This document shows positions 1 through 43,960 of a DNA stretch of 43,960 nucleotides, piece by piece. How positions within the stretch are numbered: the first letter of the stretch is position 1; each line of letters starts with the position of its first letter. The notes beneath the pieces are model-generated. The model made no database searches and was not told where the DNA came from. It saw nothing but the letters and a program-made list of their open reading frames with translations. Origin of the DNA: an uncultured Nitrososphaeraceae archaeon (GTDB lineage: Archaea > Thermoproteota > Nitrososphaeria > Nitrososphaerales > Nitrososphaeraceae); assembly GCA_963765895.1 (NCBI GenBank), contig CAVXZB010000068.1, positions 1-43,960 of the forward strand. The letters are read 5' to 3'. The position numbers were made by a program, and so were the translations under genes.

Positions 1-115
1 ATAAGGCGATTTAATGCCGTCGCCCCGGAATGATTAGTTTTATCAGTATGCCATCTTTTCAAATTAAGAAATCTCCTTCTTTTATTCATCCGTCCAGTAT
101 CCATATTAACAATAA

Positions 116-493
116 TTATTCGCGCCCACCATACATTATTCGGTCTATATGTTCTAAGAGCTCGTCATTTGTTATAGGCTTGCGAATAAAACAGTTGGCA
201 GGAAGTGAAGAAAATATGTCAGAATATGCCCCAGGATACATCTCTCCAGCTGTAAGAAAGCACACTTTCATCTGCTTATCCAGTTTCTTAATCTCTCTAT
301 AAAAAGAAAAACCACTCATTTTTGGCATCTTGATGTCAAGGATTAATAGATCATAGTAATGAGGTTTGAAGTTATCTAAAGCAAGAAGTGGATTCTCATA
401 TGAATCAACGATAAAACCGTTTTTCTCTAGCACCTTGTGTAATACTATGTTAACATCAGGTTCATCATCAACAACGAGAATCCTTTTTGACAT
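116..493 (-). CDS. Stand-alone response regulator receiver (CheY-like) protein
   Basis: MSKRILVVDDEPD...LLILDIKMPKMSG...FLTA...FIRKP: acidic pair, phospho-acceptor Asp, Thr and KP motifs all present; ATG at 493 preferred over the upstream start of the ORF track. Confidence 0.93.
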   Translation of the reverse strand: MSKRILVVDDEPDVNIVLHKVLEKNGFIVDSYENPLLALDNFKPHYYDLLILDIKMPKMSGFSFYREIKKLDKQMKVCFLTAGEMYPGAYSDIFSSLPANCFIRKPITNDELLEHIDRIMYGGRE

Positions 494-825
494 TTCTATG
501 ACCTGTCTATATATGCAAAGCATTTTTGACTAGTCATATAACTTGCAAGGTATGAAATGCCAGAATAGATTTCTACAATCCCAGTCTCAATACACATTAA
601 ATATTGGAGCATAAGACTAAATATACAGGATATCTATTTTTACATTAATATACAATAATATAGACAAATAATAAACATGGTTCAATTACCACAAGAATAT
701 AAATTCTCGCGGCTGTGATATTTGATAAAGTTAAATCGAAGGTTGGAATTCATTTGTTGTGTTCACTAGTGAAATTCACTTTGGCAAACATCGTCATAGC
801 ACTAGGTGTGAGTGTTATTACTACA

Positions 826-1351
826 CTAATCTAATTCTGCTGATAATCTTTGAATTAAATATTTTATTGATACTGGCTTTTCGATAAACATCCCAAACTT
901 ACATTAGGATATACTTCTCTTAGAGCTTAACATTTACTTCTGATGCAGACATAAAACATACTCTAATGTTAACATCTAATTCAATATTTTTCGTATACCT
1001 GATAACCATTCAGTGTGGCATATAAATATCGGTTAGAAGAAATCATAAAAATGTGGTTTGAATTCTTTTACTACCAATATGGGATTATTATATGAGTATA
1101 CTTCAAATCTTCTCCTCTTGTCACCATCGCCGTAATTATAACCATCTAAACCAGCTTTGAAAGTTAATGTAACATCAGGATCATCATCTACGAGAAGTAT
1201 CCTTTTGATAAATGGCGGTTTTGGAGATACTTTTGCTTCCGTTTCTGTGATGCTAACAAGTTTGATCCCTGATTTTGTGGGTAATTAGGATCAATGAGTG
1301 AGGGAGATGAAGACTCGGGAAGATAGTGTTGATCTCGGAGGCGATCACCAT
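826..1351 (-). pseudogene. Frameshifted stand-alone receiver-domain gene (absent from ORF track)
   Basis: Manual translation across about four 1-nt deletions: KRILLVDDDPDVTLTFKAGL...RFEVYSYNNP...LLTDIYMP / LNGYQVYEKIL / ELDVNIRVCFMSASE / ALREVYPNVSLGC / FIEKPVSIKYLIQRLSAELD*; paralogue of 21431-21907; start uncertain. Confidence 0.85.
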
Positions 1352-1712
1352 TGTTACTATAAGAATGATAAAATGAACTAATCCCATCATCTACATTTGG
1401 AAAGTATAATGGTTTTTAGCTCGGGTAAGCAATATCATTTAACTTTTCTGTCACCATCTTAATATAACTTTCTTATGTTTAGTCGCTAAAGTTATGTTAG
1501 TCAGTGACAATTATACACGTTTTAGTCTATAGGCCTGAATCTTTTATTGTGTTGTAGGCAATAATAGATCAAGGTCAAATGTAATATCGTATTGGCAGAA
1601 ACTACGACTATGTCAAGACTCCGGAGTATATCCTTGCTGGCCAAAGTCACCTTCAAACCAAAATAAAATAAATCGTGGGCAGAACACACATCTGAAGTCC
1701 AAACCACTCTAT

Positions 1713-2420
1713 TTATTGTGCAATTATCTTATATGTGACATCTTGGGCATAATTGGTATCTGGGTTAGATGGGTCAATTAGACTAGATTTGAAATGAATC
1801 GGGTATGTGCCCTTTGCAAGCGGTTCAGTTATTATATAACGACCATCGGCTACAGCTTTAGATACACCGCCTTTCAGAACACCAAAGATTCCATTGTCAG
1901 GAAAGACTACATCAAAGGCATCCGTGTGAGTTCTATACTTGTCAAGGTCTTGGAAGTTATACACCTTATCGCCTATCTTAAGATACAAACTATTAACGTG
2001 ATCTTGGTCACTCTTTGCAGAGTTAGACAAATCAGCTACTGATGCCTTCGGAAGCTCCTTATCAGAAGATTCCATCGGCATTACTGGTATAAAGAGGCCC
2101 TTTCCAGCGGACACTTTACATACTCTTTGCGATGTGCCTCCATTATTAGGAGCCAAGTAAAAGATCGGTGAATTTGTATTTTCCTGACCTGTAGCACACT
2201 TCACCCCTGTAGGATCGTTAACAGGATTTTCATTGGCTGGAATCTTTAGTGCCCATTTCCAGAAGTTTTCAATGTGATCTGCATATGTTAAACCATATGG
2301 TTTCCCACCTGGAGGAAAAATATTTACAGTATCCAAAGCTGCAACTGGTGTCAATATTGTAGAAAAGAGCAAAAGAGACAAAACAGATGTTGTAACAAAT
2401 GAAAATATTACCTTATTCAA
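1713..2420 (-). CDS. Secreted uncharacterised protein (PYG..Y..W.W motif family), copy 1
   Basis: N-terminal signal peptide (..LTPVAA|); PYGLTYADHIENFWKW..P...DPTG..C..., C-terminal ADGRYIITEPL..G; homologous to 19375-20051. Confidence 0.85.
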   Translation of the reverse strand: MNKVIFSFVTTSVLSLLLFSTILTPVAALDTVNIFPPGGKPYGLTYADHIENFWKWALKIPANENPVNDPTGVKCATGQENTNSPIFYLAPNNGGTSQRVCKVSAGKGLFIPVMPMESSDKELPKASVADLSNSAKSDQDHVNSLYLKIGDKVYNFQDLDKYRTHTDAFDVVFPDNGIFGVLKGGVSKAVADGRYIITEPLAKGTYPIHFKSSLIDPSNPDTNYAQDVTYKIIAQ

Positions 2421-2498
2421 GATATCATCTTAGTCAATTGTCTAATACAAAAGGATTATGTTGGGCTTTAAATCTATGTTGAAAGAGCATTATCAAAC

Positions 2499-3856
2499 TT
2501 GCAGATTCAACATGTAAAGTCATTTAGCCGTAAGAAATTTCATATTCTTATGATTGTTCTTATAGCTACTGTATTAATCGATACTTCAGTTGTCAAGATA
2601 AACGATCTTGTTGATAAATTCTTTATTCCAATGCAGAGCAAGTTGATATTATTTGCTGTTAACAGTTCGCTGATCTTGATTTACAATACTTTTTAATAAA
2701 TTATGTCGAAAACTCATTTGCAAGTAACCAGTTAAAAAAGTCATTCAAAAGTCAAAGTTTTCTATATAGTTTTCAAGCTTCGCTAGGTTTATTGGCTGCT
2801 CTGATAGGGGCATCAATATTCCAGATGTTCTATTATTCTTACTACTACACGTCTACAAGTATCTCCATAATTTTATTAAGTTATGGAATTGCTGCAGCTC
2901 TCATAATATTCTTGTCATTGTCATTCTTTTCCTGGTATAAATCCAACCATAGTCGAATAGTCTTGTTGTATTTTATAGCGATGTTAGGGATCGCTTTTAA
3001 TTTAGTTATGACAGCAGCTTTTATAGCAGTCAAGGTAAACGATAGACCAAATCCGGCTACGGAATATGTTGGAAGTTCTGCAGATATATCTGGTGGTAAA
3101 CATCAATCATTAGAGAATGTCTACAGAATTTCTTCATTTGTAGCATTTTTCAGTATATGGATTACAACAGCGATTTTGATGAACTCTTACAGGGAGAAAT
3201 TAGTTAATGCTATAGTGTATTGGGTTATATTGTCTACACCACTTGTTTACTTTTTGATAACATTTTTCTATCAGTTTTTCTTAGCCAATTTTTTAAGTTC
3301 TTACCTCGCAGTCGATCCAGTAACTGTTTCCATAGTGATAGCCGCACTTATATCGCTAAGCAAACCCATTGGAGGATTGCTTTTTGGAGTAGCATTTTGG
3401 AAGATATCTAGAATAGTAAGCTATGAAAGAAATATTAGAGCATACATGTTTATTTCTGGATGGGGTATATTTTTAATATTTAGCGCAAATCAGGCAGTGT
3501 CGCAAATTATTGCACCTTATCCTCCTTTCGGAATTGCGACTATAACTGTATTAGTTATGGCATCATTTTTGATGCTGCTAGGAATTTACAATTCAGCAAT
3601 ACTCGTGTCTGCGAATAATGAATTGCGCAAATCTATATACAAACACGCTGTTGAATCAAGGCTGTTGCGCTTAATAGGACATGCAGAGATGGAGAGTGAA
3701 ATTGAAAAAACCGTCAGTAAAATTTCAAAGGATAAAAATCTGTTGGAGATTGATGCGGAGCAACAACGACTGCTAGAAATAGATGAAAAGGGTTTGAAAA
3801 AATACCTAGACTTGGTAATAAGAGAAGTGAAGAAAGTGGATAAAGACGATCAGTAA
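2499..3856 (+). CDS. Multi-pass (~10-11 TM) membrane protein with PPFG motif and cytoplasmic helical tail, copy 1; frameshift near 2678
   Basis: ORFs 2499-2696 and 2792-3856 join through LQYFLINYVENS... after a single frame change; aligns with the intact paralogue 17864-19210 (PIGG.LFG.AF, ISG.G, P.PPFG, GIY.SAI.VS...LR.SI, AEM). Confidence 0.85.
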
Positions 3857-4077
3857 ACGATTTCGGCCGACTATGGATACACGATTTTCATTTCATTAAT
3901 AGTAACAACAAGTTCTGGAATTCCATACTTTGAATTGGTGATCTCAAATAGGCGATATCAAAAATATTATAGACTAAATGAAATTCTGCAATCTCTATAT
4001 TCCCTATATTCTCTAGATGTCAATCATAAATCTTTAGCGAAATATTAATGACACATAAATGAATGAAATCAAATATA

Positions 4078-4866
4078 TTAATAAAATCTTAATTCTTCCA
4101 ATTTTATCTTACCTGTAAGATTCATAAAATAATCCACAATTTTACCCCTGTTATCTTTCTGTAATTGGTCGAATTTAGACGTATCATCAAATGTCTCTTT
4201 ATCAGACAATATGTAATCAAGTCCTTGTTCCAGCACCATATCAAACATTTCTCGATTTGTTAACGCTTGATACAGATCAAGTTTATTTTTTATTTGACAA
4301 GCAGAAGTCTCTTTTCGAGCTACGGCTAATGCAATCTCTACTGCAAAAGCCATTTCAGCCAAGTCAAACAGATCATTAACATCAAATCTTGCATTAGATG
4401 GTTTTCCTTTTTTACAATCATAAGGACATTCAAATCTGTTTGCTATACGACATGGATATTCTGGTAAGGTATTAACATCTTTATTTTCTAGTCTTTTGGC
4501 AACTAATCTATTAATACCAATGAATATTGGGTCGTCTCCATCAGGACTTAACAAGCAATGAAAACACTTTGTCTTACCATAATTTGGATTCCTTCTATAT
4601 TCCATCAAGTCCAAATAATCAGAATGCCATTTCCTTGTTTGTTCATCACTACTTTTCAGTTCACTATCTGGTATAAACGTCTGAATATTGTCGAAATCAT
4701 CGGGAAAATATTGTAGCGCGTAGGGTGTTCCTCTAAATTGAATCCAATCATTTAATGGAATTATTTCTTTACCTCTCCAGTGGTTTGAATCATTGCCATC
4801 GCCATTAGTAGAATCTAATCTTTCAATCCTTTTAGAGAGATTATTGATTGATCTCTCTAGATTCAA
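4078..4866 (-). CDS. Hypothetical protein with CxxC...C...C putative metal site
   Basis: 262-aa ORF overlapping the upstream HTH gene; KCFHCL...YPC...FECPY. Confidence 0.75.
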   Translation of the reverse strand: MNLERSINNLSKRIERLDSTNGDGNDSNHWRGKEIIPLNDWIQFRGTPYALQYFPDDFDNIQTFIPDSELKSSDEQTRKWHSDYLDLMEYRRNPNYGKTKCFHCLLSPDGDDPIFIGINRLVAKRLENKDVNTLPEYPCRIANRFECPYDCKKGKPSNARFDVNDLFDLAEMAFAVEIALAVARKETSACQIKNKLDLYQALTNREMFDMVLEQGLDYILSDKETFDDTSKFDQLQKDNRGKIVDYFMNLTGKIKLEELRFY

Positions 4867-5263
4867 TATTTTCTAATCTCTCCTCTAATGACTTTATGTG
4901 CATAATTGATGGGCCTTCCTTAAACAAAGCAAATTTGGCTTCATTGCACTCTCTTATTACTTTTAAAGCTAAAAGTTTGTCTTTTGGTGTTAGGTTGCTA
5001 TTATTGTTCTGACCTTTGAATATCTCCCAGCCTTTCCTTCTAACCTCTTCTATTCCATCGATACATTGTTTGTAATAATATGCTAAATCAGACTTTGCTA
5101 GATCAAATACGAATCGCTGAGATATTAGTTTGAGCGCTTTCACATCTCTGCTTATTGTTGATTGGTCTGCTTTAAGTTCAAGTGCTATCTCGGTTTCGTT
5201 CATTGACTGGGCTAGCAGAGTTGCAACTTTTCGTCTCCTTTGTTCGATCTCGTATTTATGCAA
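4841..5263 (-). CDS. Helix-turn-helix DNA-binding protein
   Basis: RRRKVATLLAQSMNETEIALELKADQSTISRDVKAL is a typical HTH; helical C-terminus. Confidence 0.85.
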   Translation of the reverse strand: MHKYEIEQRRRKVATLLAQSMNETEIALELKADQSTISRDVKALKLISQRFVFDLAKSDLAYYYKQCIDGIEEVRRKGWEIFKGQNNNSNLTPKDKLLALKVIRECNEAKFALFKEGPSIMHIKSLEERLENIESREINQ

Positions 5264-5461
5264 CCCTTATCTCAAGTAATGCATTAATCTCCTCTTAAAG
5301 TTTAGCTCTATGCATTTTCAAATACTATACGTCAATCAACATTGATCGAATAGCTTGGAATAATGGTAATAGATTCAAAAACATGTAAGTTAAGTAGTAG
5401 TTGTAGTTGACAAATCTCTACTAAAAACAAACCTTTTGGTTAGATGATTCGCATTGCACAC

Positions 5462-5857
5462 ATGAAATGCTTATCACTAAAACAACCATATGCCGAACTT
5501 TTGGTATTAGGAAAAAGGACTATAGAACTGAGAAATTGGAATACGACATTTAGAGGAAAATTCCCGATACATGCTTCAAAAAATGTCGATAAAGAAAGAT
5601 TGAAATCTTTAGGTATCAATTATAAGATGCTCACACATGGGACAATTATAGGGACGGCATTATTATATAATGTCAAACAGTATAAAAGCAAAGCAGAACT
5701 TGAAAAAGACAAAAATAAACATTATACGAATATAAAGAAATTTGGTTTTTGTGAGTATGGATTCATGGTGAAAAATGCACACAGATTTCGAAGTCCGACT
5801 CCGTATCGTGGTAGGTTGAAATTCTTCGAAGTTGAGAATCTTGTTAATTTTAGATAA
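5462..5857 (+). CDS. ASCH domain protein
   Basis: CLSLKQPYAELLVLGKRTIELRNWNT.FRG...IHAS and the C-terminal YRG.L.FF match the ASCH signature; alternative ATG at 5444. Confidence 0.9.
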   Translation: MKCLSLKQPYAELLVLGKRTIELRNWNTTFRGKFPIHASKNVDKERLKSLGINYKMLTHGTIIGTALLYNVKQYKSKAELEKDKNKHYTNIKKFGFCEYGFMVKNAHRFRSPTPYRGRLKFFEVENLVNFR

Positions 5858-6031
5858 GTCATATAATTGTAGTTATTCTAGTATCAATAATCTTATTAAT
5901 TAATTTTTTTACTTTGAGCTTATTAGAAAATCCTTGGGATAATAGGCAAGATAACCAGGGAATCCCTACTGATAATTTTGTTCTGTATTATTGTTAGAGA
6001 ATCCGGTTAATTTACTATATAGAGTTAGGGG

Positions 6032-8782
6032 TCATAAATAATTAAAATTATTTTCTTTCTGTTTTTGTATAACTTGAAGGGAATACATTAGCAAGTTCTT
6101 TGTAATTGCTGTTGTATGGCTATAATCATACTTTTCGACAAAGCAAGTTTCAGGGTTATTCAAATATTTATCAATCAAATGGTCTACAGAGATCTCTCCA
6201 CCATCTATATCAACCAATTTATAACAAGACTTTTTTTTGAAAATACTACCCCCCTCTTCTATATAATATTTTGACAATATTCTAAATTGTTTCTTCAAAA
6301 AGTTCTTACTAGGAAATATACCAGGATCTGATACCTTTAACCTAAGATCTTTGTTATCGTCAAACATTGAAAAGAGATTTCCTTCTTCATCGACAGGATA
6401 GTAGATATTCTGTCTACCATCTATCTCACTTTTGACCTTGTTTATTATACCTTGATTAATTAGTGGATAGAGAAACTTGTAAAGAATTGCTTGGCTACTT
6501 GGTTTTGAAACATTGAAGAATTGCTTGGTTTTCTCTGCTAACTGCTCTGTTGTAAGTCCAGGACGTTTTTCCTGCGCTAACACATTCCCGTTTTCATCTT
6601 TATCTACATTAGGATACCCATCAAGTTCTTTATATGCAATCGTAAACCCATTATTGAACCAGTCTGCTATATACGGCCTAATACCGCTAGCACCTATTTC
6701 CATTAGTTTTAATGTTTCCTTTAGATCATCAAATGTTGATATCGGATAAAATTTCCCATTATCTTCATTTACTAACTTGGGTCTACTGTCCATATTTGCT
6801 TTTGTTATAATTGAAAGATATTTCATCATCCTCTCAGTCACAGTCATATTCCATACCTGATTATTTGGAATGGAATCTACTATTGCCGCTTCAAATGGTA
6901 TTTTAACTCCTGATTGCTTTGGTTCAAAATGTTTGCTATGTTGTTTTAGTTTTGCTGTTAGAATTCGTATTATTTGCTTGGCCTTCTCCTTGTCATCTCT
7001 GCTAACTACAACTTCATCGTATTCTTCCTCAAGAGAGCCAAATTTATGGCCAATCAATCTTTTTGCTTCTTGTATCTTCTTCTCACTCGTATCTGGGGTT
7101 ACATGAATAAACCTTCTATTCTTTTCTTCAAAACGTGCTCCTTGTGTATCATCTATTACCCGTGTGCTAAACAATACAGGCATACCTCTCAAAATGTTAT
7201 TTTTTGTTCCCAATTTACCGGAGCCTGATTTCTCAACGTAAGAATATTTTTGGTCTTTAGCCGTATCCTGTGACATTAGACTCATTAACGCATCAAATAG
7301 CGAGTCCTGGGGAGTGTCTAGGCAAAGAATTATCTGGTTATTCAAGTCAATCAGTTTTTCTTCGCAAGATCGAATATACTTGATTTCAGATTCGATTTCC
7401 ATAATCTTATTCTTATTTTCTTTGATTAGATGTTTATTCCTTTCAACTGACTCTTTATCTTTTTCTGTGTTAATCTGTTCTTCTAATTCTTCAATCTTGC
7501 ACTCGAGGTTTTTTACGATGGGATCCGCAGGTTCAAGTTGCCCTGTTTCTTTGTTTTGTATTACCATTATTCCGTCCCTATGAAAAATCGCCTTATCAGA
7601 CATTCCAGATAGTATTATTACATACCTTTCTGGAAAATAACTAACTACTAGAACCAAAAGATAGGACTTGCCGGCTCCAGGATCCTTAGAATTAACGTTA
7701 TGTGGTATGGGAATTTTAGTAAATGCGCTACACATTCCGTAAAGTAATTGTTTTATGGATACTTCATCATATGGTGCTTCTTTTTTGATTGTATTAATGA
7801 CAAAATTGATATCTTGTTCTGTGAGCCGATTCTCTGTCGCAAGTTGTTCCTCTTCTTCCTCTCCTTCACCTGCTCCCCTATAATGATAATCTGTTGTTGC
7901 CGGCGATCCTTCTTCCTTTCTCTTTTTTGTAGAGTAAGTGACTGCATCTTTCCAAATTAAGTCTAGTTCTATTGCTGGGAGCGGTGGTTTGCATCTGTTA
8001 TTATTGATATCTACAAACCTAGATCTTAGTTCCTGTTCTTCTATCTTGCCATTTCCACCATATCGGAACAAAATGCTATTTGCGATACTGATCATTGAAT
8101 CATGTCTTTCCCCTTGGTAGATTTTTGCATCAGAGTCTAACAGATTTCTGTAATGTCTTTCTAAATATTCAATTCCATGTTTTTTGCATATTGTATCTAT
8201 ATGCTGCTTAAACTCTTTTGCCTGCTCTTGTGTTAGAACTATGGGTTCAGTTGTGCCCATAATCTCATATTGTTGTCCATTTCTATGAGATGAGTATGCA
8301 CAACATGCTATTCCATGTTCTCCCAATCCCTTAACCTCAAGCCCCAAGACTGAATCAGAATTTTTCTTTGGAAATGGTAATGGTGAGTAAAAATAGATGT
8401 GAGCCTTTTCTAGATTATCTTTATGCTGCTCTACTAGCAACTTCTGCGACATTTCTTGTAGTGTGGTCTTGTTTCCATTTCTTGAACACAGTTCATCTAT
8501 CGCTATTAATTTATCTGCATCCAAGAATGTGAAGTATAACCCTAGTTTATCCGCTCTATGCCAAACCTTACCTGGAATTATTGCAATCCCTTTAGAAAAC
8601 ATTCCTCGCTCTTTCCATGGTCTGTGAATCTCTTCAGGTATTGGCTTATTCTGCCATTCTTCCCAAGGAATTAATGGTCTCTTATTTCTTGTATCTGCTG
8701 GAATTACATTAACTCCAATGTCATTACGCCAATAATCAGCAAATCTATTTATCTGATCTAATTTTAGATTCTGAACTGTCAT
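6032..8782 (-). CDS. Replication protein: bifunctional primase-polymerase (Prim-Pol) + PriCT + P-loop helicase-like domain + C-terminal wHTH
   Basis: GVNVIPAD..NKRP...W, FLDAD, AHIYF (Prim-Pol); GERHDSM...NNRCKPPL...EL..IW (PriCT-1); GAGKS Walker A; NRRF putative Arg finger; LTTEQLAEK...LINQGII wHTH. Confidence 0.88.
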   Translation of the reverse strand: MTVQNLKLDQINRFADYWRNDIGVNVIPADTRNKRPLIPWEEWQNKPIPEEIHRPWKERGMFSKGIAIIPGKVWHRADKLGLYFTFLDADKLIAIDELCSRNGNKTTLQEMSQKLLVEQHKDNLEKAHIYFYSPLPFPKKNSDSVLGLEVKGLGEHGIACCAYSSHRNGQQYEIMGTTEPIVLTQEQAKEFKQHIDTICKKHGIEYLERHYRNLLDSDAKIYQGERHDSMISIANSILFRYGGNGKIEEQELRSRFVDINNNRCKPPLPAIELDLIWKDAVTYSTKKRKEEGSPATTDYHYRGAGEGEEEEEQLATENRLTEQDINFVINTIKKEAPYDEVSIKQLLYGMCSAFTKIPIPHNVNSKDPGAGKSYLLVLVVSYFPERYVIILSGMSDKAIFHRDGIMVIQNKETGQLEPADPIVKNLECKIEELEEQINTEKDKESVERNKHLIKENKNKIMEIESEIKYIRSCEEKLIDLNNQIILCLDTPQDSLFDALMSLMSQDTAKDQKYSYVEKSGSGKLGTKNNILRGMPVLFSTRVIDDTQGARFEEKNRRFIHVTPDTSEKKIQEAKRLIGHKFGSLEEEYDEVVVSRDDKEKAKQIIRILTAKLKQHSKHFEPKQSGVKIPFEAAIVDSIPNNQVWNMTVTERMMKYLSIITKANMDSRPKLVNEDNGKFYPISTFDDLKETLKLMEIGASGIRPYIADWFNNGFTIAYKELDGYPNVDKDENGNVLAQEKRPGLTTEQLAEKTKQFFNVSKPSSQAILYKFLYPLINQGIINKVKSEIDGRQNIYYPVDEEGNLFSMFDDNKDLRLKVSDPGIFPSKNFLKKQFRILSKYYIEEGGSIFKKKSCYKLVDIDGGEISVDHLIDKYLNNPETCFVEKYDYSHTTAITKNLLMYSLQVIQKQKENNFNYL

Positions 8783-8790
8783 ACTTCAAG

Positions 8791-8934
8791 TCAGGCCTTC
8801 TGAATAAGACAATGATTGCATCTAGTGCATTGGCAAACAATTCTATGATGAATTTCTGAATTTATCCAACTACCAGGGCATTCTTGACAATCGGGTATGC
8901 ACTCTTCTATAACAAGGTCAGGTATGGACTGCAA
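8791..8934 (-). CDS. Small Cys/His-rich putative Zn-binding protein (47 aa, TTG start, below ORF-track cut-off)
   Basis: MQSIPDLVIEECIPDCQECPGSWINSEIHHRIVCQCTRCNHCLIQKA*, stopping 8 nt before the Prim-Pol ATG; pattern resembles 40506-40730. Confidence 0.7.
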   Translation of the reverse strand: MQSIPDLVIEECIPDCQECPGSWINSEIHHRIVCQCTRCNHCLIQKA

Positions 8935-9067
8935 GTTAGTTGGATGTCTCCTTACAATTTGTCTGCTTCACGTTCGGCTGTTTTTCTTGATAGGCCCTCT
9001 CGATTATTCGTAGAAGATACCGACTCCTACTTATATCCCCTCGATCTTTTTCTATCTTTTGCGCTAG

Positions 9068-9127
9068 TCCGACTGGTAATGAGAGACCAGACGGAACATA
9101 TCTTTTCACAAGTGAATAGTTTCACTT
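9068..9127. promoter_or_regulatory. Inverted repeats in the divergent promoter region of element A
   Basis: TCCGACTGGT-N8-ACCAGACGGA (10-bp stem, 1 mismatch) and AAGTGAA-TAGT-TTCACTT next to TTTATAA. Confidence 0.4.
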
Positions 9128-9181
9128 TTATAATATTTTAATAATGAGTCTGACCAAAATTGTGAAGGATCAATAGCTAAA

Positions 9182-10432
9182 ATGAGCATAAATGCCCGCA
9201 AAAACAAGTTAAAGGGATTTAATTTTAACAGATATGCCAATATAGATCTGACCAATCGTGGCTACGTCAAACTTCTACATTTTATACTAAAATCAAAGAA
9301 GCCATTGACATCTTATCAAATACAGCATGGCTTGGGAGAATCTAAATATGTTATTGAAATGCTTAATAACTTATTCACAGCGTCTAGTAGCTCGCAGCCT
9401 CTATTTACTTGGGAAAAAATATACAGGAAAGACTATGAGATCAATGAAGACAAGAACCTAAAGAAGAGATTATACAGACTCTTAAACACAATTTACAAAT
9501 TAGATTGGTTTGAGGAAGCGGATGATCGCTTATACGATCATCTGTTTCTATCAAAGCGTGCCAAAATTATTACTTTATCTTATGACAAAACAAAGAGACT
9601 TAAAATCAGTCTTCCTAAGAATAAAGACATAGAAGAAAATAAAGAAGACAACGAAGTAATCATAAAAATTCGTGAACCCAAAATTCGCCATCATCGTTCT
9701 TATATTTGCCATCATTCTTACATTCTCAATGCAATTAGAAAAAAAGATGGACTTCATGTATATGCAGAAGTATACTATAATCCTAGGGCGGTGCACAAAT
9801 ATCTAGATGTAGAATATGGCCCAGAAGTAAATAGATTAGATCCAAAAGCAAAGAAACTATACACCGGGAATTTTCGAGGATTTTTGTTATACCTTGCAGG
9901 TGAATATAGACACGGATGGTCACAATCTGGAAAAGAAAGAATACGCGAAGTTATTTCTAATTCGAGTCTAACTAAAAAAATTCCTTTTCTAAAATACTGG
10001 AAGGATTTTGAATATGTTGGATTTGATGTATTAGATATATTAATGGAGATTATTATTGATTTTAATAAGATTATAACTCGACACTACCAGAATTACAGTC
10101 ACGATTATAATACCTATGAAGATGATGATTCGCCTATTGTTGGTATGAATGCCAAGAATACATCAGACGACAATCTTAAATTAATACTAACTGAACGATA
10201 TCGTTGGGCAGTGTTATCTTATTTTGCAGACTTCGAAAATCCTACTATTCTATCTTCTACTATATTATCTAAACAATATTCCAACTATAAAAATTTGAAA
10301 ATTGAAGATAAACTAAATGAATATAATCTCGAAATGCTAAAGAACCAACGAAATCTATTGAGTCGCCGACTAGACAGAATCGATGTGGAAATCAATATAG
10401 GACATCCACTTTATCCACTTCCATTTTTATAA
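9182..10432 (+). CDS. Hypothetical protein (possible N-terminal wHTH), element A
   Basis: 416-aa intact ORF; LLHFILKSKKPLTSYQIQHGL resembles the start of a wHTH. Confidence 0.75.
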   Translation: MSINARKNKLKGFNFNRYANIDLTNRGYVKLLHFILKSKKPLTSYQIQHGLGESKYVIEMLNNLFTASSSSQPLFTWEKIYRKDYEINEDKNLKKRLYRLLNTIYKLDWFEEADDRLYDHLFLSKRAKIITLSYDKTKRLKISLPKNKDIEENKEDNEVIIKIREPKIRHHRSYICHHSYILNAIRKKDGLHVYAEVYYNPRAVHKYLDVEYGPEVNRLDPKAKKLYTGNFRGFLLYLAGEYRHGWSQSGKERIREVISNSSLTKKIPFLKYWKDFEYVGFDVLDILMEIIIDFNKIITRHYQNYSHDYNTYEDDDSPIVGMNAKNTSDDNLKLILTERYRWAVLSYFADFENPTILSSTILSKQYSNYKNLKIEDKLNEYNLEMLKNQRNLLSRRLDRIDVEINIGHPLYPLPFL

Positions 10433-10736
10433 ATCGCGCAGGTTGTCAACGCTAAATCATATAAAATATTCTTTCGCTTTTCCGACTGTAAACGACTATT
10501 TATCGTGAGAACTCATTAAATTGCTGTTGTATAATTATTCACCATAGCTTTATACATATGCTTGTTCTTGGTAGGCTCATTTCCTACCAATACTTTATTT
10601 GCTAGGGGATTTTTGCAACTCTTCAGCGAACAAGTCAGCCATCTTCAGCAGGGATATTAACAGATCAGTTTGAAATATGAGAATAGGATATTCTCAATAC
10701 AATTACGTTTAAGTAATTAGTTGTATCTTTGTAAGT

Positions 10737-11184
10737 ATGATTAATACATTTTTTTCCGAAATGGAATACAACTACTTGAAATCTCAACGCCTTGCAAGAA
10801 TAGCAACGGCCACCAGATCATCCGAAGAAAAGGAAGTGATACAACCAGATGTAGTACCAGTAGGTTTTGATTTTAATGGCGAGTATTTTTATATCGGTGG
10901 AATGAACCTTGTTAAATCCACAAAATACAAAAATGTTCAGAAAAACAATAAAGTTGCAGTTATCATTGATGACCTGAAGACTGTTGATCCTTGGGATCCT
11001 ATGGGTATGAGAATCTACGGTACTGCTGACATAGTTTCCCGTCAAGGTGGATATATGGATAGAACTGGACATTCCAATCACCAATACATCAGAATAACTC
11101 CTTATAAGAAATGGAGTTGGGGAAATTGAAGAACCTGTCTTTGTTGAGGGCAAATTTAATGTAAAGATAGCCAAAAGAGACTAA
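10737..11184 (+). CDS. PPOX-class (pyridoxamine 5'-phosphate oxidase-like) F420-dependent oxidoreductase; +1 frameshift near the 3' end
   Basis: YLKSQRLARIAT...PDVVPVGF...KYKNV..N.KVA..IDDL..VDPW.P.G.RIYG.A...IRITP..KWSWG; removing one A at ~11123 gives WGIEEPVFVEGKFNVKIAKRD*. Confidence 0.88.
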
Positions 11185-11605
11185 GAAGTAATATATGCCA
11201 CCATACTGATTTAATCACTTATATGAGCAAAATATCCCATTAGAACTTATCTAATCATTAGCTCTTGATAACACATTTTACGATTTCTTATTTTATTAAA
11301 TAGAAAGGCATTAATATAGAAATTTTTGGTTGCTGTAGTGAGTACCGATGTTCACAAACCTTATATTATTTATCTTTACAATTGGATTTCAAAATCATAT
11401 CACAGTTTTGTTAATCTCTTGATGGATTTATAAGATGATTGAAATCAAGCCGTATTATTGTTATCAAGTGAATCATATTTGCGATCTAAATACTTTCAAT
11501 ATTGCTTAACCCATTAACAGAAATTTTAACTGTATAATATTTTAGCTTGGAGATAATAAGATAAAATTCTAAAGCATTTATTAAGTATAATAACTATTCG
11601 AGATC

Positions 11606-11764
11606 ATGCCAAGAGGAATGAAAAAGGGCTTAAACACACAGAAATTTGATCGCTGCGTGTCAAAAGTTAAGGTCAGATCTGGAAAGAAAGTAAATCCCTA
11701 CGCAGTATGTAACGCTACCATGAGTGGTAAGACTAAAGGTAAAAGCAAACCTAGAAAAAAGTAG
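11606..11764 (+). CDS. Small basic protein (52 aa, below ORF-track cut-off)
   Basis: MPRGMKKGLNTQKFDRCVSKVKVRSGKKVNPYAVCNATMSGKTKGKSKPRKK*; TATA-like TTTATTAA at 11577-11584. Confidence 0.75.
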   Translation: MPRGMKKGLNTQKFDRCVSKVKVRSGKKVNPYAVCNATMSGKTKGKSKPRKK

Positions 11765-12623
11765 TACCAAAAAATAATATGAATAGGTACAAAGCGCAAT
11801 ATTGCAGAAATTTATTTTTGAAATGTAGAGAATTGAAATTACGAAAAGTTATGATATATTCATGATCATATTAATAGCCTATTTTCAATTCGGACAGCAG
11901 AAATCACTCTTTTTTGTCAATACGTCAAACTATAATAAAATATCACTCGGTATATTCCGATAAATGTTCTTTTTATCATAGTAATCTACCATTAATTTGG
12001 GTAAATATATTCATGGGATTTTACAGTAGGTACCTGTTATCATTACTTGGTCCTATATTCTACAATTACACTTCCGCAAGGTCTTCCACCGTTAGCTTTA
12101 ACGCCTTTTTTGATTTAAGTATACCGATTTATCATGGTTTTTTTAACCTTCGTAAAGAATATTAAGATAGATAAAGACCTTATTTTCTAATATAATAGGA
12201 TCTTTAAAGTATCTCCTACCCTAATTTGTATTATTCTTCATTTTAGGATGGCATTGATTTTTTAATATTACTGAGGCAATATTCATCGCATTTACAATTG
12301 AAGGTTGGCTCGTGTCAACTGTTATGTGTTCCCCCCTTACAGGTTCATAACATTCTTCATTCTATTGTAAATAGAAATATTGTTACTGATTAAATCAACA
12401 TAAATATAATCGGCCTGATTATAATTCATCTATTGTTTAGCATCAAATCCTTTGCTGCATTATAGCAAATAAGCATAAAGCAAAAGCCACCGCAAGACCC
12501 AGTCACATCTGCACTTGTGACCGCCATAACCAATATGGACAAATGCTTCATCTAGGATTAGGCCACAGACTAATAACTCCTGATAAAGCCAGATAATAGA
12601 AATAGACACCAGTTACTCTCTTC

Positions 12624-14330
12624 CTATTCCTGGAGTACTTTGTGAACAAAGGAGATTGCAATTGATCCTTCACCGACTGCAGATGCAACACGTTTGATGC
12701 TGCCGCCCCTCACATCACCTACTGCGAAAACACCGGGTAAACTGGTTTCAAGCAAGTATGGTTGATGGGTAAGAGACCAGCGTGTATCGGTCAGATTTTC
12801 TGGCAAAAGGTCGGGACCAGTCTTTATGAAGCCCTTAGCATCTAGCGCGATACAGCCATCAAGCCAGTGAGTATTTGGATCGGCACCGGTCATGACGAAT
12901 ATGTGCCTGATTTTATGTTTTTCAGTCTGTCCTGTTTGGCTGTTTCGCCAGTAGACGGAGTCAAGATGATTGCCTCCTTCTACTGCTACAATCTCTGTTT
13001 GTGGTCGCAATATGATCGTGGGAGTATTCTCTATCCTACGAATTAGATATCGTGACATAGTAGCAGCCAAACCAGTAGATCTGACTAGCATGTACACACG
13101 CTTTGCAGTCTGTGCTAAAAACACGGCAGCCTGGCCTGCTGAATTTCCTCCGCCTACTACAACTAATTCCTCTCCTCCGCACAACTGTGCTTCCACAAAG
13201 GTCGCACCATGGTAGACTCCTGCACCTTCAAAGCGTGACAGGTTGTCCAATGGAAGCTTTCGATACTGGGCACCAGTGGCAATTATAACAGTGTGAGTAG
13301 AAATTCTAGCACCATTCTCAAGCTCTATAACGTACGGTTTGCGGTCACAGATGAGTCTTGTGGCATTAGCAACGAGCATACGTGCACCAAACTTCTGTGC
13401 CTGGATGTATGCTCTAGCTGCCAGATCCTGGCCAGAAATACCTGTAGGAAATCCCAAGTAATTTTCGATCCTTGAGCTTGAACCTGCTTGACCACCAGGG
13501 GAATTTGTCTCCAGCATTAGGACATCTAGTCCTTCTGAAGCACCATATACTGCGGCTGCCAGTCCTGAGGGACCAGCACCGATGATTACAAGATCTCGAA
13601 CATGGGTTTGGTCAATAGACTCATTGAAACCAAGGCAGTTTGCGATTTCTTGGTTAGTGGGATTCCGAAGTGCAAGCTGGCCTCGACAGATTAATACTGG
13701 TATTTCACTGGCAGAAATTTGGAAACTATCCAACAGATTCTGTACGTCAGGGTCGCGTTCTAAATCTATGTAGGAGTATGGATGTCCATTGCGCATCAGA
13801 AACTCTTTGATCCGTAATGTACCTGCCGAATATGCTGACCCAACAAGGACAATATCTCCAACGCCAGCAGATATTAGTTCTACCCTACGAAGAATGAACG
13901 CCCGCATCAATATATCGCTGAGCTCAGTATCAGTCTGTACCAATCCGAGCATTTGCTGGTGATCCAGTTCAATTACTTTACCTGGCTTGGTAACACGTGC
14001 CCGAACTAAAGACCGTCGACCAGAGAGCATGTTAACCTCTCCTGTGAATTCACCAGGACCATGGACAGTAATAAGGGTCTCCTCGGCCCCTAAGGGACGT
14101 ACGATCTCGACTTCGCCTGTGGTTACGATAAAGAACGGTACTGACGTATCTCCCTGGTCTATTAGCACTTCGCCAGACTGCACCGAACGTACATGTCCAT
14201 GCACTGCAATGCGATCAATCCGAGCTGGAGTTAATTTCGGAAATATCTTCTCAATACGAGAGCTGGTTAGAGGAAGTCCTCTGCGTGCATTACTCATAGA
14301 AGTAGTTTCCTGTACGATTGCTCTTCGCAA
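12624..14330 (-). CDS. Cyclic-nucleotide-binding domain + thioredoxin-reductase-like FAD/NAD(P)H oxidoreductase
   Basis: cNMP domain (G.V..DQGD...GEV...GEF.GE), GAGPSG FAD motif, IENYLGFPTGISG, GGGNSA NADPH motif, ETSLPGVFAVGDVR. Confidence 0.93.
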   Translation of the reverse strand: MRRAIVQETTSMSNARRGLPLTSSRIEKIFPKLTPARIDRIAVHGHVRSVQSGEVLIDQGDTSVPFFIVTTGEVEIVRPLGAEETLITVHGPGEFTGEVNMLSGRRSLVRARVTKPGKVIELDHQQMLGLVQTDTELSDILMRAFILRRVELISAGVGDIVLVGSAYSAGTLRIKEFLMRNGHPYSYIDLERDPDVQNLLDSFQISASEIPVLICRGQLALRNPTNQEIANCLGFNESIDQTHVRDLVIIGAGPSGLAAAVYGASEGLDVLMLETNSPGGQAGSSSRIENYLGFPTGISGQDLAARAYIQAQKFGARMLVANATRLICDRKPYVIELENGARISTHTVIIATGAQYRKLPLDNLSRFEGAGVYHGATFVEAQLCGGEELVVVGGGNSAGQAAVFLAQTAKRVYMLVRSTGLAATMSRYLIRRIENTPTIILRPQTEIVAVEGGNHLDSVYWRNSQTGQTEKHKIRHIFVMTGADPNTHWLDGCIALDAKGFIKTGPDLLPENLTDTRWSLTHQPYLLETSLPGVFAVGDVRGGSIKRVASAVGEGSIAISFVHKVLQE

Positions 14331-14776
14331 ATCATCGCTAGGAGCTTTCTATCATATTCCATAGCGACAAGGGATATAGATATCATATTCTGTGATGGTT
14401 CTACAGTCTAATATGCTTGCTGTATATCAAATTGTATAGATTGTTGTAAGTACTATGTTTAAATCAACTTGCAAAGCGATTCTAATATATTGAATCATTT
14501 GCCTCACATACATTGCTCTCGCCAGCCAACCACGCCTAGATTAATGGTCGTCTTGTAATAAATATCACCGTCGTCAACCATCTACGTATGACATTCTAGG
14601 TGTGACATATTAGCAGTCCCCCATCTCGGCAAACAGCATTCTATGTGATACATATCTAATCGATGTATGATCTTTTTTGCATTCCATCATTATGTTACAA
14701 GAACAAATTATGAAAGGTGAACTTCTACAACACAAGGTCTCTTATAGGTAACGATTGTGTGTTATTAGTGCTTCAA

Positions 14777-15511
14777 TTAGATCTGCGCTGTGCCGCCATC
14801 GACGAATAGCTCGATGCCGGTAATGAAGAGGGAGTCATCAGATGCAAGAAAGAGCGCAGCGGTCGCGATTTCGTGCGGCTTGCCCATGCGACCCATTGGG
14901 ATTATGGAAACGAAGCCATCCACCATTTCTTGGGGAGTTCCATCAAATATCGCAGTATCTATCGTGCCGGGACTGATGACGTTGACCCTGATTCGTCCTT
15001 TGAGCTCCGCAGTCCAAGTTCGGGCAAATGAACGGACAGCCGCTTTGCTGGCGCTGTAGACAGTAGTGCCAGGAAATCCTTTTACTCCAGCAATAGAACT
15101 ATTCAAAATGATTGATCCGCCGTCCTTCATAAGCGGCAGAGCCTTTTGCACGGTAAACAGGGTCCCTCGAACGTTAACATTGAAAGTATCGTCGAAGCCC
15201 TTCTCGGTAATGGAGCCAAGTGGCTTACTGAGCTCGCCAACGCCGGCGCTAGCAAAGAGAACGTCGATGTGGCCCTTGTCCTTTTTGACTATATCGAACA
15301 TACGATCTAGGTCGGCAATCTTGCCGGCATCGCCCTGCACACCAGTGACGTTCTTGCCGATTTCTTTGGTTGCCTTATCGAGCCTTTCTTGTCTGCGGCC
15401 AGTGATGAAGACATAAGCACCTTCCTCGACAAATAATTTAGCAGTAGCAAGCGCCATCCCACTCGTAGCTCCAGTAATAACAGCTACTCTATTCTCTAAT
15501 TTGTTTGACAT
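14777..15511 (-). CDS. Short-chain dehydrogenase/reductase (SDR)
   Basis: TGATSGMA nucleotide-binding motif, catalytic YSASK, RVNVISPG. Confidence 0.95.
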   Translation of the reverse strand: MSNKLENRVAVITGATSGMALATAKLFVEEGAYVFITGRRQERLDKATKEIGKNVTGVQGDAGKIADLDRMFDIVKKDKGHIDVLFASAGVGELSKPLGSITEKGFDDTFNVNVRGTLFTVQKALPLMKDGGSIILNSSIAGVKGFPGTTVYSASKAAVRSFARTWTAELKGRIRVNVISPGTIDTAIFDGTPQEMVDGFVSIIPMGRMGKPHEIATAALFLASDDSLFITGIELFVDGGTAQI

Positions 15512-15689
15512 GGATTAAGGTAGGTACATAATGATTGAAATAAGTTAATGAAGTGTAATATGTCTTAGTTGCGATTTATTGAAGCATGACAAGAAGCGCA
15601 CTTCGTTTCATAACAATGCTTTGGGTATAATGCATGGCAATGTACACTTTGTACTGTTATTAACCATATAGTCTAAAACAATCGTACAC

Positions 15690-16703
15690 ATGCGTTCAGT
15701 TCAGGTCTCTAAAGCTAATGGCCCTTTTGAACTTGTTGAAAAAGATATTCCAGAACCTGCTGCTACACAAGTTCGTATAAAGGTACAAGCATGCGGCATA
15801 TGTCATAGTGATTCTCTTACTAAGGAGGGATTATTCCCAGGCATACAATATCCCAGGGTTCCCGGACATGAAATTGCAGGAGTTATAGATAAAGTGGGCA
15901 AAGACATCACTCAATGGGAACCCCAACAAAGAGTAGCTGTAGGATGGCATGGGGGTCATTGTGGCCATTGTGACTCATGCCGGCGCGGGGATTTTATTAC
16001 CTGTAAATATGCACAGGTACCAGGCATTTCATACGATGGTGGATATGCAGATTATGTGAATGTACCCGTCGAGGCTTTAGCATCAATCCCTGAGCAGCTC
16101 TCGGCTGTAGAAGCTGCACCTCTTATGTGTGCTGGTATTACTACGTACAATGCTCTTCGGAACAGTGGAGCACGTGCAGACGATTTAGTTGCTATTCTTG
16201 GAATAGGCGGACTAGGTCATCTTGCTATTCAGTTTGCTGCCAAGATGGGTTTTAATACCGTGGCCATAGGTCGAGCTGGAGGCAAGGAAGAGGAATTGGC
16301 TAAGAATTTGGGGGCTAGCCAATACATTAATAACCGGTCACAGAATGCAGTCGAAGAACTTAACAAGCTAGGAGGAGCTAAAGTGATACTTGCAACTGTC
16401 CCTAGTGGAAAGGCGATGACTGAAATCTTTGGAGGTCTTGCCGTTAATGGGAAGCTTGTCATAATTGGAGCTTCTGATGAGCCAATTCAAGTGCCTCTAT
16501 TTCCATTGATATTAGGACGTCGATCATTGATAGGTTGGCCATCTGGTACGTCGATCGACTCTCAAGACACACTCTCATTTAGTGTTCTCTCTGGTGTAAA
16601 GTCTATGAATGAAGTCTTTCCATTAGAGCGTGCAGCAGAGGCGTATGATCTTATGATGAATGGTAAAGCTAGGTTTAGATGTGTACTTATAACTGGTAAT
16701 TAG
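15690..16703 (+). CDS. Zinc-dependent alcohol dehydrogenase (MDR family)
   Basis: CGICHSD, GHE, structural Zn CGHCDSC...C, GIGGLG. Confidence 0.95.
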   Translation: MRSVQVSKANGPFELVEKDIPEPAATQVRIKVQACGICHSDSLTKEGLFPGIQYPRVPGHEIAGVIDKVGKDITQWEPQQRVAVGWHGGHCGHCDSCRRGDFITCKYAQVPGISYDGGYADYVNVPVEALASIPEQLSAVEAAPLMCAGITTYNALRNSGARADDLVAILGIGGLGHLAIQFAAKMGFNTVAIGRAGGKEEELAKNLGASQYINNRSQNAVEELNKLGGAKVILATVPSGKAMTEIFGGLAVNGKLVIIGASDEPIQVPLFPLILGRRSLIGWPSGTSIDSQDTLSFSVLSGVKSMNEVFPLERAAEAYDLMMNGKARFRCVLITGN

Positions 16704-16918
16704 ATGAAGCAGGACATACACTTTAAAAAATATACAATGGCATAGAAATGAGTTGTATGGAGATTAGGGATTGCATTTGTTATTGACCCAAGATATACGA
16801 AGCTTATAATTGTGTTAAATACACTTCATAAATCTTCAGTTATGTGATCTTCTGATATATCTATATACTTCTATGTTATCAATGAGTTTCTGATTTAGTA
16901 TTTACAGCGATATTCTAT

Positions 16919-17189
16919 AAGCCAAGTCATTCACCCTCTTGGCGCTATATATAGCTTAGTTGAAGGATATTATATTATAGTAACTTGCCAGTTATTGACT
17001 TATGGGAACGAACTGTGCATTGCCTTTTTTGCAATTCTATGGCTACGCTCAAGCCTACCAAGACGAGACGAATAATGCTGCGCTGCAACACATGTGAGCT
17101 CTGGTGTTTGCCAATGGAATATTGTCGCAATAGAGAATCAAGACTTTGAAAGACTACATATTTAGACCTCTACGTGGACTAGTGCTTTG
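16919..17189 (+). repeat. Dispersed repeat A, copy 1 (promoter + Zn-ribbon gene); copy 2 at ~24402-24672
   Basis: Shared AAGCCAAGTC...CTCTTGGCG.TATATATAGCTTAGTTG.AGGATATTATATTATAGTAACTTG.CAGTTATTGACTTATGGGAACGA. Confidence 0.9.
16985..17189 (+). pseudogene. Disrupted copy of the small Zn-ribbon gene at 24469-24672
   Basis: MPVIDLWERTVHCLFCNS..TLKPTKTRRIMLRCNTC, then a 1-nt deletion (~17095) and a CAG>TAG stop. Confidence 0.8.
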
Positions 17190-17472
17190 ACAGCTTGGAA
17201 CGCAGCCAAGTCTGGTGAGCATCATTGACATATGTTGAAAGTGTTCATATAGATGATTAATTGAAGGTCTTAAAGTTGGTTACAGTGCATGTCCTCATTT
17301 ATGATACCAACGCAGCCAGGAAAGAAACTGGCTATGTACTGATGTCCAGTATTTATCGTAATTGGTTTAGTTTCAGTAACACCGTATGGACTCTACGGAT
17401 AATTGAACTTCAGCTCCTGATTCATAGCCTGGAAAGTGGTCATCGTAATGATAACAATGCTAGGATTAGTAG

Positions 17473-17785
17473 TTCGCCGGCGACCAACGTCGACGCAAGA
17501 AAAGGACATGGTAGTTGTTTCCAGCAAGGAATAGCTGATGGTAAAGATCAACCATTCTATCGAAATACATTCAGTGCATGCGGTAGCGCGTACGGGATAG
17601 AAATTATGAAAGGATATCTATCTGTGGAGGGCAATACAACATATACATGTAATAATTCTGAAGACGCTGACGAGGTTATCTAACTGCTTTTTCTCTTTAT
17701 TATTCTAGTTTTTGCATTCACGCTTCAAGTTATTCGGAGGCGGCAACACATCTTCTATCCGGTTCGAATAAAGAAAATGGCCTGT
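17473..17785 (+). repeat. Dispersed repeat B, copy 1 (~310 bp; 3' fragment of a Cys-containing gene plus downstream DNA); copy 2 at ~31454-31759
   Basis: Both copies start at TTCGCCGGCGA, share ATGAAAGGATATCTATCTGTGGA.GGCAATACAACATATACATGTAATAAT and end in ATGGCCTGT. Confidence 0.9.
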
Positions 17786-17863
17786 TCAACTTATACAATA
17801 CAAAGTTGAGATAGAACGCAACGTTCAATAGATTGGAATCTGCCTCAGTATGTTAGCTTTAGA

Positions 17864-19210
17864 ATGGCTCTGACTGGCGATCCTGCCCGAAGGATGAAGC
17901 TTATGAAAATGATGTCCAACTATTGGACTGTTTTTGGAGTAGTATCGGTGCTAGTTATTTGCCTCGTTCTTGAAGTGTCTATTGTAAATGTGTCAGGATT
18001 TTCAAATCAATCCAGTTCTGCTACCGATATCCAGATATTTTCTGCATTAGGTGTATTAAGTATCATTTCACAGCTGATCATCTTGAACTTCATTCGCACA
18101 AGAAATCTTCCTTTTGAAAGGTCGATACTAAGGATCATGTATAAGGTAATGGTATTGACGCAACTGGCTATTATTGTTATTTTAGTGATAATTCTGATTG
18201 AAATAATCTTCACCGTTTCATATTATCTTATACATCTGGAATTGATATTCATGATTAGTTCCGTAACCGCAATAGCAGTTATGGGATTGTTGTCGTACAA
18301 GTTCGTTACATGGCTGAAATTGAACAAGAGTTGGACCACATTAGCGTATTTATGTGCTAGCCTAAGCCTATCGATTAATGCGATTATTGGGATAATATAT
18401 GTATCAGATCAGTTAAGTTACGTCTCTGATGTTATTCAGCCCAGTCCATATGGTGGATTTATGATGCACAGCCATACCTCTTCATTAGCTGTCTTGTACA
18501 CCATTTCCTCTGGCGTTACGTTCGTACTTTTTTGGTTAGGAACTGTCTTGTTATTACAAAGCTATCGTAAAAGGCTAGGAACGATAAAGTTTTGGATAAT
18601 CATGCTTGTTCCTCTACTCTACTTTCTAAGTCAATTCCAACCCCTGGTGACAGGTATTTTGTTTAATTATAGTTCTGGAAATCCAATGCTCTTCAGCATT
18701 GTTTATGTTTTGATGGTTGAAGTCAGCACACCTATAGGTGGAATTCTGTTTGGCCTAGCTTTTATGCTAGTAGCACGTAAGATCCAGAATGCAAAGGTAA
18801 AAGGCTACATAGTTATTTCTGGAATCGGTTTACTATTGCTATTAATTTCGTATCGGCCTCAAGAAATAATAACTGGCCCCTTTCCTCCATTTGGTCTACT
18901 TTCAGCTTCATTTATGGGATTGTCTTCATACTTGGTATTTTTCGGGATATATTCATCTGCTATATCCGTATCTCAGGATTCCAAACTTAGAGCATCTATC
19001 AGGAAATCAGTTGAAGCTGAAGTGAATTTCATCGTAAATATTGCTAGCGCAGAAATGACTCATACAGTAACTGAAAGGGTTCTAAGAAAAGTGAGGGCTG
19101 TTTCTGAGATGATCCCACGAGATACTGGTATCGCCACTTCTCTAACTGATATAGAAATCAAAGATTACGTTGCTGAAGTGATAAAAGAGACTAAGAACAG
19201 GAAACACTGA
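17864..19210 (+). CDS. Multi-pass (~10-11 TM) membrane protein with PPFG motif and cytoplasmic helical tail, copy 2
   Basis: 448-aa intact ORF with alternating hydrophobic segments; paralogue of 2499-3856. Confidence 0.9.
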   Translation: MALTGDPARRMKLMKMMSNYWTVFGVVSVLVICLVLEVSIVNVSGFSNQSSSATDIQIFSALGVLSIISQLIILNFIRTRNLPFERSILRIMYKVMVLTQLAIIVILVIILIEIIFTVSYYLIHLELIFMISSVTAIAVMGLLSYKFVTWLKLNKSWTTLAYLCASLSLSINAIIGIIYVSDQLSYVSDVIQPSPYGGFMMHSHTSSLAVLYTISSGVTFVLFWLGTVLLLQSYRKRLGTIKFWIIMLVPLLYFLSQFQPLVTGILFNYSSGNPMLFSIVYVLMVEVSTPIGGILFGLAFMLVARKIQNAKVKGYIVISGIGLLLLLISYRPQEIITGPFPPFGLLSASFMGLSSYLVFFGIYSSAISVSQDSKLRASIRKSVEAEVNFIVNIASAEMTHTVTERVLRKVRAVSEMIPRDTGIATSLTDIEIKDYVAEVIKETKNRKH

Positions 19211-19349
19211 GCCTCATGTCATTAGAGATGCCAAATGAACGGATAAATAGGCCACATAAATCACTAACCCATTGTTACTTAGTCGTTGTGATCTCACTAA
19301 TTTGTCTATGGTTCGTATAATAACTTCGAATTCAGGCAATCAGTTGTGG

Positions 19350-19372
19350 CTGTAGTGATTGCATCACTACAG
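19350..19372. terminator. Perfect 10-bp hairpin between convergent genes
   Basis: CTGTAGTGAT-TGC-ATCACTACAG, 2 nt past the stop of the minus-strand gene ending at 19375; terminator role inferred. Confidence 0.5.
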
Positions 19373-19374
19373 GT

Positions 19375-20051
19375 TTATGGAACCTTTAGATCAAATGATG
19401 TATCATAGTCGAAGTTAAAGGAGGGATCAGTAGGATTGACGACCCTTGCATTTACATGCAAGTTGTGTTCACCAGATGGAAGAGGTTTTAAAAAGATGAA
19501 ATAACCACCTGCGCCAGTCGGGTACGTGCCACCTTTAAGAAGTTCGAAATTATCATTAGGTACTATCATGTTAAAGATTTTGGTTATGGCATAGTTACTC
19601 TCCAGATTACTGAGCGGTACTCCATCCAGTGTTGCTTTGAATGTGAGATGCTGGTCCCCTATTGTAGCACAATTGATTAAGTCCGCTGGTTTCGTGGAGT
19701 GCGCTTCTATTGAAGTGCAAGATCCAGTCGATATTGGAAGCATAATAGCAGTCTTGGCAGGAATAGTACACGAGTAGTGTGAAGGGCCTTGTAAGTTTTG
19801 AACTAGAAAGGACACTTGCCCAGATACCTTCGTAGCACAGACTACTTTTGGATTAGTTTGTGGATGTTCAGCCTTGGGTACTGAGACATTCCATTGCCAC
19901 CACTTCTTTATCCAATCTGCGTAAGGTGTACCATAAGCTGAAGAGTCCTTGAGATAGAGTGCGGCGTGAAGGAAATGGCATAAGCAACCATTGATGGGCT
20001 AAGCAATATTATGAGAATCAGAGGAAATATTATCAAGTGTGATCTGTTCAT
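19375..20051 (-). CDS. Secreted uncharacterised protein (WW-motif family), copy 2; frameshift just after the signal peptide (~19975)
   Basis: MNRSHLIIFPLILIILLSPSMVAYA / ALYLKDSSAYGTPYADWIKKWWQWNVSVP...CATK..GQVSFL...CTIPA...GYFIFLKPLPSGEH; homologous to 1713-2420. Confidence 0.85.
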
Positions 20052-20092
20052 ATCTACTTTCATATTCCGCCATCAAATATATTTTTCGACAA

Positions 20093-20200
20093 CTAATTCA
20101 ATGCTACTCCTGCATGAGCTGCTTGTGTTCCTGTTATGACTGTTATTGCTAATCCGCCGGCAATGAGAACCCCGATCATGACGAGTAATTTCTTTTCCAT
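20093..20200 (-). CDS. 35-aa peptide precursor: signal peptide + C-terminal pentapeptide GVALN
   Basis: MEKKLLVMIGVLIAGGLAITVITGTQAAHA|GVALN*: basic n-region, hydrophobic h-region, AHA signal-peptidase site; 41 nt upstream of the secreted-protein gene on the same strand; TTTTACAA ~30 nt upstream. Confidence 0.75.
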   Translation of the reverse strand: MEKKLLVMIGVLIAGGLAITVITGTQAAHAGVALN

Positions 20201-20486
20201 CGTGTAACATCATATAGGATATGGTATCGGATTGTAAAAGGTCAACATGTCGCTCTCCAACGCTCCACTTACATCTGTCGTATTCATGTGATTCTACATC
20301 ATAAGCCGATTCGAATAATAATGGTCATGATAGGAACCCACGGTAGATTAATCGATGCATGTCAGAAAACTGGTCATGAGAGTAGTTGATGATTGTATCT
20401 ACATTCTATATATTATTACTTATGCTTTAGGAAAAAAAGTTTGGCACAAATGAAATATTGGTCTCTAGTGATAGTAATAATACTGC

Positions 20487-20639
20487 TTCAATAAGAAATT
20501 ACTGAATGCAATTTACAGACAAGTAATGCAGAAAACCTCTCATAGCGAGCACAAATATAATCTACAATTAGTAACTGGTAACTAACAACCGTAATGTACC
20601 GCACTGCCATACTGATATTTAGTGTTTGCCGGCAATGAC
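20487..20639 (+). repeat. Dispersed repeat C, copy 1 (~150 bp, apparently non-coding); copy 2 at ~28348-28511
   Basis: TTCAATAAGAAATTA..GAATGC.ATTTACAGAC...GAGCACAAATATAA...CTGGTAACTAACAACCGTA.TGTACCGCACT...GCCGGCAA; similarity ends at the palindrome. Confidence 0.88.
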
Positions 20640-20719
20640 TTGGTAATAATGACTGCTAGCCTCCACTTCTATCAATAACTAGAGTCAAAAAAAGTGCAGT
20701 TAATTCAATTAACAGTCAG

Positions 20720-20848
20720 TTAAGCGACAGATTCATTACTTGTATCCCTATCAGCAGCAGTATCTACTTCCTTTTCCCTTTCTACTTTCTTAATTGTCTC
20801 CTTGCGATATTCCCCAGTTGGTCCATCTACAGGTTCACCTTGAGACAT
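20720..20848 (-). CDS. Small hydrophilic hypothetical protein (42 aa)
   Basis: MSQGEPVDGPTGEYRKETIKKVEREKEVDTAADRDTSNESVA*; ATG start, AT-rich upstream. Confidence 0.5.
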   Translation of the reverse strand: MSQGEPVDGPTGEYRKETIKKVEREKEVDTAADRDTSNESVA

Positions 20849-21430
20849 TATTAGATAAGAATTGGACCAAATAAGATAAAAATGTAGTTACAATAGAATA
20901 CTATTCATAACAAATCGCGGGTATTTATTGTATCAGTATTTCTTGATTACTCGCCGGCAAAGACGACCTTGGGCCATATTCGATTTACAACCCGCAGGCT
21001 GCAGCATAAGGAATCTTGGCCAAAACCAGCGAGATCTCATCAGATTTTTAAAGCATCATTTGGGAGTGCCTTGGTATATGAATTCAACTTCAAAATTCAA
21101 TTCGAGATAAAATGAAACGATAACTATGGAAAGGTTGAAAATATGAGCTTGGAATAGGACTTGAGATAATAACATTATACAAAATTCACCTGTACCAGCT
21201 TGGCACAAGAATTCCGGTAACTTTAGCATTCCATTAGATAGACTAAAGGCACGCCCAAAGAAGTTAGAATTAATACATTTAATATATAATTGATGATATT
21301 ATTCAAATTAGTTTAAGACTTACAAAGGGTAAGAGATTTTTATAAAACAATAAAGATAATTTCTATAATTAAGTTTAATAGAAACGCTCACAAAAGCTAT
21401 TGATCGTGGGCTGGATTGTATATCATTATA

Positions 21431-21907
21431 ATGGTGGGTAAGATGGGAAGATCATACAGTGGTCCACAATGATAACTTTCTCATAGAAAGGATTAAGGAA
21501 AAAGACCCATTTCTAAAAAGGATTCTTGTTGTAGATGATGATCCAGACATCACATCACATTAACTTTCAAAGTGGCTTTAGAAGGTAATCATTATCATGA
21601 TAGCAGTTACAAAATGAGATTTGAAGTATATCCCTACAACGACCCTTTAGTAACATTATCACAATTCAAGCCAAATTTTTATGATTTACTTCTAACTGAT
21701 ATTTACATGCCACGCATGAATGGTTTTGAATTATGTCAAAAAATATTAGAGCTAGATTTAAACCTTAGAATATGTTTAATGTCTGCAGCAGAAATAAATA
21801 TTCAGGCCTTAAGAGAACTGTATCCAGCACTAAGCTTGGGATGTTTTATCAAAAAGCCAGTTGCAACAGAATATTTGATTAAAAGATTGTTGGCAGAGTT
21901 AGATTGA
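21431..21907 (+). pseudogene. Stand-alone receiver-domain gene broken by a 5-bp tandem duplication
   Basis: KRILVVDDDPDIT is out of frame with LTFKVALEG...LLLTDIYMPRMNG...FIKKP because of CATCA-CATCA at 21548-21557; start uncertain. Confidence 0.85.
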
Positions 21908-22327
21908 TTGTTATGGTAGAACATTCAGAAGACCACATGGTGTAATTAAAAAGATATTTGATGCCGATCGTCTTACACAGTTTTTCTCAGGATGGTCTGC
22001 TCAGGAAATATTACCAGAATAGGATAGAAATATCGAAAAATACTATTTTTAACACCACTATCTTCATAGTGATTTACTGATCTGATTCCTAGGAACAGAA
22101 CTTATTTTTTAGTATTCCAAGGAAAGACATTATTTGGCTGGCGGGCAGTAGATATAGTAGCAGTACGTAGAAAGATACTTTGTCGCCGGCATTACTTGTT
22201 ACATATATAGTTCGTGGGGAGTCGCCATAATAATGTGGCAAACATGTTTGTACCATATCTTTTGCGTGTCTCATGCGAGATTTATTTCTTATAACTGAAT
22301 GGAATCATGTTAACGGATGATTAATCG

Positions 22328-22510
22328 GCCGGCCAAAAGTGAGGTTTGGAATATGAATATAACTTTGAACATGATCCTGTTGACGCCGGCGATAACTTCA
22401 TGTCTCGTCTTACATTTAGTTTTTCTATCTTATACTGTTCGCCGGATTTTTTCCTCTTGTTCGTGTCTTTAGGCGAAAACCTACCTGTTCTGTCAATATA
22501 TTCACACATA
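22328..22510 (+). repeat. Diverged repeat D, copy 1; copy 2 at ~23153-23337
   Basis: Shared GAATAT.ACTTTGAA.ATG.TCCTGTTGACGCCGGCGAT.AC.TCAT...TCGCCGGATTTT...TTTAGG.GA...ATATATTC.CAC. Confidence 0.8.
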
Positions 22511-23152
22511 TTTTAGTAGAGGTATTTGTTCTTCAGCGGAGATACATGAAAACAACATAATAGAAATGACCACGAGGTTTGGGCACACCCTTATTGACTT
22601 CATAAGAATGATTAACACAGAATATCAATAGCAAGCATGCTGGGGTATATAAATATATGATAAACAGAATTATGTATATTTCAATATCAATACTGGTCTT
22701 AGTAGCGGATTCTTCTCTAGAAACGCCTATCTATGGTTAGATCTGTGAATAGTAACAGAAATACGCGCAGCTCATATATTGGTAACAAATACTCTCTTTC
22801 TTCATGAACACAAGATCTCGAAGTTTTTGAAGATGCATATTTCGTATTACTGGACAAGGCCAAAGGGAAACTAACTGAATTCAGGAAGAAGGGCCATAAT
22901 CCTAGATCTCATTGGGATATTCAGAAAAAATATCTGGCTAGTGAATATGAGTTGACAGAGTATTTAATCAAAATATCTAGATTGAGAATGCATTAAGCAT
23001 TTACAATACAACGAGTAGCGCGAGCTAAATTCAATCTATTAACCTGCTTTTCATGTTTCAAGAGGAATATGTGTCCCTCACCTCGATATTCAGCTGTGTA
23101 TCGTACAGTCTAAAGGCCGTGTCGCCTATGATAACACAATCAATGAATCAGC

Positions 23153-23337
23153 TGGCCAATCAAAACCAAGGTGCATAATGCCGAATATGACTTTGAATAT
23201 GCTCCTGTTGACGCCGGCGATCACCTCATATTTCTCTCATTACTTCTATTCTATTCCAGTGCTGCTGATCGCCGGATTTTATCTCTCCATGTCCTTGTTT
23301 AGGTGACAGAGTATCTACTCTATGATATATTCGCACT
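23153..23337 (+). repeat. Diverged repeat D, copy 2
   Basis: See 22328-22510. Confidence 0.8.
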
Positions 23338-23375
23338 TTTTTTCATGTCCATCTTGCCTAGTATATATTCCAGGC

Positions 23376-24323
23376 GGCTGTGTAGAAACCATCTCATACA
23401 GTCAAAGCTTTGTAAGAGTATAATACCAATAGTCTATTGAAAGAATCAATGTACGTCAGACTTGCAGGTACTATGTTCCGTGTTTTGAAGCATGCAAGGA
23501 TTCCTCTATTTTCTAACAGGAAAAGTAATCACATATTTACAATATGGCAGCACATAGTTCTAGTTGCTATACGACAGTATGAAGGTAAGAGTTATAGAAT
23601 GTTTGTCGAGTGGTTAATTGAAGCCTATTACCTAAGGTCATTTCTACGGTTGTCACGTATTCCTCATTTTACAACATTGCAAAAGTTTACAGATAGAATC
23701 AATAATTCATTGCTTGAAAAGATAATTTCGTCATTCATTGTAATTAGTGGTACCAAGCATATCTTTGCAGGAATAGATTCAACAGGATTTAAGATAACTC
23801 ATGCATCACAATATTATACTGATCGAACAGAATTGAGAAGAAAATATGCGAAATTATCTATTGGAGTAGATGTATTACAACAAATCATATGTACAATTAA
23901 GATAAGACGAGCTCCAACAAGGCATGATAATGTAGATTTCAGGCCAATTATAACAAGGACATCAAATATTCTTCCATTATCCGTAGTTACAGCTGATAAG
24001 GGTTACGATAGTGAAGATAATCACCTTCTCGTAAGAGAGGACTTACATGCATTCAGTATTATTCCTGCTCGATATGAACATGTACCGATGTGGAGAACAC
24101 ATGGTAAGTACAGAAAGCAGATGAAGCGTGGTTACTCCAAATTGCTGTACAATCAACGAAACAAAGATGAAACCATAATATCAGTCATAAAACGACTATT
24201 TGGAGAGAATCTTATGTCTAGATTGACTAGAATGCAGAACAGAGAGTTATCATTTAGATGTATCACCTACAATATGCATAGACTGACTAATCTTGTAATA
24301 TTGATGGTGTTTTCTACATAGCC
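23376..24323 (+). mobile_element. Complete insertion sequence, IS5 family (IS903-like), 948 bp
   Basis: TIRs GGCTGTGTAGAAA (23376-23388) and TTTCTACATAGCC (24311-24323); perfect 9-bp target duplication ATTCCAGGC at 23367-23375 and 24324-24332. Confidence 0.95.
23437..24321 (+). CDS. IS5-family DDE transposase
   Basis: IDSTG, ADKGYD, YNQRNKDET..S.IKR.FG; stop codon lies inside the right TIR. Confidence 0.95.
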   Translation: MKESMYVRLAGTMFRVLKHARIPLFSNRKSNHIFTIWQHIVLVAIRQYEGKSYRMFVEWLIEAYYLRSFLRLSRIPHFTTLQKFTDRINNSLLEKIISSFIVISGTKHIFAGIDSTGFKITHASQYYTDRTELRRKYAKLSIGVDVLQQIICTIKIRRAPTRHDNVDFRPIITRTSNILPLSVVTADKGYDSEDNHLLVREDLHAFSIIPARYEHVPMWRTHGKYRKQMKRGYSKLLYNQRNKDETIISVIKRLFGENLMSRLTRMQNRELSFRCITYNMHRLTNLVILMVFST

Positions 24324-24468
24324 ATTCCAGGCCATTTGTGCGATCTTGTCGTTGGCAGGTTTTGCCGGCAAAGATCTTCAAGTAGTTATGAGCTTGTGAA
24401 CAAGCCAAGTCGTTCGCTCCTCTTGGCGATATATATAGCTTAGTTGTAGGATATTATATTATAGTAAC

Positions 24469-24672
24469 TTGTCAGTTATTGACTTATGGGAACGATATGT
24501 ACATTGTCTTTTCTGTAACTCCAAGGTCACACTCAAGCCCACTAAGACCAAAAGAATAATGCTGCGATGTAACACATGCGGAGCTCTCGTATTCGCTAAT
24601 GGAATGTTATCGCAACAGAGAATTCAGACATTGCGGGATTTCAGATTTACATCCATGCGTGACCTAGTATAA
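24469..24672 (+). CDS. Small Zn-ribbon protein (CxxC-x17-CxxC)
   Basis: HCLFCNS...RCNTCGALVF; TATATATAG upstream; duplicated at 16985. Confidence 0.8.
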   Translation: MSVIDLWERYVHCLFCNSKVTLKPTKTKRIMLRCNTCGALVFANGMLSQQRIQTLRDFRFTSMRDLV

Positions 24673-25205
24673 AGCAGTGCTCATAGTATAGTCAATCTTC
24701 GCTCAAGTAACACTATATCGTAGTTCGCAAGCTTGGATTAGTATTTCTTGATCTGTTCGCCGGAATAGATGGGCTTCAGGCAGATTCCATACTCTAACGA
24801 TACTTTGGAGAGTGTAGTTCGCCGGCGAACTGCACTGGGAATCGCTATGCATAGATGAATTATCTTGAATCGCAGACAGCCAAGAATAGGTATACCATGC
24901 TCAAAGCTTTAAGTTTTTACTAAATTTGATTTCGAGGCAGACTGAGTGAGACATGTCAGTTATAATGTTTAGTTAAGTTGTGTCTTTACCTCGCCTCACG
25001 CCTTTTCTCCATATTAGTATTCAAATACCAGCGTTTCTTTATTGATGCATTCCGCCGTATTAGTCGATAATAGCGTGCTTGTCATTAATCGATCTTTGGG
25101 TAGACCTGCTGCAAATCGATATATCGCAGGCCAGGAGAGACTGTACGAATTGACAATTATCTTCATCCTGGTGTTCATTACCTCGCTAAATGTTTTAACC
25201 ATGGC

Positions 25206-25439
25206 CATTATTGGTATAATTATTTGTATTCTAAACAAGAATTGGAACCTTGGATTGAAAAAGTGAACCAAATAAAGGGTCAAACAAAAGTTCTTAGAGT
25301 GTATTTTAACAACCATTATGGTGATAAAGCTGTTGTTAATGCGCTACAATTTAAGGAAATGACTGGCACATCTTTAACTCAACTTGAAGGAAAAACGTTA
25401 GCACATGCAGAAAAGTATCTTGCCAAAGAAAGACTGTAG
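25206..25439 (+). pseudogene. C-terminal fragment of a DUF72-family protein
   Basis: HYWYNYLYSKQELEPW...VYFNNHYG.KAVVNAL is the DUF72 C-terminal motif; N-terminal portion absent. Confidence 0.8.
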
Positions 25440-25823
25440 CAATACCACAAGAACTTTCTTTTCTGACTTCCTCAATTCCATCAATGCATTGCTTATAACA
25501 ATATTCTAGATCAAGAGATGAGTACATAGTGGGTAGAAAGCTAGGTACGCGATGTCCAACATGGATTTGAATATATCTTGACTACGCCGGCGAACTCATC
25601 CATTGCATCCATTTATTCCATCATTTTTATCCCGACCATTAATAGTATCATCTCCATTTGTACCCAGTATGATCCAGCCGGTTCTGCTGTAACTAACACA
25701 TGAGCTGTCAGGTGGCAGAGTAGGGGCAGTAGTTATTCTACCATGTAAATGCAACGGAAGGTCCTTGAAGTTCTATGATAATATCGGCAGATTTACCTGC
25801 CAAGCGTGGTATAGATATATGTA

Positions 25824-27872
25824 CTATATTTTACCGTCTGACGGATAGCCAGTTAAGGCATTACCTTCTCTAGTTAACCAGTATGGAGTTTTGAGCGGCT
25901 CTTGGTTTTGACTTAGATATGTTAGGTGGGTACCCTCCACAGTACCACGTTCTCCTATCCACAAGACTTCCACGTTATTTGATTCTCTTGCTACAGCAGC
26001 AAGACCTCCACTAGTTGATGCAGTATAAGATTTAGCTAGGTTGTATGTAGGCTGCCAGTTACCGGAAATCCAAGTCTTGCCATTCACAGAACCATCTACT
26101 CCTATCCACCAAACATCCATGTTGTTTGAATCTCTTGCTACAGCAGCAAGACCACCCCTAATTGCGGCCTTTGACTGTGGTAATTGATATTTACCCCGCC
26201 ACGGCATATCATACCTATCAGAAGGATGGGTATCACCCCAATCCCATGAGTTCCAATAAACATATCCACTTTGTTCATGTGGTAATTTTTCACGTTCGGA
26301 TTGTCCCAGTGGTCCTATCCACCAAACATCCAATTTGTTTTGACCTCTCGACACAGCAGCGATACTACTGCCCCAAGCACTACCCGGTCCTGCTATATTG
26401 TATTGATCTACCATGCCTGCTAACGATTCACCATTCACAGAACCATCTCTTCCTATCCATATGACATCAATACTGCCGAGTCTCGACAGAGCAGCCATAC
26501 CACTACTGGTTGAGTGCCCCTTCGCGAACCTTGAAGGGAATTGGGCCCATGGGTTTCCGGGTGGCAAATCCTGTGAGGACCAGATACTACCATTCCAGGT
26601 ACTCATAACACGCGTTACCATCATACCCCATGTAAAACATGTATGGATTACCAGCGGAGTTTGTAGCACTCAGACCACAGCTAGTTGAGCAGTTACCGAC
26701 GGGAGTAGGTAAATTGGTCCAAGCCCATTGCCCATTAGACAATTCACCTTTCAAATGCATTAATGAACTATCTGGTTTTGTCCACCAGAGATGTACAGGT
26801 ACGATCTTGCGGAATATAATTTGAAGTGATACTACCGCTAGGTACAGATGCACTACCTAGTCCAGACATCGGCCATGGGCCCTCCCATTTTTGATTTGTA
26901 TACTTCATATTATGCACAGAACCATCGGGTCCTATCCAGAAGACTATTATGTTGCCTGAACCTGTCGCTACTGCAGTGATAGCATGATTGCCAGGGTCAT
27001 ATTCGACCCCCATTTCTAGACTAGGTAAAACACTGGACACATTATTCTGATTCCAAGGATAAATACTATCATTCCTATTGTGTCCCACAAGTCGCTGCCC
27101 ATCTTTAGTTGTTATCGCTCCATCGGCAGGATAATCAAAACCATGCGGTATTTGCCATCGGTCCCAGACACGATCAACGTAGCAGTGATGTAAGAAAAAT
27201 ATAGGATCGTTTGGAGACGTCATGGGGAACATGGATCCACCGACCCAGATATGGATATTGCCATGGAGTCCCTCAAATGTTTTCCTAAAGCTTGTATTAG
27301 AATTAGTAGCATCCGTACTATCCCAATTGGAACTGTCATAAGTAGGTACAGTTAATGCATTACGTACCTGAGCTGAAGTCGGTAATGGTACTCCAGAACC
27401 TTCTAAATCGCGTGTTAATAAACCAAGCGGACTACCATCTTTATCAACAATTGCCCATCTCTGAAAGGGGCCCGTATCTACGATGAAATTATTACTGATA
27501 TTTCCGTTGCCACCCATACAATCTACATTCCACACAGCCATATCCGACCATTTTTTGGAAGAATCCTCTGACCAATTCCAATAAGGCAATGTTATACCAG
27601 TGCCATCATTTACCTGCTGTAACTCCAATTCAAATCTTCGAATGAATTCACGATGCCACGGGAGGAACGCTGGTCCTGAATGTGCAACAGTTCGTTGATC
27701 TTGTCCTTCTGGAGTATCCTTATAGGCAGGCAGCATAATGCCAGAGGACAAATTCGTCATATTTATTGCCGGCTTGACCATTAGCTTGTTTATTTTTTAG
27801 TGCCTTTACTGCCGCAGTAAACTGTTGTTGCTCAATTTTACTTAACGATGCTACGTTTCTTCTCCAGTTCAT
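25824..27872 (-). pseudogene. Tyrosinase (type-3 copper) fused to Trp-rich beta-propeller (lectin-like) repeats; three frameshifts
   Basis: True start at 27872 MNWRRNVASLS..EQQQF..AVKALK...YDEFVLWH; AHSGPAFLPWH (CuA); LHGNIH..VGG.M....SPNDPIFFLHH (CuB); then repeats of [G]LAAVAR...DV[W]WIG.DGSV; frame changes near 27725, 26830 and 26600. Confidence 0.88.
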
Positions 27873-28347
27873 ATTTGTACACTAAGATTAACTAATGCGT
27901 AAGACAACTTCTATGTCCTTCTTGGCCAAGAAGGACAGAGCGGTAGAGTAGCATAATGCAGATGAACCGAATAATATCTATTACCCCTTTTAGCGACTTC
28001 AATAGATTTTTCTCCAATAGGTAATACAATCTTATTATCATCAAGTTTTCACTACTTTGTATATATTGTATCATATCTGTGAAAAACTACTATAATATTC
28101 CTATTAAATGGTACGATAGATTATTCTACCTGTAGTTTGTATCATTTGATCTGGTTTTACCTTTTTTCGCTGATATAGATTCCATTGATTCAAGTCAGGC
28201 AGAAAGACCGGTAGTCTAATCCTGTGCACGTTAGAAAAACGATCATGAAATTAATTGACGACTGTCTCTATATTCTATATGTTATTACGCATGCTGTGGA
28301 CAAGAAACATCGGTACAAAAAGATACCGGTCTTTACGACATTACGAG

Positions 28348-28511
28348 TTCAATAAGAAATTAATGAATGCGATTTACAGACGAGTTGCAGAAAACCTTCC
28401 ATAGTGAGCACAAATATAAGCTACCTTTAGTAACGAGGTTACTTGCTGGTAACTAACAACCGTACTGTACCGCACTACAATAAGTGATATAGAATGTTCG
28501 CCGGCAAAGAC
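28348..28511 (+). repeat. Dispersed repeat C, copy 2
   Basis: See 20487-20639. Confidence 0.88.
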
Positions 28512-28638
28512 CACATTAATGAATGATGGAGGCTAGTTTTACAAAATCAAGCAGACAAACATGAACACAATAAATCATAGTACATAAATTAGTATCAGCT
28601 TACCCAAGTCAGATATACTGATAATTCGGGCGAATATT

Positions 28639-29151
28639 ATGAATCGCTATAATTCGACATTTCTAGTAATAATTCTATTAACTACGGTATTAGTAACTGG
28701 ATTTACAGTAAATATACCAACAGCAGTATATGCCGATTCTAGGCTCCTAAAGCAAGATACCAATCAGAATGCAAGTTGTGATACAGTAGGTGCAGATAGT
28801 CCCGTATCAGATTCATGTAACCAGAATGCAGCAAATAATGTTAATAATGGTGTACCAAAAACTGCTGTAACGCCAGAAATAACAGGAACTCTATTGGTTA
28901 AATTTGTCTGTAACATTCCAGTATGTGCGACTGCTCCCCCATCTGTTATAATAATTGCTAGTGCTAACGCTCAGCGAGACATTCTTACATTTACGGTTTC
29001 GGGTAGCCAATTAGTCACATTAGATCCTGGTACTTTCCGTATACTTGTGCTTTCAGCAATTGGTAGCGACCTCTCAGGTGATTGCGATATAGGGAGTAAT
29101 ACGATTAAGGCAGGGCAACACCTAACTTGTACTATCTTAGCGGCACCCTAG
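28639..29151 (+). CDS. Secreted hypothetical protein (Gln/Asn-rich Cys-paired N-region + beta-rich C-domain)
   Basis: Signal peptide ending AVYA|; QDTNQNASC...SCNQ; C-terminal SGDC...IKAGQHLTCTI. Confidence 0.8.
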   Translation: MNRYNSTFLVIILLTTVLVTGFTVNIPTAVYADSRLLKQDTNQNASCDTVGADSPVSDSCNQNAANNVNNGVPKTAVTPEITGTLLVKFVCNIPVCATAPPSVIIIASANAQRDILTFTVSGSQLVTLDPGTFRILVLSAIGSDLSGDCDIGSNTIKAGQHLTCTILAAP

Positions 29152-29593
29152 TTTTCTTGTATTATTGTTCTATAACCAGTCTATTAATCGAATGATTAGC
29201 AAGAGTAGCAGCGGCAATTGAAAGCCGACTATCTACTCCAGCCTATCTAGTGAATTGATTCACCGATACTCGCTGGCAGAACGCCTATAGGCTGCTAACC
29301 TTTAACCCTATCCTAACTTCATCAATTGGTCTGTTTGTCTCTGATAAAATAGGATTCTCGCACTCTACATAATAATCTTGAGCTAAACAACAGGTATGAT
29401 TGATTAATGCAAATATTTTTCCTTGTATTGTGACCCTATTTTATTATAGATACTGACAGTTCTCAGTACCTTCTATAAGGTTGTATGGAAGAATATGAAA
29501 TATGATCCTATTTTCAAGTATTCTACTATTCCGAGACGCAATGGTCAATCTGCATATTCATCCACCCATCAACTTGAAGCAAAAGCATTGGTT

Positions 29594-30481
29594 TCATAGA
29601 CGTAGTATATCAAGGATAGCCCACTTTGTCTGAATAGCATTGACCGGATGATACGATACTAGCACTTTAGTGCCATTAATTACTTCCACGATGGAACCAA
29701 CCTTTCCAGCTATGGCGTTTTTAAAACTCTGAAGAATAGCAAAAGATTGATTTGAATTTAATGCTTGGTATTTATCTGAATCGGCTATCTTCTGACCATG
29801 GTGATCAACTAAAACAATATGTTCGTTATTGGCAAGTTTAAGTGATTGCAGCAATTTGTTAAAGACTGGTAAGTTTAAACCGCCAGCCCAGACGCCCAGA
29901 AGAGATGGTCTACTAGTATTTTCAGTAGAGTAGATCGGAACTCCAATATTGGTTTGTGGACGGTGTGAAGAAGCAGAAATAACAACGTTGCCAAGATTTG
30001 GCATATGTGTGCTAACAGCTCCTTTATAAAAGTCTCTAAAACCAAGATTGCTTGTGGTGAGGTTGTGCTGACGGGAATATGGTTCTTCCATATACACTAA
30101 ACCATTAGGCATAAGAAAAAAGATGACTCCGAAATCCTTGTCTGCTGACAGAATATCTCGTGCTACATTTCTTTTTTGAATATCCACATTTGCAGGTATT
30201 CCATGCAATGACTGATTAAGAAATGATGCATATGTATGATTTTTTACTTCCGGTAAGTTGCTTGTTATTTGTAATATTGCAGCTGATTTGTTGAGTCGGT
30301 TTGCTAGATTGTTAGCCAATAGTGATATGAGGGGAGTATTGTTATTGTTCGTAGTTTGATTATGAGTTTGATTTTGTCTACCTTGTGCAAATCCTAGCAT
30401 CATAGGATTCATTACAGTTGTTGTGGCAACGTTGACTAAACATAGCGCCACGACTATGTATATTGCTAATTTCATGTTCAT
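29594..30481 (-). CDS. Stand-alone extracellular Cache (dCache_1-like) domain protein
   Basis: N-terminal signal/TM (start 30481 or 30475); FFLMPNG.VY..EPY...NLGFRDFYKGA...VPIY...LVDHHGQ.IA...YHPV....WAI; no second TM or output domain. Confidence 0.85.
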   Translation of the reverse strand: MNMKLAIYIVVALCLVNVATTTVMNPMMLGFAQGRQNQTHNQTTNNNNTPLISLLANNLANRLNKSAAILQITSNLPEVKNHTYASFLNQSLHGIPANVDIQKRNVARDILSADKDFGVIFFLMPNGLVYMEEPYSRQHNLTTSNLGFRDFYKGAVSTHMPNLGNVVISASSHRPQTNIGVPIYSTENTSRPSLLGVWAGGLNLPVFNKLLQSLKLANNEHIVLVDHHGQKIADSDKYQALNSNQSFAILQSFKNAIAGKVGSIVEVINGTKVLVSYHPVNAIQTKWAILDILRL

Positions 30482-30692
30482 AAAATGAAGTATAGGAAAT
30501 TTTATCATATGGCGTATGCACCTATATTCAATATACTGTTTTCTTAATTTCATTAAGATAAATATAATATATGTGTTCTTGTTTATATAATTCCATAAGT
30601 GAAATTCAGAAACACAAATATTCAAAAAATCAAGAATGCAGACTAACAACTAGCTGATGGTAAATAGATAGGGCTTGAGGCTTGAGTATATT

Positions 30693-31265
30693 TCAGTTTC
30701 TCTTAGGCTCCAAGTGAAGCTCAACTATTCCAGAGTCAAATGGTGTAGATTTTATCATGATGAATTTTTGTACCTCTTTCAAATCTTTGAATATTGCCAT
30801 GCCACATCCAATAGCAACAGGATTTATGAACAAATGAAATTCGTCGATCAATCCTGCTTTAATCAAGGAAGAATCAAATGTGGCACCACCATACACGATG
30901 ATGTCCTTCCCACTTTCACTCTTAAGCTTCATGATTTCGTCCGTAAGGTCACCTGTGGCAAGAACTGTATTTGCCTACTTTGATATTTTTAGCGTTTTTG
31001 TAAAAACAACTTTTGGCGTTTCTATCATCGTTTTGGCAAAGGAATAGAAAGGATCGCTAGGTCCACTCATTATTTCTGATCAATACGAAACAAAGCCATC
31101 TGTCATTTTTCGTCCTAGAATAATAGTGTCGACAGAGCCAGTTAATTCAAACACATATTTTTTGAGTTCATCATCCCAGTTCCAAACCATCCAATCCATT
31201 TCGCCATTGGGTCCGGCAATGTAGCCATCTATGGACATTTGCACTTGCAGCTTTAACTTTCTCAA
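30693..31265 (-). pseudogene. Dihydrofolate reductase-like / RibD C-terminal domain protein with two in-frame nonsense codons
   Basis: MRKL..Q.Q.SIDGYIAGP...ILGRK...Y*...PKVVFTKTL..SK*ANT...GKDI.V.GG......LI.AGLIDE; single frame, TGA at 31080-31082 and TAG at 30975-30977. Confidence 0.9.
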
Positions 31266-31453
31266 AGATCCTCACACAGAGATCATAACGAATTTTATAA
31301 ACTTATAAGTATTTCTCGAGAACAAGTTTGGATTCAGCACAGTCCATAAGGAAGTATTAACTCATGTTTATTTGCAAACCACGACGGACAACTTCCAATA
31401 CGCTAACGCCTTTGGAAAGAAGGTAAAGAACTATTGTACATCTTTTGTGTCAT

Positions 31454-31759
31454 TTCGCCGGCGAACAACGTCAACGCAAGAAATGGACATGTAGTTATTT
31501 CAGGCAATGAATAGTTGATGGTAAAGAATACCATTCAGTACATGCAGAAGCGTGTATGAGATAGAAATAATGAAAGGATATCTATCTGTGGAAGGCAATA
31601 CAACATATACATGTAATAATGCTGAATACGCTGGCTAGGCGAGGTTAGCTATGCTTTTTCTCTTTCTCCATTATTATAGTTTTTGTGTTCACACTTCAAG
31701 TAATTCCGAGGCAGCAACACATCGTCTATCCAGTTCAAATAAAGAAGTTAATGGCCTGT
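31454..31759 (+). repeat. Dispersed repeat B, copy 2 (more decayed)
   Basis: See 17473-17785. Confidence 0.9.
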
Positions 31760-32298
31760 AAGCAGTATTTCTTAGTCTGTTCGCCGGCTAGTATGGTCTT
31801 GTTAGATGTGTTTTCAGCGAGCCAGCGCTCCCAAATCTATTCCTAGTCCGCCGGCATAAGAAAACCCGATCAAGTTGAGAATATTATTCGAGTGACTGCT
31901 GATTATAGAAGTGTCCCTAATGTCCCCGGCTAGTAGTCATTATCTATTCCTGAAATGACTAACTTACATTGTGTACTATGTAGATATAATAATAGAATAG
32001 TATAGGTGGTATAGAAAGTGGGATAGATAGTAGTGGCGAGGTAGGGACACTAGGGACAGAAAATGCTTTGATCGCAATGAATATACCTCCGTTTTTATCC
32101 GTTTGTAGATGAACTTTTTGATACCTGCTCGTAGGTACCATATTGTGAAACATTGTCCAACTATGTTCCACACCATAGTTACAGGGCCGGATAAATAAAT
32201 TGACATTTCGTTTCCAATCGACTGCAACTAGAGTCTTCTCCTAGAAAAATATAACTGAATGTTCAATAATATGAGTCTATAATAGATATAGTAACAAG

Positions 32299-32616
32299 AT
32301 GAAAAATCTAATTACGTTAACCATACTCGTAGTAATGATAGCAGGTATAGCAACGGCAACGGTAGCGACGGAAACGGTCATGGCAAAGAAACATCATGAC
32401 AAACCAACAGGATCAAGCGCAATGGAAAGAGGGGCACATGACGAGACATGTAGTCAAGATAGTGATTGTCCACATCTATACATAACTCAGAAAGATAAGG
32501 GCTTTGGTGATCACTCAGAGAAGTTCAATCATAACTATGTAAAGGGATGGTGTGCGGCATCTCATAACAAGTCTGGTAGTGACGCAGATGAGGCAACATT
32601 TGACTGTCCAAACTAA
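32299..32616 (+). CDS. Small secreted Cys-containing protein
   Basis: Signal peptide ending VMA|; four Cys; ...HSEKFNHNYVKGWC...DADEATFDCP. Confidence 0.8.
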   Translation: MKNLITLTILVVMIAGIATATVATETVMAKKHHDKPTGSSAMERGAHDETCSQDSDCPHLYITQKDKGFGDHSEKFNHNYVKGWCAASHNKSGSDADEATFDCPN

Positions 32617-32620
32617 ACTA

Positions 32621-32651
32621 ACTAGACTAGTCTAGTCTAGTCTAGGCTAGT
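32621..32651. repeat. CTAG-N pentamer microsatellite (6 units) containing a 16-bp palindrome
   Basis: ACTAGACTAGTCTAGTCTAGTCTAGGCTAGT between two convergent stop codons. Confidence 0.85.
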
Positions 32652-32830
32652 AATGGAATCTTTGGAGCAGCCTCTAGACCAGGAATTATTCCTCCTCCTT
32701 CGCCAGAACCAAACAAGCTTTGTTGTGCTTTACACCATAGATCCCAGAAGGCACATTCTTTCGGCTTTGGTTTATCTGGAGTGGTTAACAAAGTAGTACT
32801 CTCTGATTGTGCCTGGGGGTTGTCGGTCAC
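32642..32830 (-). CDS. Possible small protein or C-terminal gene fragment
   Basis: Protein-like composition (KECAFWDLWCKAQQ) but a weak GTG start. Confidence 0.35.
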   Translation of the reverse strand: MTDNPQAQSESTTLLTTPDKPKPKECAFWDLWCKAQQSLFGSGEGGGIIPGLEAAPKIPLLA

Positions 32831-32973
32831 AAAAAAATTAAGTGGAATGACAACTGACGGCGCTGCCAGTGAGATAACTTAGTCATAGTCAAACGGATGA
32901 ACAAATCACAAAATACACAAAGCTAGGAAGATAGCAGTCAGCAATCATTCGGCATCACTACCACGCTTACGTT

Positions 32974-34732
32974 CTACATTAAACGCTTTGCACCGTACGT
33001 AGGAAAAAATTCCTTTTCATAAATTGCTGCCGCTAAAGTCAATTTCACGTCTTCAAGTATTTCATCTAGCCTCTCTTTATTTCCATAGTTGAGTATCACT
33101 ATTGACGTTAATAAGCCATCGTCGCCTTCATTTATCTCATATTCGAACATTTCTGTCTCTTGTATTTGATTTGAAAGCAAAGCGAACTGGCATATTCGCT
33201 TTATTTTTCGAAGTTTCCTGGCTAAGATCGATTTAACTCCAAAGTTAACTGCTAAAGCGACTGTCCTCTCAGGGATAATACAAATTCGACTTTTCGATAT
33301 TTCCACGTTTGCGAGGATTCTTCCTTGCGGCGGGAGCCATCTATAATCATTTTTTAACTGCGCTTTTTGTATAATTTCTTCTTTTTTGACCTTATCAATG
33401 ATATTCTGATTTAATGTCTCACCACGTATAATTGAACTGTACGGACTCAGTCGCAATTCAACAGATGTTATTTCATAATCTCCATCAAAACCATAATACT
33501 CAGCCTCGGGTATTGCACAAGCCCCGACAACCTTAATACGGTCACCTTCGTGCAAATCACTCGCAAAATCACATCGGCCTACTAGCTTTATCTTTGCATC
33601 ATCTGCAGGACCGTCTGCTATGAGGGTATCTATGTACTGAACAATATTTTTGCCTACATGCCTTTCGTATATATCCGGTTCCTCGACCACAATTGCATCT
33701 AAAATATATAAATCGCCCCTGGACAGAGTAATGGTTTTTTTTATTTTCTCAATGTCAGAACGCATATTGGAGAGTGTTGGAAACGACGGATCGTTTATTA
33801 TTCCTCTGAGATAATCCATTTGAAAGATCCTGACATAAAACCTACCATATTCATTGGAATCCATAACAGTTGGTTCACATTCTATCATTGTATTTAATTC
33901 AATTCCATGACTGAGTAGCAAGCTGGAATCTATGACTGCCGCATACCAATTTGCTATATTGGGTGATACCAAGAAACAGATTAGTTCCCTCTTCCCTGCC
34001 CTCACTTATTGAGAGTACTCTTAGAGTCATAGCGTCCCTGACCTTCCTATCCACAGTTTTTCTTACTGATTCAAGTGAAAGCTTGCGTAATACGTCGTAT
34101 CGTACAGGACTAACATTTCCTATCTTTTTAAGAAATTTGATATAATATTCCCTTATTTCAAGGCGATCTAAACTACGAAGAAGCATAGCCCTGATAAAGT
34201 CCCGTACTTCGTGATTAAATCCACATTCAGAGCATGTGAACTCTGTTCTCACTGGAGCCATAGACCTAACTTTCTCAGAGCTGGAATTATCGATATTGAT
34301 GAATGCTTTTTCGAGAAATCGGACAATTAAAGCAAAGATGTGGTTTTGATCTAATCCGTCAGTTATCTGATCATACATGTCTAGAAAGTCTCTATTATAA
34401 TGAACGCTTCCTGGAGCAAACTGGAATTTGAAATTTTCCTCTTCGTTAGATATTGAATTTAAGTCCTCAAATAAGTATGGCGTTCTCGGTTTCTTTCCAG
34501 TGACTTTACCTGTAGGAGGTATGCCCCGCTTAGACTCCTTTCCTATACGAAGGAATCCATTTCTGAGGAGTTTTTTTACATTGTTATCCACCGTCGACTC
34601 TTTCATACTTTTGATATCGGCAATCTGTCGTATTGTTAAGGTATTAGGATAGGAGTCCTTCAGAAGATTCAGTACATTCCTTTGCTCGCTTTGTAGCGAT
34701 AGCATTAAGGGCACTCTCATTACTGCTAACAT
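32974..34732 (-). CDS. wHTH + CxxC + OB-fold (RPA-like) multidomain protein; probably one gene with a frameshift near 33940
   Basis: LTIRQIADIKSMKESTVDNNVKKLLRNGFL (wHTH); CSECG; TLIAD...IKLV.....DLHEGDRIKVVGA...ELRLSPYSSI (OB-like); the two ORFs overlap by ~100 nt. Confidence 0.7.
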
Positions 34733-35116
34733 CTTGGCAATAATAGCCCTCTATGTACCTTTTCATACTAGAAGATTAACTCTAAAACTTTTAAGTTTTT
34801 AATTTTGGTTTTGGAGATGATGTTCTTAATTATAAAAACTTTGGTAATATCTTGATTTGTTTATAATTTTTGTATGATAATAGTAGAACATTGGATAAGT
34901 TACATATATCAAGCCACATCTTGGCCTGGGAACATCCGTACCCAATAAAAAACCAGATTGGAAGGTATCTGGTAGAAGAAGGTGATGACCTTCATAGTAG
35001 TCTAACAGAAAACATTAGGGGTTTTTCATTATGTCCCTCATATTCCTTAAGGCAGCTCAGAGGGATACAGAGAAGAAAAAAGTTGCTATCTCATATTCGA
35101 ACAGGCTATAAGTGAA

Positions 35117-35871
35117 ATGAAATCAAAAACACCTAACTCTGCGAATCAAACATTGACAGAGAGTATTCTTGATTTAAAATTAATCTTGGAACAAAGGCAT
35201 CAAACACTAAAATACTATCCATAGTCCACAGCTGCCCCTGTCATACTAGGTGTGTCAATGATATTAAAAACAACGATCACAATAATGACATAGATAGGCT
35301 ATATATCGAAAGATATGATTATGTGAGAAAGAAAATCATTGACGCTATACAGGTTAACTTCGGCAGGTTGATGACAGTCAAATCCGAACATAAAATCAAC
35401 AATGAAACACTTGACATCGTGATAACATACGACAAGATACTTCTTGGCTATCATGAGAAAACTATCTACATTGAAATTAAAAGTGGCCAGTCAATCGATC
35501 TGTTCCAGATTGAGCGTTACTTGTACGAGAGTTACCTCCTGTTAGTGGTAAGAGTTCCCACAAGAGATATCGTTCCGATTCATCAGGCAAACATAGCTAG
35601 CGAATTGATAGAAGGTATCACATCCATGATACAAAAAATAGAATTATTGAGCGATAGCTCTTCGTTGAAAGTCCAGGGGGATTGGTGTAATGGATGCACT
35701 GCGAATTGTGAATTCAAGAAGAAAGAAAGAAACCACGCGGCTAAGCTAGAGTTTGAAGAATTCTTCAAAAATGTGAAGGCGGTTACACAAGAAACCGTCA
35801 GGGTTATAGGAGAAGAGATGAAGAAGATCCGAGACAGTTTTGGTGTGACTTCTAACACACGGCGATCTTGA
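35117..35871 (+). CDS. PD-(D/E)xK nuclease, RecB/Cas4-like, with putative Fe-S or Zn cysteines; frameshift in an A-run near 35210
   Basis: LDIVI...IEIKSG...QIERY (D, ExK, QxxxY); N-terminal SCPC and C-terminal CNGCTANC. Confidence 0.75.
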
Positions 35872-35962
35872 ATTGTTTCTAAAAAATCCTGTTATTGTAC
35901 GACTCGAAAAACCTTTCATCTGGAGAACATATATTCCTGAGTTTGGGACGCGCGAAGCTGTC

Positions 35963-36521
35963 ATGGAACTAGACATGGCTAAAAGACTCATTAGATATTA
36001 TAAGCGAAGTCTGCAAAAAACTTGCATATGATTTTTGGCTCCACGATACAAAATGTCTATTTGGGTGTATAGCCTGCGGCGAAGATGATCCCGACGGCTT
36101 GAACTTTCATCATTTAGGTGAAGAATACACAGGGATGAAAAAAGTAGATTCAATCTCTAGTATGGTGAAAAAACAGTTGCCGTTATATAGAATAGAGTAC
36201 GAAATGACAAAGTGTGCAGTCCTGTGTGCTACATGTCATCAAAAAATTACAAGAGGTGGTAAACGAGCATTGGACGATCTTTACGATATGAATGAGAGAT
36301 ATTATGGCTATTTTTTCGCACCTGGGGAAGATTGTGAAGAGACAAGAGCTAATCGTAGGGACTTTAGAAACAATCTAAAATCAATACCTATTGAAATCAT
36401 AGCTTCATTTGAAGATGAGTTTCTTCATAAGTGCAGAACTACACAAGAGGATGAAGAGGAAGAAGATTCCCTCGAGGAATCATCATATGCAGCGAAACGT
36501 AAAGAAGTAGACTGGAAATAA
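35963..36521 (+). CDS. HNH endonuclease (Zn-finger type); frameshift in an A6 run near 36018
   Basis: GCIACGEDDP..LNFHH...IS.MV...I..E..KCAVLCATCH; the reading frame may begin as early as ~35873; acidic tail. Confidence 0.8.
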
Positions 36522-36591
36522 TATACCATCTCAAATTTTATGTTCGAAAAAGTCGCTGTTAATGATCTGTATAACATAGAGGAATAAATCG

Positions 36592-36879
36592 TCTTAGCTG
36601 ATACAAATAAGCTTGAAAATTCTCTAGCCAGAGCAGGATTGAGATATTCATATTGAAAAGGTAATTGTAACATTTGAATTTGCGTCAGGTGATGATTATT
36701 GTCGTTACTGTCAAGCAGTTAGTGCATCTGCTCATATTGTGTTATCTAAAGAAACTGAAGATAGAAGAGAAGAGATCTGGAGAAAAGTGGCAGAAGAAGC
36801 AACGCGCAGTTACGGAACTGCTAACGGAGTTATAAAAATGGATAATGAATCAATATGTATTGTTGGAACACGACCATGA
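36592..36879 (+). pseudogene. C-terminal remnant of a class I SAM-dependent methyltransferase-like gene
   Basis: LAD.NKLENSLARAG / DIHIEKVIVTFEFASGDDY...EEIWRKVAE...G.IKMDNESICIVG resembles UbiE-like methyltransferase C-termini; 5' part missing. Confidence 0.6.
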
Positions 36880-36940
36880 TAGCAATCTAACTTGCACATT
36901 GATGGGTGGAGGAGTACTGTCATGGTTGTTATTTGGATTA

Positions 36941-37433
36941 CTAATTTCCTTCATATGCTTGCTTTAGAGTTTTTATGTCGAGCTTATGCATCTGAAGCAT
37001 TACCTTCATGACTCTCTCTGATTTCTCAGTGTCTTTGTCCTTTAGCATCTGGATCAAAGCTGTTGGAACAATTTGCCACGAGACTCCATATTTATCCTTG
37101 AGCCAACCACACTGCTGCGCTTTTTCATCGCCACCCTCAGAAAGTTTCTTCCAATAATAGTCCACTTCTCCTTGAGTCTCACAATGAATCTGAAATGAAA
37201 TGGCTTCGTTGAACTTAAATACTGGGCCACCATTGAGTGCTACAAACTTTTGTCCTTCAATTTCGAATTCCATAGTCAAAACTGAACCTTCTTTTCCTCC
37301 ATGAATCTTGTATCACTCTTTCCCATAGTGGGTAACGTCACCAATCTTTGAATTTTTGAAAATGGAGGCATAAAACTTTGCTCGCCTCCTCTGCTTTATA
37401 ATCGAACCACAAGCATGGAGTTATTTTCTGCAT
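36941..37433 (-). pseudogene. VOC/PhnB-like (3-dmu-9_3-mt family) protein, disrupted
   Basis: MQKITPCLWFD.KAEEA, then a frameshift (~37383) and an in-frame TGA (37313-37315); FVALNGGP.FKFNEAISF...CGWLKDKYGVSWQIVP. Confidence 0.9.
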
Positions 37434-37916
37434 ACTCGCAATAATATATAGAGTACAGTTTATAAATACACAAGGGATCAAAAGTATAGTGAATGTAGTT
37501 ATCGCTAACTCTCAGAATCTCTCTTTCATTTGATCAGAAAAGAATACGCTCGAATACGAATCGTCATATGAATTCAGATATTTTCATTAGTTCTCTTGCA
37601 TCGATATATTATATCAGATAGTCTTTCATTATGAATCTGGTTTCTGGTAATGAGTATGTAGTTCGCCGGCGAAATGCGCATAGATCGTCAGTAAGAATCT
37701 TAGAGTATACAGAATAGCCATAACGGATTATGGTCCCTTAACCATTTGTTCCCGGCGAACATGAATCCCCCCACCCTTCGTCATGATCATGATGAGCCGT
37801 CAAATTCTATTCGCCGGCGAAATACATTACCTATGAATATAACTACCGTAGTACTACAAATAAAGAATTGGTTATGTGCTGACGATTATCACATCAAGTT
37901 GAATCGTCCCTTAAAC

Positions 37917-39042
37917 TTAATTCATAAACCTTGAATAAAACATTTGTTTTAACTGCCTAACCTCTTCAGTTAGATCGTGAATCTCTTTAGCGGGTAGAAG
38001 TATGCTGTCCAATGCCTGGACTAAAGGACTGCCTATTGTAAGTGAATTCTCCAGCCTGCAAACAGATCTATCATGTAATGACTTGATATACATCCTGAAT
38101 ATCTGACCTGCGTATTTTAATTGAATATCAGGCAGATATAGTTGAGCTCTCGCGTCTATTTCGATATCCTTGTTCAGATCACATTCTTTCAGAATCCACT
38201 CTGTGATTAGTGGAATACCTCTTTCTCGGATATCAGATACATTATATATTAATCTGTCCCTGACTTGTCCGAAGAACGAAAATAGGATAGATATATCTTC
38301 ATCGTCTTCTAGCTTAAATGGAGTATCGCTGCCTTCGAATTGCTATTTGGACGCGTCCATTAGGCGAAAAGGTGTAAGTAACGTGTCTCCGGCCAATATT
38401 TTCTTCATGAAGTTTAGCTCGGTTTATTGACGCGGCCTTATTTGTTAGATCTTGGTAATAATTCTTATCTATGGATAACATCAATTGTAGCTTATGGATA
38501 TGTAGTTGTGTATATGGCAGCTGGATTAATACTTCAAGGAATGATTGGGCCTTCTGGTATCCGACGACATTGGATAGTGCGTCTCCACGGTCTGGGAAGT
38601 TGGATTGGTTAGATGGGTTGGATATGTTGTATAGGCTAGATCCCGTGGGTTCAACTTGTACATTTCTTGATCTTTTCTTCAAGTCTTCAACTATGTCGGA
38701 TTTAATACAAGCCGGAAAGTACTGCTGTGGATTGGTGTTTTGTATCAAGTATATCCCCTGTGAAATGAGATCCCCTCCAGTAAAGAGTACGTGACGATCA
38801 TGAAAGTGTTTCAAGCTCCTCTGAACCCGAGTCTTTCTAAGAGAAAACCCTTTTTGTAAATCTTTAAATGTAATTCCCTTTCTACAGGTTCTATATTTTT
38901 TAGTGGCAAGATCTTCAATTATTTTTCTTGTTATTCGCTGACCAGCTATTGGTTCATGTGCTAGTCGATGATCTTGTACATCCAGATCAGAATCAACTTG
39001 TACATTTCGAGATTCACAATTTGGATAAGCGTTACTAACCAT
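37917..39042 (-). CDS. Putative replication initiator (N-terminal wHTH; C-terminal Rep_trans-like motifs); frameshift near 38340
   Basis: ORF 38314-39042 continues in another frame as SDTPFKLEDDED...WILKECDLNKD...FRMYIKS...CRLE...FMN* (stop at 37917). Confidence 0.65.
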
Positions 39043-39045
39043 AGG

Positions 39046-39748
39046 CTAAGGAGTATTGAAAATATCGGCTACCACTTTTACCATAATTCCCATGCTATCA
39101 AATGTTATGTAGGTAAAGTACTTACTCTCGGTCATTGCTTCCTTAATTATATTATAGTTCTCCCTCGGAATCATGAATTCCATTTCGGTCGGCTGGACCT
39201 GACTGGCTATCATCATTCTTGTTTGCCTCGCAAATGCTTCCTTCAGTTGCCTATTTTCTTCCTGTAGTATTTGATAAGGATCATGCCTGTCGGAAGTCTC
39301 ACAATCGTGCCTTTCAAGCTTTTGAACTTGATGTAACTGTAGCTATATTTTCTCTATTGTTGGAAGAACCGTCATGTCCTGCGTCATGATTGATAAGTAG
39401 TGCACTTCCATCGCCATTATCAACTATATTGCCACTTTGAGCTTTAGCTTTTTCGAGCTGGTTTGAAAGCGAACTCCGTTCGCTTTTACGTGCGTATTTT
39501 CGTTTATACTCTGAGGGTAGACATTCCTCAATCCATTTCTCGGTGATTTTATGTTCCTTAATCTTGTCAGCTAAAACTTTTTTGATTTCGGCAGAAATTT
39601 CAGTTTTCTCACACCTGCCTTCGTCATCGAATCTTCTGGCTATCTCTTGTATCAGATCTTTGGCCCGCACAAAGTTATCATTAATGCGATCTATGACAGA
39701 TCTTAAGTCTTCAATAATTCTGGTAACGGCTATCTCTTCATTATTCAA
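39046..39748 (-). CDS. Hypothetical element protein (helical, coiled-coil); frameshift near 39320
   Basis: IS.EIKK.L.DKI...KIT.KWIEECLPSEYKRKY; continues as LQEENRQLKEAF...VADIFNTP*, ending 3 nt before the next ATG. Confidence 0.75.
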
Positions 39749-39898
39749 CTTTAGTTCTCACTTGTCCTTTTCGCTCTTTACTATGACATTTAAAGTAAGA
39801 CCTATCTTGGAAACCAAGATCATCTAACACTCGAATACACATTGGAGGTAACGAATTCTTATATTCTAGACTTGAGTCTAGGATAATCGGCATCAACT

Positions 39899-40270
39899 TC
39901 AACTTGAATCCCTGTCCATGACATCATACATTTCACGCTCTATGCTCTGCCATCTTCTATAGAGTTCTTTCGTAACATCTCTATAAATCCAAGTATCTAT
40001 TAGTCGTGTAAAGCCACCGTTCATCATAGATTCAAAATTATCATCTGATATTATTTCGCCCAGCTTTTTTGATGTATGTAGACATATTTGTCTAATTGCA
40101 GCTATATAATGCGTATATGCCTTGTCTCTATCTTTTGCATCAATATAGCGCGTAAATGCTTTGTCTCGATCTGCGATACTTTTTTCGAATAAAGCATTGA
40201 TTTCTTTTTCATAATCACGCTTGTTGTATTCAATCTTTTCTTTAGTGTGTATATCATCTATGTTAGCCAT
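39899..40270 (-). CDS. Hypothetical protein
   Basis: 123 aa, ATG abuts the upstream stop; internal repeat DRDKAFTRYI/DRDKAYTHYI. Confidence 0.7.
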   Translation of the reverse strand: MANIDDIHTKEKIEYNKRDYEKEINALFEKSIADRDKAFTRYIDAKDRDKAYTHYIAAIRQICLHTSKKLGEIISDDNFESMMNGGFTRLIDTWIYRDVTKELYRRWQSIEREMYDVMDRDSS

Positions 40271-40564
40271 TTACGGAATCACCTTTTCAATTACTAATTT
40301 CTTGCCATCGACAGTACATTTCAAAAGATCTCCCCTACCAATTCCTGGTCCTACGGCAAATTCATTGGGCAAACCATAGATATTATGATAATGAATAGCT
40401 GTCTTCAATGTATTGACAAAGCCCGGATGAACATAGTTAGATATATCTGGCTTTGATTCGGTAATATTACTCTCGTGCGAAGAGTAAAGATTATAGCTAT
40501 CTTGTTCACGTAAGATGTCCGTGGTGGTTATGGTATTTAACCTCCGAGTTTGATACCTGACCAT
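40271..40564 (-). CDS. AbrB/MazE/SpoVT-like DNA-binding protein
   Basis: LP.EFA...GIGRGD.LKCTVDGKKLVIEKV is a swapped-hairpin pattern; start uncertain. Confidence 0.6.
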   Translation of the reverse strand: MVRYQTRRLNTITTTDILREQDSYNLYSSHESNITESKPDISNYVHPGFVNTLKTAIHYHNIYGLPNEFAVGPGIGRGDLLKCTVDGKKLVIEKVIP

Positions 40565-40730
40565 TAGAAGAGATAGGTTGTATCTGAACCCGACCTAACT
40601 CTTCGTTCCTTGAATGACAACAACAATTACACTTAGCTTGAAGTCCTAGACCTTCCCATAATTGAACGCATGCTGAATGTGATGAATTCCTACAATCTCT
40701 GCTGAGGAATTCAATGTTAGTTGATATCAA
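40506..40730 (-). CDS. Small Cys/His-rich putative Zn-binding protein
   Basis: C....H..C...W.G.G....CNCCCH. Confidence 0.65.
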   Translation of the reverse strand: MISTNIEFLSRDCRNSSHSACVQLWEGLGLQAKCNCCCHSRNEELGRVQIQPISSNGQVSNSEVKYHNHHGHLT

Positions 40731-40952
40731 TCTAGGAACTATCCCATCCTTTTATTTCTAGAAGTAGATCCAATAATGTCTAATGCTGTTGTGAGTAGAC
40801 CATCAACTGCGGAATTCAATGAAAGTTTTTGAATCGTTGCATACTTCTTTACTTCTCCCCACGTTACTGAGATTAACGTCAATTAGGGTTTTCATTTATA
40901 TTTTATAATAGATTTAAGATTTATAAGCGTGGGGTTCTAGTGGTTAATTGGA

Positions 40953-42653
40953 TTGCAGACCCCACTTTCATATTATGAAGATTGGTATGATTCTAAGCGA
41001 AGGAAGCCTAATCTACAGATAAGGATCTTGAAAATGGTAACAAATAGAGGAAGATTAGCAATATGCGAAGCCGAGTCCTTCCTTGGAGGCCAGCGTATTC
41101 ATAAAGAGGTTTGGCAGTCTTTCAAGATCCTAGAAGAGAAGGGACTGATCAAGGAAATGCGAGATAGGAACCCTGGGCCTGGTCAGTTAATAGGTAAAGG
41201 TATGCCTAGAAATTATTATACCGTAACAGAGTACGGGCTTGTTGCATTAATCAAGGAAGGCCTTCATCCCTTACAATTCTGGAATATGCTCATAACTTAT
41301 TCTTCTGTCAAATTAAAGCAGGATCAGGGGTTAGATAGTATAGAAAGGATCTATGAGTTATACTTACGTCAATATCTAAAGTATTCAACAGGATTTGATT
41401 ACAATATTATTCTTCAGCTGGATCATTTCAATAAAATGTGCAAAGAATGGATTTATGGGAATACTTCTAGAAATGGCCCAATTACGTTAGCACAGAAGAT
41501 CTTGGAAATACTTGCACTAGCGGCTTCACATGATGGAATGACCATACAAGAGTTAAGTGCTAAAAGTAAAGAGGATCAAGAAAGCGTTAGAAAAGTTCTC
41601 CGGCAATATGCTTCAATCCCATCATATGAAAACCGACTTCTTCCAGACGAGTTTGTGAGCCTGGAACTAGATCTAGAGGACGCAATCCAACGAAATATTA
41701 TAATGGTCCAAATTACTAACAACGTCAAAAAATATTCTTTATCGTTATTCGGAATACTGTTAGTTCTTAATCTTGTACGATATCGCAATAGTCATCAGCG
41801 AAATCTTTACCCTCTCGGTAATTATTCGGTTCAAGAGGCATTCGACATAGTATCAACAAATTACAAGAACAAACTTCCTCTCATATTCGGCCAATGGGAT
41901 ATGTTAAAGGATATGTTGAAATTAAGTTCAGTCTATAACTTTGATGTCATAATTGATAGACATGCTCGTTCGAATTTTCTTCAAGGATCGGTCGTAATGA
42001 ATGGCAATAAGGAATACTATGAAACAATTCGAGATATAACTTTGTATAATAGAAAAAAGATGATGGATCTCTACAATGCAGGGATAACAGCGCTAACACG
42101 TCTCCATTCGAATATTGAAAATAAGGAAAATAATAATCGATACCGGGAGAACCCAAATACCTTGGCAATATACAGAAAGTTAATCGAAATTGGAGTCCTG
42201 CTTGGATATCATTTAAATCCTAGGACAATAGCAGGACTATCTACTGATAGTAAAGACGATCTTAGTTATGTCTATGATATAGAAGATATACCTAATACAA
42301 ACGTGTTGGAAAGATCATTTGCATATGAAATTACCTTTCTATATTATCTGAATCTGAATTCAGACTTCTTTTTTCCAATATTTTTTCCTCCTAATGATTA
42401 TCACCTTCAAGCAAATGCTCCTCAACCTTCAGAGAAGACAAAAGAGGAATGCTCCGCGAGACAGGCGGATGGATATTCGCCGGCGACACAAAAGACAAAC
42501 ACCTTACCGAAATCGCCAAGGGAAAGACTTACAGCTATTCTAAAAAAGAATAGGCAAGTGAAGGAGTGGTTTTCGAATTGTATAAACAACTGTATACAAT
42601 TCCGAAATGCGACGGATGAAATTATGTATAGATTCTATAGAGACATTAGCTAA
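40953..42653 (+). CDS. Large hypothetical protein with two wHTH-like segments
   Basis: QIRILKM...SFKILEEKGLI...YYTVTEYG and KILEIL....GMTIQELS...YSLSLFG; 566 aa, intact. Confidence 0.8.
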   Translation: MQTPLSYYEDWYDSKRRKPNLQIRILKMVTNRGRLAICEAESFLGGQRIHKEVWQSFKILEEKGLIKEMRDRNPGPGQLIGKGMPRNYYTVTEYGLVALIKEGLHPLQFWNMLITYSSVKLKQDQGLDSIERIYELYLRQYLKYSTGFDYNIILQLDHFNKMCKEWIYGNTSRNGPITLAQKILEILALAASHDGMTIQELSAKSKEDQESVRKVLRQYASIPSYENRLLPDEFVSLELDLEDAIQRNIIMVQITNNVKKYSLSLFGILLVLNLVRYRNSHQRNLYPLGNYSVQEAFDIVSTNYKNKLPLIFGQWDMLKDMLKLSSVYNFDVIIDRHARSNFLQGSVVMNGNKEYYETIRDITLYNRKKMMDLYNAGITALTRLHSNIENKENNNRYRENPNTLAIYRKLIEIGVLLGYHLNPRTIAGLSTDSKDDLSYVYDIEDIPNTNVLERSFAYEITFLYYLNLNSDFFFPIFFPPNDYHLQANAPQPSEKTKEECSARQADGYSPATQKTNTLPKSPRERLTAILKKNRQVKEWFSNCINNCIQFRNATDEIMYRFYRDIS

Positions 42654-42679
42654 AGAATGCTATTCGAGGAAAACAGCAC

Positions 42680-43792
42680 CTAATTCTTTATGTACGGCTT
42701 TAGCTGTCCTGAATCGATTAAGGACTGTATCAATAATTCAAATTCTTCCTGCTTCCTTACCAATGTCTGAATCTGTTGATCCTTTTCTTGCAGCTGTGCC
42801 GAAATGTCGGCGCCCCGTCTTTCTAGCTGTTGATAATCAAGAAATGTCAGATACGGCTCAATTTTTCGAAATAAAGCAGCTTTTTCATCAACTGTACGTC
42901 GGTAGTAAGTATAAGAACTATGTCCAATCATAAACTCAGAAAAGTCGCCGTAGCCTAGATCCGAGATAGTAGATTTAACAAAACGCCTCATAGAATGTAA
43001 TGTAATACGCCGGCGTCTACCATGATCAACCTCTTCCCTGTCACCCATGCCCATTCTATCTAATGTTTTGCCAAAGTTGGCAGCAAACTGATTGTATAAT
43101 CCCTGAATATCTGGGTTGCTTCTATTCACCGAGAATAATAAATCATGATCATTCCTTTCTAGGGTTTTATATTCAATAAGAGTCTTACCACTTTTCTCAT
43201 CTTTGGAACATATCCTGCGAGTGCGATGCTTATATTCTAACCATAATGAAAGTTGATGTACTGATTCCTGAGTTAAGAAAACAAATCGAGAAACCTTTGT
43301 CTTTGTGTACTCACCTCGTATATGTAATCTTGGGGGGTTGGCGATCAGATCATAGTCAATTAATCTTGTACATAGTGCCTCAGATGCTCTCATTCCAGTA
43401 GATGCAAGTAACATAACATAAGTCTTTAGTCTGATGTCAGAACACGCATTTATTATATTTGTGATATCTTCCTTAGTTAAAGCTTGTATATCTTTACGAA
43501 CCACCCTTGGTAGTTTTACTTTGAGCTTATATTTCCGTGGGCTAATATCGACATCGAAATATTCAAGAAAGTTCTTTGCAGTCGTTATTCGTTGTTTTAG
43601 TGTTAATGTAGATATGGCGTTACTTGTTTGGAGATATGCAATATAATTACATAAAACCTCATAGGGATCATGCAAGCTTTCTTTAATCATCTTTATGAGT
43701 TCGTCTAAGGTCAGTTTATATTCCATCATAGTAAAAGTGGCAAAGTTATGTAGTCTAAAACGATACTCGCGGGCTGATGAAGCGCTCATCAT
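42680..43792 (-). CDS. Tyrosine recombinase/integrase
   Basis: Catalytic set TGMRASE (R), TKTK (K), LHSMRR (HxxR), IGH (H), YYR (Y); C-terminal coiled coil; frame open to ~43927, so the true start may be upstream. Confidence 0.95.
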   Translation of the reverse strand: MMSASSAREYRFRLHNFATFTMMEYKLTLDELIKMIKESLHDPYEVLCNYIAYLQTSNAISTLTLKQRITTAKNFLEYFDVDISPRKYKLKVKLPRVVRKDIQALTKEDITNIINACSDIRLKTYVMLLASTGMRASEALCTRLIDYDLIANPPRLHIRGEYTKTKVSRFVFLTQESVHQLSLWLEYKHRTRRICSKDEKSGKTLIEYKTLERNDHDLLFSVNRSNPDIQGLYNQFAANFGKTLDRMGMGDREEVDHGRRRRITLHSMRRFVKSTISDLGYGDFSEFMIGHSSYTYYRRTVDEKAALFRKIEPYLTFLDYQQLERRGADISAQLQEKDQQIQTLVRKQEEFELLIQSLIDSGQLKPYIKN

Positions 43793-43960
43793 GCTGATAT
43801 TATTAATGTATTTAGATAATGCATTCTTAGGTGCAACAGGGGATGAAATGGAGACAACCTTAGTATCGCTTTTAGTTTTATGTGACAGGTTAGGATTAAT
43901 TACAAATATGATATTCGGATATTTATACTATTTGTATTTACATAGTTGTAAACTATATCA

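Follow-up and report, generated by a model that had tools for sequence, protein, structure and literature searches.

HIP1 (GCGATCGC) is a GC-rich octameric palindrome that occurs roughly once per kb over whole cyanobacterial chromosomes and has a cognate m5C methylase. The KorB operator (OB) of IncP-1 plasmids is a 13-bp palindrome present in about a dozen copies over a mobile replicon, which lie beside promoters, distant from promoters or inside genes, and it is not known from the host chromosome; one dimeric protein binds all of the copies for global control and partition. REP, BIME and REPIN sequences, which are associated with RAYT (a Y1 transposase), occur genome-wide but strictly outside genes and are imperfect palindromes 20-40 nt long. 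Finally, the GC clusters of yeast mitochondria are mobile, GC-rich, CCGG-containing palindromic elements of 30-50 bp in very AT-rich organelle DNA.

The DNA analyzed here (the window) is a stretch of 43,960 nucleotides from an uncultured Nitrososphaeraceae archaeon, in which a palindrome with the core GCCGGC is iterated. Like HIP1, which also lies far above Markov expectation, this is a GC-rich octameric palindrome common to related species and found both in intergenic DNA and in coding sequence, in all frames and by way of synonymous choices. Unlike HIP1, it is in excess in no more than some 5% of the genome, has a flank preference over 12-14 bp, and is accompanied by no C5 methylase or Vsr that we could find. 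The KorB operator is the closest functional analogy, although the archaeal islands are chromosomal and mosaic; no ParB/KorB-type gene linked to the islands was found, and the ParB_N matches lie in other places, of which C73:69 kb, immediately beyond the edge of an island, is the closest. As in the REP/BIME/REPIN families, the repeats are short, palindromic, mostly extragenic and clustered or arrayed, but the archaeal core measures 8-16 bp, is also genic and is restricted to islands, and no RAYT/Y1_Tnp gene was found in the genome. An association with ORF-poor spacers and with recombination breakpoints is shared with the yeast GC clusters, whereas the archaeal palindrome gives no sign of moving itself and lies at set distances from a gene module. 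Passages of Krupovic et al. 2019 (PMC6563490) describe cryptic integrated elements of Thaumarchaeota that have Prim-pol and integrase genes and whose cargo includes response regulators and enzymes of metal or redox function; as far as those passages go, the window is similar in having Prim-pol, integrase, response-regulator and metal/redox cargo genes. The same passages contain no iterated palindrome ("palindrom" appears once, in the reference list, and "MITE" not at all) and no mention of a small multi-copy zinc-ribbon gene. The authors of the initial annotation knew of no description of the palindrome, and our literature search yielded none.

Abundance and distribution of the palindrome

The window contains 25 GCCGGC hexamers between positions 7670 and 43014, compared to a mean of 1.60 and a maximum of 5 in 100 dinucleotide shuffles, and 11 copies of the octamer CGCCGGCG (at 15241, 17475, 22384, 23212, 24820, 25585, 31456, 37664, 37812, 42478, and 43008), compared to a shuffle mean of 0.03 and a maximum of 1. 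The full palindromic form TTCGCCGGCGAA is present at 31454, 37662, and 37810, and the near-misses at 22438 (TTCGCCGGAT), 23269 (ATCGCCGGAT), 24756 (TTCGCCGGAA), and 37748 (TTCCCGGCGAAC) are half-site matches. All of these site counts and coordinates had been given correctly in the initial annotation, and the excess that it reported persists after dinucleotide correction. Its statement that sites are both genic and intergenic also holds, with eight in long ORFs (21.6 kb; 1.1 expected, 7-fold), where all three frames are represented, and 17 elsewhere (16.3 kb; 0.54 expected, 31-fold). Y..R flanks are seen on 21 of the 25 sites, and 23 fall within a motif-dense mosaic accessory island (12000-43960) that carries TrxR-like, SDR, Zn-ADH, tyrosinase, Cache, response regulator, and integrase genes.

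Of the 54 octamers in the 4.9-Mb Nitrososphaeraceae genome, 10 lie in a bacterial contaminant stretch, leaving 44 that are archaeal; the window holds 11 of the 54 in 0.9% of the DNA. With third-order Markov correction, GCCGGC reaches only 1.34 times its genome-wide expectation; it is not a HIP1-like word of the whole genome, and the earlier proposal of a HIP1-like motif is upheld only in part. The palindrome is truly iterated and under constraint at the DNA level, as that proposal implied, but its excess is limited to the approximately 5% of the genome made up of mosaic accessory islands. When islands are defined independently of the motif (DNA within 3 kb on either side of Zn-ribbon genes; 157 kb, core module excluded), GCCGGC tops all 2080 hexamers with 92 occurrences versus 11.5 expected (8-fold, z 23.7); the next-ranked hexamers are overlapping words only, and the top 8-mers are CCGGCGAA (17.6-fold) and GCCGGCGA (14-fold). 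These surroundings amount to 3.4% of the genome and hold 92 of its 439 GCCGGC sites, the density being 0.56 per kb near the Zn-ribbon marker gene and 0.073 per kb in the background. Moreover, island sites exhibit a T/Y flank preference, extending over 12-14 bp, that background sites lack.

These distributions bear on an idea to which we attach hardly any credence: that the palindrome is a passive by-product of paralog amplification, of raised local GC content, of codon pairs (Ala-Gly, Pro-Ala, Arg-Arg), or of foreign sequence binned with the genome. It is true that many sites lie inside paralogous families, that some encode Ala-Gly in real small proteins or in P-loop or SDR motifs (site 20156 does so in a 35-codon membrane-peptide ORF of a multi-copy island family, 20093-20200, minus strand), that the contaminant stretch supplied ten octamers, and that island GC content is slightly above that of the rest (0.380 versus 0.367). 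The remaining all-GC hexamers, however, are just 0.6-2.3-fold enriched in islands, non-coding families with broken frames carry the motif, and the islands are found both on the 576-kb contig bearing the archaeal 16S gene and in MAGs of five or more separate assemblies. In addition, collapsing duplicated segments does not remove the excess because the 437 genome sites represent 338 distinct flank contexts. These independent contexts, the larger non-coding than coding enrichment, the word-specificity, and the selective retention of the extended form (see below) already contradict the by-product reading.

The Zn-ribbon module and its flanking sites

The marker of these islands is an orphan module, some 260 bp long, in which a conserved TATA-like box is followed by a Zn-ribbon gene of 64-67 codons; there are about 31 copies, many of which have decayed. 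Family searches placed the encoded protein in no known family, and its predicted fold is of low confidence (pLDDT 57). The intact copy in the motif-rich part of the window (24469-24672, plus strand; 67 codons, CLFCN...RCNTC) is preceded by the conserved TATA-like box ATATATATAGC (24429-24439, plus strand) and by the conserved "-110" GCCGGC site (24364-24369), which lies 105 bp before the start and about 65 bp before the box. On its other side, the half-site TTCGCCGG (24756-24763), inside the conserved downstream box AGTATTTCTTGATCTGTTCGCCGG, is this copy's degenerate version of the "+290 to +360" site, and a perfect 16-bp palindrome of the box family GTAGTTCGCCGGCGAAMTGC, AGTTCGCCGGCGAACT (24816-24831), is found about 150 bp downstream of the ORF. 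A decayed module is located at 16945-17184 on the plus strand (box 16945-16955; ORF 16985-17149, with the second half out of frame).

Sites occur at fixed offsets from the module (about -110, -310/-365, and +290 to +360), and these offsets hold while homology among the units spans merely about -60 to +200. Of the 31 units within the genome itself, 14 carry a site between -135 and -80, and 15 carry one between +230 and +400. A site at -85 to -121 is also present in 8 of 13 Zn-ribbon loci of other MAGs and in 11 of 23 related-genome loci, mainly intact high-scoring copies, the two sets of loci overlapping. Moreover, in other genomes, the sequence surrounding Zn-ribbon genes (111 kb, non-redundant) has only sub-words of the motif as its top five hexamers. 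All six same-genus genomes have 4-9 copies of the motif decamer, compared to 0-1 of a reversed control, and the Zn-ribbon family is found in these six genomes and in one other genus.

Upstream of Zn-ribbon units, several islands carry a non-coding block of about 200 nt, family A, represented in the window at 22315-22460 (minus strand; sites 22328 and 22385, half-site 22438) and 23147-23300 (minus strand; site 23213, half-site 23269). The second copy is separated from its Zn-ribbon unit by an IS element with a DDE_Tnp_1 transposase (23363-24335, plus strand), which inserted into the unit, has about 66 genomic copies, and lacks the motif. Beyond the module, sites form loose arrays in ORF-poor spacers and occur in some island genes. 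For the 39 of 56 non-redundant island YGCCGGCR sites that lie over 700 bp away from every Zn-ribbon gene, there is no preferred distance to a TATATA box, and neighboring sites show no sharp period in their spacing.

The placement of sites on both sides of so many module copies, at fixed distances, might suggest that the module is a non-autonomous transposable cassette with GCCGGC-GAA serving as terminal repeat, as duplicated palindromic target, or as both; perfect palindromes that stand alone would then be footprints or end-to-end junctions. The upstream and downstream boxes do share the consensus GCCGGCGAA..GATC, reading inward, and a second tiny cassette (a TATA-like box plus a CxxC..CxxC ORF) has inserted beside a site in an SDR paralog. 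Nevertheless, we consider this improbable given that upstream half-sites are unbiased in orientation (15 forward, 14 reverse, 9 both), the sites do not mark the ends of homology, and the module has no linked transposase. A downstream box standing alone, with no gene (20935-20958), resembles a deletion or recombination product and not a clean insertion, the other two copies of the mini-cassette have no consistent target, and the 39 distant sites have no module near them.

Site retention and a possible binding protein

Among diverged island paralogs, YGCCGGCR is kept in 70 of 126 pairs (0.56), whereas control hexamers from these alignments are kept at a rate of 0.22, a 2.6-fold difference that overstates significance because neither paralog pairs nor related genomes are independent. 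Retention is neutral both for island sites without the Y..R flanks and for background sites (0.17 each). Sites that have decayed most commonly read as transition products, such as GCCAGC, GCTGGC, and GCCGGT, and some coding sites have been created through synonymous changes. In the SDR gene (14777-15511, minus strand), the octamer at 15241-15248 differs from four paralogs by two synonymous changes, and site 15323 is unchanged across five island paralogs; in the integrase gene (42680-43792, minus strand), the octamer at 43008-43015 is read as CGC-CGG-CGT, compared to CGT-AGA-CGT in the closest paralog, and either triplet series encodes Arg-Arg-Arg.

Synonymous transitions and transition-type decay would agree with a HIP1-type process, in which a GCCGGC/CCGG cytosine methyltransferase acts together with biased short-patch repair to accumulate the word, and methyltransferase genes are present, although only of the N4/N6 type. 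Our search for a cognate enzyme, however, located no C5 cytosine methylase, Vsr, or NgoMIV-type nuclease in the 88%-complete genome (the NgoMIV model matched no control genome either). Background sites are unconserved and at most about 1.3 times Markov expectation, and the flank preference extends to 12-14 bp. Since a cellular enzyme would act genome-wide, a methylase would not explain an excess restricted to islands, and we view this process as very unlikely.

The local restriction and word-specificity, the fixed offsets, the recurrence of the pattern in other species, and the selective retention of YGCCGGCR are all observed. Among the options of methylation, protein binding, and recombination raised in the initial annotation, protein binding fits these observations best and recombination has a minor part, while the suggested methyltransferase link finds no support. 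We tentatively favor the view, which may well be correct, that the palindrome is a dyad-symmetric site at which a protein of an island-specific system for control or maintenance binds, and that crossovers occasionally take place there. The cis-acting site would have the consensus gTTCGCCGGCGAAc, the functional form YGCCGGCR, and the half-site CCGGCGAA, and would belong not to the whole genome but to mosaic accessory islands that form a lineage-specific family within a single genus of soil-dwelling, ammonia-oxidizing Nitrososphaeraceae. By binding the sites, a dimeric, sequence-specific factor would exert control over island DNA, insulate it, or mark it, the co-amplified Zn-ribbon protein being the obvious candidate. 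Some observations sit less easily with a binding site: the presence of eight sites in long ORFs is at odds with a simple promoter operator, a fixed relation to the TATA-like box is limited to the Zn-ribbon unit, and motif retention for all sites pooled (0.296) is no better than that of neighboring hexamers (0.21-0.33).

Block ends and possible crossover at the palindrome

The islands are patchworks of paralogous blocks, and a tyrosine recombinase gene lies inside the window. A site-specific recombination system might shuffle gene modules between islands by crossing over at the palindrome, which would then be an archaeal analogue of integron attC or Xer/pdif. The palindrome does contain a number of sharp breakpoints. 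One 1,070-bp block (36595-37664), 99.7% identical to C73:38943-40012, stops between TTC and GCCGGC in the 12-bp palindrome TTCGCCGGCGAA at 37662-37673 and runs on into different families that have the same box. Homology between 17473-17785 and the region of the 12-bp palindrome at 31454-31465 likewise begins exactly at the palindrome, and the octamer at 17475-17482, 3' of the decayed Zn-ribbon copy, marks a module boundary in common with 31456. In addition, an SDR paralog has an insertion of about 260 bp located 3-4 bp away from a site. Of 156 ends of blocks with at least 90% identity, 5 fall no more than 6 bp from a site versus 0.96 expected (p=0.007), and 19 ends of all HSPs fall within 20 bp versus 7.2 expected (p=0.0025), a test vulnerable to anchoring on the shared motif. 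The other 151 of the 156 sharp ends, however, are away from sites, as are the limits of Zn-ribbon unit homology at about -60 and +200, and none of seven integrase paralogs lies in a motif-dense area. Furthermore, an information content of 12-14 bp is short for a tyrosine-recombinase core site, and micro-homology alone predicts a few crossovers. A dedicated recombination site is therefore unlikely in our judgment. Under the protein-binding reading, the box may now and then serve as a crossover point, adding to the island mosaic, since the same 12-26-bp box is common to unrelated modules. The third 12-bp palindrome (37810-37821) forms a local array with site 37665 and half-site 37748.

Distribution of the palindrome in the window and the genome

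The palindrome with core GCCGGC is an iterated, dyad-symmetric word confined to genus-specific mosaic accessory islands, not a chromosome-wide analogue of HIP1; its sites keep fixed positions around an orphan Zn-ribbon mini-gene of many copies, and its extended form, YGCCGGCR, is selectively retained. The 25 GCCGGC sites and 11 copies of the octamer CGCCGGCG that the initial annotation reported in the window prove exact in number and coordinates, and the 12-bp and 16-bp extensions and four near-misses match its description; the form YGCCGGCR is found at 21 of the 25 sites. The claimed excess of both words is also borne out by 100 dinucleotide-preserving shuffles, which gave a mean of 1.60 and a maximum of 5 for the hexamer, and a mean of 0.03 and a maximum of 1 for the octamer.

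The window is the entire contig C68 of a genome of 4.91 Mb, 88 contigs and 36.8% GC that holds 477 GCCGGC and 54 CGCCGGCG. Markov models (both-strand counts halved) predict 192 (first order), 357 (third order) and 391 (maximal order) for the hexamer, and 3.8, 9.2 and 44, respectively, for the octamer. The excess is strong in the window and the islands but weak genome-wide, where GCCGGC reaches 1.34 times its third-order expectation and ranks fourth among hexamer palindromes by that ratio. Site density is 0.57 per kb in the window versus 0.04-0.10 per kb in large contigs, and motif-dense 10-kb windows occur on C68, C73, C29, C9, C77, C83, C85, C71, C20, C33, and parts of C84, a 576-kb contig bearing an archaeal 16S gene. 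Because motif-dense windows also lie on this last contig, the islands are chromosomal and do not belong to a second organism.

C48 opens with a stretch of 66% GC (1-about 9000) that includes a complete bacterial 16S rRNA gene (RF00177, 1604 bits), the rest of this 163-kb contig being archaeal; the start is a chimeric join or contamination, foreign to the bin. It accounts for ten of the 54 octamers, all within C48:2046-8321, and for 38 GCCGGC in the first 10-kb window of the contig. The proposal of a genome-wide HIP1-like word thus fails, since the excess is local, with 54 octamers in 4.91 Mb, 10 of these bacterial, and a background of 0.073 GCCGGC per kb. HIP1 itself is hyper-abundant over the whole chromosome, on the order of one per kb, and has a cognate cytosine methyltransferase, together with repair bias. 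It shares with the motif an excess over Markov or dinucleotide expectation (for the motif in the window and islands, and weakly genome-wide) and coding-DNA sites in any frame through synonymous codon choice, whereas the motif is confined, with at least four sites in just 49 of 942 overlapping 10-kb windows of the genome.

The Zn-ribbon module and retention of the extended palindrome

The islands are marked by a recurrent module of ~250 bp, the Zn-ribbon unit, present in the window at 16936-17183 and 24419-24670 and at 31 loci in the genome by tblastn (39 profile matches), mostly on motif-dense contigs. It consists of a highly conserved TATA-like box, CTATATATAGC, and, ~35 nt on, an ORF of 64-67 codons with two CxxC pairs; many copies have stop codons. 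The protein (67 residues in the intact window copy, 24469-24672) matched no Pfam family above threshold and gave no informative neighbour in a PDB profile search or the ESM Atlas; a search of 5.8 billion proteins yielded 18 relatives, each either unnamed or 'hypothetical'; its model, a three-stranded ribbon plus helix, is of low confidence (pLDDT 57). Among 31 genomes searched, the family is found in the source genome, in 6 of 6 other same-genus genomes and in one further genus, and was not found in the 23 other genera. Moreover, the decamer TCGCCGGCGA has 4-9 copies in each of the six same-genus genomes versus 0-1 for a reversed control, bunched on few contigs, several of which also carry the Zn-ribbon gene; in both comparisons the related genomes are non-independent samples. 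A second kind of mini-cassette, in which a TATA-like box precedes a CxxC..CxxC ORF of ~45 codons, occurs at C73:5904-6162, C48:44079-44308 and C84:359935-360139. The first of these (~260 bp) is inserted in a paralog of an SDR gene, 3-4 bp from the (mutated) counterpart of window site 15242, and comparison of the three copies revealed no consistent target.

GCCGGC occurs at 0.56 per kb in DNA up to 3 kb from a Zn-ribbon gene and at 0.073 per kb elsewhere, so that 3.4% of the genome contains 92 of 439 sites, a total that leaves out the foreign stretch of C48. In a motif-independent set of 157 kb of island DNA (within 3 kb of Zn-ribbon genes, core module removed), GCCGGC tops the enrichment ranking of hexamers, with 92 observed and 11.5 expected (8-fold, z 23.7), and ranks two to five are taken by words that overlap it (CCGGCG, CCGGCA, CGGCGA, GGCGAA). 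The top island octamers are CCGGCGAA (17.6-fold), GCCGGCGA (14-fold) and GCCGGCAA. Since the remaining all-GC hexamers are only 0.6- to 2.3-fold enriched, the signal is one specific word with the half-site CCGGCGAA, not GC-richness. In addition, the 437 testable genome sites form 338 flank clusters, 101 of them with a member in a dense neighbourhood; the excess therefore outlasts the collapse of duplicated segments, and duplication does not explain it. Both the number of independent flanks and the ordinary behaviour of the other all-GC hexamers make it most improbable that the motif is a passive by-product.

The sites keep fixed positions relative to the start of the Zn-ribbon gene. An upstream site at -135 to -80, ~65 bp 5' of the TATA-like box, is present in 14 of the 31 units; in several, additional ones lie at about -144, -310 and -365, within a non-coding block of ~200 nt. 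A downstream site at +230 to +400 is found in 15 of the 31, within a conserved box, AGTATTTCTTG.T.TGTTCGCCGGC, which often has a second GCCGGC ~35 bp further on. Homology common to all units spans only about -60 to +200; the sites are therefore still there in flanking DNA that has otherwise diverged past BLAST recognition. Elsewhere, 8 of 13 loci from other MAGs, found with the Zn-ribbon protein, have GCCGGC at -85 to -121. Of 23 loci from related genomes, partly from the same MAGs as these 13, the upstream site is present in 11, mostly intact high-scoring copies, and the +230 to +400 site in 4. The top five hexamers in 111 kb of non-redundant DNA around foreign Zn-ribbon genes are CGGCGA, CCGGCG, GGCGAA, GCCGGC and CCGGCA, with GCCGGC fourth of 2080, the density of the source genome serving as an approximate background.

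Flanks of non-redundant island sites favour T at -2 (0.52) and C or T at -1 (0.74), and background sites have no preference. We aligned diverged paralogs with flank identity of 0.60-0.92 and scored the partner for the hexamer, pairs within one family being non-independent in the resulting counts. Over all sites, retention is unremarkable at 0.296, control hexamers placed 20-60 bp away giving 0.21-0.33. Island YGCCGGCR sites, however, are retained in 70 of 126 cases (0.56; control 0.22), versus 30 of 173 (0.17; control 0.24) for island sites without these flanks, 24 of 140 (0.17; control 0.22) for background sites of all forms, and 18 of 53 (0.34; control 0.23) for background YGCCGGCR. The extended palindrome, in essence that of the islands, is therefore the unit of function.

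As the initial annotation had stated, sites occur both in and between genes: window long ORFs hold 8 versus 1.1 expected, and the remainder of the window 17 versus 0.54 expected. Sites in genes use all frames (Ala-Gly, Pro-Ala, Arg-Arg). At site 43009 the codons are CGC-CGG-CGT, against CGT-AGA-CGT in the closest integrase paralog, with identical protein over 26 residues, and site 15242 reads AGC-GCC-GGC versus AGT-GCT-GGC in four SDR paralogs; both represent synonymous creation of the word. At 15323, GCC-GGC is invariant in 5 of 5 island paralogs although neighbouring third codon positions vary. We also considered a coding explanation, through Phe-Ala-Gly-Glu or Met-Arg-His-Glu-Val-Asn-Ala-Gly peptides, and rejected it because the frames are broken at different places among copies.

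Protein binding, recombination and methylation as proposed functions

The most economical mechanism, to which we give a little under an even chance, is that the palindrome is the recognition site of a dimeric DNA-binding factor, which would recognise the word and control or mark island DNA. The dyad is of operator type in the flank preference of its two half-sites, with CCGGCGAA enriched 17.6-fold in islands, and in its conservation, island YGCCGGCR being kept at 0.56 versus 0.22 in controls and other site classes not; in both own and foreign copies of the Zn-ribbon module a site stands ~65 bp 5' of the TATA-like box. Far from the module, 39 of 56 non-redundant island YGCCGGCR sites are >700 bp from any Zn-ribbon gene, and these show no preferred distance to a TATATA box, the 60-70-bp distance being seen only near Zn-ribbon genes. 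Site-to-site spacing has no sharp period. A reader protein and a purpose for the palindrome are inferences on our part. Among proteins of ParB/KorB type, six ParB_N matches occur in the genome and none is associated with islands; a sigma-70 promoter and terminator scan linked nothing to the sites, the sigma-70 model not being applicable to archaea.

At some places the palindrome coincides with a sharp breakpoint. A block of 1,070 bp at C68:36595-37664, 99.7% identical to C73:38943-40012, stops between TTC and GCCGGC, past which the two copies enter different families with a common box, GTAGTTCGCCGGCGAAMTGC; contigs of independent soil runs branch at 37664. Similarly, homology of 17473-17785 to 31454-31759 starts at the octamer, and in a third copy (C41/C43) it extends to either side. 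The mini-cassette inserted 3-4 bp from a site in the SDR paralog on C73 is a further case. Among all HSP ends, 19 fall within 20 bp of a site versus 7.2 expected (p=0.0025), although a shared motif can anchor alignment ends in this test. When the comparison is restricted to blocks at least 90% identical, drawn from all islands, a site is found within 6 bp of 5 of the 156 unique ends versus 0.96 expected (p=0.007); the other 151 lie away from sites. The breakpoint excess is real, yet it concerns a small minority of block ends; the palindrome is thus an occasional crossover point, not the main mosaic junction, and occasional crossovers are what is expected of a short box common to otherwise unrelated modules. 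Four soil runs from one study cover about half of the window in short contigs at 1-9x depth, and these contigs have no joints at palindromes, the sole joint (34084 to 37337) being unrelated to the motif; coverage of this kind speaks neither for nor against inversion or excision.

The sharp breakpoints within the palindrome in the C68/C73 block and in the 17473/31454 homology would suit a dedicated recombination site, but we consider this improbable, as module boundaries do not in general coincide with the site in the manner of cassettes (integron attC, pdif module), just 5 of 156 ends lying there, and no dedicated recombinase is linked, none of seven paralogs of the window integrase lying in motif-dense areas. 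Still less probable is that the palindrome forms the end, or the insertion target, of a mobile cassette such as a MITE or other non-autonomous transposon. Upstream half-sites have no common orientation (15 forward, 14 reverse, 9 both), and homology of the units does not stop at the sites, ending inside them at about -60 and +200. Inward terminal inverted repeats at both module ends were not borne out, as a bias in direction is seen in the downstream box alone (3 forward, 16 reverse, 5 both). No empty sites of the Zn-ribbon module, against which target-site duplication could be judged, were found.

A methylation-driven process, a further suggestion of the initial annotation, appears very unlikely. 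The genome has N4/N6 methylases (8 PF01555 matches), but the search of this 88%-complete assembly revealed no C5 methyltransferase (PF00145), Vsr or NgoMIV-type nuclease, the NgoMIV model having matched no control genome either; the proposed methyltransferase link finds no support there. REP and REPIN elements are strictly extragenic imperfect palindromes of 20-40 nt with a RAYT (Y1 transposase). The motif differs in that its information amounts to ~12-14 bp and 8 of its 25 window sites are inside long genes; Y1 transposase (PF01797) found no match in this assembly, 88% complete, whereas in the control runs the model matched 6 of 14 genomes. Of the three functions first suggested, protein binding thus stands as the best reading, recombination is reduced to an occasional event, and methylation is the least likely.

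A more specific, and rather unlikely, version of protein binding is that TTCGCCGGCGAA is the 'address label' of a mobile gene pool of soil ammonia-oxidising archaea, read by the co-amplified Zn-ribbon mini-protein, the pair marking, silencing or insulating islands and helping to exchange them. If so, the system would be the archaeal equivalent, on a chromosome, of plasmid global-operator systems or uptake-signal-type self-tags, and the mini-protein a new class of reader protein. Whatever probability these readings leave over we reserve for an explanation not yet considered.

Iterated short palindromes such as HIP1, REP, uptake sequences and plasmid global operators have each revealed dedicated DNA-handling machinery, and we know of none in Thaumarchaeota. 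Soil Thaumarchaeota are responsible for much of the nitrification in soils, and their accessory genomes are large and poorly understood; to our knowledge, no genetic manipulation of them is yet possible. The motif is linked to a unit that is both defined and testable (promoter-like box, 67-residue Zn-ribbon protein and 12-bp site) and is a simple sequence flag for such islands in metagenome bins. Even if protein binding is wrong and the word is a mere signature of the mobile pool, it would still be of practical use for recognising DNA that this genus has exchanged horizontally. Full-text searches turned up no published account of the motif, a scope that ends short of the supplementary tables of PMC6563490, which may list related small genes.

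Gene content of the window and the islands

The window carries a prim-pol gene (6032-8782), a tyrosine recombinase gene (42680-43792), and cargo comprising a TrxR-like flavoprotein with a cNMP-binding domain, an SDR, a Zn-ADH, a tyrosinase, a Cache sensor and a response regulator; a wHTH protein is encoded at 33899-34732, and relatives of the window's genes all come from soil Nitrososphaeraceae MAGs. This gene set resembles cryptic integrated elements of Thaumarchaeota as outlined in part of a published account (PMC6563490). Diverged paralogs of most of the region at 12-44 kb are found in other parts of the genome, as a patchwork, stretches of several kb are without long ORFs, and an Rfam scan of the window found no family. 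Positions 1-7621, which include part of the prim-pol gene and are motif-poor, are duplicated at 99-100% on contig C67, through either assembly redundancy (two strains) or very recent duplication. At C83:11604-15482, 4 kb contain 7 GCCGGC sites and one ORF of at least 80 codons; this and the window spacer at 19.8-25.8 kb suggest that motif-dense spacers are graveyards of decayed cassettes or have non-coding functions.

An IS of ~970 bp at 23363-24335, with a DDE transposase (DDE_Tnp_1, 294 residues), has ~66 copies in the genome, many at 98-100% identity, and is an active or recently active element. It splits a Zn-ribbon unit, with the upstream block on one side and the -110 site on the other. 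We rejected the IS as carrier of the motif, as it has no site over its length.

Next to the tyrosinase gene (26768-27781), a minus-strand ORF of 281 residues (25824-26669), which matches no Pfam family, is made up of repeats of ~49 residues (147-bp DNA period; motif ..VWWIG..G.V.G..); it resembles repeat proteins of the beta-propeller type and is possibly a partner of the tyrosinase. A multi-copy island family of hydrophobic peptides of 35-40 residues (..IAGGLG..) is represented at 20093-20200 and 31817-31936, both on the minus strand, with paralogs on C9, C20, C73, C69, C77 and C71; GCCGGC reads Ala-Gly there, and the peptides are reminiscent of small membrane toxins. Finally, directly 3' of an ORF at 32299-32616, a short tandem array of CTAGA/CTAGT units (32620-32645) is palindromic and hairpin-like.

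Follow-up and report, generated by a model that had tools for sequence, protein, structure and literature searches.

A conserved GCCGGC block at the ends of repeat alignments in an island-like contig of a soil Nitrososphaeraceae archaeon

The stretch of DNA analysed here (the window, 43,960 nucleotides) makes up one entire contig (44 kb) of a MAG (88% complete, 4.9 Mb, 37% GC) from a soil Nitrososphaeraceae, an ammonia-oxidiser-type archaeon, and has the appearance of a decayed mobile-element or hypervariable island. A PrimPol gene lies at one end and an integrase gene at the other; between them are pseudogenes, an IS and pieces of multi-copy families. The palindrome GCCGGC recurs throughout, and duplicated or truncated segments seem to begin or end at it. 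The question raised by this locus is whether the palindrome is a recombination or cleavage point that shuffled short cassettes into a mosaic, as proposed in a sequence-only reading of the window, or a word that the repeats carry for another reason. Several features of the window are the following:

6032..8782, minus strand: PrimPol-type replication protein of a mobile element, 916 aa (Pfam Prim-Pol; PHROG helicase)
25104..25436, plus strand: DUF72 C-terminal fragment (homology over 25205-25442)
25586..25591: site TACGCCGGCGAA
25824..27781, minus strand: tyrosinase ORF and beta-propeller lectin-like ORF (147-nt tandem repeats)
30696..31271, minus strand: RibD_C pseudogene, in two pieces
42680..43792, minus strand: tyrosine recombinase (integrase), at the contig end

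The window holds 25 copies of GCCGGC, where shuffled sequences average 1.60 (maximum 5; 0 of 100 shuffles reached 25). The overlapping words CCGGCG/CGCCGG were found 34 times, and all 34 other all-G/C hexamer classes had at most 5 occurrences. Genome-wide, 476 sites were counted (1 per 10 kb), for a Markov observed/expected ratio of only 1.22; about 36 of these were set aside, as they belong to a part of contig C48 that is GC-rich and bacterial-like. The enrichment is restricted to about 12 contigs that carry decayed multi-copy families, and these contigs were considered as the islands. Island copies are often extended to TTYGCCGGCRAA, and the corresponding flank bias (T-T-Y) is present in 88 independent island clusters and absent in 230 clusters elsewhere. 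The 12-mer occurs in 6/6 other genomes of the genus and in 0/24 genomes of other genera. Beyond 3 bp on each side the symmetry of the arms is at background: complementarity over the 7 nt flanking the hexamer had a mean of 1.85/7, versus 1.63-1.95 for controls, and reached at least 5/7 at 12 of 436 sites.

The motif is used in several frames and in apparently non-coding DNA. Two sites (7670 and 7899) lie in the PrimPol gene, which has no paralogues, site 27768 falls at codon 7 of the tyrosinase frame, and sites 20156 and 31850 encode Ala-Gly in hydrophobic leaders on the minus strand (the leader at 31850 being decayed). GCCGGC is the best-conserved all-G/C hexamer of the islands, being kept in 196 of the 370 HSPs that span it (53%, versus 24% for other all-G/C hexamers); in the window, 64 HSPs span the 25 sites and keep the motif in 41 cases, and 25 HSP ends lie within 12 bp of a site. 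GCCGGC is a short conserved block inherited inside several island families. Descent alone does not account for its specificity or for its use in several frames and in apparently non-coding DNA, and both hint at a constraint on the DNA itself.

The repeats of the window had been described as two-copy duplications. They proved to be members of diverged families with 5-34 copies, distributed over many contigs and other genomes (about 12 contigs of this MAG, and its genus), and in other family members homology continues through the motif rather than stopping there. One set of joins is found in repeat B:

17448..17683, plus strand: repeat B copy 1, small secreted protein gene (from its translation, relatives P0002-P0005 and DNA alignments)
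17473..17484: motif TTCGCCGGCGAC, encoding Ser-Pro-Ala at the signal peptide end in the B family
31454..31759, plus strand: repeat B copy 2, mature part alone, beginning at TTCGCCGGCGAA
37810..37821: another exact TTCGCCGGCGAA

That repeat B begins at the 12-mer was borne out: 17473-17785 and 31454-31759 share 81% identity, the start is exact and the alignment shows the junction. In copy 1, the leader MITMLGLVV and the mature part are in different frames, as 4 nt are lacking directly before the motif. Copy 2 is an orphan fragment with 2 internal stops, which adjoins a flank of the RibD_C pseudogene (named Lw) and is followed by the expected site at 31783 and by a further one at 31850; a public-run contig bridges 31055-31611, across its start. 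The 4 database relatives (P0002-P0005) all read leader-VVSSPAN-mature after a hydrophobic stretch, with Ser-Pro-Ala encoded by three codons that we presume, as an expectation only, to be rare at 37% GC. Of the motif-bearing families, repeat B alone showed this position at the signal peptide end; in more distant B genes the motif is decayed or shifted, and it is absent from those of two genomes of genus g2. To the left of the B mature part stand three different sequences, at window 17476, at window 31457 and in G003:C204; it is joined to the RibD flank and to a Zn-ribbon cassette, and neither of these two is a diverged leader. The B leader in turn has a different right partner in G003:C80, where the same leader runs up to SSPAN and is followed by different sequence. 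In G004:C58, a decayed site TCGCTGGCGA stands where the window joins B to the same left flank.

Other joins concern family C and a nearly identical segment:

20133..20639, plus strand: family C copy 1, left arm ending at site 20628-20633; includes site 20156
28209..28511, plus strand: family C copy 2, ending just beyond site 28500
36595..37673, plus strand: segment 99.7% identical to C73:38943-40015, ending in the middle of the 12-mer 37662-37673

The proposal that both copies of repeat C end at the motif holds, in that 20341-20639 and 28209-28511 (74% identity) end 6 bp past sites 20628 and 28500. The family members C71, C77 and C85 run on through the site; four classes of right arm follow the motif in this family. 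The 1073-bp, 99.7%-identical copy stops at 37667, within a 12-mer, and its left end at 36595 is without motif; a 581-bp copy at 91% identity ends 1 bp after the motif. Altogether, about seven cases of unrelated sequences joined exactly at the motif were recognised, by the analyst's reading, within and between genomes. These joins are exact to about 3 bp and regenerate the full site. Exactness to about 3 bp is equally what a sequence-specific enzyme would give. Near 25585, where the decayed tyrosinase tail was said to run out, two HSPs begin at 25599, 8 bp beyond the last base of site 25586-25591. The DUF72 fragment had been placed between two sites, but its homology lies 384 bp and 144 bp from them, and it is therefore not bounded by them.

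In the third group of repeats, centred on a small Zn-ribbon gene (family A), the motif lies in an upstream region of 430 bp (U region), which is conserved as a whole across paralogues and species:

16919..17183, plus strand: family A copy 1, decayed small Zn-ribbon gene (aIF2-beta-like) with TATA box (about 35 paralogous HSPs; 34 copies)
20935..20975, plus strand: element E (AGTATTTCTTGAT..TCGCCGGC) with site 20953
22315..22514, plus strand: U region fragment with sites 22328 and 22385, and repeat D copy 1
23099..23374, plus strand: family A copy 2, distal U region (site 23213), and repeat D copy 2
23375..24323, plus strand: IS element with DDE_Tnp_1 transposase, inserted into the U region
24324..24468, plus strand: U region, proximal part; site 24364 precedes the TATA box of family A copy 2 by about 55 bp
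24469..24672, plus strand: family A copy 2, intact 67-aa Zn-ribbon ORF (weak eIF-5_eIF-2B and Zn-ribbon matches)
24740..24829, plus strand: element E with decayed core (GCCGGA at 24764)
31764..31855, plus strand: element E holding site 31783, followed by site 31850

The U region contains several copies of the motif, with up to three GCCGGC-like sites within about 45 bp, and a 25-bp block downstream of the Zn-ribbon gene holds one more. Repeat D was correctly said to carry the motif, as GACGCCGGCGAT is present in both copies (22355-22406 and 23183-23234). The IS, which has 37 near-full-length genome copies at 97% identity or more, as well as more diverged ones, is flanked by a 9-bp duplication ATTCCAGGC, read by eye. 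Homology to contig C9 (96.6%) begins at the element E of 20935..20975; the one at 24740 is followed by a perfect 14-bp palindrome GTTCGCCGGCGAAC (24817-24830). A consensus fold of element E was sought and not found.

The enrichment of breakpoints at the motif stood for the islands only. There, 41 of 2446 low-copy homology endpoints are no more than 5 bp from a site, versus 12.1 expected, and outside the islands no excess was seen (12 versus 10.1 expected); with a local-shift null the figures were 50 versus 33.5 sites. As the 41 endpoints represent only 1.7% of the island endpoints, the motif did not build the mosaic: several exact joins with differing partners agree with the palindrome as a recombination point, and the claim that it produced the whole arrangement does not hold. 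The control hexamers GCGCGC and CCCGGG, which are not neutral because they may sit in similar blocks, show an endpoint excess equal to or larger than that of GCCGGC. All these statistics count HSPs and endpoints, not independent events.

It is shown that the block lies where a conserved stretch (leader, control region) meets one that changes fast or can be replaced, and that alignments of diverged copies tend to stop there for this reason. That the palindrome is a dedicated recombination site is not shown. The explanation preferred here, tentatively and at a little under an even chance, is that a conserved block inherited in families, where alignments stop, is occasionally used for short-homology exchange. 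Occasional ectopic exchange, as suggested by the seven or so joins, would use the shared GC-rich block of 9-25 bp as short homology, while ordinary duplication, IS insertion, deletion and decay would account for most of the mosaic. This would need no dedicated enzyme, and none was found.

It could also be that no exchange takes place, the motif being the best-conserved word beside fast-evolving or truncated sequence, at which alignments of 65-80% identity come to an end. The endpoint excess is indeed largest in the most diverged HSPs (30 versus 7.5 at 65-80% identity; 4 versus 0.9 at 90% or more), GCCGGC surpasses every other all-G/C hexamer in conservation, and GCGCGC, CCCGGG and other GC-rich words show, besides the same excess, the same one-sided-pair profile. 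However, the 1073-bp copy ends in a 12-mer and the 581-bp copy 1 bp after the motif, and at 99.7% and 91% identity alignment anchoring is no issue for those ends; nor is the joining of the B mature part to the RibD flank and the Zn-ribbon cassette, neither of them a diverged leader, accounted for. An origin without any exchange is thus considered unlikely.

A dedicated site-specific recombination system, in which TTYGCCGGCRAA would have its crossover at GCCGGC, a recombinase would swap or capture modules (on the pattern of integrons, shufflons or re-used att sites of integrated elements) and the islands would be arrays of modules, is quite doubtful. It would explain the exact joins with different left and right partners within and between genomes, the decayed site of G004:C58 at the counterpart of the window B join, the palindromic extension in independent clusters and the genus restriction of the 12-mer. 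Against it, a mere 1.7% of island endpoints are at sites, only 6 of 2388 unique endpoints of HSPs with at least 90% identity lie within 10 bp of one, control hexamers behave likewise, arm symmetry is short, and many sites are internal to conserved units such as the U region. The tyrosine recombinase of the window, put forward as catalyst, showed no link with the motif. Of 25 integrase-like loci, 2 were within 300 bp of a site, where 1.3 would be expected, and its closest paralogue (92% identical) lies on a 40.9-kb contig without any GCCGGC; site 43009, inside the integrase gene, is kept in 0/4 paralogous HSPs that span it, and site 42479 is 204 bp outside. The best match of the protein is archaeal XerA-like (63.6 bits, cut-off 220). 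No Y1 transposase (PF01797) was matched in the genome, in a search whose control was positive in 6/14 genomes, and the single serine recombinase of the genome lies outside the islands.

Known systems resemble the window in part. Like integrons, it has varied short modules parted by a recurring site and a tyrosine recombinase on the same contig; unlike them, its recombinase fails the NCBIfam integron-integrase model (23.6 bits, cut-off 265), its motif lacks the long imperfect hairpin that attC sites form from inverted repeats tens of bases in length, its Zn-ribbon module carries its own TATA box, and integrase paralogues are not near sites. REP/BIME-RAYT systems share dispersed short palindromes that are possible rearrangement points, but here complementarity is at most 3 bp on each side, no Y1 transposase was found and many copies are inside ORFs. 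Polymorphic toxin loci (CdiA, Rhs) combine a conserved N-terminal part with alternative C-terminal parts at one short motif, and leave orphan modules. B copy 2, a truncated orphan fragment starting at the motif, and the B leader with its alternative right part are comparable; the join here is, however, at the signal peptide end of small secreted proteins, the same DNA word is also in non-coding blocks, and no toxin or immunity gene was recognised. Thaumarchaeal integrated elements, from the same archaeal group and with integrase and PrimPol, are reported to have short att sites (8-26 bp) and to form arrays by tandem site re-use (PMC6563490), which would suit a dedicated system. Yet GCCGGC is absent from the att sequences in four supplementary files of that study (PMC6563490), 23 of the 25 integrase loci here are without a site within 300 bp, and no direct repeats were found flanking an integrase-bearing unit; in the window the far side of the integrase is unseen, as the contig ends 168 bp past it.

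The palindrome may instead be a protein-binding site (operator of a dimeric regulator, or target of another island DNA-binding protein), with incidental breakpoints; protein binding would conserve the DNA word itself. Its palindromic nature, the clustering of up to three sites, its occurrence in more than one frame and outside ORFs (those of at least 120 aa hold only 20 of the 154 archaeal island sites) and its fixed position upstream of the Zn-ribbon TATA box across paralogues and species favour this: 12 of the 34 family A copies have a site 53-94 bp upstream, and in other MAGs 8 of 13 Zn-ribbon loci carry one, 85-121 bp before the ORF start. It is nevertheless very unlikely, as conservation covers the U region throughout and not the sites alone, no regulator was identified, many sites are within coding sequence, and no preferred distance to TATA-like words was found except at family A copies.

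Cyanobacterial palindromes of the HIP1 type are short, GC-rich and far more frequent than expected; they occur in non-coding DNA and, in several frames, in genes, and are better conserved than the sequence around them. The window motif is likewise over-abundant, in both kinds of DNA and more conserved than its neighbours, but is confined to the island contigs, and no matching C5 methyltransferase was found. A restriction-modification or repair target (HIP-like maintenance linked to methylation, or cutting and rejoining at compatible ends that regenerates the site) is extremely improbable: regeneration of the full site at joins, decay by transitions (GCCAGC, GCTGGC, GTCGGC) and eight N6_N4 methyltransferase (PF01555) matches in the genome are opposed by the lack of a C5 methyltransferase (PF00145) match in this 88%-complete genome, the low genome-wide ratio, the confinement of the enrichment to islands, the absence of these methyltransferase loci from the window and, with little weight as the search also matched no control genome, the lack of an NgoMIV-type enzyme match.

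The exact joins also allow a wider proposal, regarded as distinctly unlikely, by which the genus would have a module-shuffling system with a palindromic site of about 12-20 bp and a GCCGGC core, placed at leader/mature and control-region borders, where an enzyme would swap secreted-protein domains and small-gene cassettes. If true, such a system would leave arrays of orphan fragments behind, and would be an archaeal counterpart of integron, shufflon and orphan-module systems.

The genome assembly that contains the window (4.91 Mb in 88 contigs, 36.8% GC, the window being all of contig C68) carries an archaeal rRNA operon on C84; a genome search for mcrA found none, and the runs containing window sequence are soil metagenomes. 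Stop-to-stop frames of at least 150 aa cover just 49% of the genome, many family members have internal stops (in the family of window repeat B, for instance, 10 of 13 matches), and pseudogenes and fragments appear to be unusually abundant in this genome. Stop-codon reassignment was rejected as the cause of the low ORF cover, as single-stop changes lift it from 0.49 to 0.55-0.61 only; long-read indel errors were also rejected, 37 copies of one insertion sequence (IS) showing 141 mismatches vs 24 gap positions, without homopolymer bias. The main features of the window are as follows:

4841-5263 and 33899-34732, HTH proteins
6032-8782, PrimPol-type protein
23375-24323, IS of 949 bp with a DDE_Tnp_1 transposase and a 9-bp duplication on its flanks
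25824-27781, minus strand, tyrosinase ORF, then an ORF with 147-nt tandem repeats matching beta-propeller lectin models
42680-43792, tyrosine integrase
Between PrimPol and integrase: transposase, split RibD_C gene, DUF72 tail, truncated response regulator, tyrosinase and lectin-like ORF

The genome has 37 near-full-length IS copies of at least 97% identity, along with older ones near 80%, and the tyrosinase/lectin-like locus has a paralogue on C20 at 72% identity. Rfam and tRNA scans of the window gave no match. Its gene content, compared with the cryptic integrated elements of PMC6563490, suggests that the window is a mobile-element or hypervariable island in decay. Window positions 1-7621 are 99.4% identical to C67:14373-6750, and because this match stops at an IS copy in C67, the left part of the contig appears to be duplicated or an assembly alternative. 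GC is raised to 44-47% at 12367-15569, which encodes a cNMP-binding pyridine-nucleotide oxidoreductase and a short-chain dehydrogenase, each with 5-8 paralogues on other contigs (76-98% identity).

The GCCGGC palindrome occurs 25 times in the window vs 1.60 expected (a count reached in 0 of 100 shuffles); among all-G/C hexamers only the overlapping CCGGCG/CGCCGG (34) is comparably frequent, every other one occurring at most 5 times. Genome-wide the motif is unremarkable (476 sites, Markov observed/expected 1.22); its sites cluster on some 12 whole or partial contigs, which have paralogous fragments in common with the window. These islands were delimited by motif density, so that comparing the motif's own frequency between islands and the rest of the genome is circular. 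Positions 1 to about 8500 of C48, which carry a bacterial 16S rRNA gene (132-1651) followed by GC-rich frames with 36 GCCGGC sites, probably entered the MAG through contamination or a chimeric join, the remainder of C48 bearing IS copies of this archaeon; this stretch was set aside as foreign or chimeric, and the subsequent counts used the 436 other sites whose flanks were usable.

Flank bias was counted with one site per similarity cluster. In 88 independent island clusters, Y is found at -1 in 75%, T at -2 in 55% and T at -3 in 44%, and the flanks of 230 clusters outside islands have background composition. The exact extended 12-mer TTCGCCGGCGAA has 10 copies in the genome (4 in the window), 1-3 per genome in 6 other genomes of the genus, and none in 24 genomes of other genera. 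The motif is a real, specific and genus-restricted feature. The ratio of YGCCGGCR to its reversed word in 31 genomes (1.7-2.8 in the genus, 3.6 in the source genome) is uninformative, because it reaches 4.7 in other genera. Archaeal island sites fall within frames of at least 120 aa in 20 of 154 cases (a larger count, 53/190, took in the 36 foreign C48 sites); outside islands, 153 of 286 sites lie within frames of at least 150 aa, chiefly as Ala-Gly. At 20156 and 31850 the word is Ala-Gly within hydrophobic leaders on the opposite strand. The short-chain dehydrogenase paralogues carry it too, at 15323 in the window. It is favoured across several reading frames and also outside genes. A full-text literature search, judged from the opening lines of abstracts, gave no paper on the motif in these archaea, and GCCGGC is absent from the att sequences in four supplementary files of PMC6563490. 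Another palindrome, GCGCGC, has 253 sites over many contigs, often as GGCGCGCC in repeated 26-mers; it likewise marks short conserved blocks of repeat families and draws homology endpoints as strongly as GCCGGC.

The sequence-only reading had placed this palindrome at the borders of duplicated and truncated segments, which proved largely right. The coordinates of its repeats B, C and D were reproduced by self-comparison; these repeats are members of families, not duplications. The exception is the DUF72 fragment, said to lie between two sites, whose homology covers 25205-25442 and is not bounded by sites. For repeat B, a database search with a 140-aa frame retrieved four proteins of 78-94 aa, all having a hydrophobic leader, then VVSSPAN, then a conserved mature part, with the motif TCGCCGGCG encoding Ser-Pro-Ala. 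Repeat B thus reads as a gene, and the motif as the end of its leader. In window copy 1, 4 nt are missing directly before the motif, which puts the leader MITMLGLVV out of frame; copy 2 begins at the motif and contains stops. In distant members the word is shifted or decayed, with AT-rich codons instead in two genomes of a second genus (g2), and it is therefore a trait of one subfamily in this genus and not a requirement of the protein. The one-genome-per-species collection yielded no relatives of B, its sole match being an unrelated bacterial one.

Family A (16919-17183 and 24402-24668 in the window; 34 copies in the genome) consists of copies of a small Zn-ribbon gene that carries a TATA box of its own; the ORF is intact (67 aa) at 24469-24672, and the protein weakly resembles the zinc ribbon at the C-terminus of aIF2-beta. 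Other Nitrososphaeraceae MAGs also have the gene in several copies; 13 loci of other MAGs were retained, and 3 of 16 database loci, of which two are bacterial, were dropped because they matched only weakly and in part. The 430 bp upstream of it (the U region) are conserved in paralogues and other MAGs and contain as many as six GCCGGC-like sites, one of which is repeat D; the IS at 23375-24323 lies within the U region of copy 2. A site is found 53-94 bp upstream of the reference point in 12 of the 34 copies, and 85-121 bp upstream of the ORF start in 8 of the 13 loci of other MAGs. When distances between the motif and TATA-like words were tallied, the only peak was that due to family A. Downstream of the gene lies element E, a 25-bp block ending in TTCGCCGGC with 17 copies, the consensus of which folds into no RNA structure on either strand (15 of 18 copies, 3 near-duplicates being dropped). 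When element E, the U region and several flanks were translated, frames were inconsistent and indels were not multiples of three. In the repeat C family the left arm stops at the motif, beyond which four or more different right arms occur; two members have no motif.

The palindrome had further been proposed as a recombination or cleavage point generating a mosaic, a proposal that is supported only in part. Exact joins do exist and, qualitatively, the motif is a junction in a handful of cases. At the motif the B mature part has three left partners, namely its own leader (17476; also C41), the flank of the RibD pseudogene (31457), and a Zn-ribbon cassette with element E (C204 of a second genome, G003). 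Contig C80 of G003 has the B leader as far as SSPAN, then unrelated sequence, and C58 of a third genome, G004, has the RibD flank, then a decayed site, then yet another continuation. Seven loci of element E show three contexts on the left and five on the right. The copy at window 36595-37667 matches a segment of C73 at 99.7% identity and ends mid-12-mer, past which C73 carries what follows site 24821 in the window; the opposite end of this copy is without motif. (A 140-aa ORF at 36099-36521, with weak PHROG matches to HNH endonucleases, adjoins the left end of the copy.) A stretch of 581 bp common to C84:531233 and C85:2327 (91% identity) ends 1 bp past the motif. Joins 31454 and 37665 are spanned by contigs from public runs, which may stem from the source sample. 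In these (4 soil runs of one study, short contigs) one joint was seen, linking 34084 to 37337 across 30 other letters, and no joint fell at a motif; since contigs cannot reveal rare variants, the runs are uninformative on active recombination. A search of the source genome for empty sites, in which the left flank of one site would meet the right flank of a different one, covered 852 site pairs; its matches were all trivial, being between paralogous sites or with a low-complexity gene on C19.

Ends of local homology matches (HSPs) were used as a proxy for breakpoints. With a local-shift null, 50 of 476 sites have an endpoint cluster within 5 bp vs 33.5 ± 5.1 (maximum 48 in 500 shuffles), and 78 within 10 bp vs 57.7 ± 6.2. 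The same test gave 67/271 vs 44.8 for GCGCGC and 23/143 vs 12.2 for CCCGGG; the endpoint excess of these control hexamers equals or exceeds that of GCCGGC.

Low-copy endpoint clusters within 5 bp of a site in islands, by HSP identity
90% or more: 4/180 (expected 0.9)
80-90%: 7/751 (expected 3.7)
65-80%: 30/1515 (expected 7.5)

Summed over islands, 41 endpoints lie this close to a site vs 12.1 expected; outside islands there is no excess (12/14,723 vs 10.1 expected), and control hexamers behave alike. Even in islands these 41 are 1.7% of 2446 endpoints, a small minority, and quantitatively the motif accounts for little of the breakpoints. Pairs similar on one side only number 126 at the motif vs about 75 at 90-120 bp on each side, a profile alike in shape for GCGCGC (178 vs about 58) and for other palindromes pooled. 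The motif is kept in 196 of 370 spanning HSPs (53%) vs 24% for other all-G/C hexamers, which makes it a natural stopping place for local alignments.

The window tyrosine recombinase, suggested as catalyst, finds no backing, as only 2 of 25 integrase-like loci have a site within 300 bp vs 1.3 expected (4 lie within islands) and its nearest paralogue (92%) is on a 40.9-kb contig without any site. The word may have a function at the DNA level, through protein binding, a dedicated recombinase or modification. Searches of the source genome found no Y1 transposase, no C5 methyltransferase, and one serine recombinase, outside islands; N6/N4 methyltransferases are present, located elsewhere. An NgoMIV-type enzyme gave no match in a search whose control also matched nowhere, and no flank complementarity was found past 3 bp on each side of the motif. 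By these statistics, joins at the motif do not stand out from those at other conserved GC-rich words, and no catalyst is linked to them. The reading that we tentatively prefer, at slightly less than an even chance, is that of a conserved block which lies at the borders of leaders and control regions in multi-copy families that decay fast, and which now and then serves as short homology for ectopic exchange.

Should the motif prove to be a real and frequent place of exchange, soil archaea of the ammonia-oxidiser type would have a means of recombining their leaders and secreted domains as well as small regulatory genes, and the borders of such modules could be located in MAGs by a sequence tag. 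If the motif is merely a conserved word at family borders, it would call for caution in AT-rich, paralogue-rich genomes, where GC-rich words draw alignment ends and thereby mimic recombination sites. Whichever holds, the window documents three features of this genus: a genome unusually poor in genes and rich in fragments, a Zn-ribbon gene family of 34 copies, and a family of secreted proteins in which a palindrome encodes the end of the leader.
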